In this document: one piece after another, positions 1 to 40,722 of the stretch
How positions within the stretch are numbered: position 1 is the stretch's first letter
Layout: the number at the start of each line of letters is the position of its first letter
Position numbers and translations under genes: made by a program
Notes under the pieces: model-generated
Database searches by the model: none
Seen by the model: the letters and a program-made list of their open reading frames with translations, nothing else
Told to the model about the DNA's origin: nothing
Assembly: GCA_016204125.1 (NCBI GenBank)
Contig: JACQLI010000023.1
Location: 1 to 40,722, forward strand
DNA: 40,722 nucleotides
Reading direction: 5' to 3'
Source of the DNA: Candidatus Omnitrophota bacterium
GTDB lineage: Bacteria > Omnitrophota > Omnitrophia > Omnitrophales > JACQLI01

Positions 1-68
1 CATAAGAGTTCACCCTCGTTTAGAAATTTGAAGACAAAATACGTCCGCGAAGAAATTAAGAGAACAGA

Positions 69-491
69 CTAAAGGCGCAGGTTTCTGTAAAGCAGGAAGA
101 TAGAGGGGTTTTGTGCCCGTGAATTTTCAAAAGGGGGAGAGAGTCCGTGGAACTCCGGAGAATTCCACTCAAACGAAGCGGTAGTTAAATCAGAGGTTGG
201 TTCCTTAAATAAATGCGGATTACTCCCGCTAGGGACTCTGAGGCTCACAAAAATATCGTAGGCGTCCTTTAAAGAAGTGCAGGGATAATGCGGTTTTTTG
301 ATCTTATAACTCTGCAGGGCAGAATTCCCTTTCGACAACAGCGTATCTGCATCTGACGGACAATGGTCCCATGCCGTTATTATCAGAATAAAAGTAAAGA
401 ATCCTGCGGCTGCAACCGCAATTGCCTTTTTTTCCATTAGAAATATTTTAATCCATTTCCTCGATACTTCTAGCCCTGATTTCTTCCTCAC
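69..491 (-). CDS. hypothetical protein, possible N-terminal membrane anchor
   Basis: 140-aa ORF co-directional with its neighbours. It has a hydrophobic segment AIAVAAAGFFTFILIITAW and no recognisable catalytic motif. The true start may be the internal Met (MEKKAIAV). Confidence 0.35.
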   Translation of the reverse strand: MRKKSGLEVSRKWIKIFLMEKKAIAVAAAGFFTFILIITAWDHCPSDADTLLSKGNSALQSYKIKKPHYPCTSLKDAYDIFVSLRVPSGSNPHLFKEPTSDLTTASFEWNSPEFHGLSPPFENSRAQNPSIFLLYRNLRL

Positions 492-523
492 TCAGGGGGA
501 CTTAAGAGCCAGTAACCACTGCT

Positions 524-1150
524 TCATGGTTTGCGTGCCTCAGCAATCATCATCCCCCAAATGAGGTTCGTTTTGAACCTTTGTTCTCTTACGACATGGA
601 ACTCAACATCCGTAAGGAAGGCACGCAATTCGCGCTGCGTATAGCACTGCTTATGGGTGGAATCGAAAATCTTTAGGCATAAATCGCAGAGACGGCAGAT
701 GAGGTAATCTCGACACCAGTCCAAAATAATGAGCTTCCCATCCGTTTTCAAAACCCTCTTCATTTCAACCAGAGATTGAGTTGGATCATCGAAAAAATGA
801 AAAGAATTGGCACAAACCACCAGATCAAAATGTTCTTCTGGAAAAGGAATTCGAAAAGCGCTTGCTTTAAAAAAAGTGACGTTCGGGTAAGTGGAGAGTT
901 TCGATCTTGCAACCGCAAGCATTTTCTCAGAAATATCAACGCCCGATATATTCTGGTTCGGATGATCCTTGACTAATAATTGCTCAAGCGTTCCTGTGCC
1001 GCAAGCTACATCTAAGATTCTTTCCGTACCTTTAACGTTCATCCATTTCTTAAGGAAACTCAGAGTAGATGAAACATAACGCCGCCAGCGTAAGTCATAC
1101 TGTTCTGCTAACTGGTCGTACTGTTCTCTAACTTTATTTTCCTTCCTCAT
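524..1150 (-). CDS. class I SAM-dependent methyltransferase
   Basis: SAM-binding motif I ILDVACGTGT, then GVDISEKML and DLVVCANSFHF, typical of Methyltransf_11-type enzymes. A 4-nt gap separates it from the upstream gene. Confidence 0.85.
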   Translation of the reverse strand: MRKENKVREQYDQLAEQYDLRWRRYVSSTLSFLKKWMNVKGTERILDVACGTGTLEQLLVKDHPNQNISGVDISEKMLAVARSKLSTYPNVTFFKASAFRIPFPEEHFDLVVCANSFHFFDDPTQSLVEMKRVLKTDGKLIILDWCRDYLICRLCDLCLKIFDSTHKQCYTQRELRAFLTDVEFHVVREQRFKTNLIWGMMIAEARKP

Positions 1151-1154
1151 CTGC

Positions 1155-1556
1155 TCAACTTGTCACCGGAATCATATTGTCGTTTTCATCATAGGTGTAA
1201 CGGGGATTGCCGTTGTCCTTATGGATGCGGATATCTGCGACTTTGAGATTACCTCCTTCATCTTGAATGTCAAAATCAAGATCAAGCAAATCTCCAGTCT
1301 TCACATCCTTCATGTCGGTGCAGGAATAATAATAGTCTCCTGTTTTTCCGACACGCTCATGCACTCTTACAAGCTCAAGTTGCCTCAAGTCGCCGCTTCG
1401 TTCATCCACGATGGCAAAAATGCCTTGAAGTTTTTCTTGATTTGCAATGTAATCACGAATCGTCTGACGCAAGGCCTCAGGTGCAGGCTCTGCGTAGACA
1501 AGAGAAATCCATGCGATCATGGCTAACATAAAGACACCCATCATCTTTTTCTTCAT
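1155..1556 (-). CDS. secreted protein of unknown function
   Basis: Signal-peptide-like N-terminus MKKKMMGVFMLAMIAWISLVYA. An AGGAG Shine-Dalgarno sits 6 nt upstream of the ATG at 1556. Confidence 0.6.
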   Translation of the reverse strand: MKKKMMGVFMLAMIAWISLVYAEPAPEALRQTIRDYIANQEKLQGIFAIVDERSGDLRQLELVRVHERVGKTGDYYYSCTDMKDVKTGDLLDLDFDIQDEGGNLKVADIRIHKDNGNPRYTYDENDNMIPVTS

Positions 1557-1587
1557 GGCACGCTCCTATGTTAAAAGTCCGACTCAA

Positions 1588-1623
1588 CCCGTGTCTCTGA
1601 CTTTCGGATGTTAGAGACACGGG
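1588..1623 (-). terminator. perfect 11-bp stem hairpin, possible terminator or processing/attenuation site at the end of the long gene array
   Basis: cccgtgtctct (1588-1598) pairs with agagacacggg (1613-1623) around a 14-nt loop. It lies in the only sizeable intergenic gap (1557-1639) of the 1-17 kb region. On the minus strand the stem is followed by TTGAGTCGGACTTTT, which is not a canonical U-tract. Confidence 0.35.
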
Positions 1624-1639
1624 CATGAAACCGGACGGA

Positions 1640-1888
1640 TTATTCTTCCTCCGCTGCGATTGCTTCAAGTTTGGCAGCAAGATCAGGGTGGGTCGATTTT
1701 AATATCGAAGCGGCTTCTCTGATCGTAGCGGCATGGCCCTCACCATGTTGGTGACTTCCTTCTACTGCTTCACCGCCATGTTCTTTCACCTCGGAACCGC
1801 CGTGCTCTCCTGCAAGAAGAACTGCAGGACTCCACAAGGTTGTACCTAACATTAATGCCAAACCAATCAACATGCTCTTCCGATTCAT
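1640..1888 (-). CDS. small secreted His/Gly/Glu-rich protein
   Basis: Signal peptide MNRKSMLIGLALMLGTTLWSPAVLLA. The mature part carries EHGG repeats and HQHGEGH. Its start overlaps the upstream stop by 4 nt. Confidence 0.55.
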   Translation of the reverse strand: MNRKSMLIGLALMLGTTLWSPAVLLAGEHGGSEVKEHGGEAVEGSHQHGEGHAATIREAASILKSTHPDLAAKLEAIAAEEE

Positions 1889-2871
1889 TTTTCTCCTCCT
1901 GTTGTTTTTAGGTTTTTAAATTGAAACGACGTTTTTACCCCATTCCATTCTTTTCCATCTACTTCAACGTACGGATAGAAAAAAATGTTGACGGGTGGTC
2001 CTGATTGCTTGGGGACAAGATTGATATCCCGTCCCACACTGATGAGAAACTTATTCGTGTCGTAATTTCCGAAATACACCTCCTTTCTTTCCGGATGTTT
2101 CCAAGCTTCGGAAGCATCCACTGGTTGCCAACCTTTTCCTTCTTCATAAAATTCCGCCCAACAGTGATATCCCGGAATCTCTCCCTCAGCTCCATCCGGA
2201 ACTGTGAGTCCGATTTTAAAACGTGCCGGAATCTCCGCCGCATGAGCCATAGAAATAAAAAGCGAATGAAAATCGGTGCAATTTCCTTTTCCAAGAAGAC
2301 AGGCTCTCGCCGTGTCACCGCGCCCCCATCCCGGAATTGTCTTATCATATTTCATCCAATTGATCACATTTTCATAAATGCCTCTTGCTTGCTCAAGTAA
2401 ATTGCGCTTTCCGTGGATCGCCTGTTGCGTTCTTTTCCTCACTTCGTCATTGACCACCATGAGATGATTCGGCTTCAGATACCGATTTACACCAGTTTCG
2501 TGGTTTGAACTGGCAAAATTTTTCTGAAGGGTTTGAGCATAATAAGTCACTTGGAAATTGAGACCTTGCGGAACACGATCTGAAACTTCAAAATAGGCCA
2601 TTTCATTTCCATAGACGGGATCCTTGGTGATTCGATATGGCAAGCCTGTTATGATCTCCCGTTTTTTTACAATTTGTCCTTCCCGAGAAGAAGCAAGCGG
2701 AATCCATACACTCAGTTTTTTTGCATCCTGAGGGATCGCGCCAATGTAAGTTTCATAACTCACCTTAAACTCCCGCTGCGATGGAAAAGGGTCGACTCCT
2801 TTATGCGACTCAAACAAATAAATAGATCCTAATAGGATGACTGCTCCAGAAAATAGAAATAATTTATTCAT
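1885..2871 (-). CDS. transglutaminase-like (Cys-His-Asp) domain protein, N-terminal signal/anchor
   Basis: GNCTDFHSLF (Cys), GYHCWAEFY (His) and WQPVDASE (Asp) appear in the order typical of the transglutaminase core. I moved the start to the ATG at 2871 (MNKLFLFSGAVILLGSIYLF), 4 nt after the upstream stop. The ORF-track start at 2949 would overlap the upstream gene by 74 nt. Confidence 0.8.
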   Translation of the reverse strand: MNKLFLFSGAVILLGSIYLFESHKGVDPFPSQREFKVSYETYIGAIPQDAKKLSVWIPLASSREGQIVKKREIITGLPYRITKDPVYGNEMAYFEVSDRVPQGLNFQVTYYAQTLQKNFASSNHETGVNRYLKPNHLMVVNDEVRKRTQQAIHGKRNLLEQARGIYENVINWMKYDKTIPGWGRGDTARACLLGKGNCTDFHSLFISMAHAAEIPARFKIGLTVPDGAEGEIPGYHCWAEFYEEGKGWQPVDASEAWKHPERKEVYFGNYDTNKFLISVGRDINLVPKQSGPPVNIFFYPYVEVDGKEWNGVKTSFQFKNLKTTGGEK

Positions 2872-2875
2872 GTTG

Positions 2876-3319
2876 TCACAATACAACCAACTGATAGCCT
2901 TGATCCGCCCATTTTGCAATACTCGGATGGCCTCGGTATTCAGCGACAAGGGAAGCTTTTCTTTCTTTAAGTTTGTCTTTCACCAGAAAAGCAGAAGCAC
3001 AGTAATCGCAGATAACTTCTGTGATGCCGGCTTTTCTGAGTTCTTCATACACCGGTTTCAGTTTATCCTGCGACTCAGGATCGAGCCATTCGCTCACCCA
3101 TTCGGTTCCGGCCCCGTCAAAGACAAGAACAACTTCATGCCCATGTTCTTTCAATTCTTTCGAATAAAGCAACGCGTGCACCGCTCGCGCCATGCCTTCG
3201 TGGCTTTCCTTCCCCGCCTGAAAAATAATCAGATACTTTCCACTTTCAGCGAAAGCATTTGGAAAATAACTGGTTGTCATGAGAGCCGCCAAAAGCACTG
3301 CCATTGTGAAACGCTTCAT
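2876..3319 (-). CDS. DsrE/DsrF-like family protein with signal peptide
   Basis: Signal peptide MKRFTMAVLLAALMTTSYFPNAFA. It has a KYLIIFQAGKESHEG...HEVVLVFDGAGTEWV beta-alpha pattern like the DsrE fold and a C-terminal CDYC. Confidence 0.5.
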   Translation of the reverse strand: MKRFTMAVLLAALMTTSYFPNAFAESGKYLIIFQAGKESHEGMARAVHALLYSKELKEHGHEVVLVFDGAGTEWVSEWLDPESQDKLKPVYEELRKAGITEVICDYCASAFLVKDKLKERKASLVAEYRGHPSIAKWADQGYQLVVL

Positions 3320-3322
3320 TTT

Positions 3323-4102
3323 TCACCTCCTCTTGTATGGAATATTAACGAAAGGTGTTTTAATCATCCCCAATAGCGATTGCCACTCTTTTTCCTGCAA
3401 GTAAGGAAGACCGTACACAAGCGTTCGAGTATCTTTCCTCTTGTGGAAAGACTTAACGATTCTGTCCCAAAAAGAAAAAATGCTTGAGTAATTAGAATCT
3501 GTTTCGCTTCGAATTTGCGAATGATGTACTCGGTGCATATTGGGCGTAACGATTATCGCGCGAAAAATTCGGTCGATCTTTTCAGGCAGTGCGACATTCG
3601 AATGATGAAAAATGATGATCGGCTGCAAACAGAGTTCATAAATCAAAAGTTGAATAAATTGCATTCCAATCAAAGGAATGACAATGAGACGGAGAAGTGA
3701 AGAGAATACAATTTCTCCGGTATGAAACCTGAGAGCACTCGTCGCATCAAGTTCCAGGTCTGAATGATGCATTCTGTGGAACCGCCAGAGAAATGGAATC
3801 TGGTGATTGGCCACGTGCCAAACATACATCCAAAGATCAAAGAGTACGAAGGCGAACGCGCCTTCTATCCAAGAGCTCAAGCTTAATTGGTGAAGAAGCC
3901 CCCATGACCGGCTTTCTGCAAAATGCATCACTTTTAACGTTACGGTAGAAAAAAGCAAGGAGATGATAAGACCATTTAAAACTCCGATTCCGAGATTAGG
4001 TAACGCGTGGCGGAATCGATCATCCCTGCCTTGGAAAAGAGGGAAAATCCCCTCCATCCAGAACACAAGTCCAAGGCTCGCGACTTCAACCCAAAATTTC
4101 AT
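3323..4102 (-). CDS. fatty acid hydroxylase / sterol desaturase family membrane di-iron enzyme
   Basis: Three His boxes, HVANH, HRMHH and HRVHH, sit in a polytopic hydrophobic protein. Confidence 0.85.
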   Translation of the reverse strand: MKFWVEVASLGLVFWMEGIFPLFQGRDDRFRHALPNLGIGVLNGLIISLLFSTVTLKVMHFAESRSWGLLHQLSLSSWIEGAFAFVLFDLWMYVWHVANHQIPFLWRFHRMHHSDLELDATSALRFHTGEIVFSSLLRLIVIPLIGMQFIQLLIYELCLQPIIIFHHSNVALPEKIDRIFRAIIVTPNMHRVHHSQIRSETDSNYSSIFSFWDRIVKSFHKRKDTRTLVYGLPYLQEKEWQSLLGMIKTPFVNIPYKRR

Positions 4103-4764
4103 CGAATCTCCGGATAGAGCTTTCCTTTCAAGCCTAAAATATTAAAGCCTGAGTAACATAAAGCAACAAGAAATATGTTAATCAGTTTTTGTCGGACGCA
4201 ACCATTTTGAGTAAACCGCCGCGCCGATGTCACAACTGGGTCTTGAATAATAACGGGACTTGTCAGCCAACGCAGCCGCTGATAAAAATCAATGTCTTCA
4301 AACGACACAGTCTCACTAAAACCATATAATTTTTCGAAAAGCTTTCTGGTAACGAAAAATCCCTGGTCTCCGTAAGAAAAGAAATGGAATCTCGTATAGG
4401 TCTCGTAGAAACGCAGAAGCCACTGGCGATTGTCGAATTTCATCCTAAAGCGGCCTGCGCTGGCGCCTTGACTGACGACTTCTTTGATCTGCTCTAAACC
4501 ATTCTTAGGTAAGCGAGTATCCGCATGCAGAAAAAGAAAAACATCGCCAGTTGCTATTCTAGTCCCTTCATTCATCTGGCGCGCCCTTCCTTTAGCCGAG
4601 GAAATGACGTTTGCCCACTTAGAAGCAAGCGAAACCGTTTTGTCGGTTGATCCTCCATCCACGACAATTATCTCGTCAGGTTGGTGATGAGAACAAAGAT
4701 CTTGTAAAGTATCACAAATGGTCGACTCCTCATTGTAGGTGGGAATAATAACAGATATCTTCAT
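4099..4764 (-). CDS. GT-A fold glycosyltransferase, TIGR04283-like (ArsS-associated transferase 2)
   Basis: ISVIIPTYNEE, EIIVVDGGSTDKT, GRARQMN, LFLHADTRLP, YGDQGFF, FEDIDF and TSARRF. I set the start at the ATG at 4764 (MKISVIIP). The longer ORF-track start would overlap arsS by 110 nt. Confidence 0.8.
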   Translation of the reverse strand: MKISVIIPTYNEESTICDTLQDLCSHHQPDEIIVVDGGSTDKTVSLASKWANVISSAKGRARQMNEGTRIATGDVFLFLHADTRLPKNGLEQIKEVVSQGASAGRFRMKFDNRQWLLRFYETYTRFHFFSYGDQGFFVTRKLFEKLYGFSETVSFEDIDFYQRLRWLTSPVIIQDPVVTSARRFTQNGCVRQKLINIFLVALCYSGFNILGLKGKLYPEIR

Positions 4765-4777
4765 GCCTTTTACCTTT

Positions 4778-5743
4778 TCACTTTTTACTTTCCAATGCTC
4801 CCTGGCAACTAGAACCGCATCCGGCCGTACACCCAAAACAATGCTCCCCGGTTGCGATTCTGAAATCCTCAAGCTGGGCGGGATCAAGGTTAAAAATAGT
4901 TAAAAGCCTGCCATTTTTCATCTGCATACCTTGAGCCTGATTGAAATCGCAATCATAAACTCTCCCGTCCCACGATACGCTCAAGGTGTTTTGGCACATA
5001 AGACCGTCCAAAGTGGCGGGATTGAAACTGTTCATCAAAAGTTGGGTATAAGTTTCGTACTGGTTAAAGGCCTTTAGATATTTTGTGTATCGGGTAATTG
5101 GCATATTGGTAATGGTATAAAGACGATTAAAAACAATCCCCCAATCCTCCTTGAGTCTTTCTTTGTAATCTTCTTCAAGCTGATCCTGAGCTGGAGGCAA
5201 ATGGGGACCAACCGGATTGTAAACTAGACTGAGGATAAGATTACTCCCTTCCTTCCCATAGCCAAGCTCATTTAATTTCAAAAGGGCTTTGATGGATTCA
5301 TCAAATACACCCTTGCCTCTTTGTTTGTCCACGTTTTCTTTTAAGTAGCAAGGTAAAGAAGCGACAATTTCAACCTGGTGATCCGCCAAAAATGTGTCCA
5401 AATCCTCCTGGCCTGGCACAAAGAGCACGGTTAAATTGCAACGGTCAATTACATGAATGCCGCGCTTCTTTGCTTCCGAAACCAAATACCTAAAATTGGG
5501 ATTTAGTTCTGGTGCACCGCCTGTGAGATCAAGTGTTTTGAATTGAGCTCGATCCATAAAATAGACAACGGCTTCTGCCGTTTCATGGTTCATATTTTCC
5601 CGTGTTTTGGTCGGCCCCGCTTCAACATGACAATGCACACAAGCGAGATTACAAAGTTTCCCAAGATTAACCTGAAGGATCTCTATCTTTTGTTTCCGAA
5701 GCCGGGCGCTAACTTCCCCAAGCTTCTCCTCGAAACGATTCAT
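4778..5743 (-). CDS. arsS: arsenosugar biosynthesis radical SAM protein ArsS (radical SAM / Cys-rich C-terminal domain, TIGR04167-like)
   Basis: CNLACVHC radical-SAM CxxxCxxC triad near the N-terminus and a Cys-rich C-terminal tail CFGCTAGCGSSCQGAL. It sits beside arsM and the two context-linked transferase families. Confidence 0.85.
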   Translation of the reverse strand: MNRFEEKLGEVSARLRKQKIEILQVNLGKLCNLACVHCHVEAGPTKTRENMNHETAEAVVYFMDRAQFKTLDLTGGAPELNPNFRYLVSEAKKRGIHVIDRCNLTVLFVPGQEDLDTFLADHQVEIVASLPCYLKENVDKQRGKGVFDESIKALLKLNELGYGKEGSNLILSLVYNPVGPHLPPAQDQLEEDYKERLKEDWGIVFNRLYTITNMPITRYTKYLKAFNQYETYTQLLMNSFNPATLDGLMCQNTLSVSWDGRVYDCDFNQAQGMQMKNGRLLTIFNLDPAQLEDFRIATGEHCFGCTAGCGSSCQGALESKK

Positions 5744-5746
5744 CTT

Positions 5747-6901
5747 TTAAGCTCCTATTCTCGATAATAAAATAAAACTTGCTGCTGAAAAAAATGCTGC
5801 TACCGGCAAAGTCAAAAACCATGCGCCCAAAATGGAAGAAATCACATTCCACCGCGCTTTTCCATTCACAAGACCGATTCCGAAAAGGGCTCCGCAAGAA
5901 ACATGGGTCGTTGATACCGGCATTCCCCACTGGGAAGCAAAAATAACCAAAATGGCAGTGACCAAATTGGCCGCCAGTCCCTGGCCATGATTCATGTAAG
6001 TGATCTTGTGAGAGACCGTTTCGGCCACTTTCCGTGCGCCCAGGATTCCGCCGACCGCCATCGCCAAAGCAACAAATCCGACATTCCAAGTTAAACCAAG
6101 CGCACTTGAAGCCACAAGAAGAGCAACGATCTTTGGCGTATCATTTAGTCCTCTGGCAAAACTAACAGCTCCCGCACTCAGGAAATGGAAGAAATCAAGA
6201 ACCGACTGAGCGTTCACGCCAAACATTTTCCCTTCATAAATCTCAATCGCTTTGGCTTTGCAGCTTTTCTCATTTCCAACAAATACCTCGGGCAACGTAA
6301 TTTCTGTGCTGGTAAACATTTGTCCATTTTCCAAACCCAAATCTGCCAGAGGAATAACTTTTTCACCAACGCAGAGACAACTCTTTCGCGTAATACCGAG
6401 TGTTTTTCTTGCCTTATGCATCACAAAATAAACCGCTGTGGTCAAAACAAGCGCCATAAAGGGACTTGCGATAAGAGGCATGAGAAAGTTTTTTCCCAAG
6501 GTAGTGAATCCAAGTTCCCCTCCAATTGCTATAAATCCGGCTCCGACCAAAGCTCCTGTAAGGCCGTGTGTGGTTGAAATCGGAATCCCAAAGCGTGCGG
6601 CTAAAAGGACGGTTAAACCCGCGCCTAAGGCGACTGCTGCGAGAAACGCCGGATTTCCAATCACAGCATCCGGAACAAGCCCTTTACCCGTAAACGTTCT
6701 CACCAGACGGGTGGCAAGAAAAAGTGCCGCAATTGATCCTGAAAGTGTCGTCGCCGTAGCCCAGCTCAAGGCCTTCCGGTAATCTGTCGTTCCACTTCCA
6801 AACAGCGTGGCTACGCCCTTGAAATTGTCATTCGCACCATTTGCATACGCTACCAGCAATACTGCGATTAATACTGTTAACATCCAAACCATTAGCAGCA
6901 A
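5747..6901 (-). CDS. PiT (PHO4) family inorganic anion transporter
   Basis: Two-fold repeat signatures GANDNFKGVATL and GLNDTPKIVALL in a protein with about 10 TM segments and a central hydrophilic loop. It overlaps the arsM stop by 10 nt and ends 3 nt before the arsS start. Confidence 0.85.
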   Translation of the reverse strand: MLLMVWMLTVLIAVLLVAYANGANDNFKGVATLFGSGTTDYRKALSWATATTLSGSIAALFLATRLVRTFTGKGLVPDAVIGNPAFLAAVALGAGLTVLLAARFGIPISTTHGLTGALVGAGFIAIGGELGFTTLGKNFLMPLIASPFMALVLTTAVYFVMHKARKTLGITRKSCLCVGEKVIPLADLGLENGQMFTSTEITLPEVFVGNEKSCKAKAIEIYEGKMFGVNAQSVLDFFHFLSAGAVSFARGLNDTPKIVALLVASSALGLTWNVGFVALAMAVGGILGARKVAETVSHKITYMNHGQGLAANLVTAILVIFASQWGMPVSTTHVSCGALFGIGLVNGKARWNVISSILGAWFLTLPVAAFFSAASFILLSRIGA

Positions 6902-8106
6902 CCTCCATCCAAACAGACAGATTTCGCTACAGTTGTTTTTCTGTACCGTTTCCCTTTGGTTTCGCGCGGATCACGTTCCGCTGTGCGGTGACAATCAAAA
7001 GGTTTGGCTTTGGCAAGCGGAACATCTTTCGACGGTGGCACCAAAATGAAATCGTTGTGATAGGGCGCCTTGGAATAGATCTGATAGGTCTTATCACAGA
7101 CCGCCGTTCTTGCACCGCGTTTCAGAACATGCCCATCATCATCCACAACCTGTTTCCATGGTCCCTTATAAATCACGGCTTGATTTCTTTCCCAGCAAGG
7201 GCCTTCCTTACCTTTATAGGCCGTAATCGTGACCGAGCGAAATTCGATTCCTTGAACAATGCGCCACGGTCTTTCATCAAACTTTTCAATTTTGAGTCCG
7301 TAAAAACCGGCTTCCTCAAAAGCCCTGACAAATTCTTTCTCCTGAAAGGCTCCCGAGATACATCCACTCCAAAGCTCTGGATCCTTCTGAAGTTTATGAG
7401 GGATGGACTCGTCCGAAACAATATCGGAAATTGCGACACGTCCGCCCTTTCTCAAAACTCGGTGAATTTCCCGGAACAAAGTTTTCTTGTCTTCAGATCG
7501 GACGAGATTCAAGACACAATTGGAAACAATCACATCAATGGATTCATCTTCAATGAGCGGCGATTGCTGCCGTATGTGTTCCACCGCATCCTCGAAATGA
7601 GTCAAATCGTCCACCGAATGAATCGGGTTGCCTTTGAACGTTGCCTCTAAGGCTTCAAGGTCTGTCCTTAAATCTTGAATGCGGCCTCTTCGGAACTCCA
7701 CATTGTGCCAGCCGATTCGGTCACCAACCTCCTTTTGATATTTTCTGGCGAGCGCTAACATGGGAGGGTTGAAATCAATGCCAATTACTTTCCCCTTCGG
7801 ACCCACGATTTGAGAGGCGATGTAACAGATTTTCCCTGCACCGGATCCCAGATCCAAAACCACATCGCCTTCTTTCAGATAGCGCGAAGGATCCCCGCAG
7901 CCATAATCCCTTTCGAGGATTTCCTTAGAGATAACCTTAAGATACTTGGGATCGTAGCTCGTGGGACAGCAAAGAGCTTCTTCTTTGGCCTTTGCCCCCC
8001 GCGCATACCGCTCCCGGACCGCTTGTTCGACGGGCAGCCTTCCGTTCAAGAACAGCTCTCGACCATTAGTGTGATGTTTTCCATTTCCATTATGTGAATA
8101 TTTCAT
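6892..8106 (-). CDS. arsM: arsenite S-adenosylmethionine methyltransferase ArsM with C-terminal extension
   Basis: SAM motif VLDLGSGAGK. The conserved As-binding cysteine contexts YGCGDP, SNCVLNL and WSGCISGA are present, plus LCCP near the N-terminus and GGCC at the C-terminus. I set the start at the ATG at 8106 (MKYSHNG), preceded by GGGAGGTAAGG. Confidence 0.85.
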   Translation of the reverse strand: MKYSHNGNGKHHTNGRELFLNGRLPVEQAVRERYARGAKAKEEALCCPTSYDPKYLKVISKEILERDYGCGDPSRYLKEGDVVLDLGSGAGKICYIASQIVGPKGKVIGIDFNPPMLALARKYQKEVGDRIGWHNVEFRRGRIQDLRTDLEALEATFKGNPIHSVDDLTHFEDAVEHIRQQSPLIEDESIDVIVSNCVLNLVRSEDKKTLFREIHRVLRKGGRVAISDIVSDESIPHKLQKDPELWSGCISGAFQEKEFVRAFEEAGFYGLKIEKFDERPWRIVQGIEFRSVTITAYKGKEGPCWERNQAVIYKGPWKQVVDDDGHVLKRGARTAVCDKTYQIYSKAPYHNDFILVPPSKDVPLAKAKPFDCHRTAERDPRETKGKRYRKTTVAKSVCLDGGCC

Positions 8107-8770
8107 GTTCCTTACCTCCCCTAAGATTTTTCGCCGATCCGACCGATCGGTGCCAGATGACCGAGCGGCCGTCCGCCGCTTGACCGACTGGTACTTCATC
8201 AAGATCATCAAGTTTCTGAAGCAAATAGTAAGACAAATTCTTTTCATTCAACTTGTTTAATGTCGATTCAAACACGTGCTGCGAACTCCACGGAATATTT
8301 TTGAAGATTGAGGGCTGTTCACAATTGGTTCCAATCAGATAGTAACCGCCGTCATAGGCAGGACCGATGACAACGTCATAAAACTCAAGGGCGTCAAATC
8401 CTTTCATGATCAAATCGGCCCTAAGGCCCAAAGTGTCGCTTCCAAGCGCCATTACTTTTTTGAACCCCTTTTCGAAAGCAAACTGAAATGCATTTTGAAG
8501 ACGCACTCCAAGACCAGAACCTCTTTGAACCACATATTCATAAGAGCCAGAAAGCCAGGAACGAAAGGCCTCTTCTTTCTCTGGAGGATCAAAAGCGACG
8601 ATTAGTTTTATGAAATCTTGGGGAAGAGAATTAAGAATTCCAAGGTTTGTCTCGGTAAGCTCACGATAGGCTTGCGCAGCGCGTTGGTCTCCGACGCTTT
8701 TTGCAAGCCGCGTTTTTACCTTGCCCGGCTCCGGATATTTCACGAAATACAAAATCAATTTATCTCCCAT
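8090..8770 (-). CDS. DUF2064 / TIGR04282-like (ArsS-associated transferase 1)
   Basis: KYPEPGKVKTRLA, ALGSDTLGL and GPAYDGGYYLIG, the nucleotidyl/glycosyl-transferase-like hallmarks of DUF2064. Confidence 0.8.
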   Translation of the reverse strand: MGDKLILYFVKYPEPGKVKTRLAKSVGDQRAAQAYRELTETNLGILNSLPQDFIKLIVAFDPPEKEEAFRSWLSGSYEYVVQRGSGLGVRLQNAFQFAFEKGFKKVMALGSDTLGLRADLIMKGFDALEFYDVVIGPAYDGGYYLIGTNCEQPSIFKNIPWSSQHVFESTLNKLNEKNLSYYLLQKLDDLDEVPVGQAADGRSVIWHRSVGSAKNLRGGKEHEIFT

Positions 8771-9479
8771 GAGAACTCACCAGATATTTTTCTCTTAAAT
8801 TCTCCGGATTCTCCTTTAAGAGCTTATAGCCAAAAAGGATCCGAGCGTTTCTAAGGATTTGGCGAAGAACGCCGTGTTCCATGTACCGTCTTGAGGAGAC
8901 AGCTACCGGCTCCTCGATCATAGTGATGCGGCCTTTCTTCCTCATGCAATCCGAAAAAATCAAATCCTCAAGCAAGGGAACTTCCGGAAATCCATTGAGT
9001 GATTCGAAGACTTCCCGCTTCACAAAAATTGCATTCGTTCCCACAAGACAATGCATCAGGCCAAGGTAAATGGTATTTAGGAGAAACTCGTAGACACCAA
9101 GTAGGAAACTCGTAGGCTCGTATTTTTTCCTGAATCCCCCTCCGATGTACCTTTGCTCAATCTTCTCCTGTACAAGTCCAATCGCCCTGTCTGGAAGACG
9201 CACATCTGCATGAGTAAAAAGGAAGACATCTGATTGGGCTTCGAAGGCTCCCGCATTCATCTGAAGTGCGCGATCCGGATACGCTGTCTGAAACAGGCAG
9301 ACACTTGGATACTCACGCCGGATGATTTCATCGGTGCCGTCCCGGGAATTCCCGTCCACAGCAATCACCTCATCCGCTCCGAGCGAAAGGAGGTGTGTCA
9401 GCGTCCGAGCAATAAGGGTTCTTTCGTTCGCAACCGGAACAATAATGGAAACTGTTGGTTTTTTGTCCATAACTCCCAT
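8760..9479 (-). CDS. GT-A fold glycosyltransferase, second TIGR04283-like paralog
   Basis: VSIIVPVANE, EVIAVDGNSRDGT, RALQMN, LFTHADVRLP, LEDLIF and VSSRRY. These are collinear with the 4099..4764 protein. An alternative ATG lies at 9470. Confidence 0.75.
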   Translation of the reverse strand: MGVMDKKPTVSIIVPVANERTLIARTLTHLLSLGADEVIAVDGNSRDGTDEIIRREYPSVCLFQTAYPDRALQMNAGAFEAQSDVFLFTHADVRLPDRAIGLVQEKIEQRYIGGGFRKKYEPTSFLLGVYEFLLNTIYLGLMHCLVGTNAIFVKREVFESLNGFPEVPLLEDLIFSDCMRKKGRITMIEEPVAVSSRRYMEHGVLRQILRNARILFGYKLLKENPENLREKYLVSSHGR

Positions 9480-10819
9480 CCCAAAAAGAAATAAAAGATG
9501 CCATATTCAACCAAGCGAGACAAATCGAAGAAGTGAGGTTTCCCCTGATAGGTGAAATAGAAGTCTAGGTAATAAAGAAAAATCAAGCCCGAAAGCAGGA
9601 TCAGAGAACGCAGAGGTATGAAGAAAAGAAACGGAAAGATCCATGTGAGGTACCACGGATTTCCTGTTGGAGCGAGGAGAAAAAGGAACGTCAAAACCAC
9701 AAGCGAGGCCTGGCAGAAGGAAAGGAGATCCTCTTTTCTCTTAAGCCAATGAAGGACGAGAACAATAGCTGTGGAGAAAATTCCTCCAGCGATTATCCGA
9801 CTCATTGCATGAGTCCACTCATTATTCACCGGTAGCATTGAAACGCTGCCGTGAATCAAGCTAAACAGGCCGTCGTTGACCCTCCAAGAGGTTGCAAAGA
9901 TTCCCAAACCTTCAAAAAGAGAAACTCCCACACCGGAAAAAGGAAGGTAAAAGAGAACGAGTAAAACCAAAAAGAGTCCAACTCCCAGAAAGGTTTGGCG
10001 CCTTTGCTTTGGCAAAGTCCACGCGATAAGAAGCGGGAAAAGAACGACGGGAAACCATTTGGTTAAGGCGGCTAGACTAAGAAGTCCATAGGCGGATACG
10101 AGCCAGTCTCTCGTCAGGCAATAGATCATTCCCGTAAGAAAGAGAATAACAAACACATCAAGATGAAGGCTGTTTGAAAATTCTTTTAATACGAGAGGCG
10201 ACCAGGCATAAAGAAGACTCCATTCTTTGGAAATGTCAAAGCGCTTAAGAATAGCAACTGTCAGAGAGAGAATTCCAAGTTCAGCGACAAGAATCATCGC
10301 TTTCCAACCCCAGAGTTTCCAAGGCGTGATCCACTGAGACAGGGCAAAGAGAATCTGAGCGAAGGGAGGATAAATCGTTTTAATCCCCGGGTGATTGATT
10401 CTTTCAAAGACGGCTCCCATGTCGGGAGAGCTAATCTCTCCCCTTTCTTCTCCTGTCTGAAAAGCTTCCTTGGGCGAAAGCGCGTAGGGATTCTCTCCTC
10501 GGAGAAGCGTCTCGCCATCCCAAAGGTAGCGGTAAGGATCGGTTTCCTGAATCGGGTTGGATGGAAGATACGCAACACGGCAAAGAATGGCGATCACAAA
10601 AATCCACAGAGACAGAAAAGACTTTGAGTGAGTTTCTTTCGAATTCCTCCTTAACCACTCGAAGGTTGCAAAGTAAGCAATGAACGCCAAACCTTCAAGC
10701 ATAAGGAAAGATAGAATCGGCCGCTCCGCATGGCCCGCTCCGAAGACAAAAGAATGGCTAAGCCATGAAATCCCAATTTGCGTCAACAAAATGAACGCGC
10801 CCAAGACGATCAGAGTCAT
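9398..10819 (-). CDS. polytopic membrane protein, GT-C type (DUF2029/GT87-like) glycosyltransferase
   Basis: At least 10 hydrophobic segments. The first periplasmic loop carries ETDPYRYLWDGETLLRGENPY, resembling the acidic-loop motif of polyprenyl-phosphate-sugar dependent GT-C enzymes. Confidence 0.6.
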   Translation of the reverse strand: MTLIVLGAFILLTQIGISWLSHSFVFGAGHAERPILSFLMLEGLAFIAYFATFEWLRRNSKETHSKSFLSLWIFVIAILCRVAYLPSNPIQETDPYRYLWDGETLLRGENPYALSPKEAFQTGEERGEISSPDMGAVFERINHPGIKTIYPPFAQILFALSQWITPWKLWGWKAMILVAELGILSLTVAILKRFDISKEWSLLYAWSPLVLKEFSNSLHLDVFVILFLTGMIYCLTRDWLVSAYGLLSLAALTKWFPVVLFPLLIAWTLPKQRRQTFLGVGLFLVLLVLFYLPFSGVGVSLFEGLGIFATSWRVNDGLFSLIHGSVSMLPVNNEWTHAMSRIIAGGIFSTAIVLVLHWLKRKEDLLSFCQASLVVLTFLFLLAPTGNPWYLTWIFPFLFFIPLRSLILLSGLIFLYYLDFYFTYQGKPHFFDLSRLVEYGIFYFFLGWELWTKNQQFPLLFRLRTKEPLLLGR

Positions 10820-12090
10820 GGTCGAGTCCCCCGTTCACAAATTTGGGCAAACCTTTTCGCCGAAGGACGGATCTTTCGCTCCTGCGTTTCGTAATCCACC
10901 TCAATGAGCCCAAAGCGGGGTGAGAACCCTTCCGCCCATTCATAATTATCAAGCAGGGACCAGTAGAGGTAGCCAAAGACCGGGGCTCCTTCTTGGATCG
11001 CCTTCGCAAGTTCACCTAAATGGCTCTCGATAAATTCAAACCGCTCCTCGTCATGATCCGTGCAGACTCCGTTCTCGGTAACCAGGAGCGGAAGCTTATA
11101 TTGGGAGAATTCCTTGATGAGGCGGTAAAGGCCCTGCGGGTAGATTTCCCAGGAAAGAAAATTACGCCTGCCCACTTGCCGGTGGTGTTTCAAGGTACAG
11201 ATGTCGCCGAAGAGAGCGGGGATCCGAAAGCCCTCGTTATGAACAAAATCACGCGTGTAGTAATTCATGCCGATGAAATCAAGCGTGCGTGCCTTGGGGA
11301 GCTGAATCTTAAAAAGGCCGGGATAAAAAATGCGGCCGCGGATCAAGGCCCTGATGAAAAGATGATTGAACATCAGGTTCCGAATCCAAACGGAAATCCG
11401 GTCCTTCCAGGAACGGTCGGAACAGGGAGTAAAGATCAATACGTGTTTCGCAATCCCCACTTGGGCGGGTGAGCGCTTCAGCCGCTGGTTCACCTCTTTG
11501 ACGGCGTCGTAAGCCAGGACATGACCTTTGAGGAGATGGCCTAATGCTTGCAAGGTTTTTTCGTAGGATCTTTCAGCCGGAGGCCATTCCCCCATGAAGT
11601 AACTTTTAAAAACATAGGCGACAGGTTCATTTAAAGTGATCCAGTACCGGACACCTTCGCCGAGCGTTTCGACCGCTTTTCGGACATATCGTGCAAAAAG
11701 ATTCGGTGTCTTGTGTGAAAGCCATCCGCCCTGCTTGGCAAGCCAAAGAGGCAGGGTAAAATGATGCAGCGTGACGATGGGCTCTAACCGATTCAATTTG
11801 AGGGCCTCAATGACCTCGCGGTAATGCGAAAGCGCCTCCTCGTTGAATTGGCCTTCCTCGGGTTCGATCCGGCTCCATTCCAGGGAGAAGCGGTGGGCAT
11901 TATGGTGAAGAGATTTCGCCAAAGAGAAATCTTCCCGGAACCGATTCCAGTGGTCACAAGCCTTCCCGGAACGCTCTTTGACCTTCCCGTTTTGCTCCCA
12001 ATCCCACCAGTCACTGTTTATGTTATTTCCTTCCACTTGATGAGAGGAAGTCGCCGCCCCCCAAAGGAAATCTTTTGGGAATTCAAACAT
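10816..12090 (-). CDS. glycoside hydrolase family 1 (beta-glucosidase-like)
   Basis: FLWGAATSSHQVEGN, acid/base ITLNEP and nucleophile VTENG, with no signal peptide. I set the start at the ATG at 12090, preceded by GAGGTGAGGAAG. The ORF-track start at 12099 is a GTG. Confidence 0.9.
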   Translation of the reverse strand: MFEFPKDFLWGAATSSHQVEGNNINSDWWDWEQNGKVKERSGKACDHWNRFREDFSLAKSLHHNAHRFSLEWSRIEPEEGQFNEEALSHYREVIEALKLNRLEPIVTLHHFTLPLWLAKQGGWLSHKTPNLFARYVRKAVETLGEGVRYWITLNEPVAYVFKSYFMGEWPPAERSYEKTLQALGHLLKGHVLAYDAVKEVNQRLKRSPAQVGIAKHVLIFTPCSDRSWKDRISVWIRNLMFNHLFIRALIRGRIFYPGLFKIQLPKARTLDFIGMNYYTRDFVHNEGFRIPALFGDICTLKHHRQVGRRNFLSWEIYPQGLYRLIKEFSQYKLPLLVTENGVCTDHDEERFEFIESHLGELAKAIQEGAPVFGYLYWSLLDNYEWAEGFSPRFGLIEVDYETQERKIRPSAKRFAQICERGTRP

Positions 12091-12415
12091 CTTCCTCACC
12101 TCTCAACGCTTCAATAACGTCATCCGCACAATTTTCCCGCATAAGAAAATAGGTTTCGATAGCTTGAATCGCCATTTCAGCGTCATCTCCCTCTACCTCA
12201 ACGACCAGTTTTGATTTCCATGTCGCTCCTAAAAGGAGAAGCCCCAGAATGCTTTTCCCGTCCACCGAAAGCCTCCCCTTGCGGATCCGGATGTCAGAGC
12301 TAAATTGCTTAGCGAATAAGATAAAACGGGTTGCCGTGCGGGCATGAAGACCGAGCTGACACGGCATCGTTACTTCTGTCTTCCTGATCCTCGCGTCCTT
12401 GCTTTCGAGTTCCAT
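12083..12415 (-). CDS. ptsH: HPr-family phosphocarrier protein
   Basis: Active-site His context QLGLHARTA and regulatory Ser context DGKSILGLL. I set the start at the ATG at 12415, directly preceded by AGGAGGTGGGAG. Confidence 0.8.
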   Translation of the reverse strand: MELESKDARIRKTEVTMPCQLGLHARTATRFILFAKQFSSDIRIRKGRLSVDGKSILGLLLLGATWKSKLVVEVEGDDAEMAIQAIETYFLMRENCADDVIEALRGEEDV

Positions 12416-12430
12416 CTCCCACCTCCTCAT

Positions 12431-12601
12431 TTAAAAAGGAATCTTGATCTGCTTGCCGCAATGGGGGCAAACAATGACGCGATATTTTCCGGTCGAATCT
12501 TCAACAACCCTTTCCTCAAACACAGCCTTAGGCACCCGGCTTAATCCTGAACAGCCGCTCATGAGAGTCGCGACGACGAAGATAAGAACCATCCTTTTCA
12601 T
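12431..12601 (-). CDS. small lipoprotein with CPHC motif (56 aa, below the ORF-track cutoff)
   Basis: My translation is MKRMVLIFVVATLMSGCSGLSRVPKAVFEERVVEDSTGKYRVIVCPHCGKQIKIPF. It has a lipobox-like LMSGC. It fills the gap between the oxidoreductase stop (12604) and the HPr ORF exactly. Confidence 0.45.
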   Translation of the reverse strand: MKRMVLIFVVATLMSGCSGLSRVPKAVFEERVVEDSTGKYRVIVCPHCGKQIKIPF

Positions 12602-12603
12602 GG

Positions 12604-14046
12604 TTATGCCAACCGAATCAGCCTCTTCGCTAATTTAGGAAACCAACCGCTAAACAACTTTTCTCTGTAGTATTGATCACAAGAACGTTTCACTGCTTGC
12701 GAAAGTGTCGGATAAACATGGATCGTCTGGGAAATCTGGGTGATCGGAATTCTTGCTTTCATGGCGAGAGCAAATTCGTGGAGGAGTTCTCCCGCATTCG
12801 GACCCAGAAGATGGGCACCCAAGATTTGATTCTTCCTATCGCAAACCAGCTTAATGAGGCCGTGGCCTTCCCCTTCGATCACCGCTCGATCCACATCTTC
12901 AAATTGAAACTTGAATACCTGAATATTCTTTTCTCCGTATTCTTTTTTGGCTTCTGCCTCGGTCATTCCAACGCGGCCTAACTCAGGATCCGTATAAGTG
13001 ACCCACGGCACAACGCGATAATCGGTTTTTCGGTTCATAAAAGGGAAAAGCGCATTCGAGACGACAATCCCAGCTTGATATTCCGCTACATGCGTAAAGG
13101 GATAAAGTCCCGTGACATCACCCGCTGCGAAGATGTGTCTTAAGGAAGTTCGCATCGTAGTGTCCACTTTAATTCCTTTCTTATCGTGCTCAACACCGAT
13201 AAGCTGTAAATTAAGGCCTTCGATATTTGGAGCACGGCCGATGGCAATCATCACTTCATCGACTTCCAAATTCAAATTGCCATGGATCTCGCACTGAGCC
13301 GCTAACAATCTCTTCCCATTCCCATTTCCCTTGACTTCCTTAACTTCCATGCAGGTTACAATATCAATTCCTTCTTTCTTAAGAATCCCCTCTAAGGCAT
13401 CCGCAAGTTCCTTATCCTCACGCGGTAAAATCTGACCCATTTTTTCAATAACCGTAACCTTAGAACCTAACCGTGCGAATACTTGCGCAAACTCCATTCC
13501 AATCGGTCCTGCGCCAAGAATCGCAATCGACTTGGGTAAGTCCTTAAGTTGAAGAGCGGTAATATTGGTAAGGGCACCTGATTCTTTAAGACCAGGTATG
13601 GGTAGGATCACAGGTCTTGATCCCGTTGCTATCAAGAATTTTTTAGCTTGAACTCGTCTTCCCTGTTTTCCGTTCGTCTCGAAGGTATGAGGATCGATGA
13701 ACTTCCCTTCTCCAAAGATCACCTCAACACCCATCTTTCTGAATCTCTCGGGATCGTCATTCTTGCCAATGCGTTCTTGAACTGAACGCATCCGGTTCAT
13801 AACTTTTTTGAAATTTACCTGCGCTCCAGATTTCTCGATCCCGAATTCTTCAGAACGCTTGATGAGGGAAGCGACTTTCGCAGACTGAACGAGGGTTTTT
13901 GTCGGAACGCAGCCCCAGTGAAGGCAGTCTCCCCCGAGAGATTCTTTCTCCACTAGGGCAACCTTTGCTCCAAACTGAGCGGCTCCACTTGCGGTAACAA
14001 GCCCTGCAACACCGCCTCCTATAATCACCAGGTCAAACTGTGTCAT
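12604..14046 (-). CDS. class I FAD-dependent pyridine nucleotide-disulfide oxidoreductase (dihydrolipoyl dehydrogenase / mercuric reductase-like)
   Basis: FAD fold VIIGGGVAGL, redox-active disulfide GGDCLHWGCVPTK, NAD fold ILGAGPIGMEFA and a C-terminal interface motif HVYPTLSQ. Confidence 0.85.
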   Translation of the reverse strand: MTQFDLVIIGGGVAGLVTASGAAQFGAKVALVEKESLGGDCLHWGCVPTKTLVQSAKVASLIKRSEEFGIEKSGAQVNFKKVMNRMRSVQERIGKNDDPERFRKMGVEVIFGEGKFIDPHTFETNGKQGRRVQAKKFLIATGSRPVILPIPGLKESGALTNITALQLKDLPKSIAILGAGPIGMEFAQVFARLGSKVTVIEKMGQILPREDKELADALEGILKKEGIDIVTCMEVKEVKGNGNGKRLLAAQCEIHGNLNLEVDEVMIAIGRAPNIEGLNLQLIGVEHDKKGIKVDTTMRTSLRHIFAAGDVTGLYPFTHVAEYQAGIVVSNALFPFMNRKTDYRVVPWVTYTDPELGRVGMTEAEAKKEYGEKNIQVFKFQFEDVDRAVIEGEGHGLIKLVCDRKNQILGAHLLGPNAGELLHEFALAMKARIPITQISQTIHVYPTLSQAVKRSCDQYYREKLFSGWFPKLAKRLIRLA

Positions 14047-14716
14047 AGGAATTCCCTCCCTTGATTTTTTTGTAAATTGACGGCAGAAAGGAAATGAAAA
14101 TCAAAAGCACGCCGGCCAGAATCAAATTGAGAAAGGCCGCTCGACTGGCTCCTTGAACTCCTTCGAGAAGCGCATCTGCAAAATAGGTGTAGATAAAAGT
14201 CCCGGGTAGCATTCCAATTACTGACGCTAGGAGATAATCGCGATACCTGACGGCTGAGAAACCTGCACCAAAATTGAGACCGTTAAAGGGAACAATTGGA
14301 ATTAGGCGAAGACGGAAAATGGTTTTAAAGCCAGACCTTCCGATTTGCTCATCGAGCTCGGCAAGTTTTCCGCCCTTTAGGAAGCTCTTTACAAAATCAC
14401 GCCCCAAATAACGTGCTGCAAAGAAAGCGAGCGACGCTCCAAGGTTTGAAGCAATCACGTTATAAAGCGTTCCCCATGCCGTACCAAAAACGGCTCCCCC
14501 AGCAAGTGTTAGCAGCGAACCTGGTAAAGCGACAACACATCCAACAGAATAAATCGCAATAAAAATGAACGGTCCCCACCATTGGCCCCGTAGGGATTCA
14601 AGAAAACTGACGATCTGTTCCTTTGTAAAATACTGAGAAAGGGGTGTGTAGCGCACGACGAGACCAACGACAAGAATAACAGCTACTAAAATGATAAATC
14701 TCGTTATTTTGTTCAT
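14033..14716 (-). CDS. TVP38/TMEM64 (DedA superfamily) membrane protein
   Basis: LPGSLLTLAGGAVFG and RLIPIVPFNGLNFGAG motifs in a multi-TM protein. Its stop overlaps the oxidoreductase start by 14 nt. Confidence 0.8.
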   Translation of the reverse strand: MNKITRFIILVAVILVVGLVVRYTPLSQYFTKEQIVSFLESLRGQWWGPFIFIAIYSVGCVVALPGSLLTLAGGAVFGTAWGTLYNVIASNLGASLAFFAARYLGRDFVKSFLKGGKLAELDEQIGRSGFKTIFRLRLIPIVPFNGLNFGAGFSAVRYRDYLLASVIGMLPGTFIYTYFADALLEGVQGASRAAFLNLILAGVLLIFISFLPSIYKKIKGGNSYDTV

Positions 14717-14719
14717 TAC

Positions 14720-15013
14720 TCAGCGCTCCTTAACTTCGAGACCATTTGCCTTGAGAATTTCAAGTGCATGCGCACGACAATCCAAAAAATGGCGCAGCTG
14801 ATCCGGCTTTTCAGCTTCAACCATGTGAATCAAATCCTTTTCGCTTACATCAAGCAATGCGATGGTAGCAAGATATTCCCTATCCTTTTCTGATTTCATC
14901 TGCGTCATGAGTTCCTGCGTGGCAATTCCCTCCACAAATCGCAAACGAACCAATGCCGCAAGCTTCTTAAAAGGAATTCCGCAATAACAGGCCGAAACTT
15001 TGATTTTCTCCAC
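14720..15013 (-). CDS. hypothetical 97-aa protein
   Basis: ORF tightly packed in the array, 3 nt from the downstream gene. The N-terminal SACYCGIPFKKL is reminiscent of the first Cys pair of BFD-like domains, but no second Cys pair is present. Confidence 0.45.
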   Translation of the reverse strand: MEKIKVSACYCGIPFKKLAALVRLRFVEGIATQELMTQMKSEKDREYLATIALLDVSEKDLIHMVEAEKPDQLRHFLDCRAHALEILKANGLEVKER

Positions 15014-15029
15014 TGGAATGCTCCTTACA

Positions 15030-15272
15030 TCAAGTTCTTGAGGCGCTTCCTAAATTCTCTTTCATCAAGCGCGAGAACGCCTCAAGCAAACGTTCTGGAA
15101 TTTCTCCACAGCTGACATCAAATTGAGCATCTGTCTTTTTTCCGAGCTCGGTTATGAAATCGCGGCATGGTTTGCACTTCTTGACGTGAGACTGAAACTG
15201 TCTCTGGGCCTCACTAGAAGGTTTTGTCTCAGCAAATGTATAAATCAAATCTGCGGCTTCGTTACAGGTCAT
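15030..15272 (-). CDS. small soluble ZAS-like (HxxxCxxC) putative anti-sigma / redox-sensor protein
   Basis: HVKKCKPC motif and an upstream Cys (MTCNE) with no TM segment. It is collinear with the anti-sigma factor at 16961..17254, including EIPERL versus EIPPEL. Its start forms an ATGA overlap with the DUF547 gene stop. Confidence 0.55.
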   Translation of the reverse strand: MTCNEAADLIYTFAETKPSSEAQRQFQSHVKKCKPCRDFITELGKKTDAQFDVSCGEIPERLLEAFSRLMKENLGSASRT

Positions 15273-16372
15273 GTCTTGTTCTCCTTTTCATTGAGGCTCC
15301 AGTCATATTCGAGCCATTCGATTTTGGTTTTCTCAGAGATTTTTTCTTTAGCCTCTTTCGGCCCGTGGGTCTTCACAAAACTGAGAATCCCGTCCGCCCT
15401 TTCAAAATCCTTCCGGAACCATTTGAAGATGGGAGAAAGATAAAGTGTATCGGTCGCCTCATCGTAACGGGATTTCTTTGGATCTGACAGGAAATTCCGG
15501 ACCTGATCATTGAGTTGGGCATCGAGCTTACTTCCTTGGTAAGGTTCGCTTCGAATGACCGGACAACCCAAGGAGGCGCAAACAAGCGCAAAGTGGATCC
15601 TTGGCTCCTGAAATTCTTTTCGAAGGATTTGGTGTTCAATATGATTAAGGCTCAACGACTCGTCGAAAACTTTGAGGACTTTGCGGGCCCAAACATCCGG
15701 AATCTGCTGGATGCTATTTTCGGGATAGGCCAGCGCTTTCCATCCGAATCTTTTCTGCAAAGGATAATGATCGATCACTAACTTAACTGCGGCTGCATTG
15801 TAGGTGTTGATCCAGAAGGCAATCTTTTCATCTCGGCTCATTTCCTCATAGTTTTCTTTGGAAAGACTTTCGAGCGATTTCATATATTCATTCAAACCCT
15901 GTCTCTCGCGCTTTAATTTCAAATAGTCTACCCTGTCATTAACGGCATAACCTCGAAGGACTTTCGCATAGGCAGAATAATCAAAAGTAAACTCTGCGCT
16001 CGCAAATGCACTTTCGAAAAACGTCGAAGTACCTAGAAATAAAAAGAGAAAAAGAGGCATGCGATGAAGAAACATCGGACAATGTCCACCGCCCAAGAAC
16101 TGCCAGATCCTTGTATTCAAAACGAAATGACGGATCGCCGGCTTTCCTTGCTCCTCTTCTCTAAAAATGAGGCAGACCAGAAAACGCATCGAGATCTTCA
16201 ACGTTTCCCACAGGGCATAGAAAATGCCGGACAAAATTGCCAGCATTCCACCGAGGACAAGCAGAGGACTCAACCACCAACCAAAGAGGATATTTATCAA
16301 AGGGGACACGGCCAACATAAATCCCACCGTCATGCCTCCGATGCCCATCAATGCAAGTTCGCCGGGTTTCAT
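15269..16372 (-). CDS. DUF547 domain membrane protein
   Basis: WINTYNAAAVKLVI and IHFALVCASLGCP hallmarks of DUF547, with N-terminal hydrophobic helices. Its start forms an ATGA overlap with the upstream stop. Confidence 0.75.
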   Translation of the reverse strand: MKPGELALMGIGGMTVGFMLAVSPLINILFGWWLSPLLVLGGMLAILSGIFYALWETLKISMRFLVCLIFREEEQGKPAIRHFVLNTRIWQFLGGGHCPMFLHRMPLFLFLFLGTSTFFESAFASAEFTFDYSAYAKVLRGYAVNDRVDYLKLKRERQGLNEYMKSLESLSKENYEEMSRDEKIAFWINTYNAAAVKLVIDHYPLQKRFGWKALAYPENSIQQIPDVWARKVLKVFDESLSLNHIEHQILRKEFQEPRIHFALVCASLGCPVIRSEPYQGSKLDAQLNDQVRNFLSDPKKSRYDEATDTLYLSPIFKWFRKDFERADGILSFVKTHGPKEAKEKISEKTKIEWLEYDWSLNEKENKT

Positions 16373-16746
16373 GGTTCTATCCGCACGGTTTTAATACCTT
16401 CGAGCTCTTTGGCACGCGTTCTATGCCATTCCTCCAGGATTTTGAAATCGGCCAATAAAGCTTCTTCTTCAGAAATTAGATCATCGTACTCTTTAATACT
16501 CTCTTTGAGCTGAGGCGATGCAGAGGGTCTTGATCGCTTGGTAAAATTTTCCCTTTCCCTCTTATAGCCAGCAATATCCTCTCTTTGCCACTCGGCCAGC
16601 TCACGGTAGGACTCGGCCTGTTTAAGATGCTGCGCGGCTGTCTCAAGAACTTGGGGCCAACCTTGGTTTGGAAAGGCAAAACTGAGTAGTACCAGAAGAA
16701 TCACGAAGACAACCCCATCCGTTTTCATCTGATTCACCCTCTTCAT
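16369..16746 (-). CDS. secreted/anchored helical protein of unknown function
   Basis: Hydrophobic VVFVILLVLLSFAF followed by a charged helical region. I chose the start MKRV at 16746 because its ATG overlaps the TGA of the small upstream ORF. An alternative ATG lies at 16779. Confidence 0.5.
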   Translation of the reverse strand: MKRVNQMKTDGVVFVILLVLLSFAFPNQGWPQVLETAAQHLKQAESYRELAEWQREDIAGYKRERENFTKRSRPSASPQLKESIKEYDDLISEEEALLADFKILEEWHRTRAKELEGIKTVRIEP

Positions 16747-16862
16747 GGTTTCTTGTCGGAATTTGTCACCGGTCCACATCCGCAGGTGCCTCCGTGTTTA
16801 ACTCGCCAAATGAGCCATGCGGCTACGGCCCCGACAATCAACAAACCAAGTATCAGTTTCAT
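16743..16862 (-). CDS. 39-aa Cys-rich small membrane peptide (resembles FeoB-associated Cys-rich membrane proteins)
   Basis: My translation is MKLILGLLIVGAVAAWLIWRVKHGGTCGCGPVTNSDKKP, one TM helix then GGTCGCG. It lies 26 nt downstream of the repeated ECF-type promoter motif. Its stop overlaps the next start (ATGA). Confidence 0.4.
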   Translation of the reverse strand: MKLILGLLIVGAVAAWLIWRVKHGGTCGCGPVTNSDKKP

Positions 16863-16887
16863 GGTGATATTTCACTCCTTTCGCTAT

Positions 16888-16919
16888 TGATTAAGATGCG
16901 TGTGGAGGCAAAAGGATTC
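16888..16919 (-). promoter_or_regulatory. ECF-type promoter motif, copy 2 (in front of the 21-gene array)
   Basis: The minus strand reads GAATCCTTTTGC-N7-CGCATCTTAATCA. Both blocks and the spacing are identical to the copy upstream of the ECF sigma gene. Confidence 0.5.
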
Positions 16920-16960
16920 AGCGCCTAGGACTACGTTCAGACAGGAGGTGGGATAGTGGG

Positions 16961-17254
16961 TTACGAGGAACCGGCCAGGCGGAGCCACAACCGTTTCCAG
17001 AATCCAGGTGGCTGTAGGCCCGGCTTGGACTTAATAAAGCTACGTAACTTCTGCCTAAGCTCGGGAGGAATCTCTCTCGGATGGAGTTCTTTCGAGAGCT
17101 TGATTGTTTGCCTGTAGGTATTGATGAAGGCAAGACAGCCCGGGCAATCAGCCAAATGCTGTTCGAGCTGTTGCCTCAGCGCAGGCTCAAGCGAGCCGTC
17201 AATGTAGTCATAGAGGAGCTTGCCGACATCACGACACCTAAGCATCGTATTCAT
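16961..17254 (-). CDS. zinc-binding anti-sigma factor (ZAS, zf-HC2), soluble
   Basis: HLADCPGC (HxxxCxxC) plus an upstream Cys (LRCRD). It overlaps the ECF sigma stop by 4 nt. I see no TM segment. Confidence 0.75.
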   Translation of the reverse strand: MNTMLRCRDVGKLLYDYIDGSLEPALRQQLEQHLADCPGCLAFINTYRQTIKLSKELHPREIPPELRQKLRSFIKSKPGLQPPGFWKRLWLRLAGSS

Positions 17255-17877
17255 TTTGGGCTAACCATCTTGAAATTTGGAAAATGCGCTGTCATATAGT
17301 CTGCTAATTCCTTGCGCAAAAAAAGCCGTGCCCGATGGAGCCGGCTCTTCAAGGCCGCAATGGAGATTTCAAGGATCTGGCTCGTCTCCTCTGCTGAAAG
17401 CTCTTCGATGTCCCTTAGGATAAATACACTTCGATAATCCGGTGGGAGAGCCGTAAGGGCCTCATCGATCCGATGAAGAAGTTCCTTACGCATCAGTTCC
17501 TCATCAGGAAGTTTTGACCAGTCGACTACGGGCTCAGCAATCATTCCTTCCTCTGTCATCTTAGGCCCCAACTCCTCTTCAAGCGGTATCTCCTGAAATT
17601 TGGACCGCTTTCTAAGCTTCATGAGTGCGGTGTTCGTAGCAATCCGGTAAATCCAACTCGAAAGCTTGGCGTTTCCCCGAAACCCATCAATTTTCTGAAA
17701 AACGGTCAAGAAGACATCCTGGAGGATTTCCTCCGCATCTTGACGATTGCCTGTCATCCGAAGAGCCAGACCGAAGATCTTGGCCTCATACTGGGTCATC
17801 AGGGCTTCCAAGGCAGCTTCGTCCTTCGCCTTGAGCCGTCTAATAAAATTCAGATCGTCAGATGGGGATTTGGCCAT
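17251..17877 (-). CDS. ECF (sigma-70 group 4) RNA polymerase sigma factor
   Basis: Region 2, DAEEILQDVFLTVFQK...WIYRIATN, and region 4, LSAEETSQILEISIAALKSRLHRAR. Confidence 0.9.
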   Translation of the reverse strand: MAKSPSDDLNFIRRLKAKDEAALEALMTQYEAKIFGLALRMTGNRQDAEEILQDVFLTVFQKIDGFRGNAKLSSWIYRIATNTALMKLRKRSKFQEIPLEEELGPKMTEEGMIAEPVVDWSKLPDEELMRKELLHRIDEALTALPPDYRSVFILRDIEELSAEETSQILEISIAALKSRLHRARLFLRKELADYMTAHFPNFKMVSPK

Positions 17878-17934
17878 GTTTCGTATTCTAGCCCCGCATC
17901 CTCACCTGGACAAGAAGCCTTTTCCGGTTCTCAG

Positions 17935-17966
17935 TGATTAAGATGCGGAAGTTAGCAAAAGGATTC
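17935..17966 (-). promoter_or_regulatory. ECF-type promoter motif, copy 1 (likely autoregulatory, upstream of the sigma gene)
   Basis: The minus strand reads GAATCCTTTTGC-N7-CGCATCTTAATCA and ends 58 nt upstream of the sigma start codon. Confidence 0.5.
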
Positions 17967-17998
17967 GTATTTAAAAGAAGAAGCTTGAAGAGCGGTTG

Positions 17999-18826
17999 TT
18001 ACGGAACACTTCTCTGAAGATAATAACGAAGCCGCTCAAACGCTTTGTCTTGCTCCTTTTCGTTAAAAATCTCGTGAAAAAATCCAGGAAAGCTTTCGCG
18101 TTTCTTCTCAGGGGCGTGGAGATGATCAAAAAATTGCCGGGTCCCTTTCGGATCGACAACGAAATCGGTCCCTGCCATAAGAATGTACACAGGAAAGGAA
18201 ACCGTTGTCTCCTTCTCCTGAAAAAGAGTGGTATGTCTTAACATTTCACGAACAAGCCTCACAGTGATTCTTCTCTGGATTAATGGGTCCGCTTTGTACT
18301 TTTCCACCTCTTTGGGATCGTGTGTCAGATAAGGCGGATGCACGGGATTCTTGATAACCAGACGCGGCGCTAACCGATCCAGAACAGGGACAACAAACTT
18401 AATACCCCACTCGTTAGGAATTTTAAACAAAGGGGACGAGAGAATAAGCTTCGTCACCTTATCTTGATTCTTCTCGGCCCAACTTGTTGCAATGAGACCG
18501 CCCAGAGAATGACCGAAAAGTAGGATAGGGCTCGCAATTTTAAACTCTTTGTTTAAAAAAGAAAGAAAGCTTGAAACGTCAGCGAGATAATCCTCGAAAG
18601 ATGAAACGTAAACAGGGCGACCCCCTGAAAGACCGCATCCGCGGAGATCAAAAGTACCTAGAGAAACACCGGTATCCTCAAGCCTAGTGAAAAACTTAAG
18701 GTACCTGCCTGTGTGTTCTCCGTGACCATGAAGAAGGATCAGGCATTTTTCTTGAGATCCTTTCTGAAATCGAAAGAAGATCCGTTCCTTGTCCGAGGCC
18801 TCGAAAAATCCTTCCTGGATGGCCAT
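17999..18826 (-). CDS. alpha/beta hydrolase (lysophospholipase / monoacylglycerol lipase-like)
   Basis: LLHGHGEHTGRY and the nucleophile elbow GHSLGG. Confidence 0.85.
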   Translation of the reverse strand: MAIQEGFFEASDKERIFFRFQKGSQEKCLILLHGHGEHTGRYLKFFTRLEDTGVSLGTFDLRGCGLSGGRPVYVSSFEDYLADVSSFLSFLNKEFKIASPILLFGHSLGGLIATSWAEKNQDKVTKLILSSPLFKIPNEWGIKFVVPVLDRLAPRLVIKNPVHPPYLTHDPKEVEKYKADPLIQRRITVRLVREMLRHTTLFQEKETTVSFPVYILMAGTDFVVDPKGTRQFFDHLHAPEKKRESFPGFFHEIFNEKEQDKAFERLRYYLQRSVP

Positions 18827-18829
18827 GAG

Positions 18830-20650
18830 TTACTTAGGTTGGCTTTGATACAACGCTTCAATGATAGAAGCGTAACGCTCCATGACAACTCGGCGCTTCA
18901 CTTTGAGAGTGGGAGTCAGTTCACCTGCATCTTGCGTCAGTTCTTTCGGAAGGAGGTGAAAGTATTGGATCTGTTCGTAATGTGCGAATTCCTTTGTTCT
19001 TTCTCGAAGTCTTTGAGCGACGATCTCGTGAATCCGATTCTTTCGAAGTAAGTCTTCCCAAGATGAACTTTGAATTCCTTCTTCTTTAGACAAACGCTCC
19101 AGTTCATGCCTATTAGGAACGACCAGAGCTACAAGATAAGGTTTTCTGTCTCCAATGATAACGACTTGGCTAAAAAGAGAGTCGCCTAGAATCTCATTCT
19201 CGATATTTTGTGGTGAGATATTCTTACCGCCAGCTGTCACAATGATATCCTTTTTTCTCCCAGTAATTTTAAGGAATCCGTCCGAATCGATTTCTCCAAG
19301 ATCTCCTGTATAGAACCAGCCGTCACGGATGACTTCTCGTGTAGCCTCTTCGTTCTTAAAGTAACCCTTCATGATAAGAGGTCCTTTTGTCAAAACCTCC
19401 CCATCCTCAGCAATCCGAACTTCGACTCCTGGAAGCGGAGGCCCTACGGTTCCAAATTTAAAGTGATCAGGCCTATTTACAGAAATGACGGGTGAAGTTT
19501 CGGTCAGGCCGTAACCTTCCAGAATAAGGACATCAGCTGCATAGAAGAATTCACCCAGCTCTTTAGCCAAAGGCGCACCTCCCGAAATAAAAAAACGGAT
19601 TCGCCCCCCGAGACTACGCTTAAGTTTGTTGAAGACCAGGGCCTTTGCCAGCAAAAACTGAAGTTTCAGAAGCGGAGGCAACGGCTTTTTTGTAGCGCGC
19701 TTTTCTCCAGCTTTTCTTCCCACTTCGATGGACCAATGAAAGATCGCCTGTTTGAGAGGTGAACTCTTTTGAACCGTATCCACAATATGGGCGTGCATCT
19801 TCTCAAAAAAACGAGGCACGCTCGCTGCAACTGTCGGCCGAACAAGTAAAAGATCCTGTGCCACGGTCTGCATGTTCTCTGCATACGCAATCGATGCGCC
19901 TTGCTGGATCATAAAGTAATACCCCGCCATCCGTTCAAAAACGTGGCTCAAAGGTAGAAAAGAAAGTGTTCTCTCATTTTCTGGAAAAAGAAGGACTCCT
20001 GATGAGGCTTCGCAATTGGAAAGAAAATTGCCGTGGGTAAGCATCACCCCTTTGGGAGGCCCTGTTGTGCCAGACGTGTAGATGAGGGTAGCCAGATCAT
20101 CTCGTGTAACCTTCTGTACCAACTGATCGTACAGGTCCGAATTGTTAAGGTTGCCTAACCGCCCCTTCTCAAGGCAATCTGTAAAAGTCCACACATGGGG
20201 TGATTGGATCTCGCGAAGATCAAATCCGATAACGGTCTTGAGTTTCCCCTCTTGGACGAGAGGCTTGATTTTTTCAAACTGATCAACCGTGGAAACGAAA
20301 AGAACCGATACTTCGGCATGTTCTAAGACATAGTGACAGTCCTTGCGAGAACTGGTGGGGTAAATAGGAACTGAGGCAGCCCCCAGACTCAAAATTCCAA
20401 GATCGGCAAATGCCCATTCGGGACGATTTTCTGAAAGAATCCCCACTCGGTCGCCTCTTCGTACCCCCAGTTGGTAAAGGGCCAGGGTTACCCCCTGGAC
20501 TCGGTCTTGAAATTCCTTCCAAGTGAAGAATTGAAAGCGGCCTTCTTTCTTAAACCAAAGGGCGGGCTTATTAGGGGAACAATTTGCTCGCCAGATGAAC
20601 ATTTCGGCGAGACTTGAAGAAGATTTCGGTACTTGAGAAGCTTGCGTCAC
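18830..20650 (-). CDS. fadD: long-chain fatty acid-CoA ligase (AMP-forming)
   Basis: AMP-binding motif YTSGTTGPPKGV, plus GYGLTE and TGDLGEIDSDGFLKITGRKKD. The start codon is a GTG. Confidence 0.9.
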   Translation of the reverse strand: MTQASQVPKSSSSLAEMFIWRANCSPNKPALWFKKEGRFQFFTWKEFQDRVQGVTLALYQLGVRRGDRVGILSENRPEWAFADLGILSLGAASVPIYPTSSRKDCHYVLEHAEVSVLFVSTVDQFEKIKPLVQEGKLKTVIGFDLREIQSPHVWTFTDCLEKGRLGNLNNSDLYDQLVQKVTRDDLATLIYTSGTTGPPKGVMLTHGNFLSNCEASSGVLLFPENERTLSFLPLSHVFERMAGYYFMIQQGASIAYAENMQTVAQDLLLVRPTVAASVPRFFEKMHAHIVDTVQKSSPLKQAIFHWSIEVGRKAGEKRATKKPLPPLLKLQFLLAKALVFNKLKRSLGGRIRFFISGGAPLAKELGEFFYAADVLILEGYGLTETSPVISVNRPDHFKFGTVGPPLPGVEVRIAEDGEVLTKGPLIMKGYFKNEEATREVIRDGWFYTGDLGEIDSDGFLKITGRKKDIIVTAGGKNISPQNIENEILGDSLFSQVVIIGDRKPYLVALVVPNRHELERLSKEEGIQSSSWEDLLRKNRIHEIVAQRLRERTKEFAHYEQIQYFHLLPKELTQDAGELTPTLKVKRRVVMERYASIIEALYQSQPK

Positions 20651-21396
20651 CTGGCCTGTTCACGCGGCTGAAACCATCCCAACCACGCAGGCTTTTTGGG
20701 CTCTTGTTTTGGAGCTGGCTTAGGACTTTTTGGAGGAGCGGCTGTTGTCGGTTGGGGTATGAGTTTCGGCTTTTCTGTGGTCAATGGCTTAATTTCTTCT
20801 TTCTCTTCTTTTTTCTCTTTCTCCTCTTTCTTTTCTCCCTTTTCCTTTTTCTCTTTTTCCTCTTCTTCCTTGATTTTTTCTAATACGGACCGGTTTTGAC
20901 GAGCCTGCTCCTGAATCAGTCTGATTTTTTGGAGACGTACAATCTCTTCGGTGTTAGCAGTTCCTACTGTTATGGGTCGTGCCGCCTGTGCGCTGGATAG
21001 CTCGCTTAGAAGTCTTTGATGAACTCGCGCTTGTTCGGTAATCCTCTGTATTTCACGGAGCTGGGTCAACTGTTGAGTCTCAATCGATTGGTGGATCCGA
21101 ACAATATCTTGAAGATCCCGCTGAACTTCTGCAACAGCAGGATCAGGATAGGTTGGATTTACGCGCGCAGGGAGATCTTTAACAGGCCGGTAAATAGGCT
21201 GGACAATGGGCTGCATAGCTCCTGTGCCGGGCGCATCTTCCTGAACCGCCTGTTTAACCCATTGGATTTCTTCCTTTTTCTGTTCGGACTGCTCTTCTTT
21301 GTCGGAGGACTTCTTCTTGTCCTTTGCTGCAAATAGGACTTCGTTTCCCGTGATGTACATCAGAAGAAAAAGAAAAAAGAAAAATGAACGATTCAT
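20647..21396 (-). CDS. secreted low-complexity Glu/Lys-rich protein
   Basis: Signal-like MNRSFFFFLFLLMYITGNEVLFA, a Gln-rich helical middle, then the run KEEEEKEKKEKGEKKEEKEKKEEKEE. It lies between fadD and the hydratase gene. Confidence 0.55.
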   Translation of the reverse strand: MNRSFFFFLFLLMYITGNEVLFAAKDKKKSSDKEEQSEQKKEEIQWVKQAVQEDAPGTGAMQPIVQPIYRPVKDLPARVNPTYPDPAVAEVQRDLQDIVRIHQSIETQQLTQLREIQRITEQARVHQRLLSELSSAQAARPITVGTANTEEIVRLQKIRLIQEQARQNRSVLEKIKEEEEKEKKEKGEKKEEKEKKEEKEEIKPLTTEKPKLIPQPTTAAPPKSPKPAPKQEPKKPAWLGWFQPREQAR

Positions 21397-21415
21397 AACC
21401 TTCCTCCCAACCTTT

Positions 21416-22204
21416 CTATTTGTCTTTAAACTTAGGCTGCCGCTTTTCTATGAATGCACTAACGCCTTCGCGCATATCTGCTGTTTCCACAATCTTGCCG
21501 AAGAGTTTTGCTTCGTAATCAAGTCCCTCCTCCAGGGACTTTTTAAGCCCTTCCGCAATCGCTTCCTCGGCATATCCTAACGCGACTGCGCTTTTGGATG
21601 CAATCTTCTTCGCAAAACCCATTGCCTGTCGAAGAAGCTCGCCATCTGGCACCACTCTATCCACAAGTCCGATTCGAAAGGCTTCCTGAGCCGTAATCAT
21701 ATCTCCTGTAAGGATAAGCTCTCGAGCCTTGCTCGGCCCTACAAGACGCGCCAGACGCTGAGTTCCGCCAAAACCAGGGATAATGCCTAGACTGATCTCA
21801 GGTTGACCAAAACGTGCCCGATCCGATGCAATCCTCATATGACAGGCTAAAATGAGTTCATTTCCTCCTCCCACACAAACTGAATTGATTGCTGCAATCA
21901 CAGGTTTTTTCATCTTTTCAATCTGAGTAATAACAGACTGTCCCTTCTTGGCAACTTCTTCTCCTTCTTTAGCTGTTTTCAGAGCCACCATTTCCTTAAT
22001 ATCAGCCCCTGCCACAAAGGTATGGTTTTTCCCCTCTCCTGTTATGATAATGACTTTGACCCCAGCATTCTCGGCAAGTTCACGAAAAGTATCGGCAAGT
22101 TCCTGCATAGCCTTACCGTTTAGAGCGTTAACAGGAGGTCTATCAATCGTAACAAGAGCCACCTTCTCTTCAATCTTTGTTTTAATAAACTCTCTATCAC
22201 CCAT
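21416..22204 (-). CDS. enoyl-CoA hydratase/isomerase (crotonase) family
   Basis: FVAGADIKEM and CVGGGNELILACHMRIAS...FGQPEISLGIIPGFGGTQRL. I set the start at the ATG at 22204 (MGDREF). The ORF-track start at 22225 is a GTG. Confidence 0.9.
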   Translation of the reverse strand: MGDREFIKTKIEEKVALVTIDRPPVNALNGKAMQELADTFRELAENAGVKVIIITGEGKNHTFVAGADIKEMVALKTAKEGEEVAKKGQSVITQIEKMKKPVIAAINSVCVGGGNELILACHMRIASDRARFGQPEISLGIIPGFGGTQRLARLVGPSKARELILTGDMITAQEAFRIGLVDRVVPDGELLRQAMGFAKKIASKSAVALGYAEEAIAEGLKKSLEEGLDYEAKLFGKIVETADMREGVSAFIEKRQPKFKDK

Positions 22205-23408
22205 AGATATGAAATCCTCTTCCACTTTTCTTTCCTAAGAATTGAGCCCCGACCATTCGCTTCAGACGCGGGGCCGGCCAGAACCTATCACCGTGCTCTT
22301 TGTATAATTCTTCAAGTCGAGCCAAAACCACATCCAGCCCTATTTCGTCGGCATAGCGAAGTATACCACCTTTTTCTTGGGGAAACCCTGTTCCGGCAAT
22401 CATAGCAAGATCAATGTCGGATGCAGAAGCGACGTTTTCTTCGAGACAAAGGGCGGCTTCATTGACCATCGGATAGATGATTCTGTCGAGGCTAAACTTA
22501 CTTTTCTTTGACTTCTCATTTTGAACTTCTCGAATCCAGTCTGCCAGACGATCCTTTTTATCAGCGTCGTAAACATAGAAGCCCGACCCCGACTTCTTAC
22601 CCAAATAGCCTGACTGATAAAGCTTGCCCCATATTGGGGCGGGCTGCATCCGATTTCCATAGGATTGTAAAAGCACCTGAACAACGTCAAAACAGATATC
22701 GATTCCAAGCTGGTCCACCAAGGTCAACGGACCCATGGGAAGACCGAAATCAGTAGCTGCTTTATCGATTTCCTCCCGCGTGGCTCCACCTTCTTGAAGA
22801 CAATAGGCGGCCTCGTTGAGATAAGGCATAAGAAGCCTGTTCACCAGGAAACCCGCGCATTCATTGACTCGTACTGGGATTTTGCGAAGCGACTCGGCAA
22901 AAAGGACGGTATCATCAACTGTTTCCTGACTCGTAGCAAGCCCAGGGATTATTTCCACCAGTTTCATTACCGCGGCGGGAAAGAAAAAATGCATGCCCAC
23001 GACCTTCTGGGGCCTTTTCGTTACCGCGGCCATTTCCGAGATAGAAAGGGCTGAGGTATTGCTGGCAAGAATAGCCCCTTCTCCTATTACTTTTTCTAGC
23101 TCTTGGAATACTTTTTTCTTCAATTCCATTTTTTCAGGAACTGCTTCGATAATCATGTCCACATCCCGAAAAGATTCATAGTCAGTGGCAGGAATAACGA
23201 GCGCCAACTTGGCATCCATATCCGATTGTGTCATCTTCCCTTTTTCTACGCGTCTTTTGTAGATGGAGCGAATCCGCTCCATTCCCTTTTGGACAAGTTC
23301 CTGGTTGATATCCTTTAAAACAACGGGAAGACCTGCGTAGGTAATAACCTGGGCAATCTCAGAACCCATGGCTCCTGCTCCGACAACGCCAGCTTTGTAG
23401 ATGAACAT
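22197..23408 (-). CDS. 3-hydroxyacyl-CoA dehydrogenase, NAD-binding, with extended C-terminal domain
   Basis: Rossmann motif GVVGAGAMGSEIA, then SNTSALSISE and HFFFPA. Confidence 0.9.
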   Translation of the reverse strand: MFIYKAGVVGAGAMGSEIAQVITYAGLPVVLKDINQELVQKGMERIRSIYKRRVEKGKMTQSDMDAKLALVIPATDYESFRDVDMIIEAVPEKMELKKKVFQELEKVIGEGAILASNTSALSISEMAAVTKRPQKVVGMHFFFPAAVMKLVEIIPGLATSQETVDDTVLFAESLRKIPVRVNECAGFLVNRLLMPYLNEAAYCLQEGGATREEIDKAATDFGLPMGPLTLVDQLGIDICFDVVQVLLQSYGNRMQPAPIWGKLYQSGYLGKKSGSGFYVYDADKKDRLADWIREVQNEKSKKSKFSLDRIIYPMVNEAALCLEENVASASDIDLAMIAGTGFPQEKGGILRYADEIGLDVVLARLEELYKEHGDRFWPAPRLKRMVGAQFLGKKSGRGFHIYG

Positions 23409-23417
23409 TTGATGATC

Positions 23418-24602
23418 CTAGCGTTCTAAGATAATCGCACCGCCCTGACCGCCGCCGACACACATCGTGGCGAGACCAAGGTTGAGACTGCGACGCTTCA
23501 TTTCGTGAAGAAGGGTAACGACAATCCGTGTTCCTGTGGTGCCAACGGGATGCCCCAAGGCAATAGCGCCTCCATTGACATTGGTGATTTCGCGATTCAG
23601 TTTAAGAAGACGTTCAACGGCGATATATTGGGCGGCAAACGCCTCATTCAATTCAATGAGCTGAATATCCTTTAATGTAGTTCCAGCTCTTTTCAACGCG
23701 ATAGGAACTGCGCAGGCTGGCCCGACACCCATCCTTTCAGGCTCCACTCCAGCAAAGGCCCACCCGCGAATTTTGCAGAGGGGCTCGAGTCCGAGCGTTT
23801 TCGCCTTCTCTCCTTTCACGACAAATAAAGCTGCAGCACCATCTGAAATGGGGCAAGAGTTACCTGCCGTCACACTACCATTTTCTTTAAAGAGCGGCGG
23901 ATACTGAGAAAGTATTTGGGCGTTGATAGCGGGATTAGGGCCTTCATCCTGGACAAATGTCTCAGGCGGGAGTTCTTTGCCGTAGAAATTCTTAGGAATC
24001 ATAACCTTCACTATCTCATCCCGAAACTTACCTTCACGAGTTGCGCGGAAGGCTCTCTGGTGAGAGAGAATGGAAAATTCGTCCTGCTCTTTTCTTGAGA
24101 TGTTGAATTCCTCGACCAAATTTTCAGCTGTTCGACCCATGATTTGACCGCACACAGGGTCAGTGAGCCCTTCCCAAATGGTGTCGATAAGTTGCGCGTG
24201 CCGAAGCCTCTTACCGAACCGAGTATCGCGAGATACATACGGGTAGGAAGACATACACTCCGTTCCGCCAGCCAGAACAATTTCCGCTTCTCCGGCGATA
24301 ATCATATGAGCTGCACTGACAATCGCCTGAAGGCCAGAGGCACAGTTACGGGCGACGGTAAAAGCAGGAATTTCCTTCCTAAGACCAGCCTGTAAGGCTA
24401 TGACACGAGAAACATTGGCTGCATCACTTTGCTGACCCACGCAGCCAAAGACAACTTCGTCAATCAGTTTAGGGTCCAAACGTGTGCGTTCAAGCAACGC
24501 CTGGACTACAACGACACCCAGCTTCTGATTGGTGAAATCTTTAAGCGCTCCCCCCAGATTACCTTGGGGTGTTCTTACCCCTCCAACGATCACGAGATCC
24601 AT
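23418..24602 (-). CDS. acetyl-CoA C-acyltransferase (thiolase)
   Basis: Active-site contexts NCASGLQA, NVNGGAIALGHPVG and CVGGGQG. Confidence 0.92.
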   Translation of the reverse strand: MDLVIVGGVRTPQGNLGGALKDFTNQKLGVVVVQALLERTRLDPKLIDEVVFGCVGQQSDAANVSRVIALQAGLRKEIPAFTVARNCASGLQAIVSAAHMIIAGEAEIVLAGGTECMSSYPYVSRDTRFGKRLRHAQLIDTIWEGLTDPVCGQIMGRTAENLVEEFNISRKEQDEFSILSHQRAFRATREGKFRDEIVKVMIPKNFYGKELPPETFVQDEGPNPAINAQILSQYPPLFKENGSVTAGNSCPISDGAAALFVVKGEKAKTLGLEPLCKIRGWAFAGVEPERMGVGPACAVPIALKRAGTTLKDIQLIELNEAFAAQYIAVERLLKLNREITNVNGGAIALGHPVGTTGTRIVVTLLHEMKRRSLNLGLATMCVGGGQGGAIILER

Positions 24603-24608
24603 AGCTTG

Positions 24609-26639
24609 TTACTCCGAAAGAAGTTGTTTGATTTCGTCAATCTGCTCTAGTGTTTTTTCTTCGCCTGCGCGGATAAATTTATCAGGGTCATAAAATTCAG
24701 CCCAATTGGCGTCGTGGACAATCGGGTGAATCAATACATCCGCCTCCTGGCTTGCCACTTCTGCGATCTCATACTCCATGAATTGGATCGTATGCATGAT
24801 GACATTAAAGATATTACCCGAAAAATGCTGATTGAGCCTCTCCGATAAGGGTGTTAAGATTTTTCTCCATACGATATTATCCGACTTTTGGGTAAGGAAT
24901 TGTTTTCTTTTTTCGGCTCTTACGCGAGTTTTTTGAGCCCTATCTTCAGGCCCGAGCAGAACATTCACAGCGATAATCTTCTTCACACCCATCTTGGCAA
25001 GCACATCGACGGGAAGTGGATCAAGAATCCCTCCGTCGATCAGAAGCCCCCCTGCGTAATGAAGGGGTCGGAAAATCCCCGGTATGGAAATGCTAGCACG
25101 TACGGCATCCACAATTCTGCCGGTCTCAAAAACATGAGCTTGAGAGGTTGAGAGGTTTGTCGCAACAACTCTTACTGGAATCTGTAGATCTCGAAATGTC
25201 CGATCTCCCAGAAAGGATTCCATATAACGTGTCACTTGATGGCCGTGAAAAAAACCGTGATGAGCGAGCGAAAGATCCCGAAATCCAATCAGTTTAAAAA
25301 AAGCGTTCCTTCGATCCAGACTTTTCGCAATCTTCTCAAGATCATTAGCTCGATAACCTGAAGCCCAAAAAGCAGCCACAAGAGCACCCATGCTTGAGCC
25401 TGCAATCACATCTACAGATATGTTTTCTTTTTCCAAAACCCTCAGGACTCCAATATGAGCGAGTCCATACGCTGCCCCGCTTCCCAGAACAAGTCCTAAA
25501 AGCGTACCTGCGAGTTCCTTGCTGATAAAACGCATCGTAGAATGATACCGTTCAGGTTGTTTGCTTCGAACTGGTAACACACTAAAAATCTTGAGATTGA
25601 GAGTCTTTTCCTTCTCATCATAGAAGGTTGGAGACTGTTGATTATTTCTTTCTGGCAATATTACTTTGATCTCGCTTTTCGAAAAACCAAAGGTTTTTTC
25701 AAGCTCATGAATAATCGGCAGGGCCTTAGAAAGTGCCGTATCGCTGGGGTCGAGTAAGAGGTAAGCCAGGTCAGATTGTTTGAGAGCTTTAGAAGACCAA
25801 TCGCCCATCTCGCGTCCCAAGCGAATCAGGAGAAAATCGAAACGATAGGTAAGAAAAGTAAGAAGTGTGGAGAGCCTTTTCTCACCATCTCCGCCTTTCC
25901 CAGAATCAATGGGTAGATATTGGAACCCAGGCGGACAATCGAGCAAAAAAGGCTTAAGGTCAGATTCCCTGGTCACATCAACCTTGGTTAACGGAAAACG
26001 ATTCCTCGTCTTCTCAAGAAATTCCTGTGAAACAGAACTATCGGGTACGGGAAGAAAATCGATGATGATAACACGCGACTTCGTCTCCTGGACAAGGTCG
26101 GTTGCCAAATCTTCTAAAAACTGAAAACTGTCGGGTGAAGAGAGGGAACTGTAAAGACTGGCTACCTTGACTTCGAGTTTCTCTTTTCCGGGATCCTCGA
26201 TCTTGGTGAGGCGATGACCGAGTGTTCGACTGAGATGAATAGAAAGGGCTGGAATCTCTTCGAGGACTTTTAAGAAATTCTCTTTATCGAGCTTCAGCAA
26301 AATCCCATCCGAGCGGGCCTCTACAGAAGCGCTGTGGACATGACCGGTTAAAAGGGACGATTCCCCGAAATAGTCTCCTCGGTAAAGGAAGATGAGGGTT
26401 TTGTCTTCTTCTCCTCGAGCCTTTTGGAAGACACGAAATCTTCCCGAGACAATGACATAAAAAGCGTCTGCCGGCTTCCCCTCTTCGTAGACATAGTCTC
26501 CCCTTTTGTATTCCACGAGACGCATTCTCTTTTCTATAAGCCTTATTTCAGAAGGGGAAAGGGATGAAAAAAGAGGAATTTCCTGAAGGGAATAACCTCT
26601 ACTGACCTCTAATTTTCGACCAAAAGGAAAGAGGACCAT
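24609..26639 (-). CDS. cyclic-nucleotide-binding domain / patatin-like phospholipase fusion protein
   Basis: N-terminal cNMP-binding domain with FGESSLL...HSASVEA. C-terminal patatin domain with GSGAAYGLAHIG (oxyanion hole), GSSMGA (GxSxG) and LIDGG. A linker of about 200 aa between them has no motif I recognise. Confidence 0.85.
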   Translation of the reverse strand: MVLFPFGRKLEVSRGYSLQEIPLFSSLSPSEIRLIEKRMRLVEYKRGDYVYEEGKPADAFYVIVSGRFRVFQKARGEEDKTLIFLYRGDYFGESSLLTGHVHSASVEARSDGILLKLDKENFLKVLEEIPALSIHLSRTLGHRLTKIEDPGKEKLEVKVASLYSSLSSPDSFQFLEDLATDLVQETKSRVIIIDFLPVPDSSVSQEFLEKTRNRFPLTKVDVTRESDLKPFLLDCPPGFQYLPIDSGKGGDGEKRLSTLLTFLTYRFDFLLIRLGREMGDWSSKALKQSDLAYLLLDPSDTALSKALPIIHELEKTFGFSKSEIKVILPERNNQQSPTFYDEKEKTLNLKIFSVLPVRSKQPERYHSTMRFISKELAGTLLGLVLGSGAAYGLAHIGVLRVLEKENISVDVIAGSSMGALVAAFWASGYRANDLEKIAKSLDRRNAFFKLIGFRDLSLAHHGFFHGHQVTRYMESFLGDRTFRDLQIPVRVVATNLSTSQAHVFETGRIVDAVRASISIPGIFRPLHYAGGLLIDGGILDPLPVDVLAKMGVKKIIAVNVLLGPEDRAQKTRVRAEKRKQFLTQKSDNIVWRKILTPLSERLNQHFSGNIFNVIMHTIQFMEYEIAEVASQEADVLIHPIVHDANWAEFYDPDKFIRAGEEKTLEQIDEIKQLLSE

Positions 26640-26656
26640 TTGGGTCTATTTATCGG

Positions 26657-26687
26657 CAAAAGGGGGAGGCTTCCTAACGAAAAGCCT
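26657..26687 (-). terminator. weak intrinsic terminator candidate after glpK
   Basis: The minus strand reads AGGCTT-TTCGTTAGG-AAGCCT followed by CCCCCTTTTGCC. The stem is only 6 bp and the U-run is short. Confidence 0.25.
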
Positions 26688-28174
26688 TAAAGGAGCCGCT
26701 TGACCGCCGATTTCCAGGATTCTAGCTTTTCTAGGCGTTCACGGACTCTCATTTTGGGACCAAATTTCTTATAATGGCGAACCCTATCAATGACTTTAAC
26801 ATCTTTCCAAAAACCACACTGAACACCAGCCAACTTAGCAGCCCCCCAGGCTGTAGATTCTGTCATATCGGATCGCAAAACTGGAACGCCGAGAAGATCT
26901 GCCTGAAACTGCATCAAATAATTGTTGCGGGCAGCTCCCCCGTCGACTTTGAGGAATTTGGGGTTCCGGCGAGTCACTTCAACCATCGCCTGAAATACAT
27001 CGGTTACCTGATAAGCAATGGATTCAAGAGTAGCCCTGATGAGGTGTTCTCTTTTCGTCCCCCGTGTAAGACCCAAAATGGCACCTCGAACATTCGGTTT
27101 CCAGTACGGAGCACCCAGTCCTGTAAATGCGGGCACAACGATCACGCCTCCTGAATCTTTAATCGAGCGGGCGATCTTTTCCGTATCGCTTGCCTTCTGA
27201 ATCAACTTAAGCCCATCTCGAAGCCACTGAATCGCAGCACCCGTAATGAAAACTGAACCTTCAAGAGCGTAAACAGGCTTTCCTTCCTTATCACAAGCAA
27301 GAGTTCCAAGAAGTCCCTTTGACGGACGTTTGTAAGTCTTTCCCTGATTCATGACCAGAAAACAACCTGTGCCGTATGTATTCTTCATCTCTCCTGGGCC
27401 GTAACATCCTTGTCCATAAAGAGCGGCCTGTTGATCACCCACTAATGAGCAGATCGGAATTCCTGCATTGAGTGGCCCCAGCTTCGATGTCTTGCCGTAT
27501 GAAAAAGCAGAGGGGTGAACTTCGGGAAGAATGGTAGAGGGAATATGGAGCAATTTTAAGATGTCGCGGTCCCAAGCTTTTCTCTTGAGGTTTAAAAGAA
27601 GGGTTCGTGACGCATTGGTAGCATCTGTTGCGTGCACCTTTCCACCCGTTAAATTCCAAAGTAGCCAAGAGTCAATGGTTCCAAATAGGACATCACTCTT
27701 AGCGGCTCGCCTTCTGAGACCTGGAATAGTATCGAGGAGCCATTTGATCTTGGTACCCGAGAAATAAGGGTCCAACACAAGCCCTGTTCTGTCCTGGAAA
27801 TAGGGTTCCAGGCCTCTTTTCTTGAGGTTGCTGCAAAGTTCGGAAGTCCGTCGATCCTGCCAGACGATGGCCTTGGCAATAGGCCTTCCCGTTTTCCTTT
27901 CCCAAAGAACGGTTGTCTCTCTTTGGTTGGTAATCCCAATAGCAGCGATTTTTGAAGGAGAGATTCTCGCCTCAGAAAGGGCTTTTTGGATCACTCGCTC
28001 TGTCGAGTGAAGAATTTCCAAGGCATCGTGTTCGACCCAACCGGGATGAGGAAAGTGTTGACGAAATTCTTGATAGCCTCCCCCTTGAATACGACCATGA
28101 CGGTCATAAAGAAGCGCGCGCGTGCCTGTTGTTCCTTGATCGATCGCTAGAACAGAGCTTCGAGAGTCTAACAT
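26687..28174 (-). CDS. glpK: glycerol kinase
   Basis: AIDQGTTGTR, ITNQRETT, GDQQAAL and GGAARNN. Confidence 0.95.
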   Translation of the reverse strand: MLDSRSSVLAIDQGTTGTRALLYDRHGRIQGGGYQEFRQHFPHPGWVEHDALEILHSTERVIQKALSEARISPSKIAAIGITNQRETTVLWERKTGRPIAKAIVWQDRRTSELCSNLKKRGLEPYFQDRTGLVLDPYFSGTKIKWLLDTIPGLRRRAAKSDVLFGTIDSWLLWNLTGGKVHATDATNASRTLLLNLKRKAWDRDILKLLHIPSTILPEVHPSAFSYGKTSKLGPLNAGIPICSLVGDQQAALYGQGCYGPGEMKNTYGTGCFLVMNQGKTYKRPSKGLLGTLACDKEGKPVYALEGSVFITGAAIQWLRDGLKLIQKASDTEKIARSIKDSGGVIVVPAFTGLGAPYWKPNVRGAILGLTRGTKREHLIRATLESIAYQVTDVFQAMVEVTRRNPKFLKVDGGAARNNYLMQFQADLLGVPVLRSDMTESTAWGAAKLAGVQCGFWKDVKVIDRVRHYKKFGPKMRVRERLEKLESWKSAVKRLL

Positions 28175-28255
28175 TCGATTAAATGTTTATGAAATGTTTA
28201 AACGAATGCGAGCGAAAAGAGAGTTTGTTTCTTGTAGAGAAAGGAAGGAATGTTG

Positions 28256-28648
28256 CTATTCAAGCTCGGAGACTTGCTCGGGGTCTGTAAAATCGTTGAC
28301 CTTCGTCTCCAACCAATGATTGTATGCGTAATCCAAGACACGAAACTTGTCAACAGGGTCCATCATCATGAAACGGACTCCAAGATCGTACCCCTGATCC
28401 TGTCCTCTCAAGGTCTGGCTCCACACCACTTTACCTGTGGTACGAACAGGTTTGGGGTCATCGGGAATGTCCAGTTCAAGATCGAGTGTTGATCCTTCAG
28501 GAATCTGGGTGGGTGAGTTGATCTTAAGCCCTTCCCGAGAAAGATCTTTGCTTAGAGCTATCCCGCGACTTCCGTCTGTATTCGGCAGCTCATAACGGAC
28601 GCTCATGTAGGCGTCGAAGCGTTTGAATTTCCGCCTCTCCTTTTCCAT
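28256..28648 (-). CDS. PilZ domain protein
   Basis: RRKFKRF (RxxxR) and DLSREGL (DxSxxG) with the usual spacing. Confidence 0.75.
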   Translation of the reverse strand: MEKERRKFKRFDAYMSVRYELPNTDGSRGIALSKDLSREGLKINSPTQIPEGSTLDLELDIPDDPKPVRTTGKVVWSQTLRGQDQGYDLGVRFMMMDPVDKFRVLDYAYNHWLETKVNDFTDPEQVSELE

Positions 28649-28782
28649 AGTGAGTCTCCTTCTTCTTAATGCTTTCTTGCTTCCCTTTTTATATCATCGA
28701 CAGAAATGAGATAAACCACACCGTCATCTCTTAACTCTTTTATTAGCAAGGGGTTAGAACCACTTTCTAAACCGCTAAAGAA

Positions 28783-28811
28783 ACTATAACACACGCTTCG
28801 TGTATTTACAA
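28783..28811 (-). promoter_or_regulatory. sigma-70-like promoter candidate for the PilZ gene
   Basis: The minus strand reads TTGTAA, a 17-nt spacer, then TATAGT. The spacer contains the palindrome ACACG-CTT-CGTGT. Confidence 0.4.
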
Positions 28812-28838
28812 GAGTGGGGAGCACTTTTTTTAGAAAGT

Positions 28839-28899
28839 CTGGCTCACTATCGGCCTCTGCTGATAGCTGAAGTGCCTATCACCTTACTTGGACATGCAG
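28839..28899. repeat. half-copy of the intergenic palindromic repeat family (copy C)
   Basis: tctggctcactatcggcctctgctgatagctgaagtgcctatcaccttacttggacatgcag matches 32412-32470 at roughly 40 of 57 positions in my hand alignment. It contains CTATC-N10-GATAG-N9-CTATC. Confidence 0.6.
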
Positions 28900-28902
28900 T
28901 CG

Positions 28903-29400
28903 TCAGCGGTAGTTGATAAATTGAAGAGGAACGCTCGAAGGGTAATTCTTGAGATGCTGAATGACGTTTTGAAGATCGTCTTTGGAACGTGAACTGACGC
29001 GAACCTCATCACCTTGAATCGCGGCCTGTACCTTAAAACCTGTTTTTTTGATTTCTTTCACAATCTCCTTCGCTTTTTCGCCAGGGATCCCCACTGTGAG
29101 TTTGACTTCCTGACGTATCAATCCATCAAAGGCTTTGTCTTCACTCCCCCATTCCAGTGACTTAAGAGGAACCTTCCGCGATGCTAATCGAGTGGTTAAA
29201 ATATCACGCAAATTTTTAAGTTTCAGTTCGTCATCTGCAAGAAGTAAGATTTTCTTTTCGTCTCGATTCCAATCGATCGTGCTCTGGCTTCCTTTGAAAT
29301 CGAAACGACCGGCCAATTCCTTCTTTGCCTGATTGATCGCATTGTCTACTTCCTGAAGATCCACGCGGGAGACAATGTCAAAGGAAAATTCGTTGGCCAT
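28903..29400 (-). CDS. yajQ: YajQ family (UPF0234) nucleotide / cyclic-di-GMP-binding protein
   Basis: FSFDIVSRVDLQEVDNAINQAKKELAGRFDFKG is the hallmark N-terminus, and the length of about 165 aa fits. Confidence 0.9.
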   Translation of the reverse strand: MANEFSFDIVSRVDLQEVDNAINQAKKELAGRFDFKGSQSTIDWNRDEKKILLLADDELKLKNLRDILTTRLASRKVPLKSLEWGSEDKAFDGLIRQEVKLTVGIPGEKAKEIVKEIKKTGFKVQAAIQGDEVRVSSRSKDDLQNVIQHLKNYPSSVPLQFINYR

Positions 29401-29772
29401 TTAATGAAGGCTCTCCTCCTGCTGGGCTCTGGCTTCCACGTATCGACGAACGAGATCCTGATAACCAGGCTCCAAGTCAACAAATTCAAGGCCTGTATCA
29501 AAACATTCTTTCTTGCCTGCAGATTCGCGTGAAGGAACGCTCCAGATCACTTTAGCCGAGCATTCTATCCATGGAAGATTGGGGTTTAATTCGAGACGAA
29601 CGGACACGGTTGAAAAACGCTCAAGCGGTTGATCTATGATCACACAAAGTCCCCCCGCACCCACATTCTCTGTTTGGAGATGGAGAGTCTCTTCCTTTGG
29701 TCGATTTCCAAGAATCAATTCACAACGCAAATTAATCCGTGGAAATTTTCTCTTATTGAAGCCGTCCCACAT
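29401..29772 (-). CDS. PilZ domain protein
   Basis: KRKFPRI (RxxxR) and NVGAGGL (D/NxSxxG-like). Its stop directly abuts the yajQ start. Confidence 0.7.
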   Translation of the reverse strand: MWDGFNKRKFPRINLRCELILGNRPKEETLHLQTENVGAGGLCVIIDQPLERFSTVSVRLELNPNLPWIECSAKVIWSVPSRESAGKKECFDTGLEFVDLEPGYQDLVRRYVEARAQQEESLH

Positions 29773-29795
29773 CCTTGCCTCGAGGAAAGAATAAT

Positions 29796-30572
29796 TTATT
29801 GATAAAGAGCGCGGATAAAACTATCAGAAAAATTTGCTGCGATTGGCTTTTTGCGAAATTCTTCAAGTTGAGTCTGTGCTTCTCTGAAGGTCCCAAAACG
29901 GCCTAAAAAGACGGCGTAAAAGGTCTTTCCATTCGTTCGTTGAAGAGATTGGGCAAATGCTGAAAGTTTCTGATCTGCCATTTGACGGGCTAAGTTCTGA
30001 GCATCCTGTTCTCTCGCATAGGTACAAACCTGGATCACATAAGGCTTCTGTGTGGCAACAGGAGGAGATGGAGCTTTCTTTATAGGCGGCGCAGCTGGTT
30101 CAATTTTTACTTCTCTTTCTTTTGAAGACTTCACTGTCGCGGGCGTTATGGGTTTAGACAATTGCATGCTTTTGACTCGGTGCGCATTTAACGTATGAAT
30201 GGCCAGAAAAAGAAGACCAACGACTACAATACTAAGGGTCCAGCCTGTTGCAATCTTCGGAAGTAGAACTTTGACAAAATTCCAGCCTGCTTTGAGAAAG
30301 ATTTGCAGGTAATTACCCAAAACCAACAACACCTTTAAAGTCGCCTCGAGCATACTCCGCCAAGGAATGGAAACCCTTATTTTCTTGGGTGGCGCCTTAA
30401 CGAAGATATCTTTGGCCTGACGGGGGACATCGGTAAACTGAGATTCGATTTCCTCGTTTACGGTAGGTTGACTCACATGATGACGACCGTAAAGTTTCTG
30501 CTGAATTTCCTTTTCGCTCAGAGGGCGAAGCGTCTCCGTCCCTTTCCCTCTTCCGATACGAACTTTGATCAT
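29796..30572 (-). CDS. SPOR domain membrane protein
   Basis: A central TM segment and a C-terminal YVIQVCTYAREQDAQNLARQM...FYAVFLGRFGTFREAQ, the SPOR beta-alpha-beta-beta pattern. Confidence 0.7.
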   Translation of the reverse strand: MIKVRIGRGKGTETLRPLSEKEIQQKLYGRHHVSQPTVNEEIESQFTDVPRQAKDIFVKAPPKKIRVSIPWRSMLEATLKVLLVLGNYLQIFLKAGWNFVKVLLPKIATGWTLSIVVVGLLFLAIHTLNAHRVKSMQLSKPITPATVKSSKEREVKIEPAAPPIKKAPSPPVATQKPYVIQVCTYAREQDAQNLARQMADQKLSAFAQSLQRTNGKTFYAVFLGRFGTFREAQTQLEEFRKKPIAANFSDSFIRALYQ

Positions 30573-31060
30573 TGTCTTCCCTTACTAACCGTATTGTTTC
30601 CCTTAAGCGATAACGTAAATTTCAAAAGCTCAATGCGGCCCATGGGCACCTTCGCTCGAGAATGAAAACCCCGGCTTTCAAAAAACTTGAGGGCGCCTTC
30701 CATCTTTGAGGTTGTTTTAAAAACAAGCTCGCGGTATCCTGCCTCTTCGCAAAACTCAATCGCTCGCTTAAGAAGCTCAGAACCGATTTTTTTTTGCCTA
30801 TACTGTGGGGCAACGAAAATCCGGCGGATCAGGGCAACTCGTTCGTCTTCCCGCTTCACCCCAATCGTCCCCACAATCTTTTTCCCTTCTTCCGCAACGA
30901 AGAAGGCCTCATCAAGCTTTCCATATGATCCTTCGAGGTTATCCAAATCATCGAAGGAAAAGGCGGCTTTTTCATCCTTGAATTCGCCGTCCATAATCTG
31001 TGAGATCAACTTTTTGACCGCTTCTCCATCTTTCGGTTCAAAACGTCGAATTTCGACCAC
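30569..31060 (-). CDS. GNAT family N-acetyltransferase
   Basis: Acetyl-CoA binding motif VAPQYRQKKIGSELLKRAIEF. Confidence 0.85.
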   Translation of the reverse strand: MVEIRRFEPKDGEAVKKLISQIMDGEFKDEKAAFSFDDLDNLEGSYGKLDEAFFVAEEGKKIVGTIGVKREDERVALIRRIFVAPQYRQKKIGSELLKRAIEFCEEAGYRELVFKTTSKMEGALKFFESRGFHSRAKVPMGRIELLKFTLSLKGNNTVSKGRQ

Positions 31061-31068
31061 TTAGCGGC

Positions 31069-31377
31069 TCACTTCTTGGGTGTTGCTGGTGCTTGTTTCT
31101 TCTTCTCTGCGCCCGCAGCTGGGGCTGCTGGGGAAGGAGTGGCGGCTGGCGCAGCTGTTCCCGGGGCTGGTGCTGCCGCCCCTTCTGCTGTAGCTTTTTC
31201 AGCCTTCACCTTCTTCATTTTAATCTTAAGTGACTTGACCTTTGGGAGACCGAATACGGAGTTTCGATCGTTCCATTTTTCCGCTTCCTGCAAGCGATGG
31301 ATTCGTTCATGACGCTTCAGAACGTTCCGATGCTTGGTTCGCGTTGGGTCAAATCTGAGACTTGAATGTTGTGACAT
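31069..31377 (-). CDS. small basic protein with Ala/Pro-rich tail
   Basis: TKHRNVLKRHERIHRLQEAEKW...SVFGLPKVK resembles the small basic protein family I associate with Planctomycetota and Verrucomicrobiota. The tail is AAAPAPGTAAPAATPSPAAPAAG. Confidence 0.55.
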   Translation of the reverse strand: MSQHSSLRFDPTRTKHRNVLKRHERIHRLQEAEKWNDRNSVFGLPKVKSLKIKMKKVKAEKATAEGAAAPAPGTAAPAATPSPAAPAAGAEKKKQAPATPKK

Positions 31378-31384
31378 TTTGTCT

Positions 31385-32182
31385 TTAACTCCGATTTAAG
31401 AGTCGAATTCGCTCCCTCGCTTCTTCGACCTTTTCTCCCGTGCCTCCCGTTTCGAAAAAGGCCTGATAGTGCTGGAGGGCGAGGGCATGATTATACTCGT
31501 CATCGTAAATTTTTGCCAGTTGAAAGTGAGCCAAACTATACGTTGGATTGATGCTCAGGGCTTTTTGATAACTTTCGATGGCCATGCGTGACTCACCTTG
31601 AGAATGGTAGAATTCACCCAGGTTAAAATATGCAACAACGAGTTGGGGATTGAGTTCAACGGCCTTCTTAAAGTGATGGAGCGCAAGCTGGGAGGATCCC
31701 TTCTGAAGATAAGCATCCCCTAAGTTATTGTGAGTTAGTGCAAGATCAGGGTTGAGCTTTAAAGCAACTTGATACTCTTTAATCGCCTGATCATACTCTT
31801 TTCGGTGGTAGTAAAGATTGGCCAAATTGGTGTGAAAAGGGGCTTCTTGAGGGGCAAGACGAACGGCCTTTTTGTAGTATTTTTCGGCTTCTTCCAACTC
31901 CCCCTTTTCCTGCAGGATATTCCCAAGGTTATTGTAGGGTGTGGGGAGAGCTGGGTCTTTTTCGATAGCCCTTTTATAATGCTGGATAGCCTCTTCCACC
32001 TTCCCTAGATCCTCCAAGATGAGGGCCTCATTATGGAGAATAGTGGCCTCCTGCCAGGGTTCTAGGGGTGCATCCTCCGGCTTGGTGGAAGCGTAAGAAG
32101 GGTAGGGAGTTAAGGAAATTGCCCAGAGAAGAAAAACTAGGAGAAAAAAGGAGTGAGGCTTCCGAATTACAGGATCATTCAC
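31385..32182 (-). CDS. tetratricopeptide repeat protein with signal peptide
   Basis: Six or seven tandem 34-aa TPR units (recurring A..Y..AL.L.P....A..NLG pattern). The start codon is a GTG. Confidence 0.85.
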   Translation of the reverse strand: MNDPVIRKPHSFFLLVFLLWAISLTPYPSYASTKPEDAPLEPWQEATILHNEALILEDLGKVEEAIQHYKRAIEKDPALPTPYNNLGNILQEKGELEEAEKYYKKAVRLAPQEAPFHTNLANLYYHRKEYDQAIKEYQVALKLNPDLALTHNNLGDAYLQKGSSQLALHHFKKAVELNPQLVVAYFNLGEFYHSQGESRMAIESYQKALSINPTYSLAHFQLAKIYDDEYNHALALQHYQAFFETGGTGEKVEEARERIRLLNRS

Positions 32183-32227
32183 GAACCTTATGATACTGAT
32201 TTAGGGTGTCGTAGGCAACGATGTTCC

Positions 32228-32470
32228 CTTGATAGACGGCCGCATGACCAAGTAGGGTGATACATACACCGTTATCTCGTAGATAAGATAATGGCTGACC
32301 AACAAGTTCTGCTGATACGTGGGTAATCGTCACCCTAGTTGGACACGCAGCTTTGATAGACTGGATGACCAAGTGGTGTGATGCTGACACTGTTATCTGC
32401 AGCATAAAGTGATGGCCGGCTATCGGCTTCTGCAGATAACTGCTGTAGCTATCACGCCACTTAGACGTAG
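32228..32470. repeat. tandem pair (period 124 nt) of long imperfect palindromic repeats, copies A and B
   Basis: gataga recurs at 32231 and 32355. Copy B folds as a hairpin: 32373-32382 pairs with 32451-32460 (10 bp), about 6 bp follow, then gttatctgcag (32392-32402) pairs with ctgcagataac (32430-32440, 11 bp perfect). Copy A is a degenerate version whose outer stem is tagggtga / tcacccta. Confidence 0.7.
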
Positions 32471-33051
32471 GACCCTTTGATAGGACGAATGTAGGCGTCG
32501 TCGGGGGCAAAACCGTCTCGCCTGAGTCGAATGAGTTTTTCTTTTGCCTCACCCATATTTTCAAAACCATCGATGCAAACTTGGAAAAATTTTCCGTTCC
32601 CACCAGGAAGAATGAAGGCGTGATAACCGAGATTTGTAAGTTTGTCGGTCTCTTTCTCCGCACGAGACTTACTCGTATATGTAATCAACTGAATGGCATA
32701 CCTCCCGCTAGGTTCAACGGATGTTTCCCTAATTTCTGAAATAGAGGTTTCTTTTTGATGAGCTACTGCAGCTGTCGAGATGATATCGGGCTGGGCTTTT
32801 TGTGCAAGTTCTTTGGTGATCTCTTCTTCGCTTCTTTTCTTGGCCGCCTGTTCTTCTAAGGCAAATCGTTTACCCTTCTCAACGCCAAAGGAAAACACAA
32901 GCACATACAAAACGAGAGCCAGAATGGCCCCGACCGCTATGTGATCAAGACGTAGGGTAATGTGGAACCGATCCATCCAACTTATCTGGGAACTGGGGAA
33001 TTTTGATGCATCCACTACAGGTCCTGTGACTTCAAAAAGCTCACCCTGCAT
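32461..33051 (-). CDS. SPOR domain membrane protein
   Basis: TM helix IAVGAILALVLYVLVFSF and a C-terminal YAIQLITYTSKSRAEKETDKL...FFQVCIDGFENMGEAKE. Confidence 0.7.
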   Translation of the reverse strand: MQGELFEVTGPVVDASKFPSSQISWMDRFHITLRLDHIAVGAILALVLYVLVFSFGVEKGKRFALEEQAAKKRSEEEITKELAQKAQPDIISTAAVAHQKETSISEIRETSVEPSGRYAIQLITYTSKSRAEKETDKLTNLGYHAFILPGGNGKFFQVCIDGFENMGEAKEKLIRLRRDGFAPDDAYIRPIKGSYV

Positions 33052-33066
33052 ATCCCCTTCCTCCCT

Positions 33067-34326
33067 TTAGGTTCTGCCAAAAATTTGTTCGCAACTTTTT
33101 CTAAGTACTTGGGCGCTTGGCCTTACCCGACGGGATTGATTCGTGTAGTCCACCTCTACAATCCCGAAGCGAGGCTTGAAACCTTCTGCCCACTCGAAAT
33201 TATCGACCAAAGACCAATAAAGATAACCCAAAATTGGTATTCCTTCTTTTTTGGCCTTCTCAAGCTCGGCAAGATGGGCCTCAATATAGCGCTGGCGAAG
33301 GGAATCATCCTCTGAACAAACTCCATTTTCCGTAATGAGGATGGGTAGCTTCAGGTCACGGTAAGAAGTCACAATTTCATAGATACCCCTTGGGTATATC
33401 TCCCACCCTAAGTCGTTGATTTCCCCCACTTCTTTGCCGTGGTGACTCTTAGGACAGATGGCTCCGAATTGGTCAAGCCCCCAAAGTCCCTGGAACCTGA
33501 CAAAGTCTCTGCTGTAATAGTTGATTCCTAGGAAATCGAGACTCTTTCTTGCTGGCAACTTCTCGCAGAAAACCCCAGGAAAGAAGAGAAAACCCGAAAG
33601 AAGGGATCTCAAGATAAGCTGGTTAACGAACCAACTTCTGAAGAAGAGGCTGAGACGATCGAAGGGCGATTTTCGATTACAAGGAGTGAAGGCGATTGTG
33701 TGTTGAGCAATGGAGACTGAACAGTCGGCGCCTCGTGCATACTCATGCAAAATCTGATAAGCCAAAACGTGGGCCTTGAGAAGTTGACGGAGAGCGTTCA
33801 ATCCTTTATCGAGAGATTTTTCTCCAGGCGGCCAGATACCGACAATAAAACTTTGATAGATGTAAATCAGCGGCTCATTGAGAGTGATCCAGATGCGGAC
33901 ACGACGACCGAAACGCTCGGCGACTCGCGTGACGTAGAGTGCAAATCTTTCAGCCGCATTTTTCTGAAGCCAGCCTCCCCGTCTCGCAAACCAAATCGGA
34001 TTGGTAAAGTGATGGAGGGTTACGACGGGCTCGAGCCCCTGCGATTCCAAGCAATCAAAAACTTTCTCATAGTGACGAAAGCCTTCCTCGTTCCAATGCC
34101 CTTCTTCGGGTTCCAGACGACTCCATTCAATGGAAAAGCGGTGCGCGGTGTGTCCTAAGGATTTGGCGAGTTGGAAATCCTCTGCGAAGAGGCGATATTG
34201 ATCACAGGCGTTGAGGGAACACTCTTTGACTTTACCTAATTCTTCCCAGGCCCACCAGTCATTCCACCTGTTGTTACCTTCAACCTGATGAGCCGAAGTC
34301 ACCGCCCCCCAGATTGGCTTCAACAT
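33067..34326 (-). CDS. glycoside hydrolase family 1 (second paralog)
   Basis: IWGAVTSAHQVEGNN, ITLNEP and ITENG. I set the start at the ATG at 34326 (MLKPIWG), 4 nt after the lepB stop. Confidence 0.9.
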   Translation of the reverse strand: MLKPIWGAVTSAHQVEGNNRWNDWWAWEELGKVKECSLNACDQYRLFAEDFQLAKSLGHTAHRFSIEWSRLEPEEGHWNEEGFRHYEKVFDCLESQGLEPVVTLHHFTNPIWFARRGGWLQKNAAERFALYVTRVAERFGRRVRIWITLNEPLIYIYQSFIVGIWPPGEKSLDKGLNALRQLLKAHVLAYQILHEYARGADCSVSIAQHTIAFTPCNRKSPFDRLSLFFRSWFVNQLILRSLLSGFLFFPGVFCEKLPARKSLDFLGINYYSRDFVRFQGLWGLDQFGAICPKSHHGKEVGEINDLGWEIYPRGIYEIVTSYRDLKLPILITENGVCSEDDSLRQRYIEAHLAELEKAKKEGIPILGYLYWSLVDNFEWAEGFKPRFGIVEVDYTNQSRRVRPSAQVLRKSCEQIFGRT

Positions 34327-34330
34327 GGGG

Positions 34331-34987
34331 CTAGGAATCCTTGATGAGACGAAATCGTTGAGGGGGCCACCAGATGAGAACGGCCCTGCCAATCATATCT
34401 TTCTTGGACACAAATCCCCAGTTTCGACTGTCACTTGACTGGGCCGAATTATCTCCCAAGACGAAGTAATGATCTTTCGGAATAAGTATCTTCTGACCTG
34501 CCTTGCCGTAATCCCAATCCTCACGGTTGTAATAAAAATGTTCTGCAAGGACTGGTGGAGTTTCGAGCTTCTGGCCATTGATGAAGACTTCACCGCTTCG
34601 GATCTCTATCGTTTCACCGCCAAAAGCGATCAGTCGTTTCACAAAGTCTTTCTTTCTATCCATCGGGTATTTGAAAACTACAATGTCACCCCGTTGAGGC
34701 TCGTGGAACCGATAGGAAATTTTGTCTACAAAGATTCGATCTCCTTCCATCAAAACTGTACGCATGGAACCTGTGGGAATCTTGTAGGGGCCAAGAAGAA
34801 AGCTACGAATAGCGATAGCCAAGATGGCTGCAACGAAGAGCGGCTTGATCCAATTTTCCCATTTGTCGCGAGCCCAAATTTGTCGATTCAATCTAAAAAG
34901 TTGCCAGTCGGCCACAATCTTCTTGCGATAGAAAACGACGAGCGTAACCGCCAGTAAAACGAGAATGAGGGAGTTGGAAGAACTCAT
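34331..34987 (-). CDS. lepB: signal peptidase I
   Basis: Catalytic-Ser context GSMRTVL, Lys box VKRLIAFGGETIE, and GDNSAQSSDSRNWG. Confidence 0.9.
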   Translation of the reverse strand: MSSSNSLILVLLAVTLVVFYRKKIVADWQLFRLNRQIWARDKWENWIKPLFVAAILAIAIRSFLLGPYKIPTGSMRTVLMEGDRIFVDKISYRFHEPQRGDIVVFKYPMDRKKDFVKRLIAFGGETIEIRSGEVFINGQKLETPPVLAEHFYYNREDWDYGKAGQKILIPKDHYFVLGDNSAQSSDSRNWGFVSKKDMIGRAVLIWWPPQRFRLIKDS

Positions 34988-36774
34988 GACTTCTCTCCCA
35001 TTTTAAGAACAGACATGAAGGCCTCTTGCGGCAAATCCACTTTTCCAATCCTCTTCATCCTCTTCTTTCCTTCTTTTTGCTTTTCCCAAAGCTTTCTCTT
35101 CCTTGTGATGTCGCCCCCATAACACTTACCCGTCACATTTTTCTTTAAGGCGCTGATCGATTCTCTGGCGATGATTTTTGAACCGATGGCCGCTTGAATC
35201 ACGACTTCAAAAAGTTGTCTTGGAATAACCTCTTTGAGTCTTTCGGCTAACTCTTTCCCCTTATAGTACGCCCTATCCCGAATCACAATGCTACTTAATG
35301 CATCGACAGGTTCTCCATTAATCAATATATCAAGCTTCGCGAGTTCAGCGGGGAGGTAACCGATAAAATCGTAGTTGAGGGATCCATAACCCGAAGTCAT
35401 TGACTTAATCTTGTCATAGAAGTCGATTAAAACTTCGGCGAAGGGCAGTTCGTAACGAAGAAGCGCCCGAGTGGGGTCAAGATACTCTGTGCTCTTATAG
35501 ATTCCGCGGCGATCTTGGCAGAATTGCATCACAGGACCGAGGGCTTTAGCGGGGATAATCAGTTGGGCCTCAATGAAGGGTTCCTCAAATTCCTTTATCT
35601 CCTGAGGAGAAGGCATTTGAGTAGGGTTGTCAAGTTCCATGACTTTCCCGTCTGTCTTGGTAATTCGGTAAACAACGTTGGGTGCTGTGATTAAAAGTTC
35701 GAGACTAAATTCCCGTTCGAGTCTTTCACGAATGATATCCATATGAAGAAGGCCCAGAAACCCACAGCGGTAACCAAATCCGAGCGAGGCGGATGTCTCA
35801 GGTTCATAGTGAAAAGAGGCATCGTTTAAGCGAAGTTTGTCCATGGATTCTCTAAGAACAGAAAAATCCTTCTGGTTCACTGGATAAAAACCTGCGAAGA
35901 CCATAGGTTTCATCTCTTGGTAACCAGGAAGGGGTTCCTCGGTTGGTTGGCCTGCAAGCGTAACCGTATCACCAATTTTGACTCGATTTACATCCTTGAT
36001 GTTTGCCGCTACATAACCTACCTCCCCGACTCCTAAGGAGGCCACTTTGTGAGGATGAGGGTTGAAAATCCCAACCTCCTCAACCTCATGTTCCGTTTGC
36101 GCCCTCATCATTCGGATCTTATCCCCTGTTCGAAGAATCCCGTCAAACACGCGGAGGTAGGCAATCACCCCTTTGTAGGTGTCATATTTGGAATCAAAAA
36201 CGAGCGCCTTAAGGGGTTTCTTGGAATCGCCTTCGGGTGGAGGGATACGTTCAATCACGGCGTCCAGTACTGCTTCAATACCAACGCCTGTCTTCGCACT
36301 CGTTAAGACGGCCTCTTCCTTGCCGCAACCTGTGAGTTCTGAAATTTCATTCTTGGCTTTCTCGGGTTCAGCGTTGGAAAGATCGATTTTCGAAATGACA
36401 GGGATAACGGTAAGGTTTCTTTCCATGGAGAGGTAATAGTTGGTCATCGTCTGCGCTTGAACTCCCTGCGTTGCATCCACCAAAAGGATTACACCTTCGC
36501 AGGCAGCAAGGCTTTTCCTCACTTCATAAGTGAAATCAATATGTCCAGGTGTATCGATGAGGTTTAATTCGTAATCCTTATAGCGGATCCGAACGGCACG
36601 CGCCTTGATGGTGATTCCCCTTTCCCGCTCAAGCTCCATGTCATCGAGAAACTGCTCGTGGAATTCCCTTTGAGAGATCGCGTGGGTCAAAAGAAGGAAG
36701 CGGTCAGCGATGGTTGATTTCCCATGATCGATATGGGCAACGATTGAGAAATTTCTGATTTTATCGGGATGCAC
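34984..36774 (-). CDS. lepA: translation elongation factor 4
   Basis: NFSIVAHIDHGKST, LIDTPGH and the LepA-specific C-terminal region. It has the classic lepA-lepB order with a 4-nt overlap. Confidence 0.97.
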   Translation of the reverse strand: MHPDKIRNFSIVAHIDHGKSTIADRFLLLTHAISQREFHEQFLDDMELERERGITIKARAVRIRYKDYELNLIDTPGHIDFTYEVRKSLAACEGVILLVDATQGVQAQTMTNYYLSMERNLTVIPVISKIDLSNAEPEKAKNEISELTGCGKEEAVLTSAKTGVGIEAVLDAVIERIPPPEGDSKKPLKALVFDSKYDTYKGVIAYLRVFDGILRTGDKIRMMRAQTEHEVEEVGIFNPHPHKVASLGVGEVGYVAANIKDVNRVKIGDTVTLAGQPTEEPLPGYQEMKPMVFAGFYPVNQKDFSVLRESMDKLRLNDASFHYEPETSASLGFGYRCGFLGLLHMDIIRERLEREFSLELLITAPNVVYRITKTDGKVMELDNPTQMPSPQEIKEFEEPFIEAQLIIPAKALGPVMQFCQDRRGIYKSTEYLDPTRALLRYELPFAEVLIDFYDKIKSMTSGYGSLNYDFIGYLPAELAKLDILINGEPVDALSSIVIRDRAYYKGKELAERLKEVIPRQLFEVVIQAAIGSKIIARESISALKKNVTGKCYGGDITRKRKLWEKQKEGKKRMKRIGKVDLPQEAFMSVLKMGEKS

Positions 36775-36782
36775 AGAAAGAT

Positions 36783-37445
36783 TTAGCGAGACTTGCGGAG
36801 GTTCTCAATGGCTTTTGCGCGATCTCTTTGCCCAAAGATCGCCGTTCCTGCAACTAAAACATTGGCCCCGGCCTCAATAGCTCGGGGGGCGGTCTCGGGA
36901 TCGATTCCTCCATCTACAGAGATTTTGCCCTTGAAACGGGAGCGGAGATTCTTTACTTTCTCGAGCATCTCTGGCATGAATTTTTGCCCGCCAAAGCCTG
37001 GTTCGACGGTCATCACAAGCACAAGGTCGAGTCCATCAAGGAAAGGAAAAATCTTCTCGACGGGTGTTTTGGGACGGAGTGAAATTCCAACCTCTGCACC
37101 CAGACGTTTGATTTCTCCGAGGGTCTTTGCCACATCCTGACAAGCTTCCACATGAACAGTGATGGCATCGGCTCCTGCTTTTCGGAACGCTTCGAGATGG
37201 CGAATCGGTTCGTCAATCATCAAATGGACATCGAGCGGAAGCTTTGTGCATTTCCTGACCCAAGCCACTACCACCGGTCCAATGGTGAGATTAGGGACAA
37301 AGTGCCCATCCATGATATCAATGTGAAGAATGTCGCAACCGCCACGCTCCACTTCGCCAACTTCCTCTCTCACCCGTGAAAAATCACAGGAAAGGAGACT
37401 GGGCGCAACAAATACTTTACTACTTGTCTTTAAAGTTGGTTTCAT
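36783..37445 (-). CDS. rpe: ribulose-phosphate 3-epimerase
   Basis: APSLLSCDF, HIDIMDGHFVPN and VEPGFGGQKF. Confidence 0.93.
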   Translation of the reverse strand: MKPTLKTSSKVFVAPSLLSCDFSRVREEVGEVERGGCDILHIDIMDGHFVPNLTIGPVVVAWVRKCTKLPLDVHLMIDEPIRHLEAFRKAGADAITVHVEACQDVAKTLGEIKRLGAEVGISLRPKTPVEKIFPFLDGLDLVLVMTVEPGFGGQKFMPEMLEKVKNLRSRFKGKISVDGGIDPETAPRAIEAGANVLVAGTAIFGQRDRAKAIENLRKSR

Positions 37446-38731
37446 TGGATGATAAAACTTCTCTTAATCTTCTCCTGTTCCTTCTCTTTCAACGGACCCA
37501 CAAGAGCAAGGTTGGCACGGGCAGTCTTAAAAATATGTTGAGCTATCTTTTGAATATCTTGGGTGTTCACCTTTTCGATTTCCTGGGTGATTTTCTCGCG
37601 GGCAGGGATTTCCTCAAGATAAAGCACTTTCTCGCCTGCCCAGAGTAAATGATCCAAGGTATCCTCAAGTCCCATCAAAAATTGACCTGTAAAGTAATCC
37701 TTCGCACGTCTCAGCTCCTCCTTCGACACCGACCTGCGGGCTATTTTCTGGAGCTCTTGAAGAATCACTCGAATGGCCAAGCCCGCTTTACGGTTCTCAA
37801 CACCTGCAGAGATAGCAACCGATCCCGTATCTTGATAATGACCGACTCCTGATTTAATCTCATAGGCAAGACCTCTTTTTTCTCGGACCTCCTCAAAAAG
37901 CCGAGAGCTCATGTTGGCCCCCAAAATAATATTGAGAAGTCCTAGGGCAAACCGCCTTGGATCTTTTCTCGAGACACCGTGAAAACCGATCACCAAATGA
38001 GTCTGCTCCGTCTCCTTTTCTACGAAATGAAAACGAGGTTTTGTCTGCTGCGACTGGACTCCTTGGAATCGAGAAGGAATTCCTCCATTTTTGGCAGGAA
38101 AATTTTTTTCTGTCTCTCTGACGACCTCCTGATGTGAAAGAGGTCCAGAGACAGAGACCAAAATGTTCTTGGGTTGATAATACTTCTTCTTGAACCCAAC
38201 CATATCTTGACGCCTGATTGACGAGACAGACTCAAAACATCCCGCCACGGAACGTCCCAGAGGTTGTTCAGGCCAAAGGAGCTCCCCCATCAGCTCATGC
38301 ACGTATTGAGCAGGTTGATCCTTGTACATCTTGATTTCTTCCAAAATGACGGGGCGTTCTCTCTCAAGCTCTTTTTTGGAAAGAGCGGCATCCCTGACCA
38401 TATCAGAAAGAACGTCAAGGGCACGGGCAAAGTGTTCGGCGGGAAGCTTTGAAAAATAGCAAGTCGCTTCTTCGGCCGTGAAAGCATTCAACATCCCGCC
38501 CACACCCTCTACTTCTTTCTTGATCTGTTTTGAACTCCTTTTCCCCGTTCCTTTAAAAAGCATGTGCTCCAGGAAATGAGAAACCCCCGAAATTTTCTTG
38601 GGTTCATAGCGACCACCCACCTTGACCCAGATCGCAACTGCGGAAGATTCCCGGTCTGCCATTGGAATGGTAAGAATCTGAACGGCGTTCGAAAGTTGTG
38701 AAAGTTGGTATCTCTGCGGCGCTTTAAGCAT
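37442..38731 (-). CDS. M16 family (pitrilysin-like) zinc peptidase
   Basis: Inverted zinc motif HFLEHMLFKGT with the downstream Glu region. Confidence 0.88.
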   Translation of the reverse strand: MLKAPQRYQLSQLSNAVQILTIPMADRESSAVAIWVKVGGRYEPKKISGVSHFLEHMLFKGTGKRSSKQIKKEVEGVGGMLNAFTAEEATCYFSKLPAEHFARALDVLSDMVRDAALSKKELERERPVILEEIKMYKDQPAQYVHELMGELLWPEQPLGRSVAGCFESVSSIRRQDMVGFKKKYYQPKNILVSVSGPLSHQEVVRETEKNFPAKNGGIPSRFQGVQSQQTKPRFHFVEKETEQTHLVIGFHGVSRKDPRRFALGLLNIILGANMSSRLFEEVREKRGLAYEIKSGVGHYQDTGSVAISAGVENRKAGLAIRVILQELQKIARRSVSKEELRRAKDYFTGQFLMGLEDTLDHLLWAGEKVLYLEEIPAREKITQEIEKVNTQDIQKIAQHIFKTARANLALVGPLKEKEQEKIKRSFIIQ

Positions 38732-39143
38732 TTTTTCTCGTGTCGAGGTAACTTTGAAGAATCCTTTGGGCTGCCAAACGATCTCGAATCCCCCGCCTTT
38801 TCTTCCTGCTCAAATCAGCTTCCAGAAGGATGGCCTCCGCCTCGACTGTTGTGAAGCGTTCATCCCACAAAACCCATTCCATGGAAAGACTCTCTTTAAG
38901 CCAATCTACCATTGCTAGAACCTTTTTCGCTGCAAAGCCTCTTTCTCCGCTAAGTGTCTCAGGAAGTCCCACAACCACCTTCTCAGGCCCCAGTTCTTCC
39001 AAACATTCTTTCAATTGCCTCAGAAGGTCGTCTTTTGTTTTGAAGGTTAAAGTCGCGTACGCCTCGGCAATAGTTCCCGTCTCATCGCTTCTTGCAACGC
39101 CAACTCTTTTCTCTCCTAAATCAAGACCCACCAAGACCCCCAT
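38724..39143 (-). CDS. ruvX: Holliday junction resolvase-like RuvX (YqgF)
   Basis: GLDLGEKRVGVA N-terminus, DERFTT, and a length of about 139 aa. Confidence 0.85.
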   Translation of the reverse strand: MGVLVGLDLGEKRVGVARSDETGTIAEAYATLTFKTKDDLLRQLKECLEELGPEKVVVGLPETLSGERGFAAKKVLAMVDWLKESLSMEWVLWDERFTTVEAEAILLEADLSRKKRRGIRDRLAAQRILQSYLDTRKNA

Positions 39144-39147
39144 CCCA

Positions 39148-39960
39148 TTACTTCCTCTTCGAGTTACGCAGGGGGCTCAGGAGTGAATTCACATACGAAA
39201 CAACGGAGCCAAGTCTTCCTCCTGATTGACGAATCTTATCAACAATCGCGCTTCCGACAATCACCCCATCCGCCAAACGAGACATCGCCTTCACCTGTTT
39301 AGGTGAGGAAACCCCGAATCCAATCAAAACAGGCTTTCGGCCGAAACGTGCTAGAGCTCGAAGATTTTTTCGTAGGTCTTCGGGGACAAATCCTCGCGCA
39401 CCTGTCACGCCGCGAACCGATACATAATAGAGGAAACCCTGTGTCCTCGCAAAAATTTTTCGCGCTCGGTCAGGAGTAGTAGTGGGAGCAGCGAGAAAGA
39501 CAGGAGCAATTCCAGCCTTTTTGCAAGCCTTCCAGAGCGAAAGATCTTCCTCAGGAGGACAATCGGGCACAAGAAGACCGTCGAAACCTGCCTGCTTAAG
39601 CCGAGCTGGGAAAGTCTTGACCCCTGCATGATAGATTGGATTGAGGTAGGAAAAGAAAATGACAGGGACGTCAACCCCTTTGCGGCGCAAGTTTTTCACG
39701 ACCCGCAAGGCATCCTGGATCGTAACCCCCTTTTTCAAGGCAGCTTCAGAAGAAAACTGAATGGTAGGTCCATCTGCCAAAGGATCTGAAAAAGGAAAAC
39801 CAAGTTCAATGAGATCAACGCCTTGCTCGGCAAAGTCTTCGATGAGCTTTTCCGTTGCCCGAACACTGGGATAACCCAAGGTTAAGAAGGCGCAAAAGAT
39901 CTTTCGTTTGGCGCGTTTGGCTTGAGCAAGTTTTTTAACGAGTCGATTTTTTGATAACAT
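39148..39960 (-). CDS. trpA: tryptophan synthase alpha chain
   Basis: [22 protein letters not shown] and GFGVS. I set the start at the ATG at 39960, which has an AAGGA upstream. The ORF-track start at 39978 is a GTG. Confidence 0.92.
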
Positions 39961-40722
39961 CAATATCCTTGTCTCCACGGCCCGACAAGCAGACCGCTAC
40001 TGTTTCGCCAGAACGGGTTCGTCTCATCAGGCGCTTCAGGAAAGCGATGGCATGGGCAGGCTCTAAGGCAGGCATGATTCCTTCAAGCTCAGTGAGTAGT
40101 TTAAACCCCTCTAAAGCTTCTCGATCGGTAACGGTCTCATATTGGACGCGTCCTATCTCTTTAAGATAGGCGTGTTCAGGACCCACCGAAGGGTAATCCA
40201 GTCCTGCTGAAATCGAATGGGCAAGCTCGACTTGGCCATTCTCGTCTTGCAAAAGATAACTCTTCATTCCATGAAGAATGCCCACCGAACCACGCGTAAG
40301 CGACGCAGCGTGTTTGCCGCTTGTCAGACCCTTTCCAGCTGCCTCGACACCAAAAAGTCGCACCCGAGATTTTTCAATAAAAGGATGAAAAAAACCGATG
40401 GCATTACTTCCTCCGCCTACACAGGCAACAAGATAATTGGGTAACCGCCTTCCTTTCGAAGCCGATGGAAACTGCCTGAGAGTCTCCTTTCCAATCACCG
40501 ATTGGAAATCTCTCACCATCATGGGATAGGGATGAGGGCCCACCACACTTCCAAGAAGGTAATAGGTTGTTTCCACATTGGTAACCCAGTCTCGGATCGC
40601 TTCGTTCGTGGCATCTTTGAGAGTTCTCGAACCTGAACGAACGGGAACAACTTTCGCGCCAAGCAAGTTCATCTTGTAGACGTTGAGCGCCTGCCTTTTA
40701 ACATCCTCTTCCCCCATGTAGA
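39935..40722 (-). CDS. trpB: tryptophan synthase beta chain (partial, N-terminus beyond the window edge)
   Basis: [25 protein letters not shown] and [13 protein letters not shown]. The reading frame stays open to the window edge. Confidence 0.95.

What the first reader, a model, noticed from the sequence alone, without database searches (positions are those of the whole stretch)
1640..4102. Envelope-facing accessory genes fused to the arsenic core
**Seen in the sequence:** four genes follow the core with junctions between a 4-nt overlap and a 4-nt gap.
- A tri-His-box membrane enzyme (HVANH, HRMHH, HRVHH).
- A DsrE-like protein carrying a signal peptide and a CDYC motif.
- A signal-anchored transglutaminase-like Cys-His-Asp protein.
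- An 82-aa secreted peptide rich in His and Glu (EHGG repeats, HQHGEGH).

**Established knowledge:** fatty-acid-hydroxylase-family enzymes modify lipid chains. DsrE-fold proteins carry persulfide sulfur on Cys.

**Inference:** the pathway may end in a lipid-linked or thiolated arsenical handled outside the cytoplasm, such as an arsenolipid or thio-arsenosugar. The His-rich peptide could act as a metal or metalloid chaperone. This gene combination is not something I can map to a described pathway.
Basis: partly seen in the sequence, partly recalled or inferred. Interest (0 to 1): 0.6.

Follow-up and report, generated by a model that had tools for sequence, protein, structure and literature searches.

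The report
Exported accessory genes beside arsenosugar cluster
Four real, exported or membrane-bound genes follow the arsenic-sugar genes of this Omnitrophota bacterium, but they are separable add-on modules that also occur without the arsenic genes, so they look more like an envelope metal and redox kit than the missing last steps of arsenic-lipid synthesis.

Summary
All four genes, their motifs and their tight junctions are present (TGase start corrected to 2871).

They are not one unit. In 301 Omnitrophota genomes:
- ArsS occurs in 26, the TGase-like gene in 40, the hydroxylase (FAH) in 26 and the DsrE-like gene in 5.
- ArsS and TGase co-occur in 17 genomes (3.5 expected) and are adjacent in 11.
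- 23 TGase genomes lack ArsS.

Fusions tie the parts together: FAH+TGase (twice, independently), EHGG leader+133-aa protein, and 133-aa protein+Cu,Zn-SOD.

Predicted signal cleavage leaves X-E-H, a Cu(II)/Ni(II)-binding ATCUN motif, in 29 of 33 leaders.

Without ArsS the module sits beside MsrAB, PCMT, peroxiredoxin, DsbD or SOD genes. FAH also tracks the TIGR04283/04282 transferases. The DsrE-like CDxC protein occurs only in arsenic-type clusters, twice followed by DsbD.

Outside Omnitrophota only FAH recurs near ArsS (5 of 74 loci).

Best reading: a modular envelope metal/thiol-stress kit repeatedly recruited to arsenic clusters. An arsenolipid role for FAH and DsrE is not excluded.

This scan noted a similar extended cluster in another Omnitrophota genome. 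Transcript data could not be obtained.

The parts
4099..4764 (-). TIGR04283-family GT2 transferase (last gene of the arsenic core; translationally coupled to FAH)
   Evidence: NCBIfam TIGR04283, 224 bits against a cut-off of 182. ATGA overlap with the FAH start. FAH or DsrE follows a TIGR04283-like gene in the window and in L006, L080, L083-L085, L087, L093, L096, L125, L131, L133 and L134.
3323..4102 (-). Membrane fatty-acid-hydroxylase-superfamily enzyme (FAH) with four His clusters
   Evidence: PF04116, E 1e-26. The only NCBIfam hit is OlsE at 63.6 bits, far below its 475 cut-off. Hydropathy shows several TM segments. Found in 26 of 301 Omnitrophota genomes, 20 of which carry ArsS and/or TGase. 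Fused to TGase in G063 and G240.
2876..3319 (-). Exported DsrE-fold protein with invariant CDxC and several invariant His
   Evidence: PF02635, 37.5 bits. Invariant C104, D105, C107, H40, H48, H59 and H61; H131 nearly invariant. 273 homologs in the protein database; those with a source name are Omnitrophota. Found in 5 of 301 genomes, always in arsenic-type clusters. Followed by DsbD in G208 and G240.
1885..2871 (-). Signal-anchored transglutaminase-like Cys-His-Asp enzyme with an N-terminal beta-sandwich
   Evidence: PF01841. AF2 model pLDDT 91.5. Best structural match 3ISR, E 2e-18, TM 0.62/0.71, then TgpA 6G49. Triad C198/H236/D252 is conserved, with extra invariant C191 and C237.
1640..1888 (-). 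82-aa exported peptide: signal peptide, predicted mature N-terminus G-E-H-G-G (ATCUN type), a second EHGG, a His-rich linker and a conserved C-terminal helical segment
   Evidence: Alignment A4: EHGG, a second E.GG (read as EHGG in seven of eight sequences) and L70-A71-x-K73 are invariant. In 29 of 33 distinct leaders the first EHGG follows [AGS][AG] at the end of a signal peptide. No Pfam family at E<1.
1577..1636 (-). Strong stem-loop between the peptide gene and the next gene, followed by UUUU
   Evidence: MFE -36.5 kcal/mol, z -4.0, none of 200 shuffles as stable. Stable hairpins of unrelated sequence sit at the same place in L080, L082, L088, L102, L115, L119, L121 and L124. The simple terminator scan did not call it.
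1155..1556 (-). 133-aa exported protein of an unannotated family ('sp133'), obligate partner of the TGase gene
   Evidence: No Pfam or NCBIfam hit. 515 homologs; every one that carries a source name is called 'hypothetical protein' from Omnitrophota. 34 invariant columns including H66, C79, H112 and D92/D94/D96. AF2 pLDDT 88: one helix on a curved sheet, with only weak cystatin/NTF2-like matches. Co-occurs with TGase in 35 of 40 genomes. Fused to the EHGG leader or to Sod_Cu in relatives.
524..1150 (-). UbiE-like SAM methyltransferase that often follows the module
   Evidence: Methyltransf_11/25, E about 1e-25. A homolog follows the module directly in L080, L115, L119 and L120. One precedes TGase in L123, and one lies between ArsS and the GT in L088.

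Best explanation
The block is a lineage-specific, periplasm-facing add-on built from three separable sub-modules. These have been repeatedly recruited to arsenosugar-type (ArsM/ArsS/TIGR04282/TIGR04283) clusters in Omnitrophota.

**(1) TGase-like enzyme + His peptide + 133-aa protein: an autonomous exported unit.**
- The peptide, or the equivalent leader fused to the 133-aa protein, is cut by signal peptidase to expose NH2-X-Glu-His. This is an ATCUN-type site that binds Cu(II) or Ni(II).
- It works with the 133-aa protein, which in close relatives is fused to a periplasmic Cu,Zn superoxide dismutase, and with the Cys-His-Asp enzyme.
- Together they act as a general envelope metal and oxidative or thiol-damage module.

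**(2) The di-iron membrane hydroxylase.**
- It acts on a membrane lipid or lipid-linked product.
- It is tied both to the TGase enzyme (two independent fusions) and to the TIGR04283/04282 transferases.

**(3) The exported DsrE-fold CDxC protein.**
- It is a periplasmic dithiol protein specific to arsenic-type clusters.
- It is probably kept reduced by DsbD, and it binds or reduces an arsenical or carries sulfur.

**Regulation.** All are probably co-expressed with the arsenic genes under the upstream ECF sigma / ZAS anti-sigma pair, in response to thiol-reactive stress.

**Shown:** the genes, motifs, folds, linkage statistics and fusions.
**Inferred:** the cleavage site, metal binding, substrates and co-regulation.
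For: **Linkage in 301 Omnitrophota genomes**
- Counts: ArsS 26, TGase 40, sp133 40, FAH 26, DsrE 5.
- Overlaps: ArsS&TGase 17 against 3.5 expected; TGase&sp133 35; ArsS&FAH 11 against 2.2; ArsS&DsrE 4 of 5.
- TGase lies within about 6 kb of ArsS in 11 genomes.
- The full set recurs in a 182-kb metagenome contig with DsrE and FAH swapped. FAH-TGase-peptide-sp133 follows ArsS-GT on a 2.2-Mb contig.

**Autonomy of the TGase module**
- 23 TGase genomes lack ArsS.
- Neighbours there are MsrA/MsrB, PCMT, AhpC/thioredoxin-like, DsbD_TM, DsbH and Sod_Cu.
- ArsS adjacency needs at least 8 changes on a 33-sequence TGase tree.

**Fusions**
- FAH+TGase in G063 (540 aa) and G240 (622-aa frame). These lie in different TGase clades, each with an unfused sister.
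- EHGG leader+sp133 in 10 loci.
- sp133+Sod_Cu in 6 loci.

**ATCUN-compatible leaders:** 29 of 33.

**FAH**
- Two divergent clades (32% identical) occupy the same cluster in otherwise 70-80% identical loci.
- FAH sits beside GT283/DUF547/T282 in three genomes without ArsS.

**DsrE-like gene:** followed by DsbD, DsbH and ArsC in G208 and G240.

**Regulators:** ECF sigma and zf-HC2 lie upstream in the window, and also next to the module in L081, L104 and L123.
Against: - No biochemical function is known for any close homolog. The best structural relative of the TGase (3ISR) is itself uncharacterised.
- The signal-peptide cleavage site is only predicted.
- The enrichment near ArsS (about five-fold) and the ATGA coupling of GT283b to FAH could equally mean direct participation in the arsenical pathway.
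- Kin genomes are not independent, so the Fisher values overstate the association.
- Several 'unlinked' cases sit on short contigs.
A strong hairpin separates the peptide gene from sp133.
Confidence: 0.5

Rival explanations
1. First reader's reading. The four genes are the terminal, extracytoplasmic steps of the arsenic pathway. FAH tailors a lipid-linked arsenosugar. The DsrE-like protein thiolates or reduces it outside the cytoplasm. The TGase-like enzyme and the peptide handle the product (an arsenolipid or thio-arsenosugar).
For: - ATGA coupling of the TIGR04283 GT to FAH.
- FAH lies near ArsS in five proteobacterial loci and eight Omnitrophota genomes.
- The DsrE-like gene occurs only in arsenic-type clusters, after a TIGR04283-like GT.
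- In G090 an exported rhodanese occupies the slot between the GT and FAH. It is closest to NCBIfam 'rhoda_near_glyco' but scores below that model's cut-off.
- A GT-C (MptA/B-like) transferase in the same operon implies a lipid-linked sugar donor acting outside.
Against: - The TGase, peptide and sp133 genes occur in 23 genomes without ArsS, in repair and antioxidant contexts.
- 5 of 26 ArsS genomes have none of the accessory genes.
- 0 of 76 ArsS loci from the genome collection (74 outside Omnitrophota) have TGase, DsrE or the peptide.
- FAH also occurs with the transferases but without ArsS.
- His, Glu and ATCUN chemistry does not suit arsenic.
Confidence: 0.2
2. RiPP-like reading. The small peptide is a Sec-exported precursor. 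The adjacent TGase-like protease or transamidase processes it, or cross-links it to sp133 or the envelope, to give a periplasmic metallophore analogous to bufferins.
For: - A strong hairpin directly after the peptide gene recurs in relatives, as after many precursor-peptide genes.
- The peptide is always next to a Cys-His-Asp enzyme.
- In G090 a bufferin-type MNIO cluster sits in the same locus.
Against: - In 10 loci the leader is simply the N-terminus of sp133, with no separate peptide.
- No known RiPP class uses a TGase-like periplasmic enzyme.
- The hairpin may only tune stoichiometry.
Confidence: 0.1
3. Pure hitch-hiking. The genes share a metal(loid)-resistance island with the arsenic core (also MerR, MerT-HMA and CopZ) but have no functional or regulatory connection to it.
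For: MerR/MerT-HMA/CopZ genes follow the module in L080, L082, L115 and L120, and a MerR/HMA set follows it in L081. ArsS adjacency is scattered on the TGase tree.
Against: - Overlapping or 3-4-nt junctions lie inside a co-directional gene array.
- Independent re-association with ArsS in several clades and orders.
- Five-fold or greater enrichment.
Confidence: 0.15

Closest known systems
Synechocystis-type arsenosugar pathway (ArsM + radical-SAM ArsS) with the TIGR04282/TIGR04283 transferases
   Same: The window has ArsS (TIGR04167, 451 bits against a cut-off of 300), TIGR04283 (224 against 182), TIGR04282 (187 against 134) and an ArsM-like methyltransferase directly upstream.
   Different: FAH, the DsrE-like protein, the TGase-like protein, the His peptide and sp133 are not part of the described pathway. 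No paper found describes them. They are missing from most ArsS loci.
Bacterial transglutaminase-like 'putative cysteine proteases' (PDB 3ISR, Cytophaga hutchinsonii; periplasmic domain of P. aeruginosa TgpA, 6G49)
   Same: The two-domain build is the same: beta-sandwich plus TGase core. The Cys-His-Asp triad is conserved. Like TgpA, the protein is extracytoplasmic.
   Different: Only about 16% identical. The partners here (ATCUN leader, sp133, FAH fusion) are not known for 3ISR or TgpA. The function of those proteins is also unknown.
Fatty-acid hydroxylase / sterol desaturase superfamily (PF04116), nearest named model OlsE ornithine-lipid hydroxylase
   Same: His-box architecture and membrane topology match. 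The Pfam score is well above its cut-off.
   Different: OlsE model score is 63.6 against a cut-off of 475, so it is not OlsE. Two divergent clades substitute for each other. Fusion to a periplasmic TGase domain is unreported, to my knowledge.
DsrE/TusD sulfur-relay proteins
   Same: PF02635 fold family, scoring above the gathering threshold.
   Different: It is exported and has CDxC instead of a single active Cys. No TusA was found in the 73%-complete genome. The PDB TusD match is only marginal, E 1.4. In relatives it pairs with DsbD rather than DsrFH/TusBC.
ATCUN (NH2-X-X-His) Cu(II)/Ni(II) sites and periplasmic copper buffers such as bufferins
   Same: His is predicted at position 3 of the mature chain. 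There are repeated His-Gly-Gly units. Neighbours include Cu,Zn-SOD, CopZ, HMA and a bufferin-type cluster.
   Different: Metal binding and the cleavage site are untested. The peptide is ribosomal and unmodified as far as can be told, and it is coupled to a new 133-aa domain.

Membership tests
FA_hydroxylase superfamily (PF04116) | Profile match above the gathering score | tested here: met
   94.4 bits against a cut-off of 31, covering profile positions 2-131 of 132
FA_hydroxylase superfamily (PF04116) | HX3-4H, HX2-3HH, HX2-3HH histidine boxes in an integral membrane protein | tested here: met
   HVANH (96-100), HRMHH (109-113), FHH (166-167) and HRVHH (190-194), with TM-like segments at 33-62 and 128-165
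FA_hydroxylase superfamily (PF04116) | O2- and di-iron-dependent oxidation of a lipid substrate | not testable with these tools
   No assay is possible. The substrate is unknown.
OlsE ornithine-lipid hydroxylase (NF052566) | Equivalog score of at least 475 bits | tested here: not met
   63.6 bits (window) and 69.2 bits (clade B, L080)
DsrE/DsrF-like family (PF02635) | Profile match above the gathering score | tested here: met
   37.5 bits against a cut-off of 22.7, covering profile positions 2-115 of 116
DsrE/TusD sulfur relay | Active-site Cys equivalent to TusD/DsrE Cys78 that carries a persulfide | tested here: inconclusive
   The profile search of PDB gives only a marginal TusD (2D1P) hit, E 1.4, ending near C104. 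A CDxC pair is invariant.
DsrE/TusD sulfur relay | Cytoplasmic location with TusA/DsrFH-type partners | tested here: not met
   All 30 homologs have signal peptides. No TusA was found in the genome, which is 73% complete.
Transglutaminase-like superfamily (PF01841) | Profile match and conserved Cys-His-Asp triad | tested here: met
   77.1 bits against a cut-off of 23. C198 and D252 are invariant and H236 is conserved in at least 90% of sequences.
Transglutaminase-like superfamily (PF01841) | Papain-like TGase core fold | tested here: met
   AF2 pLDDT 91.5. Foldseek 3ISR E 2e-18, TM 0.62/0.71. TgpA and TG2/TG3/FXIII follow in the hit list.
Transglutaminase-like superfamily (PF01841) | Transamidase or protease activity | not testable with these tools
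   Needs an enzyme assay.
ATCUN metal-binding motif | Free N-terminus with His at position 3 | tested here: inconclusive
   29 of 33 leaders read ...[AGS][AG]-E-H-G-G, with AxA-type sites placing the cut before [AG]EH. The cleavage is predicted, not observed.
Arsenosugar-type cluster (ArsS system) | ArsS, TIGR04283 and TIGR04282 above their NCBIfam cut-offs in one operon | tested here: met
   451 against 300, 224 against 182 and 187 against 134 bits
Arsenosugar-type cluster (ArsS system) | The four accessory genes are conserved components of the system | tested here: not met
   TGase is absent from 9 of 26 ArsS genomes, FAH from 15 and DsrE from 22. TGase, DsrE and the peptide are absent from all 76 ArsS loci.

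The most novel reading that the evidence does not exclude
The cluster builds an envelope-anchored organoarsenical.
- The TIGR04283 transferase makes a lipid-linked arsenosugar.
- The coupled di-iron hydroxylase tailors its lipid.
- The product is flipped outward.
- A DsbD-fed DsrE-like (or rhodanese) dithiol protein then reduces or thiolates the arsenic.
- The FAH-tethered TGase-like enzyme attaches it to an envelope acceptor, with the Cu/Ni-binding leader and 133-aa protein as cofactor.

This would identify the unknown late enzymes of arsenolipid or thio-arsenosugar formation.
Probability: 0.1. Interest if true: 0.85.

Novelty: new variant of a known kind. Interest (0 to 1): 0.5.

Why it matters
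The steps after ArsS that turn dimethylarsinoyl-adenosine into arsenosugars and arsenolipids are unknown.

- **Candidates narrowed.** The membrane hydroxylase recurs across phyla beside ArsS and the TIGR04283/04282 transferases. The exported DsrE-like CDxC protein is restricted to arsenic-type clusters. These two are worth testing. The transglutaminase-like gene, the His peptide and their 133-aa partner are not arsenic-specific.
- **A new module.** Those three genes define an undescribed, widespread Omnitrophota periplasmic module: about 13% of sampled genomes, and 515 homologs of the 133-aa protein, none with an informative name. It has a predicted Cu(II)/Ni(II) ATCUN leader and Rosetta-stone links to a lipid hydroxylase and to Cu,Zn-SOD.
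- **A testable handle.** This gives a way into envelope metal and oxidative-stress biology in a phylum with almost no cultured members.

Tried and rejected
- **Sequence searches of PDB.** Searches with TGase, DsrE, FAH, sp133 and the profiles A1 and A3 gave nothing useful: only chance zinc-finger or calmodulin hits and a marginal TusD hit.
- **Fold search of sp133.** Only weak cystatin, NTF2 and ketosteroid-isomerase-like matches (TM at most 0.44, E at least 0.014). I do not file it in any family.
- **Single acquisition by ArsS clusters.** I considered that ArsS-linked TGase copies form one clade. The tree rejects this: at least 8 changes against a shuffled mean of 10.6.
- **FAH as OlsE.** Rejected on score.
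- **A terminator ending the operon at 1640.** The simple scan does not call one. The hairpin is real, but the downstream partner gene is syntenic in nearly all relatives. I read the hairpin as an internal attenuator or stabiliser, not proven.
- **Literature.** Searches for ArsS cluster accessory genes and for Omnitrophota arsenic genes found nothing relevant.
- **Model coordinates.** These were not available to my scripts, so Cys-Cys and His-Cys distances in the models could not be measured.
Full report
**1. What is in the sequence**

The window is a whole 40.7-kb contig of a 1.1-Mb metagenome-assembled genome (MAG) that is 73% complete. Its ArsS is closest to Omnitrophota proteins. The genes discussed here all lie on the minus strand.

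The arsenic core ends with two genes:
- ArsS at 4778-5743 (TIGR04167, 451 bits).
- A TIGR04283 transferase at 4099-4764 (224 bits).

- **FAH, 3323-4102.** PF04116, E 1e-26. His clusters HVANH, HRMHH, FHH and HRVHH. Several TM segments.
- **DsrE-fold protein, 2876-3319.** PF02635, 37.5 bits. Cleavable signal peptide. CDYC motif.
- **Transglutaminase-like protein.** PF01841. Homolog alignments place the real start at the ATG at 2871, giving 328 aa with a single N-terminal anchor.
- **82-aa peptide, 1640-1888.**

The junctions are an ATGA overlap, a 3-nt gap, a 4-nt gap and an ATGA overlap.

**2.

After the peptide gene comes a 60-nt stem-loop at 1577-1636 (-36.5 kcal/mol, z -4.0). Two more genes follow it:
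- A 133-aa exported protein at 1155-1556, here called 'sp133'.
- A UbiE-like methyltransferase at 524-1150.

sp133 has no Pfam or NCBIfam family. It has 515 database homologs, and every one that carries a source name is a 'hypothetical protein' from Omnitrophota. It has 34 invariant columns, including H66, C79, H112, three alternating Asp, R110 and R119.

Its AF2 model (pLDDT 88) is one helix packed on a curved sheet. Matches to cystatin/NTF2-type folds are only weak.

Stable hairpins of unrelated sequence follow the peptide gene in most relatives. This suggests that the stoichiometry of the peptide relative to downstream genes is tuned.

**3. Is the block linked to ArsS elsewhere?**

*Across phyla.* I fetched 76 ArsS loci from the genome collection, 36 of them at least 18 kb long.
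- TGase, DsrE, the peptide and sp133 were found in none.
- FAH was found in six. One is an Omnitrophota contig that breaks right after FAH. Five are proteobacterial loci where FAH sits beside the DedA-reductase-ArsS genes.

*Within Omnitrophota.* I searched the same 301 genomes five times.

| Gene | Genomes with it |
|---|---|
| ArsS | 26 |
| DsrE-like | 5 |
| sp133 | 40 |
| TGase | 40 |
| FAH | 26 |

Overlaps:

| Pair | Observed | Expected |
|---|---|---|
| ArsS & TGase | 17 | 3.5 |
| ArsS & FAH | 11 | 2.2 |
| ArsS & DsrE | 4 of 5 | - |
| TGase & sp133 | 35 of 40 | - |

- TGase lies within about 6 kb of ArsS in 11 genomes.
- 23 TGase genomes have no ArsS, and 5 ArsS genomes have none of the accessory genes.
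- Kin are not independent and many contigs are short, so these numbers show a tendency, not a rule.

**4. Anatomy in relatives**

- A 182-kb contig repeats the window's whole operon at 70-80% protein identity. It has DsrE and FAH swapped, and an FAH only 32% identical to the window's. Two divergent FAH clades therefore fill the same slot.
- A 2.2-Mb contig has DUF547-TIGR04282-ArsM-ArsS-GT-FAH-TGase-peptide-sp133-DsbH.
- The triad TGase-(peptide)-sp133 is the constant unit. FAH is present in about half of the loci. DsrE is rare.

Rosetta-stone fusions:

| Fusion | Where |
|---|---|
| FAH+TGase as one frame | G063 (540 aa) and G240 (622 aa); different TGase clades, each with an unfused sister |
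| EHGG leader at the N-terminus of sp133 | 10 loci |
| sp133 + Cu,Zn-SOD domain | 6 loci |

ArsS adjacency needs at least 8 changes on a 33-sequence TGase tree (shuffled mean 10.6). The module has joined and left arsenic clusters many times.

**5. What surrounds the module when ArsS is absent**

- LemA-TPM-TPM-TGase-sp133-MsrA/MsrB.
- DsbD_TM-AhpC/thioredoxin-TGase-sp133-PCMT.
- Permease/PCMT-TGase-sp133.
- TGase-sp133-DsbH.
- AhpC-TGase-FAH-peptide-sp133.
- TGase-peptide-sp133/SOD followed by cytochromes.
- The module followed by MerR-MerT/HMA-CopZ.

These are periplasmic protein-repair, antioxidant and metal-homeostasis genes.

An ECF sigma factor and a zf-HC2 (ZAS) anti-sigma lie upstream of the window's operon. 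The same kinds of gene lie beside the module in L081, L104 and L123. This fits a response to thiol-reactive stress. That last point is an inference.

**6. The peptide**

- In 29 of 33 distinct leaders the first EHGG is preceded by [AGS][AG] at the end of a signal peptide. This often forms a canonical AxA site, for example AQA|AEH, AVA|GEH and AYA|GEH.
- Cleavage there leaves NH2-X-Glu-His.
- From general bioinorganic knowledge, NH2-X-X-His is the ATCUN motif, a high-affinity Cu(II)/Ni(II) site. His-Gly-Gly repeats also bind Cu(II).
- Relatives add SOD fusions and CopZ and HMA genes. G090 has a bufferin-type MNIO cluster between FAH and DsrE.
- Together this favours a copper or nickel role over a metalloid one. 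It is a prediction and has not been shown.

**7. FAH and DsrE**

*FAH.*
- It is rare in the phylum: 26 of 301 genomes. Twenty of those carry ArsS and/or TGase.
- Three of the remaining six have FAH next to TIGR04283-like, DUF547 and TIGR04282-like genes, without ArsS.
- FAH is thus tied to the transferases as well as to TGase. A lipid or lipid-linked sugar substrate is plausible but untested.
- It is not OlsE: 63.6 bits against a cut-off of 475.

*DsrE-like family.*
- It is highly conserved and always exported. CDxC and several His are invariant.
- It follows a TIGR04283-like gene in every locus that carries it except G090 (L083), either directly or, in the window, after FAH.
- In G208 and G240 it is followed by a DsbD (253 bits to the DsbD subfamily model), a DsbH-type thioredoxin protein and an ArsC.
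- In G090 an exported rhodanese sits between the GT and FAH. It is closest to NCBIfam 'rhoda_near_glyco', at 118 bits against a cut-off of 145.
- This keeps a periplasmic thiol or sulfur step on an arsenical possible, but it rests on a few genomes.

**8. TGase**

The AF2 model (pLDDT 91.5) matches the uncharacterised Cytophaga 'putative cysteine protease' 3ISR (E 2e-18, TM 0.62/0.71). The next match is the periplasmic domain of TgpA. The triad is conserved, and C191 and C237 are also invariant. Family membership is secure. The activity is unknown.

**9. Verdict**

The four genes are real and non-randomly associated with the arsenic core, but they are not one pathway branch.

My best reading (confidence about 0.5) is a modular envelope kit:
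- A Cu/Ni-binding leader/sp133 pair working with a TGase-like enzyme. This is a general stress module.
- A lipid hydroxylase linked to both TGase and the transferases.
- An arsenic-cluster-specific periplasmic dithiol protein.

The arsenolipid or thio-arsenosugar idea survives only for FAH and DsrE, at about 0.2. No paper found describes any of this.

Noticed in passing
window 1155-1556 (-): A 133-aa exported protein of a large, unannotated Omnitrophota family (515 homologs, 34 invariant columns including a His/Cys/His set and an Asp ladder). It is fused to Cu,Zn-SOD or to an EHGG leader in relatives. It looks like a new periplasmic domain.
   Followed up: yes
window 1577-1636 (-): A very stable stem-loop (-36.5 kcal/mol, z -4) plus UUUU lies between the peptide gene and sp133. 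Hairpins of different sequence recur at the same place in relatives. It may be an internal attenuator or an mRNA stabiliser.
   Followed up: partly
G000:C37 (L119, 1267 bp): The same MAG holds a second, partial copy of TGase-peptide-sp133-methyltransferase at 75-85% protein identity on a tiny contig. It is either a paralogous copy or a co-binned related strain.
   Followed up: no
L083 (G090:C3) 6044-10576: Between the TIGR04283 GT/FAH and the DsrE-like gene lie several inserted genes: an exported rhodanese ('rhoda_near_glyco'-like), an MbnB/DUF2063 MNIO enzyme with a small Cys-rich exported peptide (bufferin-type cluster), a gene I read as YceI-like from its sequence alone (no family search run) and another His-rich 82-aa peptide. 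A SodC with a His/Met-rich N-terminus follows DsrE.
   Followed up: partly
L087 (G217:C26) and L107 (G101:C2): In one Omnitrophota family (f25) an otherwise similar cluster (ArsM-like at 36%, PiT, DedA-reductase, DUF547, transferases, TGase-sp133) has no TIGR04167 ArsS. It carries a short radical-SAM-like stretch only 27% identical. This may be a variant chemistry.
   Followed up: no
L123 17823-20348; L081 12110-13441: Two domain fusions in relatives: a radical-SAM + methyltransferase protein of 841 aa, and a DUF2064(TIGR04282)+GT2 protein of 443 aa followed by a PNP_UDP_1 nucleosidase-like gene. The latter is a candidate for the adenine-removal step.
   Followed up: no
window 16961-17877 (-): An ECF sigma factor (Sigma70_r2/r4_2) and a zf-HC2 anti-sigma lie directly upstream of the 15-kb gene array. 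The same kinds of gene sit beside the TGase module in L081, L104 and L123.
   Followed up: partly
window 524-1150 (-): A UbiE-like methyltransferase follows the module directly in L080, L115, L119 and L120. In G122 a homolog sits between ArsS and the GT. It may be a second methylation step.
   Followed up: partly
L085 (G208:C24) 5848-9821: DsrE-like is followed by DsbD (closest to the 'TsoB' rhodanese/DsbD selenoprotein model), a 772-aa DsbH-thioredoxin/six-hairpin protein and a 140-aa ORF I read as a low-molecular-weight-phosphatase-type ArsC from its CTGNSCRS motif alone (no family search run).
   Followed up: partly

What the first reader, a model, noticed from the sequence alone, without database searches (positions are those of the whole stretch)
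1640..16862. Twenty-one co-directional genes with no gap above 16 nt: a possible 15-kb super-operon
**Seen in the sequence:** from the 39-aa peptide gene (16862) down to the His-rich peptide gene (1640), consecutive ORFs either overlap or sit at most 16 nt apart.
- Many overlaps are ATGA-type or 4-17 nt.
- The largest gaps are 15014-15029, 12416-12430 and 4765-4777.
- The array is bounded upstream by the repeated ECF-type motif (16888-16919).
- It is bounded downstream by the only strong hairpin in the region (1588-1623).

**Inference:** a thiol/redox module and the arsenic-glycoconjugate module form one ECF-controlled transcription unit. Together they would be a stress-inducible metalloid-transformation system that is larger than the described arsS/arsM pair.
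Basis: partly seen in the sequence, partly recalled or inferred. Interest (0 to 1): 0.7.

Follow-up and report, generated by a model that had tools for sequence, protein, structure and literature searches.

The report
ECF-controlled arsenosugar-type gene array, Omnitrophota
In an uncultured Omnitrophota bacterium, 21 to 24 tightly packed same-strand genes combine organo-arsenic enzymes (ArsM/ArsS), sugar-transfer enzymes and thiol-redox proteins behind a stress-sigma-factor promoter; relatives show these parts belong together, which gives concrete candidates for the unknown later steps of arsenosugar synthesis.

Summary
There are 21 minus-strand ORFs from 16862 to 1640, and no junction gap exceeds 16 nt.

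- **Promoter:** the 32-nt motif at 16888-16919 recurs at 17935-17966, upstream of an ECF sigma gene (17251-17877) and its RsrA-type zinc anti-sigma gene (16961-17254).
- **Conservation of the motif:** GAATC(C)TTTT, 20-21 nt start-to-start, then GCATCTTAA. It sits upstream of the sigma operon and just after the anti-sigma gene in all five closest ECF relatives sampled. In each, an ArsM-containing cluster follows, with ArsS or a fused radical-SAM/ArsM.
- **Redox and arsenic halves:** VTT/DedA, the disulfide oxidoreductase and DUF547 lie co-directionally beside ArsS/ArsM across several phyla. They do so about as often as the glycosyltransferases that NCBI already names "arsenosugar biosynthesis".

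Corrections to the finding:
- The whole 40.7-kb contig is on one strand, so co-directionality alone proves nothing.
- The 3' hairpin is terminator-like. However, the next gene (1155-1556) is syntenic with, and elsewhere fused to, the His-rich gene family, so the functional unit runs past it.
- More distant sigma orthologues lack ars genes.

A single 15-kb transcript and the chemical product remain untested. I rate it a new variant of a known kind.

The parts
17935..17966 (-). ECF-type promoter motif copy 1, upstream of the sigma gene (presumed autoregulatory promoter)
   Evidence: exact repeat; 0 matches expected by chance. The equivalent position is conserved in L158, L164, L165 and L167, and upstream of the operon's first gene in L161.
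17251..17877 (-). ECF sigma factor, 208 aa, with sigma-70 regions 2 and 4 only
   Evidence: Pfam Sigma70_r2 and Sigma70_r4_2. NCBIfam TIGR02937 scores 105.8, above its 42.9 cut-off. There are 1303 homologues, and the closest are from Omnitrophica.
16961..17254 (-). Soluble zinc-binding anti-sigma factor (ZAS), 97 aa, with an RsrA-like Cys-26-His-3-Cys-2-Cys arrangement. Its start overlaps the sigma gene by 4 nt.
   Evidence: zf-HC2, E = 5.7e-12. The best NCBIfam match is RsrA, below its cut-off. The motif C..HLADCPGC is conserved in all five relatives.
16888..16919 (-). ECF-type promoter motif copy 2, ending 25 nt before the first array gene (presumed array promoter)
   Evidence: It is conserved just after the anti-sigma gene in L158, L161, L163, L164 and L165.
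16743..16862 (-). g01: 39-aa membrane micro-protein with a C-terminal CGCG motif; first gene behind the promoter
   Evidence: Homologues sit at the same position in L158 and L165. There is a weak resemblance to FeoB-associated Cys-rich peptides, E = 0.17.
16369..16746 (-). g02: ORF of about 125 aa with no family (alternative starts at 16779 and 16728)
   Evidence: It was not found in relatives, so its gene status is the weakest of the 21.
15269..16372 (-). g03: DUF547 protein with an N-terminal membrane extension and an invariant CX4C (HFALVCASxGCP)
   Evidence: Pfam 1.2e-28; alignment A1. The AF2 model has pLDDT 91 and no relative in the PDB. It is co-located with ArsS/ArsM in many loci.
15030..15272 (-). 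g04: second RsrA-like ZAS protein, 80 aa, with the same Cys/His spacing
   Evidence: zf-HC2. Pairwise with the anti-sigma factor, E = 3e-7. An orthologue is present in L158.
14720..15013 (-). g05: conserved 97-aa protein with no family and a CYC motif
   Evidence: Orthologues in L078 (60%) and L158.
14033..14716 (-). g06: VTT/DedA-family membrane protein
   Evidence: Pfam 4.7e-29. It lies beside ArsS in 13 of 36 full-flank genome loci, always on the same strand.
12604..14046 (-). g07: class-I pyridine-nucleotide disulfide oxidoreductase (redox motif GGDCLHWGCVP)
   Evidence: Pfam and NCBIfam. It lies beside ArsS in 9 of 36 full-flank loci.
12431..12601 (-). g08: 56-aa lipoprotein-like peptide with a CPHC motif
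   Evidence: 82% identical orthologue in L003/L085.
12083..12415 (-). g09: HPr-family phosphocarrier-like protein
   Evidence: Pfam 9.4e-21; TIGR01003 scores 63.1, above 47.9. An HPr gene also follows the ECF promoter in L165.
10816..12090 (-). g10: GH1 beta-glycosidase
   Evidence: Pfam 9.9e-89. It is syntenic in L003, L078, L079 and L164.
9398..10819 (-). g11: GT-C-type membrane glycosyltransferase (MptA_B/GT87-like)
   Evidence: The identical protein P0241 carries PF26314, and relatives carry PF09594. It is 26% identical (E = 7e-24) to the L164 GT-C.
8760..9479 (-). g12: GT2 glycosyltransferase, TIGR04283-like. It overlaps g11 by 73-82 nt, and the two are fused in relatives.
   Evidence: TIGR04283 scores 171.3, below the 182 cut-off. 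GT-C+GT2 fusion proteins include P0242, P0243 and P0255.
8090..8770 (-). g13: TIGR04282 / DUF2064 nucleotide-diphospho-sugar-transferase-fold protein
   Evidence: TIGR04282 scores 187.1, above 134. PDB 3CGX matches at 4.8e-39.
6892..8106 (-). g14: ArsM-type As(III) SAM methyltransferase
   Evidence: All the best NCBIfam hits are ArsM models, but each is below its cut-off. It aligns with CmArsM structures, and the Cys of YGCG, SNCV and GC are conserved.
5747..6901 (-). g15: PHO4/Pit-family phosphate (arsenate?) transporter
   Evidence: Pfam 1.1e-61. The order ArsM-(ArsS)-PHO4 recurs in relatives.
4778..5743 (-). g16: ArsS radical-SAM enzyme (CX3CX2C plus the DUF3641 domain)
   Evidence: TIGR04167 scores 451.3, above 300. 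Pfam DUF3641, E = 2.6e-54.
4099..4764 (-). g17: TIGR04283-family GT2 glycosyltransferase
   Evidence: Scores 224.4, above 182.
3323..4102 (-). g18: membrane fatty-acid-hydroxylase-superfamily di-iron enzyme
   Evidence: Pfam 1e-26. It lies beside ArsS in gammaproteobacterial loci and in L163.
2876..3319 (-). g19: secreted DsrE-like protein
   Evidence: Pfam 3e-9. Orthologues in L078 and L161.
1885..2871 (-). g20: exported transglutaminase-core protein
   Evidence: Pfam 1.6e-21. It is fused to a FA_hydroxylase domain in L163 and syntenic in L089.
1640..1888 (-). g21: secreted His-rich ('EHGG') 82-aa protein
   Evidence: The EHGG N-terminus is found fused to the d1 domain in L163 and L164.
1577..1636 (-). 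Strong hairpin followed directly by UUUU; terminator-like, probably leaky or an attenuator
   Evidence: -34.7 kcal/mol, z = -4.45. It is the only strong intergenic fold on the contig. The simple terminator scan did not call it.
1155..1556 (-). d1: secreted 133-aa protein; a probable 22nd member of the functional unit
   Evidence: 75% identical orthologue directly after the His-rich gene in L089, after which the strand switches. It is 56% identical to the C-terminal part of the L163 fusion protein.
524..1150 (-). d2: SAM methyltransferase, 4 nt after d1; a possible member
   Evidence: Pfam and NCBIfam. Methyltransferases with the same Pfam families lie near this ECF in L164 and L167.
69..491 (-). 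d3: 140-aa ORF with no family, 32 nt after d2; membership unknown, and the contig ends here

Best explanation
The block is an enlarged, consolidated version of a conserved ArsM/ArsS-centred organo-arsenical (arsenosugar-type) biosynthesis cluster. It sits behind an ECF sigma-factor promoter in a Candidatus Omnitrophica genome.

**Shown here**
- The 21 ORFs are packed with no gap above 16 nt.
- ArsS, a TIGR04283 glycosyltransferase and TIGR04282 pass their curated cut-offs. ArsM keeps the three As(III)-binding cysteines.
- The 'redox' genes (VTT/DedA, disulfide oxidoreductase, DUF547 with an invariant CX4C) are co-directional neighbours of ArsS/ArsM in several phyla.
- An ECF sigma gene and an RsrA-type zinc anti-sigma gene lie directly upstream.
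- One bipartite motif precedes both the sigma operon and the array, here and in five relatives.

**Inferred**
1. Thiol-reactive stress (oxidants, electrophiles, possibly As(III) itself) inactivates the anti-sigma factor.
2. The freed sigma factor transcribes its own operon, and from the second promoter a long polycistron through the 21 genes. Stop/start overlaps would give translational coupling.
3. The Pit-type transporter imports arsenate or phosphate. ArsM makes methylated As(III), and ArsS adds 5'-deoxyadenosyl.
4. The sugar-handling set then turns the arsenic-riboside into a glycoconjugate or lipid on or across the membrane. That set is TIGR04282, two GT2 enzymes, a GT-C transferase fused to GT2 in relatives, GH1, the DedA-type membrane protein and a fatty-acid-hydroxylase-like enzyme.
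5. The oxidoreductase, DUF547 and DsrE-like proteins keep arsenic or thiols reduced.
6. The 3' hairpin damps transcription rather than ending the unit, because the next gene belongs to the same functional set.
For: **Packing**
-. Tight junctions are also kept in relatives L078 and L089.

**Enzyme identities**
- Family assignments.
- ArsM cysteines aligned to CmArsM.
- TIGR04282 matches PDB 3CGX.
- GT-C identity and GT-C+GT2 fusions.

**Synteny**
- L003/L085, L078 and L079 keep the window's order at 50-82% amino-acid identity.
- The core ArsM, ArsS, (PHO4), VTT, oxidoreductase, DUF547, GT2, TIGR04282 is seen in L092, L109, L116, L119, L120, L139, L144 and L145. Gammaproteobacterial loci L028, L043 and L045 carry most of it.
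- In 36 species-level genomes with full 10-kb flanks around ArsS, the counts are VTT 13, oxidoreductase 9, TIGR04282 14, GT2 11 and ArsM 12. All but one oxidoreductase hit are on the ArsS strand.

**ECF control**
- Sigma and anti-sigma identities.
- Motif repeat with 0 matches expected by chance.
- In the contigs of ECF orthologues at 88, 78, 71, 68 and 69% identity, the sigma/anti-sigma pair is followed at once by ars-type clusters. The motif occupies both expected positions.
- 18 of 19 aligned instances have a fixed 20-21 nt spacing and lie roughly 20-70 nt before start codons.
- L129, whose ECF is only 51% identical, has a motif copy directly upstream of ArsM.

**3' end**
- Synteny of d1 in L089.
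- EHGG+d1 fusion proteins.

**Known biology**
- arsM and arsS are co-transcribed in Synechocystis, and ArsS catalyses the first committed step of arsenosugar synthesis (10.1101/2022.09.23.509062, citing Xue et al. 2017b and 2019).
- ArsS adenosylates arsenic (PMC12159101, citing Cheng et al. 2021).
Against: - There are no transcript data, so internal promoters inside coding sequence cannot be excluded.
- The whole contig runs on one strand and is compact. Adjacency and co-direction are therefore weak evidence on their own.
- The close relative L078 has the same gene order but no ECF pair or motif within 2.5 kb upstream.
- ECF orthologues at 58-67% identity have no ArsM/ArsS within 10 kb downstream.
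- In L129 and L167 the motif precedes several short units rather than one long one.
- The ArsM-like protein is below every NCBIfam ArsM cut-off, and the second GT2 is just below its cut-off.
- The hairpin with its U4 tail could be a genuine terminator.
- The roles proposed for the glycosyltransferases, DedA, DUF547 and the oxidoreductase rest on context only.
Confidence: 0.6

Rival explanations
1. Genome compaction rather than a super-operon. The 21 genes are several independently regulated operons that happen to abut, because this small genome has almost no intergenic DNA and a strong strand bias. Their promoters lie inside upstream coding sequences.
For: - The entire 40.7-kb contig is minus-strand. 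It includes unrelated housekeeping and beta-oxidation genes, and most junctions there are also short.
- Relatives shuffle the modules freely.
- L129 and L167 carry several ECF-type promoters in front of short units.
- L078 keeps the array without the ECF pair.
Against: - 0 of 20 junctions exceed 16 nt inside the array, against about 10 of 29 outside it.
- 12 junctions are stop/start overlaps.
- There is no further copy of the ECF motif in the window.
- Sigma-70-like matches are at chance level.
- The tight junctions are conserved in L078 and L089.
Confidence: 0.25
2. A general thiol/soft-metal stress regulon that is not specifically an arsenosugar pathway. On this reading the ArsM-like and ArsS-like enzymes act on another substrate (selenium, tellurium, or a thiol or lipid), and the cluster mainly repairs or modifies the envelope under electrophile or metal stress.
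For: - The ArsM-like protein scores below all curated ArsM cut-offs.
- The same ECF in other genomes sits among MerR/MerT/CopZ, DsbD/DsbH, AhpC, rhodanese and bufferin-like genes. In three of eight sampled cases it has no ars genes.
- NCBIfam names TIGR04167 as a "(seleno)protein" family.
- DedA/VTT and oxidoreductase families are not specific to arsenic (own knowledge).
Against: - ArsS scores 451 bits against a cut-off of 300 for the equivalog model.
- ArsM retains the three As(III)-binding cysteines of CmArsM.
- ArsM and ArsS co-occur in the window and in most related loci.
- ArsS activity on methylated As(III) has been shown experimentally for the family (papers cited).
Confidence: 0.12
3. 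The hairpin at 1577-1636 is an efficient terminator and the true end of the unit. On this reading genes 1155-1556, 524-1150 and 69-491 form a separate operon.
For: - The stem is strong (-34.7 kcal/mol, z = -4.45) and is followed directly by UUUU.
- It is the only strong intergenic hairpin on the contig.
- The 83-nt gap is the largest for 15 kb.
Against: - Only about 20 nt separate the U-tract from the d1 start codon, which leaves no room for a promoter outside the hairpin or the g21 coding sequence.
- d1 follows the His-rich gene after a 30-nt spacer in L089, too short to hold a comparable hairpin.
- The d1 domain is fused to an EHGG His-rich N-terminus in L163 and L164.
Confidence: 0.3

Closest known systems
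The arsM-arsS pair of Synechocystis sp. PCC 6803 (arsenosugar biosynthesis; Xue et al. 2017b and 2019, Cheng et al. 2021, as cited in 10.1101/2022.09.23.509062 and PMC12159101)
   Same: Both have an ArsM-type As(III) methyltransferase and an ArsS radical-SAM/DUF3641 enzyme on one strand in one presumed transcription unit. ArsS passes the equivalog model.
   Different: Here the two genes are separated by a Pit-type transporter. They are embedded in 21-24 genes and placed behind an ECF promoter. The host is a non-phototrophic candidate phylum. The ArsM is a divergent subtype whose closest model is the arsinothricin-type ArsM, and it scores below that cut-off. No product is known.
NCBIfam/TIGRFAMs context set 'arsenosugar biosynthesis' (TIGR04167 ArsS, TIGR04282, TIGR04283, NF038099)
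   Same: The window carries TIGR04167, TIGR04282 and TIGR04283 members above cut-off, next to each other. The association was reproduced here in 30-32 of 76 ArsS loci.
   Different: The named set does not include VTT/DedA, the disulfide oxidoreductase, DUF547, the Pit transporter, FA-hydroxylase, GT-C or GH1. The first three are about as frequently co-located with ArsS as the named glycosyltransferases. No regulator has been assigned to the set (own knowledge; no paper found).
SigR-RsrA type ECF sigma with a soluble zinc anti-sigma (ZAS) thiol-stress switch, as in Streptomyces and other actinobacteria (own knowledge; NCBIfam TIGR03988)
   Same: The sigma factor has only regions 2 and 4. A co-transcribed anti-sigma factor of about 95 aa has no hydrophobic segment. 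It carries HxxxCxxC plus an upstream Cys with the same 26-residue spacing as RsrA. A promoter motif is duplicated before the sigma's own operon. Thiol-redox genes are among the targets.
   Different: The anti-sigma factor is below the RsrA model cut-off (38 against 62.5 bits). The promoter consensus GAATC-N15/16-GCATC differs from the SigR consensus as I recall it. The phylum is different. A second ZAS paralogue (g04) lies inside the target array. Targets include organo-arsenic genes.
Lipid-carrier glycosylation systems that combine a GT2 polyprenyl-phosphate sugar synthase, a GT-C transferase and a DedA-family carrier recycler or flippase, for example the Arn pathway or mycobacterial PPM/MptA (own knowledge)
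   Same: The same three protein classes occur together: two GT2 enzymes, an MptA_B/GT87-like GT-C that is fused to GT2 in relatives, and a VTT/DedA protein.
   Different: No carrier lipid, donor sugar or acceptor is known here. The resemblance is a lead for the mechanism and not a demonstrated membership.
Very long bacterial operons, such as the 20-30 gene fla/che, pdu and cob operons (own knowledge)
   Same: There are more than 20 co-directional genes with overlapping or nearly abutting junctions and one upstream promoter.
   Different: Transcription of this array as one unit is unproven. Length alone is not unprecedented.

Membership tests
ArsS (TIGR04167, arsenosugar radical-SAM enzyme) | Score above the curated equivalog cut-off, with a radical-SAM core followed by the DUF3641 C-terminal Cys-rich domain | tested here: met
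   451.3 bits against a cut-off of 300. Pfam Radical_SAM plus DUF3641, E = 2.6e-54.
ArsS (TIGR04167, arsenosugar radical-SAM enzyme) | CX3CX2C cluster-binding motif | tested here: met
   CNLACVHC in the translation.
ArsS (TIGR04167, arsenosugar radical-SAM enzyme) | 5'-deoxyadenosyl transfer to dimethyl-As(III) | not testable with these tools
   Needs an enzyme assay.
ArsM As(III) S-adenosylmethionine methyltransferase | Score above a curated ArsM model cut-off | tested here: not met
   NF040538 scores 390.3 against 500, PRK11873 199.6 against 263 and NF038099 129.7 against 400. All the top hits are nevertheless ArsM models.
ArsM As(III) S-adenosylmethionine methyltransferase | Three conserved As(III)-binding cysteines (CmArsM C72, C174, C224; numbering from memory) | tested here: met
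   The alignment to 4KW7/4FR0 matches YGCG, SNCV(L/C)NL and G(C)(I/L)(S/G)GA.
arsM-arsS arsenosugar operon | arsM and arsS adjacent and co-transcribed | tested here: inconclusive
   They are on the same strand and separated by one gene (PHO4), with a 1-10 nt overlap and a 3-nt gap. Transcription was not testable.
TIGR04282 / TIGR04283 'arsenosugar biosynthesis glycosyltransferases' | Scores above cut-off and location beside ArsS | tested here: met
   g13 scores 187.1 against 134 and g17 224.4 against 182. g12 scores 171.3 against 182, just below. All lie within 5 kb of ArsS.
ECF (group 4) sigma factor | Regions 2 and 4 only, at about 200 aa | tested here: met
   Sigma70_r2 and Sigma70_r4_2, with no region 3 hit. 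TIGR02937 scores 105.8 against 42.9.
ECF (group 4) sigma factor | Co-transcribed cognate anti-sigma factor | tested here: met
   A zf-HC2 protein overlaps the sigma stop codon by 4 nt. The pair is conserved in 8 of 8 sampled orthologues.
ECF (group 4) sigma factor | Autoregulatory promoter sharing a bipartite motif with target promoters | tested here: met
   There are two copies in the window. Of the 19 aligned instances, 18 have 20-21 nt spacing. The function of the motif was not tested.
RsrA-type redox-sensing ZAS anti-sigma | HxxxCxxC plus an N-terminal Cys, with no transmembrane segment | tested here: met
   The spacing is C7, H33, C37, C40, and no hydrophobic stretch is present.
RsrA-type redox-sensing ZAS anti-sigma | Score above the TIGR03988 cut-off | tested here: not met
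   38.4 bits against 62.5.
RsrA-type redox-sensing ZAS anti-sigma | Release of sigma on thiol oxidation or modification | not testable with these tools
   Needs biochemistry.
Single operon (one transcription unit) | One primary 5' end and continuous transcript coverage over all genes | not testable with these tools
   Indirect only: no gap above 16 nt, and no second motif copy.
GT-C glycosyltransferase (MptA_B / GT87) | Pfam family hit on the protein | tested here: inconclusive
   My hmmscan found nothing, even at E <= 5. The precomputed annotation of the identical protein P0241 lists PF26314, and relatives list PF09594. Pairwise E = 7e-24 to the L164 PF26314 protein.

The most novel reading that the evidence does not exclude
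The RsrA-type zinc anti-sigma factor, and its paralogue g04 inside the array, would be a direct sensor of arsenite or soft electrophiles. It would switch on a complete pathway that has not been described. In that pathway ArsM and ArsS make the arsenic-riboside. A GT2/GT-C/DedA lipid-carrier route, together with TIGR04282, GH1 and a fatty-acid-hydroxylase-like enzyme, then builds an arsenosugar glycoconjugate or arsenolipid at the envelope of a non-phototrophic bacterium. The conserved VTT-oxidoreductase-DUF547 trio would be the missing reductive or handling step of arsenosugar biosynthesis in many phyla.
Probability: 0.2. Interest if true: 0.8.

Novelty: new variant of a known kind. Interest (0 to 1): 0.55.

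Why it matters
Only the first two enzymes of arsenosugar and arsenolipid biosynthesis, ArsM and ArsS, are known. The steps after 5'-deoxy-5'-dimethylarsinoyl-adenosine are an open question, as is any regulation of the pathway.

- **Candidates for the missing steps.** This array and its relatives give a short, testable list of conserved partners: VTT/DedA, a disulfide oxidoreductase, DUF547 with an invariant CX4C, TIGR04282, GT2, GT-C, a Pit transporter and an FA-hydroxylase-like enzyme.
- **A predicted regulator.** They also give an ECF sigma factor with an RsrA-like anti-sigma factor and a well-defined promoter motif.
- **Wider distribution.** They extend arsenosugar-type chemistry to Omnitrophota, a candidate phylum found in groundwater and sediment. 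That is relevant to arsenic cycling in aquifers.
- **Limits.** The operon length itself is not remarkable.

Tried and rejected
- **Rfam.** A scan of the whole contig at gathering thresholds found nothing, so no riboswitch or leader RNA explains the 5' region.
- **Sigma-70 promoters.** The scan gave 20 hits against 21.1 expected, which is uninformative.
- **Terminator scan.** It missed the 3' hairpin because of its loop and U-tract rules.
- **Extra copies of the ECF motif in the window.** With 1 mismatch allowed, the only additional hit is on the plus strand and looks like chance.
- **Exact look-up of the DUF547 protein.** It returned only a 1.9-kb contig and was of no use for synteny.
- **Pfam on the unknown ORFs.** Searches at E <= 5 for g02, g05, g21, d1 and d3 gave nothing usable.
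- **DUF547 fold.** The model is confident (pLDDT 91), but no PDB chain matches it (best E = 5). The fold therefore gave no functional clue, and the PDB sequence search was also empty.
- **Literature.** Searches linking ArsS or arsenosugars to gene clusters, glycosyltransferases, arsenolipids, DUF547 or RsrA/arsenite found no relevant paper. The library lacks most subscription papers, so absence is weak evidence.
- **Idea rejected: the ECF is dedicated to arsenic.** Three more distant orthologues lack ars genes.
- **Idea rejected: the fused radical-SAM/ArsM proteins of L164 and L165 are ArsS-ArsM fusions.** Their radical-SAM part is SPASM-like, lacks DUF3641, and shares only 27% identity with ArsS over 157 aa of the core.

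Full report
**Origin.** The window is an entire 40,722-bp contig of an NCBI metagenome-assembled genome labelled Candidatus Omnitrophica bacterium. Proteins identical to two window genes are on record with a longest contig of exactly that length. The closest ArsS, ECF and DUF547 relatives are also from Omnitrophota.

**The observation.**
- All 21 ORFs are present on the minus strand.
- With the most plausible start codons, the 20 junctions are 12 overlaps and 8 gaps of 2-16 nt.
It overlaps by 73-82 nt, and relatives encode the two proteins as one GT-C+GT2 fusion.
- Inside the array 0 of 20 junctions exceed 16 nt, against about 10 of 29 elsewhere on the contig.
- Every gene of the contig is on the minus strand. 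These include LepA, an M16 peptidase, a glycerol-kinase-like gene and a beta-oxidation set. Co-direction alone is therefore not evidence of co-transcription.

**Gene content.** In 5'-to-3' order the genes are:
- g01: a 39-aa membrane peptide ending in CGCG.
- g02: an orphan ORF.
- g03: DUF547.
- g04: an 80-aa zf-HC2 protein.
- g05: a conserved 97-aa protein with no family.
- g06: VTT/DedA.
- g07: a class-I pyridine-nucleotide disulfide oxidoreductase.
- g08: a 56-aa lipoprotein-like peptide.
- g09: an HPr-like protein.
- g10: GH1.
- g11: a GT-C (MptA_B/GT87-like) transferase.
- g12: a GT2 just below the TIGR04283 cut-off.
- g13: TIGR04282, which matches PDB 3CGX at 4.8e-39.
- g14: an ArsM-type methyltransferase.
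- g15: a PHO4/Pit transporter.
- g16: ArsS (451 bits against a cut-off of 300).
- g17: a TIGR04283 GT2 (224 against 182).
- g18: an FA-hydroxylase-superfamily enzyme.
- g19: a secreted DsrE-like protein.
- g20: an exported transglutaminase-core protein.
- g21: a secreted His-rich protein.

The ArsM-like protein is below all curated ArsM cut-offs. It nevertheless aligns with the CmArsM crystal structures and keeps the cysteines of YGCG, SNCV and GC.

- Directly upstream, on the same strand, lie an ECF sigma factor (17251-17877) and a 97-aa zf-HC2 anti-sigma factor (16961-17254). The anti-sigma gene overlaps the sigma gene by 4 nt.
- The anti-sigma factor has no hydrophobic segment. Its Cys-26-His-3-Cys-2-Cys arrangement matches RsrA as I recall it, and RsrA is its best NCBIfam hit, below cut-off.
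- g04 has the same spacing and is a distant paralogue, with pairwise E = 3e-7.

**The promoter motif.**
- The 32-nt sequence at 16888-16919 recurs at 17935-17966, upstream of the sigma gene. Shuffles give 0 expected matches.
- I looked up the contigs of eight ECF orthologues. For those at 88, 78, 71, 68 and 69% identity (L158-160, L161, L163, L164, L165), the sigma/anti-sigma pair is followed at once by gene sets overlapping the window's array. They are arranged differently each time, for example:
  - L161: rhodanese, DsrE, DUF547, ArsM, PHO4, ArsS, oxidoreductase, VTT.
  - L163: AhpC, ArsM, ArsS, FA-hydroxylase, FA-hydroxylase-transglutaminase, EHGG-d1, oxidoreductase, DUF2064, VTT, GT2.
  - L164: GT-C, GT2, GT2-DUF2064, radical-SAM-ArsM, VTT, oxidoreductase, DUF547, GH1.
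- In each, the motif lies both before the sigma operon and just after the anti-sigma gene.
- Of 19 aligned instances, 18 give GAATC(C)TTTT, 20-21 nt start-to-start, GCATCTTAA. They lie on the coding strand, roughly 20-70 nt before a start codon.
- A contig with a 51%-identical ECF (L129) has a copy directly upstream of ArsM.
- This is the classic signature of an autoregulated ECF sigma factor and its target promoters. Activity of the motif was not tested.
- The small peptide g01 is also conserved as the first gene behind the promoter in L158 and L165.

**Limits of the ECF link.**
- Orthologues at 67, 61 and 58% identity (L166, L168, L167) have no ArsM/ArsS within 10 kb downstream.
- L167 instead has four motif copies in front of short units. 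Transglutaminase-core, AhpC, thioredoxin-like, methyltransferase and DUF547 genes lie nearby.
- Around the ECF in several relatives lie MerR/MerT/CopZ, DsbD/DsbH and bufferin-like genes.
- The sigma factor is therefore best seen as a thiol/soft-metal stress regulator of Omnitrophota. The ars cluster is a frequent target and not a universal one.
- The close relative L078 keeps the array but has a bufferin-like operon and a thioredoxin-like gene upstream instead of the ECF pair.

**Do the redox and arsenic halves belong together?** I tested this with two scans.
- *Genome scan anchored on ArsS, one genome per species (76 loci).* VTT was found beside ArsS in 25 loci, the oxidoreductase in 14, GT2 in 30, TIGR04282 in 32 and ArsM in 20.
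- *Loci with full 10-kb flanks only (36).* The counts are VTT 13, oxidoreductase 9, TIGR04282 14, GT2 11 and ArsM 12. All but one oxidoreductase hit are on the ArsS strand.
- *Lineages.* They include Gammaproteobacteria, Nitrospinota, Desulfuromonadaceae, Magnetococcales, Bacillota and cyanobacteria.
- *Metagenome scan anchored on ArsM.* Eight contigs carry, co-directionally, ArsM, ArsS, VTT, oxidoreductase, DUF547, GT2 and TIGR04282, five of them also with PHO4.
- *Omnitrophota relatives.* L003/L085, L078 and L079 keep the window's order at 50-82% identity, and L078 and L089 keep the tight junctions.

VTT and the oxidoreductase are associated with ArsS about as strongly as the glycosyltransferases that NCBI already names for arsenosugar biosynthesis.

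**DUF547.**
- It has an invariant HFALVCASxGCP segment, which is a CX4C motif.
- Some homologues are fused to a thioredoxin-like domain.
- Plants fuse DUF547 to class IV glutaredoxins (PMC13621322).
- A confident AF2 model (pLDDT 91, pTM 0.90) has no structural relative in the PDB.

**The 3' end.**
- The hairpin folds at -34.7 kcal/mol (z = -4.45) over 1577-1636 and is followed directly by UUUU.
- It is the only strong intergenic fold on the contig, so it is terminator-like.
- The next start codon (1556) is only about 20 nt beyond the U-tract.
- That gene's orthologue follows the His-rich gene after a 30-nt spacer in L089, after which the strand changes.
- In L163 and L164 one protein combines an EHGG His-rich N-terminus with this domain (56% identity, E = 2e-47).
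- I conclude that the hairpin attenuates or stabilises the transcript rather than marking the functional end. The unit probably has at least 22 genes. The methyltransferase 4 nt further on is a possible 23rd.

**Mechanism (inferred).**
1. Thiol-reactive stress releases the sigma factor from the ZAS protein.
2. The sigma factor transcribes its own operon and the array. No terminator-like site was called between them, so read-through from the sigma operon is likely as well.
3. The Pit transporter supplies arsenate or phosphate. ArsM and ArsS make the adenosylated dimethyl-arsenic intermediate known from Synechocystis (papers).
4. The glycosyl-handling set converts it to a glycoconjugate or lipid. 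The combination of GT2, GT-C and DedA suggests a lipid-carrier route. That is a lead from general knowledge and not a tested membership.
5. The oxidoreductase, DUF547 and DsrE-like proteins handle reduction or thiol chemistry.

**Verdict.** It is untested for the single transcript and needs correction at the 3' boundary. The finding is a new variant of a known kind: an ArsS/ArsM arsenosugar-type cluster, here enlarged, consolidated and under ECF control. Its value lies in the list of conserved partner genes and the predicted regulator, not in the operon length.

Noticed in passing
L164:14370-16859 and L165:13765-16257: In two related ECF-linked clusters, ArsS and ArsM are replaced by a single protein of about 830 aa that fuses a SPASM/mycofactocin-like radical-SAM domain (no DUF3641) to an ArsM domain. 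It shares only 27% identity with ArsS over 157 aa of the radical-SAM core. It may be a different C-As bond-forming enzyme.
   Followed up: partly
L078:92-2118 and L078:14133-14426; also L166:5169-7156: Bufferin-like genes lie next to, and in L078 inside, the related arrays: a Cys-rich DUF2282/BufA-type secreted peptide with a fused DUF692 (MbnB-like)/DUF2063 enzyme. This hints at a link between metal-chelating peptides and this stress regulon.
   Followed up: no
window 9398-9479: The 73-82 nt overlap between the GT-C gene and the GT2 gene corresponds to a single fused GT-C+GT2 protein (about 700-720 aa) in several relatives (P0242, P0243, P0255, P0262, P0280, P0306). The window's version is a split form, or possibly frameshifted.
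   Followed up: partly
window 15269-16015 (DUF547 domain): The confident AlphaFold model (pLDDT 91, pTM 0.90) has no structural match in the PDB (best Foldseek E = 5). The family has an invariant CX4C within HFALVCASxGCP.
   Followed up: yes
window 13910-13959: The strongest 50-nt fold on the minus strand (-27.4 kcal/mol) lies inside the oxidoreductase coding sequence, near the region that encodes the redox-active GGDCLHWGC motif.
   Followed up: no
window 33067-34326: A second GH1 glycosidase paralogue lies 21 kb upstream of the array's GH1, among unrelated genes.
   Followed up: no
window 32244-32317 and 32365-32438: A 74-nt direct repeat, 70% identical with 121-nt spacing, lies inside the overlapping ORFs 32175-32663 and 32461-33051. 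A related 26-nt piece is at 28840-28865, in the 254-nt intergenic gap.
   Followed up: no
window 20785-20872 (inside ORF 20647-21396): A CT-rich degenerate tandem repeat lies in a 249-aa ORF with no significant Pfam match, located between the acyl-CoA ligase and enoyl-CoA hydratase genes.
   Followed up: no
L167:8043, 11045, 11168, 14420; L129:962, 2317, 4395, 7910: In two more distant relatives the same ECF-type motif occurs four times on the coding strand. Where gene starts were checked, copies lie just before them (all four in L167; the ECF and ArsM genes in L129). The regulon is dispersed there, whereas in the window it is consolidated behind one promoter.
   Followed up: partly
L163:9383-10621: A single protein fuses FA_hydroxylase and transglutaminase-core domains. 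This links the window's separate genes g18 (3323-4102) and g20 (1885-2871) functionally.
   Followed up: no

Follow-up and report, generated by a model that had tools for sequence, protein, structure and literature searches.

Among the closest described counterparts of the locus considered here is the ArsM-ArsS pathway of Synechocystis sp. PCC 6803, in which the genes of a TIGR04167 radical SAM enzyme and of a methyltransferase of the ArsM type likewise share one transcription unit. According to the literature, ArsS adenosylates DMAs(III), yielding DDMAA. Synechocystis ArsS is composed of a Radical_SAM domain, a DUF3641 domain and a Cys-rich tail, an architecture shared by the Omnitrophota ArsS, which scores far above the family cut-off (the two were compared via family models). 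A second likeness is with Haft's 'rSAM/selenodomain-associated' set of TIGR04167, TIGR04282 and TIGR04283, three families that are present and adjacent in the Omnitrophota locus. NCBI now calls this set 'arsenosugar biosynthesis', and JGI and NCBI names of close homologues carry these labels. The original family description reportedly also names a phosphoesterase; none occurs in the window, and a metallophosphoesterase-like ORF was found in only three betaproteobacterial arsS loci. In the systems GtrB/GtrA/GtrV, ArnC/ArnEF/ArnT and Ppm1 with PimE/MptA/MptB, as in the present locus, a GT-C transferase of the membrane is paired with a small GT2 of the cytoplasm. Finally, the arsinothricin cluster arsQML of Burkholderia gladioli resembles the locus in that a radical SAM enzyme and an ArsM form a C-As bond from SAM.

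The window analysed here, a 40,722-nucleotide stretch of a Candidatus Omnitrophota contig, comes from a non-photosynthetic candidate phylum, unlike the Synechocystis pathway. Families were assigned to the translated window ORFs by NCBIfam searches with curated cut-offs and by Pfam profile searches. Five ORFs that an earlier note had placed between 4099 and 9479 are present on the minus strand with exactly these coordinates, and the motifs it quoted from ArsS, the ArsM-like protein and the DUF2064 protein were all recovered from the translations. The ORFs 4099-4764, 4778-5743, 6892-8106 and 9398-10819 coincide with NCBI CDSs. They belong to a co-directional minus-strand array of about 16 kb (approximately 524-16372) that is nearly devoid of gaps; to judge from the ORF coordinates, its neighbouring genes overlap or abut, as in an operon. 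The note's core of ArsS, an ArsM-like protein, TIGR04282 and TIGR04283 was correctly recognized and agrees with the NCBI protein names. This core is already known, since the NCBI labels on the contig include ArsS and TIGR04283 'arsenosugar'. The limits 4099-9479 were too narrow, however, as they left out a GT-C gene and recurrent PNDR, DedA, DUF547 and FA-hydroxylase partners. In contrast to Synechocystis, ArsM and ArsS, the known starter enzymes of arsenic-sugar synthesis, belong to a conserved array comprising about 17 genes (GT-C, two GT2s, DUF2064, GH1, DedA/PNDR, FA hydroxylase), where they are accompanied by a putative importer of anions and by a module for glycosyl transfer at the membrane. 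The locus thereby supplies concrete candidates for the later, still unknown steps of arsenic-sugar or arsenic-lipid synthesis.

The product of arsS (4778..5743, minus strand, 321 aa) is identical to an NCBI protein named ArsS. It scored 451.3 bits against TIGR04167 (NCBIfam cut-off 300) and contains the Pfam domains Radical_SAM and DUF3641, the sequence CNLACVHC, which forms a CX3CX2C motif with C31, C35 and C38, and a Cys-rich tail (CFGCTAGCGSSCQGAL). Within the C-terminal DUF3641 domain C302, C305 and C313 are invariant (alignment A1), and Cys, not Sec, occupies every conserved position. The 404-aa ArsM-like As(III) SAM methyltransferase (6892..8106, minus strand), which NCBI names merely 'methyltransferase domain-containing protein', contains LDLGSGAGK, YGCGDP, SNCVLNL and WSGCISGA. 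It remains below all curated ArsM cut-offs, with 390.7 bits of the 500 required by its best model, the arsinothricin-type NF040538, 200.2 of 263 for NF008823, and 130.4 of 400 for NF038099, the arsenosugar ArsM model. Orthologues with 50-63% identity and similar model scores adjoin arsS in many phyla. The protein thus represents an insertion-bearing, ArsS-linked subfamily that is missed by the curated models and differs from the Synechocystis ArsM. A comparison with CmArsM structures (124 bits) placed the YGCG, SNCV and GC cysteines in register; the protein retains its SAM motif along with the cysteines that bind arsenic.

A sixth gene within 4099-9479, absent from the earlier list, encodes a 384-aa anion permease of the PiT/PHO4 family (5747..6901, minus strand; PF01384, 209 bits). 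Its position between arsM and arsS is new and sets the locus apart from Synechocystis. Weak NCBIfam matches were obtained to PitA and to the CysP sulfate permease (CysP-type, 70.7 bits), and the protein is a candidate arsenate or phosphate importer. Of 80 loci searched by tblastn, 8, belonging to several phyla, have a homologue at most 10 kb away from arsS; wider ORF clustering placed PiT in 11 arsS loci, at a median distance of 4 nt from arsS. It also occurs in five Omnitrophota relatives (L081, L083, L084, L091-L093).

The DUF2064 protein (8090..8770, minus strand, 226 aa; PF09837) exceeds the TIGR04282 cut-off (187.1 versus 134 bits), contains PGKVKTRL, GSDT and DGGYYLIG, and has a nucleotide-diphospho-sugar-transferase-like fold, matching PDB 3CGX with 137 bits. 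The literature searched agrees with the note that the chemistry of ArsM and ArsS is established and that both transferase families are tied to ArsS by genome context alone; DUF2064 is not mentioned in it. Directly downstream of arsS lies the gene of GT2a (4099..4764, minus strand, 221 aa), a canonical TIGR04283 GT-A glycosyltransferase (225.2 bits, cut-off 182; Pfam Glycos_transf_2) named 'TIGR04283 family arsenosugar biosynthesis glycosyltransferase' by NCBI. In the alignment of its family H80-x-D82 replaces the usual DxD; E156-D157 is seen as well. An AlphaFold2 model of GT2a (pLDDT 89.5) has a generic GT-A fold, in which no feature identifying donor or acceptor was found. The second transferase, GT2b (8760..9479, minus strand, 239 aa; Pfam Glycos_transf_2), narrowly fails TIGR04283 with 171.3 bits. 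Of the profile searches proposed in the note, those with TIGR04167, TIGR04282 and, for GT2a, TIGR04283 were positive, whereas GT2b and ArsM stayed below threshold. Under the note's own rule, which takes sub-threshold scores as a refutation, these two of its five assignments fail. GT2a and GT2b are collinear paralogues, as had been claimed, with 36% identity over 203 aa (E = 6e-37). To call the gene duplicated is nevertheless misleading. GT2b forms a clade apart from GT2a in a neighbour-joining tree, and eight GT-C::GT2 fusion proteins have C-terminal domains that match GT2b with 50-61% identity but GT2a with only 33-37%. The two belong to anciently diverged lineages with different partners and are no recent duplicates, and GT2b is the detached domain of the relatives' fusion protein; both points are new. 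Haft's set, by comparison, has one TIGR04283 gene, and the two present here differ in lineage, one being partnered or fused with a GT-C. Two TIGR04283-type genes within 10 kb of arsS occurred in none of the 80 ArsS loci from other species. The role of GT2b is ambiguous, as it might act as a donor synthase or as an acceptor primer.

Upstream of GT2b, and overlapping its start by 82 nt, is a gene for a 473-aa protein annotated as hypothetical (9398..10819, minus strand), which we assign to the GT-C-fold membrane glycosyltransferases of the GT87/MptA_B type. The protein itself gave no Pfam match by hmmscan; its homologues bear PF26314/PF09594, and eight of them are fused to GT2. Foldseek matched its AlphaFold2 model (pLDDT 89.9, pTM 0.91) to GPI-mannosyltransferase I with Dol-P-Man, PimE, ALG6, ALG3 and ArnT, and E92 and D94 are invariant in a QETDPYRYxWDG loop. 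The model thus predicts the fold of a lipid-phosphate-sugar transferase, which had not been noticed in this protein. A candidate translocase of the DedA/VTT type in the array is a further likeness to the three-component systems. Differences from these systems are the TIGR04283-like GT2, which has H-x-D for DxD and is no orthologue of AglJ, DPM1 or GtrB, and the location of the module among arsenic genes.

Gene order was compared with Omnitrophota relatives whose ArsS is 70-88% identical. The string GT-C/GT2b, DUF2064, ArsM, PiT, ArsS is found in L081, L091, L092 and L093; its maintenance across Omnitrophota, along with most of the surrounding genes, is a new observation. The closest relatives, at least, share the majority of the flanking genes. 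Among the 80 loci of other species and phyla, the partners within 10 kb of arsS were a TIGR04283-type GT2 (30), ArsM (26), DUF2064 (24), PNDR (17), DedA (13) and FA hydroxylase (9), in addition to PiT. All recurrent families of arsS neighbours are represented in the Omnitrophota window. In the Planctomycetes loci L013 and L047 the order is polyprenyl-P-hexose-synthase-like GT2, GT-C, ArsM, ArsS, which points to an independent link in another phylum. Natural fusions, DUF2064::ArsS in P0046 and GT-C::GT2b in eight proteins, are Rosetta-stone ties between the parts. The more elaborate glycoconjugate pathway postulated in the note gains comparative support from the fusion of GT-C to the GT2b lineage and from the Omnitrophota string.

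In the most likely model, to which we assign a probability of about 55%, the array starts from inorganic arsenic, builds a ribose-based organoarsenical and finally makes from it a glycoside or a conjugate linked to lipid. The PiT permease would supply arsenate, which would imply deliberate uptake instead of mere detoxification. By analogy with characterized homologues, the ArsM-like enzyme would methylate As(III) to DMAs(III), and ArsS would cleave SAM reductively and add the 5'-deoxyadenosyl radical to DMAs(III). An MTA-type nucleosidase or phosphorylase with a housekeeping function would take off adenine. The scan of the window ORFs revealed neither an enzyme for adenine removal nor an arsenate reductase, ArsR or gene for arsenic efflux, which counts against the model. 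DUF2064, whose fold is nucleotidyl-transferase-like, and GT2a, a GT-A enzyme of the cytoplasm, may activate the arsenoribose and pass it on to an acceptor that is either small or a lipid. GT2b and GT-C would perform a lipid-phosphate-sugar dependent step at the outer face of the membrane, after the pattern of GtrB/GtrA/GtrV or ArnC/ArnEF/ArnT, for which DedA may serve as translocase. The disulfide oxidoreductase may hold arsenic or enzyme thiols reduced, and the FA-hydroxylase-family enzyme hints at a lipid moiety. Also weighing against this model are the sub-threshold scores of ArsM and GT2b, the generic fold of GT2a and the ambiguous role of GT2b, as well as the arsS loci without partners and the arsenic-free modules described below.

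It is less probable, yet deserves serious consideration, that the arsenic unit consists of ArsM and ArsS alone, perhaps with PiT, and forms DDMAA or simple arsenosugars for detoxification or sequestration, while GT-C, GT2b, GH1, DedA, FA hydroxylase and transglutaminase have ordinary functions in the envelope or in glycolipid formation and share no more than the operon. For Synechocystis the first committed steps have been described with arsM and arsS alone, and of 40 arsS loci with complete flanks, 9 lack all of the listed partner genes in their vicinity. GT-C lies close to arsS in just 2-3 of 80 loci without Omnitrophota bias. Moreover, in L086, L087 and L089 the same GT-C family accompanies a strong TIGR04283 member (269 bits), although arsS and arsM are both missing from the surrounding 8 kb; these arsenic-free modules have a separate AglJ/DPM-like GT2 alongside TIGR04283. 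The glycosylation module thus leads an arsenic-independent life, and its transferases are not intrinsically arsenic-specific. Arguing against so small an arsenic unit are the two kinds of fusion, the string preserved in Omnitrophota at 70-88% ArsS identity, the order that arose independently in Planctomycetes, and the overlapping genes of the array.

ArsM-type enzymes also methylate other metalloids. The cluster might hence be directed at a different metalloid or oxyanion, such as selenium, antimony or tellurium, or the ArsS-like enzyme might adenosylate a non-arsenic nucleophile whose anion PiT imports. The '(seleno)protein' in the NCBIfam title of TIGR04167, the weak CysP-type match of PiT and the fact that no classical ars resistance genes were detected in the window would fit such a role, which we nonetheless consider improbable: the sole characterized TIGR04167 members use DMAs(III), the methyltransferase has the full As(III)-binding cysteine set of ArsM, and the conserved positions of ArsS are free of Sec. 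An arsinothricin-like pathway to an amino-acid organoarsenical was considered because the methyltransferase scores highest, far above its arsenosugar score, with the arsinothricin ArsM model. That score is sub-threshold, the radical SAM partner is of the ArsS type (321 aa, N-terminal CX3CX2C, DUF3641) and not an ArsL (about 450 aa, CX3CX2C near residue 200, C-terminal CCxxC), and NCBIfam and Pfam scans revealed no ArsL or ArsQ homologue in the array. This pathway is effectively refuted.

The remaining genes, all on the minus strand, flank the arsenic and transferase genes on both sides. Next to GT-C follows a GH1 glycoside hydrolase without signal peptide (10816..12099, 427 aa; PF00232, 298 bits), found at the same position in L081 and L084. 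The class-I pyridine-nucleotide disulfide oxidoreductase (PNDR, 12604..14046; Pyr_redox_2 and Pyr_redox_dim) contains CLHWGC and lacks the MerA-type C-terminal Cys pair. It is paired with the DedA/TVP38 membrane protein (14033..14716; VTT domain, PF09335, 102 bits), which may translocate lipids or polyprenyl phosphates. The array is headed by a DUF547 protein (15269..16372; PF04784, 100 bits), present in 9 arsS loci and situated directly upstream of GT-C::GT2 in L092 and L093. Beyond GT2a lie the membrane di-iron enzyme of the fatty-acid-hydroxylase/sterol-desaturase family (3323..4102, 259 aa; PF04116, 94 bits), which turns up close to arsS in 9-11 loci representing several phyla, and a DsrE-like protein (2876..3319; PF02635, 37.5 bits), whose translation begins with a signal peptide and which also occurs in L081. 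A transglutaminase-core protein (1885..2949; PF01841, 77 bits) is conserved in the Omnitrophota array and present in L002, L081, L083, L084 and L092. At the distal end a second, small UbiE-like SAM methyltransferase (524..1150; Methyltransf_11/25) has equivalents in L081, L083, L084 and L093.

All five genes that the earlier note assigned to an arsenosugar-type core were found on the minus strand at the positions it named, and every motif it quoted could be read in the translations. The radical SAM protein ArsS (4778-5743; 321 residues) contains CNLACVHC and CFGCTAGCGSSCQGAL, has its CX3CX2C triad at C31, C35 and C38, and scores 451.3 bits with TIGR04167 (arsenosugar radical SAM protein), for which the cut-off is 300. 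Its C-terminal DUF3641 domain matches PF12345 with 183 bits, and C302, C305 and C313 are invariant in the ArsS alignment (A1). NCBI names the protein 'arsenosugar biosynthesis radical SAM protein ArsS', and homologues with more than 50% identity occur in the genomes of at least 597 species from many phyla. In characterised systems, ArsM makes DMAs(III), to which ArsS adds a 5'-deoxyadenosyl radical to yield the adenosylated product DDMAA. The later steps that have been proposed are loss of the adenine and further modification of the ribose. When the proteins of the core were scored with the family models, the assignments of the earlier note held for ArsS, the TIGR04282 protein and one of the two TIGR04283-type glycosyltransferases, all of which exceed their cut-offs, and failed for the other glycosyltransferase, narrowly, and for the ArsM-like protein. 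The Pfam matches are consistent with these domain assignments.

The ArsM-like methyltransferase (6892-8106, minus strand) scores 390.7 bits with NF040538 (arsinothricin ArsM; cut-off 500), 200.2 bits with NF008823 (arsenite methyltransferase; cut-off 263) and 130.4 bits with NF038099 (arsenosugar ArsM; cut-off 400). LDLGSGAGK, YGCGDP, SNCVLNL and WSGCISGA are present in its translation. The protein has a SAM-binding motif and As(III)-binding cysteines, as judged by C72, C174, C224 and an N-terminal Cys of CmArsM: YGCG, SNCV and GC are in register with the CmArsM structures 4FR0 and 4KW7, and a CC pair at residues 46-47, N-terminal of the aligned cysteines, is the presumed rather than the aligned equivalent of the N-terminal Cys. 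The two parts of the sequence that can be aligned with canonical ArsM are separated by an insertion of about 30-40 residues, and the C-terminal extension is rich in cysteine. Orthologues with 50-63% identity adjoin arsS in many phyla; together with the window protein, those examined (loci L002, L019, L070 and L076) reach about 350-390 bits with NF040538 and remain under all curated ArsM cut-offs. The 6892-8106 protein thus belongs to an ArsS-linked ArsM subfamily outside the curated models. Annotation has a gap here, as this subfamily is missed by every curated model and the NCBI label reads only 'methyltransferase domain-containing protein'.

The protein encoded at 8090-8770 (minus strand), with the motifs PGKVKTRL, GSDT and DGGYYLIG, scores 187.1 bits with TIGR04282 (cut-off 134), 104 bits with PF09837 (DUF2064) and 137 bits with PDB 3CGX, a putative nucleotide-diphospho-sugar transferase. 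A natural DUF2064::ArsS fusion protein (P0046) ties TIGR04282 to ArsS. NCBIfam labels both TIGR04282 and TIGR04283 'arsenosugar biosynthesis glycosyltransferase', a label that rests on genome context, as the earlier note had maintained: in our literature search no mention of DUF2064 was found, no report gave either family a reaction, and the combination of ArsS with a glycosyltransferase yielded nothing functional.

A sixth gene in the span 4099-9479 had been overlooked. It encodes a PHO4/PiT anion permease (5747-6901, minus strand; Pfam 209 bits) and lies between arsM and arsS. PiT genes are found immediately beside arsS in a further 8-11 loci, which come from several phyla. For a detoxification system it is unusual that the arsenic operon includes an uptake-type transporter, and the presence of this one in the gene set argues for a purposeful use of arsenic.

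The two GT2 proteins, GT2a (4099-4764) and GT2b (8760-9479), are collinear paralogues, as had been stated (E = 6e-37; 36% identical across 203 residues). A recent tandem duplication is rejected because of this low identity and because the two proteins fall into separate clades. GT2a scores 225.2 bits with TIGR04283 (cut-off 182), is modelled as a generic GT-A fold (pLDDT 89.5), belongs to a family with H-x-D in the usual position of the GT2 DxD plus an E-D pair, and is named 'TIGR04283 family arsenosugar biosynthesis glycosyltransferase' by NCBI; the top 120 matches to it contain no informative domain fusions. GT2b reaches 171.3 bits against the same cut-off of 182, and its clade-mates score 129-177 bits. 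It is best described as a sister subfamily of TIGR04283 that in relatives is fused to a GT-C protein like the one encoded next to it. Eight natural fusions of GT-C homologues with a C-terminal GT2 domain were found; this domain is 50-61% identical to GT2b and only 33-37% identical to GT2a, and in a neighbour-joining tree GT2b clusters with the fusion domains, apart from the GT2a clade.

The GT-C protein (9398-10819; 473 residues) is labelled 'hypothetical protein' by NCBI, as is its family, which constitutes a second annotation gap. Its AlphaFold (AF2) model (pLDDT 89.9, pTM 0.91) was matched by Foldseek with a probability of 1.0 to 9wno, 9dm5, 6snh, 9s6r and 5f15, with TM-scores of 0.47-0.63 for the best four and 0.34-0.38 for ArnT (5f15). 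The model indicates a GT-C fold (GT87/MptA_B-like), and the matched enzymes, GPI mannosyltransferase I with Dol-P-Man, PimE, ALG6, ALG3 and ArnT, use lipid-phosphate sugars. E92 and D94 are the invariant acidic residues of a QETDPYRYxWDG motif, which probably forms an early extracytoplasmic loop. By hmmscan the protein was assigned to no family, even at E = 10; a precomputed domain table lists PF26314 (MptA_B) for the protein itself and PF09594 (GT87) for more distant homologues.

The GT-C gene and the start of GT2b overlap by 82 nt (9398-9479), with the GT2b ATG lying within the GWELW codons. The arrangement is identical in L081, the locus of an Omnitrophota relative, which indicates that a fused gene was split long ago and has stayed so, and makes a sequencing error unlikely. 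An A AAA AAC heptamer (9464-9458, minus strand) stands in the GT-C zero frame, from which a -1 slip would enter the GT2b frame and remake the fusion. Programmed frameshifting, considered in view of the fused homologues, is not relied on because the heptamer is absent from L081, where the 82-nt overlap is kept; a stable gene split with overlapping frames is the more likely explanation.

Over its first 16 kb the window has genes on the minus strand only, and from about 16372 down to 524 they overlap or abut. No Rfam family was detected in the window, promoter and terminator scans gave background values, and no convincing terminators or RNA elements were seen within the array. The window proteins were searched against the 80 best ArsS loci, and partners within 10 kb of arsS were counted. 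A TIGR04283-type GT2 occurs in 30 of these loci, ArsM in 26, DUF2064 in 24, the class-I pyridine-nucleotide disulfide oxidoreductase PNDR (12604-14046 in the window) in 17, DedA/VTT (14033-14716) in 13, an FA-hydroxylase-family enzyme (3323-4102) in nine and PiT in eight. Unbiased ORF clustering of the 80 loci showed that all recurrent neighbour families, including DUF547 (15269-16372), have a member in the window. Two TIGR04283-like genes were found together at none of the 80 loci, and nine of the 40 fully flanked arsS loci are without any partner. Among the carriers are cultured organisms: Methylotetracoccus oryzae C50C1 (L070), in which ArsM follows ArsS directly on the downstream side and GT2, PNDR and DedA lie upstream in the opposite orientation, Astrobacterium formosum (L074; ArsS-GT2-DUF2064), Roseateles puraquae (L033) and Abditibacterium utsteinense (L024).

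Gene order in L081, whose ArsS is 80% identical, is almost that of the window: DUF547, DedA, PNDR, GH1 (10816-12099 in the window), GT-C, GT2b, DUF2064, ArsM, PiT, ArsS and GT2a, followed by DsrE, FA hydroxylase, transglutaminase, a small secreted protein, a Sod_Cu-like protein and a methyltransferase. Other Omnitrophota relatives retain the central string and have a rearranged periphery; the exception is L084, which lacks both GT-C and GT2b. The block of DUF547, DedA (VTT) and PNDR (12604-16372, minus strand) also recurs near arsS across phyla (L011, L013, L019, L020, L044, L057, L061, L065, L070, L071, L080 and others). PNDR contains CLHWGC and was considered as a mercuric reductase, a role that was rejected since the MerA-type C-terminal Cys pair is lacking and the score lies under the MerA cut-off. 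The ArsS/TIGR04283 core is already known and caught by routine annotation. What is new is its embedding, which is experimentally tractable: it includes PiT, TIGR04283-type genes of two distinct lineages, a GT-C partner for which natural fusions exist, and PNDR, DedA, DUF547 and FA hydroxylase as recurrent neighbours.

Our overall reading, to which we give a probability of roughly 0.55, is that the ArsM and ArsS steps are followed by lipid-linked glycosylation steps carried out by DUF2064/GT2a and by GT2b/GT-C; the ArsM/ArsS steps are held more firmly and the membrane steps less so. The observations of the earlier note are confirmed, and its interpretation is supported in part. By homology to characterised enzymes, the ArsM-like enzyme would convert As(III) to DMAs(III), from which ArsS would form DDMAA. 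PiT may bring in arsenate, and housekeeping MTA-type enzymes may take off adenine. In the cytoplasm, DUF2064 and GT2a would activate and transfer arsenoribose, and at the outer face GT2b and GT-C would perform a transfer that depends on lipid-phosphate sugars. DedA is a possible translocase, PNDR may hold arsenic or cysteine-rich enzymes in the reduced state, and the FA-hydroxylase-family enzyme would imply a lipid substrate.

The glycosylation genes could also be mere neighbours of the arsenic genes, which we regard as rather unlikely; the occurrence of the same families elsewhere does limit the arsenic reading of the transferases. Distant GT-C homologues (about 36% identity) belong to another conserved module (L086 6046-11839, L087, L089, L090) in the order LPG_synthase_TM, GT-C (GT87-like), YdjY, an AglJ/DPM-like GT2, a 105-residue protein and a TIGR04283 GT2 that scores 269 bits, above GT2a; neither arsS nor arsM occurs within 8 kb. 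In the Planctomycetes loci L013 and L047 the order is AglJ-like GT2, GT-C, ArsM and ArsS, and a published genome table of a Modicisalibacter strain lists both of the 'arsenosugar glycosyltransferases' and no ArsS. Taken together, the TIGR04283/GT-C partnership occurs with and without arsenic genes, and because the family pairs with GT-C away from them, its name 'arsenosugar' may be too narrow. The AglJ/DPM-like GT2 is absent from the window and from the clusters of the Omnitrophota relatives, so that within the clusters GT2b alone is a candidate for making the donor; GT2b may either synthesize a lipid-linked donor or prime an acceptor.

A different metalloid as substrate is improbable; the steps proposed for the ArsM-like enzyme and ArsS follow from homology to characterised enzymes that act on arsenic. 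Among the window ORFs scanned, arsR, arsC and acr3 were not seen. An arsinothricin-like pathway is the most remote of the alternatives. The arsinothricin enzyme ArsL, of about 450 residues, shares CX3CX2C with the window enzyme but has it near residue 200 and ends in a CCxxC arsenic site, whereas the window enzyme has 321 residues, the triad at 31-38 and a CxxC...C tail; it is of the ArsS type, not ArsL, and the arsinothricin reading was rejected.

The lipid-linked glycosylation reading bears on the fate of DDMAA after ArsS, namely adenine removal, glycoside formation and lipid attachment, and on whether arsenosugars and arsenolipids serve detoxification or the membrane. The locus is a compact, conserved gene set with two natural fusions linking its parts, and it provides specific candidates: DUF2064, the two distinct TIGR04283-type GT2s, GT-C, DedA and the FA-hydroxylase-family enzyme. 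In a more far-reaching and speculative version, which we consider doubtful, Omnitrophota and, independently, some Planctomycetes would deliberately import arsenate via the operon's PiT and form lipid-linked arsenoribose, which GT-C would attach to a lipid of the membrane or a glycan of the envelope. TIGR04283 proteins would be lipid/polyprenyl-phosphate glycosyltransferases, and arsenosugar conjugates would be a structural component of the envelope and not a by-product of detoxification. If true, this would supply the missing late-step enzymes of arsenosugar and arsenolipid biosynthesis.

Several further genes accompany the array. An 80-residue protein (15030-15272, minus strand) within it has an anti-sigma-like H-x3-C-x2-C motif (HVKKCKPC), and an ECF sigma factor gene (17251-17877, minus strand) lies about 0.5 kb upstream of the array head; in relatives, genes for a Crp-family regulator and MerR-MerT-CopZ are found nearby instead. 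The distal array genes at 1155-1888 and 2876-3319 (minus strand) encode secreted proteins: a His-rich protein of 82 residues (1640-1888), a protein of 133 residues (1155-1556) grouped by clustering with the Sod_Cu-like proteins that take this place in relatives, and a DsrE-like protein (2876-3319), which has a signal peptide. Between PNDR and GH1 lies an HPr-like (PTS-HPr) gene (12083-12430, minus strand), which does not occupy this position in L081 and L084. The spans 18830-28174 and 33067-34392 (minus strand) are devoted to ordinary metabolism, with acyl-CoA ligase, enoyl-CoA hydratase, 3-hydroxyacyl-CoA dehydrogenase, thiolase, a cNMP-binding patatin-like phospholipase, glycerol kinase, a second GH1 and LepA.

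Follow-up and report, generated by a model that had tools for sequence, protein, structure and literature searches.

The window (the whole 40,722-nucleotide stretch analyzed here, from the metagenome-assembled genome of an uncultured Candidatus Omnitrophota bacterium) carries a PiT-family transporter gene set between genes for an ArsM-type methyltransferase and the radical SAM enzyme ArsS (Table 1). The first-pass annotation had proposed this gene on the basis of two PiT signatures, and direct reading confirmed a real open reading frame on the minus strand in which both signatures occur exactly as claimed (GANDNFKGVATL and GLNDTPKIVALL). The mechanically called frame runs from 5747 to 6901 and opens with TTG at 6901; besides ATG 6892, this TTG and an ATG at 6883 are alternative starts, and the NCBI gene call on the contig begins one Met further in, giving a protein of 378 aa. 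ATG 6892..6890 is the more likely start because it has one base in common with the arsM stop (TAATG) and is preceded, 9 nt upstream, by GGAGG. The previously described 10-nt overlap with the arsM stop holds for TTG 6901 only and shrinks to a single shared base at the likelier ATG (arsM stop TAA, 6892..6894; PiT ATG, 6890..6892). Whichever start is used, arsM and the transporter gene are predicted to be translationally coupled. At the other end, AGGAG (5752..5756) lies inside the 3' end of the transporter gene, and the stop codon TAA (5747..5749) is separated from the arsS ATG (5743..5741) by the 3 nt noted earlier. The two junctions together point to translational coupling of the transporter on both sides, to arsM through the TAATG overlap and to arsS across the 3-nt spacer.

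Table 1. Features of the transporter gene and its neighborhood, in window coordinates.
Feature	Coordinates	Strand	Basis or remark
Transglutaminase-like	1885..2949	minus	downstream; profile match
DsrE-like	2876..3319	minus	downstream; profile match
Fatty-acid hydroxylase/sterol desaturase family	3323..4102	minus	downstream; profile match
TIGR04283 glycosyltransferase	4099..4887, likely start 4764	minus	downstream of arsS; profile match
ArsS, radical SAM enzyme of arsenosugar biosynthesis	4778..5743	minus	TIGR04167 451.3 bits vs cut-off 300; Pfam Radical_SAM + DUF3641
PiT/arsS junction	5741..5756	minus	AGGAG, PiT stop, 3-nt spacer, arsS ATG; sequence read directly
PiT-family (PHO4) transporter gene	5747..6892	minus	381 aa from ATG at 6892; ORF list
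HP2 tip Ser327-Thr328-Thr329 (= TmPiT S345/T346/T347)	5906..5914	minus	6L85 alignment
C-terminal PiT signature GLNDTPKIVALL (residues 248-259), Lys254	6116..6151	minus	read directly
Linker between repeats (residues 161-228), non-membrane	6209..6412	minus	no hydrophobic segment from ~160 to 235
Codons of linker Cys172, Cys174, Cys211	6377..6379, 6371..6373, 6260..6262	minus	
HP1 tip Ser106-Thr107-Thr108 (= TmPiT S105/T106/T107)	6569..6577	minus	6L85 alignment; kept in 135-137 of 137 representatives
N-terminal PiT signature GANDNFKGVATL (residues 19-30), Lys25 at D+3	6803..6838	minus	read directly
arsM/PiT junction	6890..6906	minus	GGAGG (6902..6906), 9 nt, TAATG; sequence read directly
ArsM-type As(III) SAM methyltransferase	6892..8247	minus	maximal ORF; true start probably internal, near 8106
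TIGR04282	8090..8770	minus	upstream; profile match
Second TIGR04283-like glycosyltransferase	8760..9479	minus	upstream; profile match
473-aa membrane protein	9398..10819	minus	upstream
GH1	10816..12099	minus	upstream; profile match
HPr-like	12083..12430	minus	upstream; profile match
Pyridine-nucleotide disulfide oxidoreductase	12604..14046	minus	upstream; profile match
VTT/DedA	14033..14716	minus	upstream; profile match
DUF547	15269..16372	minus	upstream; profile match

The identity given earlier to arsS also stood, and that of the methyltransferase as ArsM is probable. ArsS scored well above its family cut-off, and the methyltransferase matched the solved ArsM structure CmArsM (4KW7, E 9e-35) with equivalents of C72, C174 and C224 kept, though it fell below all NCBIfam ArsM cut-offs (best NF040538, 390/500; others 200/263 and 130/400 bits). 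The TIGR04282 and TIGR04283 genes nearby scored 187 against a cut-off of 134 and 224 against 182, respectively, with the second TIGR04283-like copy just under (171/182). The gene families upstream of the methyltransferase recur alongside the transporter in other loci and in an annotated Acinetobacter plasmid cluster.

The transporter matched Pfam PHO4 (PF01384) at 209.1 bits against a cut-off of 33.7, covering profile positions 1-350 of 350. It contains two PD001131 repeats, inverted as in TmPiT and human PiT1/PiT2 (SLC20), each combining a G-x-N-D signature with a P-x-S-x-T hairpin tip (GANDNFK with IPISTTH; GLNDTPK with MPVSTTH; motif definitions from PMC7413737 and PMC3126765). Na+-coupled TmPiT (PDB 6L85) was the sole PDB relative, and a Foldseek search with an AlphaFold2 model (pTM 0.76) matched the same structure (E 4e-11, TM-score 0.71-0.74; next match E 0.014). 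Matches to Pfam HTH_IclR (22.8 bits) and NCBIfam IclR (19 bits) were treated as spurious because they contain no significant stretch and fall in a Gly/Ala-rich hydrophobic region of the transporter, residues 99-140.

Database names are generic ('inorganic phosphate transporter', 'anion permease'). The protein did not nest among housekeeping PitA orthologs, a placement that would have spoken against the first-pass proposal. It reached 76.5 bits against the NCBIfam PitA profile (NF033774, cut-off 800), through the C-terminal third only, and 70.7 bits against the CysP profile (NF053884, cut-off 400). In pairwise comparison, PitA of E. coli and a PitH-type protein of Streptomyces gave 70-80 bits (~27% full-length identity), and members of its own clade 173-375 bits. 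Judged by these scores, the window PiT is not a PitA or CysP ortholog or equivalog and belongs to a well-defined clade. With E. coli PitA and the PitH of actinobacteria, which couple the transport of metal-phosphate and arsenate to protons (TC 2.A.20), it shares family and fold, as well as an Asp in each signature, a Lys at the C-terminal D+3 position (PitA, GANDGQKG; Streptomyces protein, GTNDAQKT) and neutral residues at the positions of hPiT2 E55 and E575 (TmPiT D327), which are Asn and Gln in PitA. It differs from PitA in its N-terminal signature (GANDNFK vs GFHDTAN), its C-terminal signature (R-G-L-N-D-T-P-K, with Arg for His), its HP1 tip (STT vs SSS), its length (~375 vs 499 aa), a linker bearing a Cys triad and its arsM/arsS context.

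The canonical GANDVANA core is absent from both repeats: VAN is exchanged for NFK and TPK, and the residue before the C-terminal signature is Arg247 instead of His. E. coli PitA, a genuine phosphate and arsenate carrier, also departs from this core, so we take the altered core as a subfamily difference and not as a ground for exclusion from the family. The earlier observation that both signatures differ from GANDVAN is thus correct, but its use as evidence on the substrate did not survive the comparison, since PitA itself diverges in both repeats and divergence alone says nothing on what is carried. The signature Lys was likewise rejected as unique evidence against phosphate; a C-terminal D+3 Lys is normal in PitA- and PitH-type phosphate carriers, which makes the motif argument weaker than first held.

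We next consider the residues of the substrate site, with equivalences taken from the alignment to TmPiT 6L85. The phosphate ligands of TmPiT are D22, D258, S105/T106/T107 and S345/T346/T347 (PMC7413737). All eight are kept in the window PiT (D22, D251, S106/T107/T108 and S327/T328/T329) and in at least 132 of 137 clade representatives, and the window PiT also keeps the Na1/Na2 Asn-Asp pairs and the equivalents of K314 and W378. The differences from TmPiT and human PiTs also recur within the clade. TmPiT N25 and N261 are replaced by Lys25 and Lys254; K25 was found in 133 of the 134 representatives with a residue at that column and in 94/94 clade sequences from loci, K254 in 137/137 and P253 in 135/137 representatives, and both lysines together in 93/94 locus sequences. 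TmPiT D327, the third-sodium ligand, is Asn309 (Asn in 125/137 representatives), TmPiT Q243 is His, the hPiT2 E55 position is Thr, and the signature His, hPiT2 H502, which is essential for transport (PMC3126765), is Arg247 (93/94 locus sequences). The combination T49/R247/N309/H236 occurred in 91/94 locus sequences. The window PiT therefore lacks both acidic residues expected of a Na+-coupled PiT, at the third-sodium site and at the hPiT2 E55 position.

Between the repeats, where TmPiT has its TM4/TM5 scaffold hairpin, the window PiT has a non-membrane linker of ~65 residues. We set aside the missing hairpin as a novelty because earlier work predicted an 8-helix backbone for prokaryotic PiTs and hPiT2 remains active in transport when truncated (PMC3126765). 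The linker, which is probably cytoplasmic, contains Cys172-x-Cys174 and Cys211. The full triad was present in 82/94 clade locus sequences, and each single Cys in 113-115 of the 137 representatives. It was equally common in ArsS-linked (42/48) and unlinked (40/46) members and was missing from several ArsS-linked Flavobacteria. AlphaFold2 confidence was low here (pLDDT 41-51 over residues 166-227), so the model supports no conclusion on the Cys-containing linker.

The association with arsS extended well beyond the window, in support of the earlier description of the transporter as hard-wired into the arsM/arsS unit. The gene was strongly enriched next to arsS elsewhere, and a lack of such enrichment would have spoken against the first-pass proposal. 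With linkage defined as ArsS within 6 kb and full flanking as at least 4 kb on both sides, 34/80 clade loci were linked overall, as were 24 of the 46 that were fully flanked. An ArsM-like methyltransferase or ArsS was the direct same-strand neighbor in 42 of the 50 loci having either in range, and the commonest position was a methyltransferase immediately adjoining the transporter (31/91 loci). Thirteen further loci, assigned to Omnitrophota, Planctomycetia, Cyanobacteria or Chthoniobacterales or lying on unclassified metagenomic contigs, share the order methyltransferase-PiT-ArsS; a complete anammox genome also has this order, and in Ca. Loosdrechtia the three genes form a minimal cassette. 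No branch of the clade tree lacked ArsS-linked loci, and even the deepest ones had them (Cupriavidus, 36% identity; an Acinetobacter plasmid, 43%). One Omnitrophota metagenome-assembled genome carries the transporter twice, in two separate ArsS clusters (L003, L004). Taken together, gene order and clade membership indicate that a distinct PiT branch is built into an arsM-PiT-arsS cassette in bacteria of more than 10 phyla.

Sampling from the opposite direction, every PiT-family gene found beside ArsS belonged to this clade. Such a gene was carried by 3/16 fully flanked ArsS loci and 11-12 of 80 ArsS loci overall (~15-19%), and Burkholderia ArsS clusters have an MFS transporter in its place, implying that the organoarsenical pathway does not need the PiT. 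Conversely, 18 of the 46 fully flanked clade loci (39%) had no arsenic-cluster gene within 6 kb, a count confined to these flanks. Clade members unlinked to arsS had no neighbor family in common except a lineage-specific ABC ATPase in Flavobacteria. LMW-PTP-type ArsC was encoded in seven loci, directly downstream of the transporter in two (L014, L034) and within the cluster in a third (L021); a search for Grx-type ArsC in all clade loci found none, and most PiT-containing clusters have no arsenate reductase of their own. In L023 and L103, ArsR-family genes adjoin the transporter or ArsS; L022 and L048 have them at other positions. A close relative (L001) has a rhodanese gene, as do seven other loci, most of them from Flavobacteria; the rhodanese was rejected as an Acr2-type arsenate reductase on account of its loop, C-S-I-G-V-R, which is of the CX4R sulfurtransferase type and not CX5R.

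The first-pass annotation had not recognized the transporter from the described arsS/arsM neighborhood, and our literature search on PiT or phosphate transporters with arsS, arsenosugar clusters, DUF547, TVP38 or TIGR04283 likewise found no relevant paper and no account of the clade or its arsS linkage. In Synechocystis sp. PCC 6803, arsM and arsS are an adjacent, co-transcribed pair and ArsS adenosylates dimethylarsenite; no transporter is mentioned (bioRxiv 10.1101/2022.09.23.509062; PMC13598754). The window has the same gene pair, but with the PiT inserted between the two and in a much larger cluster. Pit genes in arsenic islands do have a precedent in B. gladioli, where arsR-pitA-aioAB adjoins the arsinothricin genes arsQML, including an organoarsenical arsM and radical SAM pair (PMC8552651). 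That pitA, which is known by annotation, is divergently transcribed with an arsenite oxidase and does not lie between arsM and the radical SAM gene. Another parallel is a sister Lys/Lys PiT on plasmids of the Bacillus cereus group and Priestia (e.g. BCE_A0168, pBc10987), which shares GxNDxxKG, NDTPK and the Arg before the C-terminal signature and lies in arsenic islands. These islands also encode an ArsL-like radical SAM protein and a MIP channel, and on pBc10987 an ArsR gene comes immediately before the sister PiT. It has 28-37% local identity to the window protein (87-100 bits); its linker is short and has no Cys triad, the Asn309 position is occupied by Val or Ile, and its partners are ArsR, the MIP channel, ArsN1, Acr3 and ArsC, not ArsS or the TIGR04282/TIGR04283 glycosyltransferases.

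Our preferred reading, to which we assign a probability of roughly 45%, is that the window PiT represents a distinct PiT subfamily that provides the arsM-arsS organoarsenical pathway with its transporter, with arsenate import as its likeliest activity. The carrier would be translated together with its methyltransferase and radical SAM partners and, given that the full tetrahedral-oxyanion site is kept, would move a small XO4-type anion. The alternative role offered in the first pass, movement of a pathway intermediate, is unlikely for a bulky compound, given that the eight TmPiT residues surrounding a bare tetrahedral oxyanion all have their counterparts here. The substrate would most likely be arsenate, with phosphate as a probable competitor; the two are not separable from the binding-site sequence. 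In this route, reduction of the incoming arsenate by an ArsC-type enzyme would precede methylation by ArsM to dimethylarsenite, which ArsS would then adenosylate. Transport looks to be proton-coupled, as in PitA, or cation-independent, and not of the 3-Na+ TmPiT type, since both Asn309 at the third sodium site and Thr49 at the hPiT2 E55 position are neutral. Lys25 and Lys254 would each be placed one helical turn from a substrate-binding Asp, and the CxC...C triad of the linker may bind As(III) and tune transport. Arsenate as the cargo is supported by ArsC beside the transporter in two loci, by the ArsR-family neighbors and by the sister PiT in arsenic islands, and Pit-type carriers are the classical route of arsenate entry, as restated in PMC8552651. 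Counted against arsenate import are the clusters without their own arsenate reductase, the 18/46 loci without an arsenic gene and the equal frequency of the Cys triad in linked and unlinked members. Omnitrophota and anammox bacteria are, in addition, anaerobic, and in habitats of this kind As(III) is usually more abundant than As(V).

One alternative, an ordinary housekeeping phosphate transporter that came to lie between arsM and arsS by chance, would fit the generic annotation and the loci lacking arsenic genes. We regard it as already refuted by the co-occurrence counts and scarcely credible: with one arsS per genome and an assumed 3-Mb genome, ArsS would be expected within 6 kb in ~0.4% of cases, compared to the observed 52% (24/46), the gene order is identical in 13 further loci, the gene is coupled on both sides and the protein is not a PitA or CysP equivalog. 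A more serious proposal, though in our view an unlikely one, is an arsenate-discriminating phosphate importer that keeps up the phosphate supply or out-competes arsenate when general Pit/Pst uptake is a liability; the PiT would then be co-expressed with arsenic-handling genes rather than feeding them. The complete phosphate-ligand set and PitA-like coupling residues suit this, as do phosphate-transport genes resident in arsenic islands such as that of B. gladioli (PMC8552651), where it would be self-defeating to import the As(V) that AioAB produces, and the sister PiT right after ArsR in the pBc10987 resistance island, which also has Acr3 and ArsC. However, the tightest and most conserved partners of the clade are the biosynthetic ArsM and ArsS and not efflux or resistance genes, as in the three-gene cassette of Ca. 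Loosdrechtia; no Acr3, ArsB or Pho-regulon gene recurs among the 80 loci, and two copies in one genome, each by its own ArsS, would be odd for a nutritional transporter.

It is improbable, but worth weighing, that the cargo is another pentavalent arsenic oxyanion (methylarsonate, dimethylarsinate or thioarsenate), taken up as salvage for ArsS or exported as an oxidized ArsM by-product. The transporter is most often right beside the methyltransferase, sulfur-relay-type genes recur (DsrE-like in the window, rhodanese elsewhere), and the environment of the pocket is changed by two extra Lys and by Arg in place of His; in plants, phosphate transporters take up monothioarsenate (PMC13051750). Yet the Ser-Thr-Thr tips and the Asp pair are kept symmetrically, which suits four oxygens better than one or two methyls, no residue change suggests a hydrophobic sub-pocket, and PiT carriers are ion-coupled importers. 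CysP, a sulfate-carrying PiT, demonstrates that the anion can switch in this family, and one could imagine a CysP-like carrier of sulfate, thiosulfate or selenite needed for a cluster step that is not yet understood. The weak CysP profile match (71 bits), the NCBIfam name of the ArsS family, which allows selenoprotein members, and the sulfur-handling genes nearby would agree with such a role. The CysP score is, however, far under its cut-off, no sulfate-assimilation genes recur in the loci and the three independent contexts of the Lys/Lys group are all arsenic, leaving an unrelated oxyanion very improbable.

In the usual account of bacterial arsenic, the element enters by accident and is then met by resistance through reduction, efflux and methylation. 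The presence of this PiT in arsM-arsS cassettes across more than 10 phyla suggests, as far as gene content can indicate, deliberate uptake of an arsenic oxyanion, and a deliberate supply of arsenic to the pathway would bear on the open question of what arsenosugars and related compounds are for. The clade signature (NDxFKG, R-G-x-NDTPK, Asn309, CxC...C) could refine the database name 'inorganic phosphate transporter', and in metagenome surveys a gene of this clade would otherwise be counted as a phosphate-uptake marker. The clade also offers a natural experiment in ion-coupling changes among PiT carriers, and some of its hosts are cultivable, among them Acinetobacter portensis JNE5 (plasmid pJNE5-X3_NDM-1), Cupriavidus sp. 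KK10, Altibacter lentus JLT2010, Mariniflexile sp. AS56 and Xenococcus sp. PCC 7305. A bolder extension of arsenate import, which we hold tentatively and consider rather doubtful, is that Lys/Lys PiTs are dedicated arsenic-acquisition transporters through which many phyla import arsenate deliberately for organoarsenicals, with the linker triad as an As(III) sensor that throttles uptake; the arsS clusters would yield DDMAA, arsenosugars or arsenosugar lipids, and the Bacillus islands compounds resembling arsinothricin. If this were true, these proteins would be the first transporter family evolved for the uptake of arsenic and not its efflux, and the organoarsenical products would have a function instead of being mere waste of detoxification.

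The PiT gene of the window matches the whole PHO4 profile and is flanked on the same strand by genes for an ArsM-type methyltransferase and ArsS. Both repeat signatures quoted in the first-pass annotation occur exactly in its product. The neighbouring methyltransferase retains the equivalents of ArsM C72, C174 and C224 and scored below the cut-off of every NCBIfam ArsM model. A 10-nt overlap between arsM and the PiT gene had been described, and this holds if translation begins at TTG 6901; the more plausible start is ATG 6892, where the arsM stop and the PiT start codon overlap as TAATG and a GGAGG lies 9 nt upstream. The 3-nt gap from the PiT stop to the arsS ATG was as first described, and AGGAG lies ahead of arsS within the 3' end of the PiT gene. 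Whichever candidate start applies, the three genes are translationally coupled.

Features of the window and of homologous loci (handles with L)
Locus	Feature	Position	Strand	Remark
Window	PiT ORF	5747..6901	minus	polytopic; Pfam PHO4, 209 bits (cut-off 33.7)
Window	N-terminal PiT signature GANDNFKGVATL	6803..6838	minus	
Window	C-terminal PiT signature GLNDTPKIVALL	6116..6151	minus	
Window	PiT linker	6209-6412	minus	residues 161-228
Window	ArsM-type methyltransferase, maximal ORF	6892..8247	minus	upstream of PiT; solved ArsM structures, E 9e-35
Window	ArsS	4778..5743	minus	downstream of PiT; TIGR04167, 451 bits (cut-off 300)
Window	HPr-like (PTS phosphocarrier) ORF	12083-12430	minus	
Window	ECF sigma gene	17251..17877		just upstream of cluster
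Window	Lipid-turnover genes, then second GH1	18830-28174; 33067-34392	minus	upstream of cluster
L014	LMW-PTP-type ArsC	4543-5004		directly after PiT
L034	Long ORF similar to methyltransferase	1-2808		upstream
L077	PiT, then radical-SAM-methyltransferase fusion	7115-9043		fusion Pfam-confirmed
L082	arsS...PiT cluster	134403-153458		NZ_CP096121.1
L168	Sister PiT	3398-4540		Priestia megaterium plasmid CP109762.1
L170	Sister PiT BCE_A0168	7950-9143		B. cereus ATCC 10987 pBc10987

The three genes belong to a same-strand run of at least 14.5 kb that also contains glycosyltransferase-like TIGR04282 and TIGR04283 genes and genes for a fatty-acid hydroxylase, DsrE-like and transglutaminase-like proteins, GH1, a disulfide oxidoreductase, a VTT/DedA protein and DUF547. 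The maximal ArsM-like ORF runs 158 nt into the upstream TIGR04282 gene, and its real start is therefore probably an internal Met near 8106; its product carries a Cys-rich C-terminal tail (...KSVCLDGGCC). At the equivalent position, many of the other loci encode a shorter methyltransferase with only 27-33% identity to that of the window. The HPr-like ORF, flanked in this run by the GH1 glycosidase and disulfide oxidoreductase genes, is an odd member of the cluster. The lipid-turnover genes encode an acyl-CoA synthetase, enoyl-CoA hydratase, 3-hydroxyacyl-CoA dehydrogenase, thiolase, cNMP-binding patatin-like phospholipase and FGGY sugar or glycerol kinase, and may, but need not, be connected with an arsenolipid product.

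The sole solved relative of the window protein was the Na+/phosphate transporter TmPiT (PDB 6L85, E 5e-20), and its AlphaFold2 model (pTM 0.76) matched this structure with a TM-score of 0.71-0.74 and no other significantly. Profile match, motifs and fold make it a genuine PiT-family protein, and it is neither a PitA nor a CysP equivalog (76 bits against NCBIfam PitA, cut-off 800; 71 bits against CysP, cut-off 400). BLASTP gave 70-80 bits against E. coli PitA and a Streptomyces PitH-type protein, compared with 173-375 bits against members of its own clade. The protein thus does not nest with housekeeping PitA, one of the outcomes that the first-pass annotation had listed as together counting against its idea of an arsenic-operon transporter, and it is not orthologous to the characterised bacterial PiT members. 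In public databases such proteins carry generic names ('inorganic phosphate transporter' or 'anion permease'), and NCBIfam has no model for this subfamily; the neighbouring TIGR04282, TIGR04283 and ArsS families are called arsenosugar genes there.

An exhaustive HMMER search of 1.84 billion representatives returned 597 clusters at E <= 1e-30. Judged by residue conservation in 137 full-length representatives among the 150 best matches, the clade is sharply defined, and 94 clade sequences taken from the fetched loci agreed. TmPiT binds phosphate through D22, D258, S105/T106/T107 and S345/T346/T347 (PMC7413737), and all eight ligands were kept in 132-137 of the 137 representatives. The clade also retains the Asn-Asp pairs that belong to sites Na1 and Na2. 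The Asn three residues after the Asp of each signature is replaced by Lys (K25 in 133/134, K254 in 137/137), and TmPiT Gln243 by His236 (133/137). The window protein departs from Na+-coupled PiTs at the third-sodium Asp (TmPiT D327, hPiT2 E575), which is Asn309 in 125/137 representatives, and at the hPiT2 E55 position, which is Thr49 in 93/94 locus sequences. The signature His H502, essential in hPiT2 (PMC3126765), corresponds to Arg247 in 93/94. Lys in both repeats, the NDTPK motif and this Arg are what distinguishes the clade. In E. coli PitA, with signatures GFHDTAN and GANDGQKG, Asn and Gln occupy the two acidic positions, which are neutral there as in the clade. PitA is proton-coupled, and the coupling-related residues of the clade look in this respect PitA-like and unlike those of Na+-coupled PiTs. 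The divergence from GANDVAN noted in the first-pass annotation is real, but Lys at this position is not foreign to phosphate carriers, as GANDGQKG of PitA demonstrates.

In place of the TM4/TM5 scaffold of TmPiT, the two repeats of the clade are joined by a linker of ~65 residues that includes no hydrophobic segment. It starts with a Lys/Arg-rich stretch, and the TmPiT N and C termini are outside, from which we infer that the linker is cytoplasmic. Cys172-x-Cys174 and the distal Cys211 form a triad that was complete in 82/94 locus sequences, and each Cys taken singly was retained in 113-115 of the 137 representatives. Proteins usually bind As(III) through three thiols (ArsR, ArsD, ArsA), and cytosolic As(III) may regulate the carrier through this triad. 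AlphaFold2 was unreliable over the linker (pLDDT 41-51). The triad was no commoner in ArsS-linked than in unlinked clade members and was missing in several ArsS-linked Flavobacteria.

When GTDB was scanned with one genome for each species, 80 loci came back (49-78% identity to the query), assigned by record title to Omnitrophota, Planctomycetota including anammox genera, Bacteroidota, Cyanobacteria, Acidobacteriota, Verrucomicrobiota, Binatia, Nitrospiria, Zeta-, Gamma- and Deltaproteobacteria, Bacteriovoracia and others. ArsS lay within 6 kb of the PiT in 34 and an ArsM-like methyltransferase in 37 of these loci, which are those most similar to the query, so that linkage percentages are sample estimates. 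Among the 46 with at least 4 kb on both sides, 28 had at least one cluster marker, 18 had none, and 24 had ArsS, compared with ~0.4% expected by chance (if every genome, assumed to be 3 Mb, had one arsS); the enrichment beside arsS, whose absence the first-pass annotation had also listed against its idea, was thus observed, and these linkage counts rule out a housekeeping gene placed there by chance. When 11 PiT-bearing loci from an ArsS-centred scan were added (91 in all), 50 had a methyltransferase or ArsS in range; in 42 of these 50 loci the PiT directly adjoined a methyltransferase or ArsS gene in the same orientation, and in none did it adjoin one in the opposite orientation. Thirteen of the 91 had the exact window order methyltransferase-PiT-ArsS, and the complete Ca. 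Loosdrechtia genome carries the bare three-gene cassette. ArsS-linked loci occurred in all branches of a neighbour-joining tree with PitA as single outgroup, including the deepest, where Cupriavidus sp. KK10 (36% identity) has PiT-ArsM-ArsS-oxidoreductase-DedA-TIGR04283-TIGR04282. Another deep-branch member (43% identity), on Acinetobacter portensis plasmid pJNE5-X3_NDM-1, is annotated by NCBI as 'inorganic phosphate transporter' within the order arsS, TVP38/FAD oxidoreductase, DUF547, TIGR04283, TIGR04282, methyltransferase, PiT, MTA phosphorylase and sterol desaturase.

Viewed from ArsS, the association was sparser. Among the 80 metagenomic loci closest to the window's ArsS, many on short contigs, a clade PiT was present in 11 or 12 (3/16 with full flanks), a proportion that is likewise a sample estimate, and no other kind of PiT gene was found beside ArsS. 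Burkholderia plasmid records contained 49 with ArsS, and the two clusters examined (B. glumae, B. thailandensis) had an MFS transporter in place of the PiT, so the PiT is optional. The ArsS/ArsM cluster is the dominant genomic home of the clade, and the PiT is a recurrent, optional module of that cluster.

Several of these loci have features of their own. The entire cluster in the cultured Acinetobacter (L082) sits on an NDM-1 resistance plasmid and adjoins an IS3 element and Tn7-like transposition genes (TnsA, Mu-type transposase, TniB, TniQ), indicating that it is mobile and available in a cultivable host. Two contigs of one Omnitrophota MAG, CA_2019_TPBF_141 (L003, L004), each hold a methyltransferase-PiT-ArsS-oxidoreductase-DedA block, with PiT copies 64-65% identical to that of the window. 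Gene order is fixed in six Flavobacteriaceae loci (L009, L028, L035, L044, L070, L080): AhpD-like, ArsS, rhodanese (not in L080), TIGR04282, purine-nucleoside/MTA phosphorylase, methyltransferase, PiT, sterol desaturase (not in L035, L070), DUF547, TIGR04283. The phosphorylase fits conversion of the ArsS product into a ribose-1-phosphate derivative. The Burkholderia clusters (L084, B. glumae BGR1 plasmid bglu_2p; L085, B. thailandensis plasmid p2002721643) have neither PiT nor recognisable ArsM and contain, besides the MFS gene, an ECF sigma/anti-sigma pair, CcdA and thioredoxin, a YiiX-like cysteine hydrolase and a second radical SAM gene.

Arsenic genes other than arsS also accompany the PiT. 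An LMW-PTP-type ArsC lies directly downstream of it in L014 and L034 and within the cluster of a third locus, as found with approximate query sequences, one match being confirmed as LMWPc by Pfam. ArsR-family genes adjoin PiT or ArsS in two loci (L023, L103), and L022 and L048 have such genes at other positions. L014, L034 and L077 belong to an Omnitrophota/Planctomycetes sub-branch with no ArsS in range. A sister PiT group with Lys in both signatures (GGNDVSKG and SVNDTPKI), which differs from the clade in its short linker without the Cys triad, was found within arsenic islands of 25 Bacillus cereus-group and Priestia plasmids; the Cupriavidus protein lies at roughly the same distance from the two groups. 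The pBc10987 island comprises ArsR, PiT directly after it, an ArsL-like radical SAM gene, a MIP channel, CobW/P47K, a GNAT acetyltransferase (ArsN1 in the Priestia record), ArsR, Acr3/ArsB and ArsC. The radical SAM gene has an RCCLKC tail, a feature of ArsL (bioRxiv 10.1101/2024.02.01.577332), and the island looks like an arsinothricin-type unit with its own uptake genes. One PiT lineage thus has three independent arsenic contexts.

The unchanged phosphate pocket makes a bulky pathway intermediate an unlikely substrate; a small XO4 anion would be expected of an intact tetrahedral-oxyanion site. Pit carriers have long been known to admit arsenate, which the arsM/arsS cassette makes the obvious candidate, and the ArsC, ArsR and sister-island contexts lend this circumstantial support. 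Given the genomic coupling and the intact site, we infer that imported arsenate would be reduced and passed to ArsM and then to ArsS, which adenosylates dimethylarsenite. Two Lys beside the substrate Asp suggest that fixed positive charges replace bound cations, and with the acidic coupling residues neutralised transport may be proton-coupled or cation-independent.

The gene might instead encode a phosphate importer that discriminates against arsenate and safeguards phosphorus supply during arsenic stress. Phosphate-transport genes are known from arsenic islands (for example arsR-pitA-aioAB next to arsQML in B. gladioli, PMC8552651), which suits this reading; the minimal methyltransferase-PiT-ArsS cassette and the duplicate copies in L003 and L004, each with its own ArsS, suit it less well. 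Adjacency to the methyltransferase, together with nearby DsrE and rhodanese genes, would suit a carrier of methylated or thiolated pentavalent arsenic, which the symmetric, all-oxygen ligand set makes less likely. Another oxyanion, by analogy with CysP, finds no supporting gene context in the loci.

The first-pass annotation knew of no PiT in the described arsS/arsM neighbourhood, and our full-text literature search agreed, in that no publication connecting a PiT with arsS or with arsenosugar clusters was found; the closest parallel is a pitA annotated in the arsenic island of B. gladioli. The window protein represents a defined and widespread PiT subfamily with a previously undescribed, conserved pathway association and a putative substrate.

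Follow-up and report, generated by a model that had tools for sequence, protein, structure and literature searches.

A putative membrane reductase-VTT gene pair in a predicted organoarsenical cluster of an Omnitrophota-like bacterium

Among the DedA proteins of COG0398, a reductase is the commonest fusion partner (Todor et al. 2023, PMC10127716). Lipoamide dehydrogenase (E3) carries a catalytic His-Glu dyad and MerA a C-terminal Cys pair. The locus presented here combines a DedA-superfamily protein of the VTT/TVP38 family with a flavoprotein that has Tyr...Gln in place of the E3 dyad and, unlike MerA, has no C-terminal Cys pair. Both are encoded in the flagged region (12431-16862) of the window, that is, the whole 40,722-nt stretch of DNA that was analysed.

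Layout of the gene array

The flagged region is not self-contained, since it forms the upstream part of a long co-directional array of about 22 tightly packed genes, all on the minus strand, that runs from about 1885 to 17877. Spacing within the array consists of 4-nt ATGA overlaps and gaps of 0-16 nt, continuing to ArsM, PHO4 and ArsS. Its gene content indicates that the flagged region would be the accessory part of an ArsM/ArsS organoarsenical cluster, of arsenosugar or arsenolipid type. The genes, all on the minus strand, are as follows:

17251..17877, minus: ECF sigma factor, head of the array (Sigma70_r2 and r4_2; TIGR02937, 105.8 bits, cutoff 42.9)
16961..17254, minus: ZAS-type anti-sigma factor, HLADCPGC (zf-HC2, E=5.7e-12; RsrA match below cutoff)
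16743..16862, minus: 39-aa membrane peptide, C-terminal CGCG (ORF MKLILGLLIVGAVAAWLIWRVKHGGTCGCGPVTNSDKKP; one predicted TM segment)
16369..16779, minus: membrane-anchored coiled-coil protein, 136-aa ORF without Cys (one TM segment)
15269..16372, minus: DUF547 protein, N-terminal TM region, then an exported domain with CX4C, CASLGCP (PF04784, E=1.2e-28)
15030..15272, minus: 80-aa soluble ZAS-like zinc-finger protein, HVKKCKPC (zf-HC2, 23.4 bits, cutoff 22.2)
14720..15013, minus: 97-aa protein with a C-Y-C motif, ACYCG (Omnitrophota-restricted)
14033..14716, minus: VTT/TVP38, DedA-superfamily membrane protein (PF09335, E=4.7e-29)
12604..14046, minus: FAD class I pyridine-nucleotide-disulfide oxidoreductase, NADH-type (Pyr_redox_2, E=4e-70; Pyr_redox_dim, E=4.5e-35; contains GGDCLHWGCVPTK)
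12431..12601, minus: 56-aa lipoprotein, C-terminal CPHC (lipobox LMSGC; weak LPAM_1 match)
12083..12430, minus: HPr-like phosphocarrier (PTS-HPr, E=9.4e-21)
10816..12099, minus: GH1 glycoside hydrolase (PF00232, E=1e-88)
9398..10819, minus: polytopic membrane protein, GT-C/MptA_B-like (~10 predicted TM segments)
8760..9479, minus: GT2 glycosyltransferase, TIGR04283-like (171 bits, slightly under the cutoff of 182)
8090..8770, minus: TIGR04282 arsenosugar-biosynthesis transferase, DUF2064 (187 bits, cutoff 134)
6892..8247, minus: ArsM-type As(III) SAM methyltransferase (NF040538, 390 bits, and PRK11873, 200 bits, both below cutoff)
5747..6901, minus: PHO4/PiT-family anion permease (PF01384, E=1e-61)
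4778..5743, minus: ArsS arsenosugar radical-SAM enzyme, Cys form (TIGR04167, 451 bits, cutoff 300)
4099..4887, minus: TIGR04283 arsenosugar-biosynthesis glycosyltransferase (224 bits, cutoff 182)
3323..4102, minus: fatty-acid hydroxylase-family membrane enzyme (PF04116, E=1e-26)
2876..3319, minus: DsrE-like protein (PF02635, E=3e-9)
1885..2949, minus: transglutaminase-core protein, conserved cluster tail (PF01841, E=1.6e-21; homologs in L001, L003, L007 and L092)

All the ORFs and Cys motifs of the preliminary description, as well as the 14-nt overlap between the VTT and flavoprotein genes (14033-14046), were recovered at their minus-strand coordinates. Its picture of a run of Cys-rich proteins held for the motifs listed and failed for the VTT protein, which has only one Cys, and for the 136-aa ORF, which had not been listed and has none. 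The ArsM ORF is probably over-extended at its start, as homologs align only from residue 48-74 onwards. A Pfam search with the GT-C-like protein returned no match, and its L003 homolog (50%) showed a weak match to PF26314 (MptA_B_family). Several downstream genes recur in related clusters: the HPr-like protein, with the His of its GLHAR motif, in L003, L090, L095, L103, L108 and L113; the DsrE-like protein in L003, L004, L092, L095 and L100; and GH1 immediately after the reductase in L001, L092 and L095.

The flavoprotein and its VTT partner

The CX4C redox pair of the flavoprotein is invariant, and the enzyme is judged to be of the NADH type from the acidic residue that occupies its NAD-ribose position. 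H-x-Y-P-T replaces H-x-H-P-T in 119 of the 120 best homologs and in every ArsS-linked copy except that of L068, which reads F-P-Y-P-T. The Tyr of this motif aligns with a Tyr of MerA (5x1y) and with the catalytic His of lipoamide dehydrogenase (1ebd). An ordinary lipoamide dehydrogenase was ruled out by the loss of the His-Glu dyad and by the finding that the window holds no genes for E1, E2 or a lipoyl protein; at the sequence level, the finding that would have refuted the preliminary description, an ordinary E3 of a 2-oxoacid complex, was not made. The missing Cys pair likewise ruled out a true MerA. The position of the second MerA Tyr is also Tyr in most ArsS-linked copies of other phyla. 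In the clade of the window itself, the first MerA-type Tyr is changed to Ala and the Glu to Gln, which counts against the role put forward below. A MerA-like Tyr replacing the His-Glu dyad points to a small thiophilic substrate that binds directly at the dithiol, and not to a disulfide. The hydrophobic moment of the last 18 residues is 0.60 (protein mean 0.23, sd 0.12), and a net charge of +4 falls on the last 24; this cationic amphipathic tail is conserved.

The conserved core of the region is predicted to be the VTT/TVP38 protein translationally coupled to this reductase. Fusions of the two occur in other phyla: seven single ORFs (L016, L024, L048, L060, L072, L073 and L082) carry VTT N-terminally to the reductase, which, together with the report of Todor et al., substantiates the fusions mentioned in the preliminary description. 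That description had also interpreted the region as a transmembrane thiol-disulfide relay. This interpretation was not supported, because VTT has a single Cys that is kept in close relatives only, so that the protein could not act like DsbD or CcdA, and because the small Cys proteins are clade-specific. Across phyla, the conserved Cys motifs are only the CX4C of the flavoprotein and that of the DUF547 protein. In the latter, Cys145, Cys150 and Pro151 are invariant in 38 homologs and in every ArsS-linked copy, and the homologs carry signal peptides. Its AF2 model (pLDDT 91.9) found no neighbour in a fold comparison against the PDB.

Association with ArsS and candidate roles

We surveyed 80 species-level ArsS loci from many phyla, 39 of which are flanked by 8 kb or more on each side. 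A reductase homolog was present at 17 of the 80 loci and was of the Tyr type in 15, lying less than 1 kb from ArsS in nine of these 15 and alongside VTT in 12. Overall, VTT was found at 13 loci, DUF547 at eight and the fatty-acid hydroxylase-family enzyme at 11. Within the 39 full-flank loci, the Tyr-type reductase occurred at nine, accompanied by VTT at eight of them, and DUF547 at six; the curated TIGR04282 and TIGR04283 families occurred at 17 and 19. Assuming a 2.5% background, 16 or more hits among the 80 loci would arise by chance with a probability of ~1e-10. The sole ordinary His-Glu paralog (L037) lies 6 kb from ArsS on the opposite strand, matching chance expectation. Seen from the reductase, ArsS, ArsM or PHO4 adjoins it in L001, L003, L004/5, L086, L092, L095, L098, L100, L103 and L113, and PHO4 adjoins the reductase or ArsS in L004, L064 and L086. 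The arsenic linkage anticipated in the preliminary description thus recurs in other genomes: flavoprotein and VTT, often with DUF547, adjoin ArsS, ArsM and PHO4 in other Omnitrophota, Deltaproteobacteria, Planctomycetota, Binatia and Alpha-, Beta- and Gammaproteobacteria. These comparisons make the link of the module to arsenic well supported. In the sister cluster L001, the leading genes are of the MerR, MerT-HMA and CopZ-like types, a set suggestive of a thiophilic metal or metalloid being handled. The called genes of L001, L003, L004 and L086 include no ArsC-type reductase.

The most likely role, we infer, would be that of a membrane-bound NADH reductase that maintains arsenic, or the thiols bound to it, in the reduced state for use by ArsS and ArsM. 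The cytoplasmic enzyme would be anchored at the membrane through VTT and its own amphipathic C-terminal helix, and electrons would pass from NADH to FAD and on to the CX4C dithiol. What this dithiol reduces, to give the trivalent state required by ArsM and ArsS, may be an arsenic-thiol adduct or pentavalent arsenic itself, either as methylated As(V) species or as arsenate taken up by the PHO4 permease. VTT might transport the substrate, or a product that is lipophilic or linked to a lipid, from one side of the membrane to the other or inside it, and DUF547 would be a second recurrent ArsS-associated accessory, working at the membrane's outer face. Taken as a whole, the explanation of a membrane reductase-VTT unit serving the organoarsenical cluster has in our judgement about an even chance of being correct. 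Gene content, motifs and the conserved coupling, fusion and synteny are direct observations, and from them the substrate, the direction of transport and the role in the cell are inferred. Through their ArsS neighbourhood, VTT, the MerA-like flavoenzyme and the exported DUF547 protein, so far unexplained, gain a testable job in arsenic chemistry.

Several observations count against this explanation. About three quarters of the ArsS loci have no module within 10 kb. Reductase-VTT pairs with 64-67% identity are located away from ArsS in L087 and L088, the latter in the same genome as the ArsS-linked copy of L003. The pair of L102 gave no ArsS match, and that of L089, with a radical-SAM-methyltransferase fusion ~6 kb off, is neither plainly linked nor unlinked. 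From the unlinked pairs it follows that the function of the module is wider than arsenic chemistry. Furthermore, in the near-identical metagenome contigs L110 and L113, an in-frame deletion of 1,428 nt cuts VTT down to its N-terminal half and costs the reductase its FAD, NAD and CX4C parts; the remaining cluster is intact, implying that the module is dispensable in that lineage. As to the partner within the arsenic pathway, the association of the reductase is with ArsS and not with ArsM or PHO4: of the 17 loci that have the reductase, 12 lack ArsM within 10 kb. This pattern suits a role directed at ArsS no less than one in arsenate reduction.

Small clade-specific proteins and the regulatory head

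Three of the small proteins, namely the 39-aa peptide, the lipoprotein with CPHC and the 97-aa protein, were not found in the same cluster of other lineages. The first two occur only in relatives whose flavoprotein is ~90-94% identical: the lipoprotein, whose last 25 residues are nearly invariant in L108, L110 and L113, is missing from the L001 and L003 clusters, and the peptide, which is preceded by an AGGAG ribosome-binding site and matches FeoB_associated weakly (E=0.17), has its sole homolog in L110 (77%, CGCG retained). The 136-aa ORF, absent from L110 and without a match in family searches, probably starts at the ATG at 16746, overlapping the stop codon of the peptide. Family searches with the 97-aa protein gave no match either; its 14 homologs, all from Omnitrophica and all unannotated, keep the C-[YF]-C motif. 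The ZAS-like gene overlaps the DUF547 gene by 4 nt, and its five ligand-type residues (C3, H29-x3-C33-x2-C36 and C55) are all kept in L001, L094, L106 and L110. Conservation of the ZAS-like and 97-aa Cys motifs is limited to Omnitrophota. The ZAS-like protein, the 97-aa protein, the peptide and the lipoprotein, as well as the ECF sigma/ZAS pair, are additions peculiar to the lineage; they probably serve in regulation or thiol sensing and are not links in an electron relay. The genes of the pair overlap by 4 nt, sigma and anti-sigma factors are conserved in L110 (88% and 85% identity, respectively), and a sigma-70-like promoter match (17913-17885) lies ahead of the sigma gene.

The gene array and its predicted arsenosugar affiliation

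The open reading frames and cysteine motifs named in the preliminary description were all found, each on the minus strand, and the overlap it had given for the TVP38/DedA (VTT) and flavoprotein genes measures exactly 14 nt (14033-14046). Read from upstream to downstream, the genes are:

16961-17877, minus strand: ECF sigma/ZAS anti-sigma pair, at the head of the array
16743-16862, minus strand: 39-aa peptide ending ...HGGTCGCGP..., with an AGGAG ribosome-binding site
15269-16372, minus strand: DUF547 protein with CASLGCP (PF04784, E=1.2e-28)
15030-15272, minus strand: 80-aa ZAS-like protein with HVKKCKPC (zf-HC2, 23.4 bits against a cutoff of 22.2)
14720-15013, minus strand: 97-aa protein with CYC
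14033-14716, minus strand: VTT/TVP38 protein (PF09335, E=4.7e-29, 101.8 bits against a cutoff of 33.9)
12604-14046, minus strand: flavoprotein (reductase) containing GGDCLHWGCVPTK, with Pyr_redox_2 and Pyr_redox_dim matches
12431-12601, minus strand: 56-aa lipoprotein with lipobox LMSGC and CPHC

These genes open an array of about 22 co-directional genes whose junctions are either 4-nt overlaps of the ATGA type or gaps of 0-16 nt. Downstream, the array continues with genes for an HPr-like protein, GH1, a GT-C-like membrane protein, GT2, DUF2064 and ArsM, followed by PHO4, ArsS, a second GT2, a fatty-acid hydroxylase, a DsrE-like protein and a transglutaminase-core protein, and it ends near position 1885. 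Beyond a gap of 328 nt, three more co-directional ORFs reach down to position 69; past this gap the cluster is closed by a second class I SAM methyltransferase (524-1150) and a 133-aa protein with no family match (1155-1556), the latter showing 61-73% identity in L001, L003 and L007 (L-numbers denote the other genomic or metagenomic loci compared). Scanning the window for promoters and terminators returned the same counts as in shuffled sequence, so that operon boundaries cannot be set in this way, and an Rfam search of the window gave no RNA family. Several longest-ORF starts are probably over-extended, homolog alignments starting only 30-75 residues in: ArsM (6892-8247) overlaps DUF2064 by 158 nt, the second GT2 (4099-4887) overlaps ArsS by 110 nt, the transglutaminase-core gene (1885-2949) overlaps the DsrE-like gene by 74 nt and a 136-aa ORF (16369-16779) overlaps the 39-aa peptide by 37 nt.

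The ArsS protein of the window scored 451.3 bits against TIGR04167 (cutoff 300) and matched PF12345 (DUF3641) with E=2.6e-54; its C-terminal cysteine motif reads HCFGCTAGCGSSCQG. The TIGR04282 and TIGR04283 transferases scored 187 bits (cutoff 134) and 224 bits (cutoff 182), respectively, and the ArsM-type methyltransferase, which contains 14 Cys, did not reach the equivalog cutoffs (390 bits where 500 are required and, for AsSugarArsM, 130 against 400). All four families of the known arsenosugar set (ArsM, ArsS, TIGR04282 and TIGR04283) are therefore encoded downstream on the same strand, above or near cutoff, and these matches indicate that the flagged region is the upstream part of a predicted arsenosugar-type cluster, and no separate unit beside one. 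Compared with that set, the genes for VTT-reductase, DUF547, HPr-like, GH1, GT-C-like, DsrE-like and transglutaminase-core proteins are extra, and we found no arsenosugar-named NCBIfam model for any of them; in the NCBIfam search, DUF547 and several other cluster genes had no match and the reductase matched only generic models. The best homologs came from Candidatus Omnitrophica MAGs. The HPr-like phosphocarrier protein (12083-12430) carries the active-site His motif GLHAR and is kept at the same place in the Omnitrophota relatives L003, L090, L095, L103, L108 and L113; no other PTS components were seen in the window.

VTT-reductase and DUF547 recur beside ArsS across phyla

Genomic contexts of the flavoprotein were drawn from the loci of its homologs; no database record was found for the exact flavoprotein sequence of the window. 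The preliminary description had set its redox module next to an arsenic pathway, and this neighbourhood reappeared in other genomes, with ArsS, ArsM and PHO4 genes beside the reductase in L001, L003, L004/5 and L086.

Gene order in loci carrying reductase homologs (identity to the window reductase in brackets)
L001 (85%): MerR, MerT/HMA, CopZ-like, DUF547, 80 aa, 103 aa, VTT, reductase, GH1, DUF2064, ArsM, PHO4, ArsS
L003 (78%): DUF547, HPr, CDGSH, VTT, reductase, GT-C, GT2, ArsM, PHO4, ArsS
L004/5, a deltaproteobacterium (70%): PHO4, ArsM, ArsS, reductase, VTT
L086 (61%): PHO4, reductase, ArsS::ArsM fusion

A metagenome scan located the full cluster also in L092, L095, L103 and L113, and the order PHO4-ArsM-ArsS-reductase in L098, L100 and L111. 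We then counted features within 10 kb of ArsS in 80 loci from many phyla, taking one genome per species, and in the stricter subset of 39 loci in which each flank of ArsS measures 8 kb or more. Reductases were classed as Tyr-type when they carried a MerA-like Tyr instead of the catalytic His.

Features within 10 kb of ArsS (all loci; stricter subset)
Any reductase homolog: 17/80; 10/39
Tyr-type reductase: 15/80; 9/39
VTT: 13/80; 8/39
DUF547: 8/80; 6/39
TIGR04282-like (DUF2064): 27/80; 17/39
TIGR04283-like (GT2): 30/80; 19/39
ArsM: 26/80; 16/39

For nine of the 15 Tyr-type reductases, one end of the gene lies no more than 1 kb from ArsS. With an assumed background of 2.5%, the chance of at least 16 matches in 80 ArsS loci is about 1e-10, and the lone ordinary His-Glu paralog (in L037) lies 6 kb from ArsS on the opposite strand, as chance predicts. 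VTT-reductase and DUF547 are thus recurrent neighbours of ArsS across phyla. A literature search found no paper linking either of them to ArsS, nor a description of the Tyr-for-His signature that separates the clade from E3 and MerA; the families themselves and the VTT-oxidoreductase fusion are already known. In L086, the fusion is one 668-aa protein (11447-13453) composed of Radical_SAM, DUF3641 (ArsS) and an ArsM-type methyltransferase, encoded directly after PHO4 and the reductase, and a similar 619-aa rSAM-methyltransferase fusion lies about 6 kb from the reductase-VTT pair of L089.

Paralogous reductase-VTT pairs with 64-67% identity and no ArsS within 10 kb were present in L087 and L088, the L088 pair belonging to a genome (GCA_040960315.1) that also carries the ArsS-linked copy of L003. 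In L087, L088 and L089 the reductase occupies 10001-11446, no DUF3641 protein was recognised, and the shared surroundings comprise SAM_HAT (SAM hydroxide adenosyltransferase family), D-Tyr-tRNA deacylase, PfkB kinase, NifU and YHS. In addition, loci from two different metagenomes (L110:2929-3639 and L113:2-475) carry an in-frame deletion of 1,428 nt, equivalent to window 12970-14397, which joins VTT residues 1 to ~107 to reductase residues ~360-480 at an LGR microhomology and removes the C-terminal half of VTT together with the entire reductase portion that bears FAD, NAD and CX4C; in both, the arsenosugar cluster is otherwise intact and the remaining reductase is ~94% identical. Taken together, the ArsS-unlinked pairs and this deletion indicate that the VTT-reductase module is an accessory whose predicted function is not confined to arsenic, and that at least one lineage can do without it.

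The flavoprotein, its VTT partner and the cysteine proteins

The flavoprotein is a class I FAD enzyme with a CX4C redox pair. It scored 423.8 bits against TIGR01350 (lipoamide dehydrogenase), marginally above the cutoff of 408.8, 402 bits against TIGR02053 (MerA), under the cutoff of 454.45, and highest, 503.9 bits, against the generic FAD-oxidoreductase subfamily NF004991, yet under the cutoff of 620 of that model. The nearest solved structure was MerA 5x1y (E=8e-84). In the HMMER alignment the window sequence IHVYPTLSQ stands opposite ..PYLTMAE of MerA and HAHPTLGE of LipDH (1ebd), so that the His of the catalytic dyad is replaced by Tyr, as in MerA, and the Glu by Gln. Every ArsS-linked copy of other phyla has this Tyr, as do 119 of the 120 homologs that are closest in the database, and the Gln occurs only in the clade of the window. 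Of the MerA active-site tyrosines (Y194 and Y535 in Tn501 numbering), the equivalent of Y535 is present in all copies; at that of Y194 the clade of the window has Ala and most ArsS-linked copies elsewhere have Tyr. Glu occupies the NAD-ribose position as in LipDH (NADH type), whereas MerA has Arg. The C-terminal Cys pair with which MerA delivers Hg(II) to its active site is missing, with at most a single tail Cys (KRSC) that is found in 57 of 119 homologs and in none of other phyla, and no N-terminal HMA domain (NmerA) was detected; this domain is present in many, but not all, MerA proteins. All members of its clade share a conserved basic/aromatic C-terminal tail of ~25 residues, the last 18 of which have a hydrophobic moment of 0.60 (protein mean 0.23, sd 0.12), consistent with a helix lying on the membrane surface. 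The lack of a TM segment and the use of NADH and FAD predict a cytoplasmic protein.

Database names of homologs (dihydrolipoyl dehydrogenase in several sources, mercuric reductase in some) correspond to two identities that these features bear on. An ordinary dihydrolipoyl dehydrogenase, that is, the E3 of a 2-oxoacid dehydrogenase or glycine-cleavage complex, was the outcome that the preliminary description had set against its own proposal, and it is hardly credible: the fold, the CX4C pair, the NADH-type Glu and the TIGR01350 score are shared with E3 (1ebd), but the His-Glu dyad is lost, neither the 40.7-kb window nor the related loci L001-L005 and L086-L089 encode an E1, E2, glycine-cleavage or lipoyl protein, and the conserved partner is a dedicated membrane protein, VTT, in an ArsS context. 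We likewise consider decidedly improbable a reductase of mercury or another metal ion, working by MerT plus MerA-like uptake and then reduction, to which the arsenic neighbourhood would be incidental. The class I FAD fold and the CX4C pair shared with MerA (for example 5x1y and 1zk7), the MerA-type Tyr in place of the LipDH/GR catalytic His and, in most ArsS-linked copies of other phyla, the second such Tyr, the closest structure, the name in some sources and the MerR and MerT-HMA genes that precede the module in L001 all point to this identity; against it stand the sub-cutoff TIGR02053 score, the missing Cys pair and NmerA/HMA domain, the NADH-type instead of NADPH-type nucleotide site, the additional amphipathic tail and VTT partner, and the fact that the recurrent neighbour across phyla is ArsS rather than mer genes. 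Both candidates were rejected on these grounds (E3 on the two dyad substitutions and the missing E1/E2 genes, true MerA on the score, the Cys pair and the nucleotide site), and the flavoprotein, as judged from its residues, is not an ordinary E3, nor is it a genuine MerA.

VTT and reductase form one ORF, with VTT N-terminal and the reductase C-terminal, in seven loci of other phyla; the fused orthologs span ~720-775 codons between stops and adjoin ArsS in other phyla. In one of these loci, L072 from the isolate Methylotetracoccus oryzae C50C1, the fusion gene and arsS-arsM are divergently oriented. Separate adjacent genes are found in L004 and L087-L089. A PF07992+PF02852 oxidoreductase is the commonest fusion of COG0398 DedA proteins, a subfamily tied to aerobic metabolism, and no function was proposed for this fusion (Todor et al., mBio 2023; PMC10127716). 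The window pair has the same two domains but consists of two overlapping genes, and it occurs in anaerobe-type lineages (Omnitrophota, Deltaproteobacteria) and inside an ArsM/ArsS cluster. The window VTT contains a single Cys that is not conserved across 17 VTT sequences, being P, T, V or A outside close relatives.

The motif C-A-S-x-G-C-P is invariant in 38 DUF547 homologs and in all ArsS-linked copies, and the TM segments or signal peptide that precede the DUF547 domain predict that it is exported. In some homologs, including the L001 copy, the membrane segment is preceded by an N-terminal thioredoxin-like domain (PF13192), which is monothiol (CPSR/CPAR) and separated from the DUF547 domain by that segment, on the other side of it. 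The AlphaFold2 model of the DUF547 domain (15272-16012) was confident (pLDDT 91.9, pTM 0.90), but a Foldseek search against the PDB returned no structural neighbour (best E=3.4), so that the attempted fold assignment gave no transferable function. From this model DUF547 appears to be a fold without a solved representative; to our knowledge neither function nor fold has been assigned to the family, whose members come from bacteria as well as plants and animals.

An H-x3-C-x2-C zinc motif with an upstream Cys is present in the 97-aa ZAS protein at 16961-17254 (E=5.7e-12), whose gene overlaps the ECF sigma gene by 4 nt, and in the 80-aa ZAS-like protein, which is coupled to DUF547, has no adjacent sigma gene and keeps all ligand residues in four relatives. 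ZAS domains are thiol-reactive sensors. The 97-aa CYC protein has 14 homologs, all from Omnitrophica and all unannotated. Homologs of the 39-aa peptide, the lipoprotein and the sigma/ZAS pair were restricted to very close relatives, and the conservation of their motifs there indicates that these are real genes. When the small ORFs were compared with Pfam and NCBIfam at lenient settings, the matches were limited to hints of zinc-ribbon and FeoB_associated-like families, all below threshold. None of the small Cys proteins (39-aa, 97-aa, 80-aa, lipoprotein, sigma/ZAS) was found in the equivalent clusters of other phyla, and they are lineage-specific additions, plausibly with a regulatory role. 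In L001, the closest complete relative, the ECF sigma/ZAS head is replaced (5940-7623) by MerR, a 57-aa ORF, a MerT-HMA fusion and a CopZ-type zinc-finger protein.

Candidate roles of the VTT-reductase unit

What the comparisons show is a conserved, often fused VTT-reductase unit and a predicted exported CX4C DUF547 protein, both of which recur next to ArsS. The loss of the acid-base His and the MerA-like Tyr in its place suggest that the substrate may be a small thiophilic species bound at the CX4C pair of the flavoprotein, and in this context arsenic would be the most economical candidate. The flavoprotein would supply ArsM and ArsS with their trivalent substrates by reducing As(V) or methyl-As(V) or, alternatively, would release arsenic-thiol adducts, and VTT would provide membrane localisation or transport. 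We propose, with low confidence, that the Tyr-type VTT-coupled flavoprotein could be a new NADH-dependent pentavalent-arsenical reductase that gives ArsS its trivalent substrate at the membrane. Its substrates would be arsenate or, more particularly, methylated As(V) species like DMAs(V); we know of no enzyme identified for methyl-As(V) reduction. If true, this would be the first defined biochemical role for the DedA(COG0398)-oxidoreductase fusion and, by extension, for DUF547.

Several observations would also fit a dedicated protein-thiol reductase for ArsS or ArsM, with VTT as a membrane anchor only and, as target, a disulfide (a selenenyl-sulfide in Sec forms) that turnover would generate in the Cys-rich C-terminus of ArsS or in the catalytic cysteines of ArsM. 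Most often the reductase lies directly next to ArsS, also at loci lacking ArsM and PHO4, and this tie, tighter than that to ArsM or PHO4, keeps a role in ArsS reactivation alive; moreover, ArsS ends in an invariant HC-x-x-C-TAG-x-GS-x-C motif, some members of its family are selenoproteins (as also stated in the NCBIfam name), and the window ArsM is rich in Cys. Such a role nevertheless seems unlikely on balance: the His of the dyad used by the characterised disulfide reductases compared is missing, the protein lacks an additional C-terminal redox centre like the one with which large thioredoxin reductases serve protein substrates, its tail Cys being found in just about half of the homologs, and reductase-VTT pairs occur without ArsS nearby. 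The ArsS C-terminal motif is identical in reductase-linked and unlinked loci, which also counts against a dedicated ArsS reductase and leaves the rival explanations unseparated by this motif.

The unlinked pairs, in turn, keep alive a general membrane or lipid role. A membrane-lipid module may have been recruited for an arsenolipid product, with VTT as a DedA-type scramblase or flippase of an arsenosugar lipid or a polyprenyl-phosphate-linked sugar and the flavoprotein in a membrane redox role unrelated to arsenic. The DedA superfamily comprises lipid scramblases or undecaprenyl-phosphate flippases, COG0398 members being putative phospholipid scramblases (PMC10127716), and the GT2, GT-C-like and fatty-acid hydroxylase membrane enzymes of the cluster and the amphipathic reductase tail agree with this explanation. 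We regard it as rather improbable, because it leaves the strict conservation of the CX4C/Tyr MerA-like active site unexplained and the pair adjoins ArsS without lipid or glycosyl genes in, for example, L012, L019, L025, L063 and L082. The proposal of the preliminary description, a transmembrane thiol-disulfide relay running from the flavoprotein through TVP38 to the exported DUF547, the CPHC lipoprotein and the CGCG peptide, fared worse and is very doubtful. Its topology fits, with a cytoplasmic reductase, a membrane VTT and exported DUF547 and lipoprotein bearing Cys pairs, as in the joint encoding of cytoplasmic reductant, membrane protein and exported Cys proteins in DsbD/CcdA systems, and some DUF547 homologs carry the thioredoxin-like PF13192 domain. 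However, DsbD and CcdA relays require conserved Cys pairs in the membrane, and VTT, which belongs to a different fold family, has no such pair; its one Cys is unconserved, which makes a DsbD/CcdA-style passage through VTT untenable, and this candidate was rejected. The lipoprotein, the peptide and the 97-aa protein are moreover missing from the same cluster in other lineages, and the thioredoxin-like domain fused to DUF547 is monothiol and on the other side of the membrane segment.

DedA-superfamily proteins are nearly universal and partly understood, and a glutathione-reductase-like flavoprotein is the commonest COG0398 fusion partner, without an assigned function. The placement of VTT-reductase and DUF547 by ArsS in different phyla gives a concrete experimental handle on these families, and suggests that bacterial arsenosugar and arsenolipid pathways, those of anaerobic lineages included, involve redox and membrane steps beyond the two-enzyme ArsM-ArsS scheme. 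It also flags a systematic annotation error, such proteins going at present by the names of dihydrolipoyl dehydrogenase and mercuric reductase.

The window also contains, upstream of the sigma gene, a co-directional block of lipid-metabolism genes (17999-28174) encoding a lysophospholipase-like hydrolase, an acyl-CoA synthetase, an enoyl-CoA hydratase, a 3-hydroxyacyl-CoA dehydrogenase, a thiolase, a cNMP-binding patatin phospholipase and a glycerol-kinase-like FGGY kinase, which might possibly be tied to an arsenolipid product. A second GH1 glycoside hydrolase gene is located at 33067-34392, ~21 kb from the GH1 gene inside the cluster.
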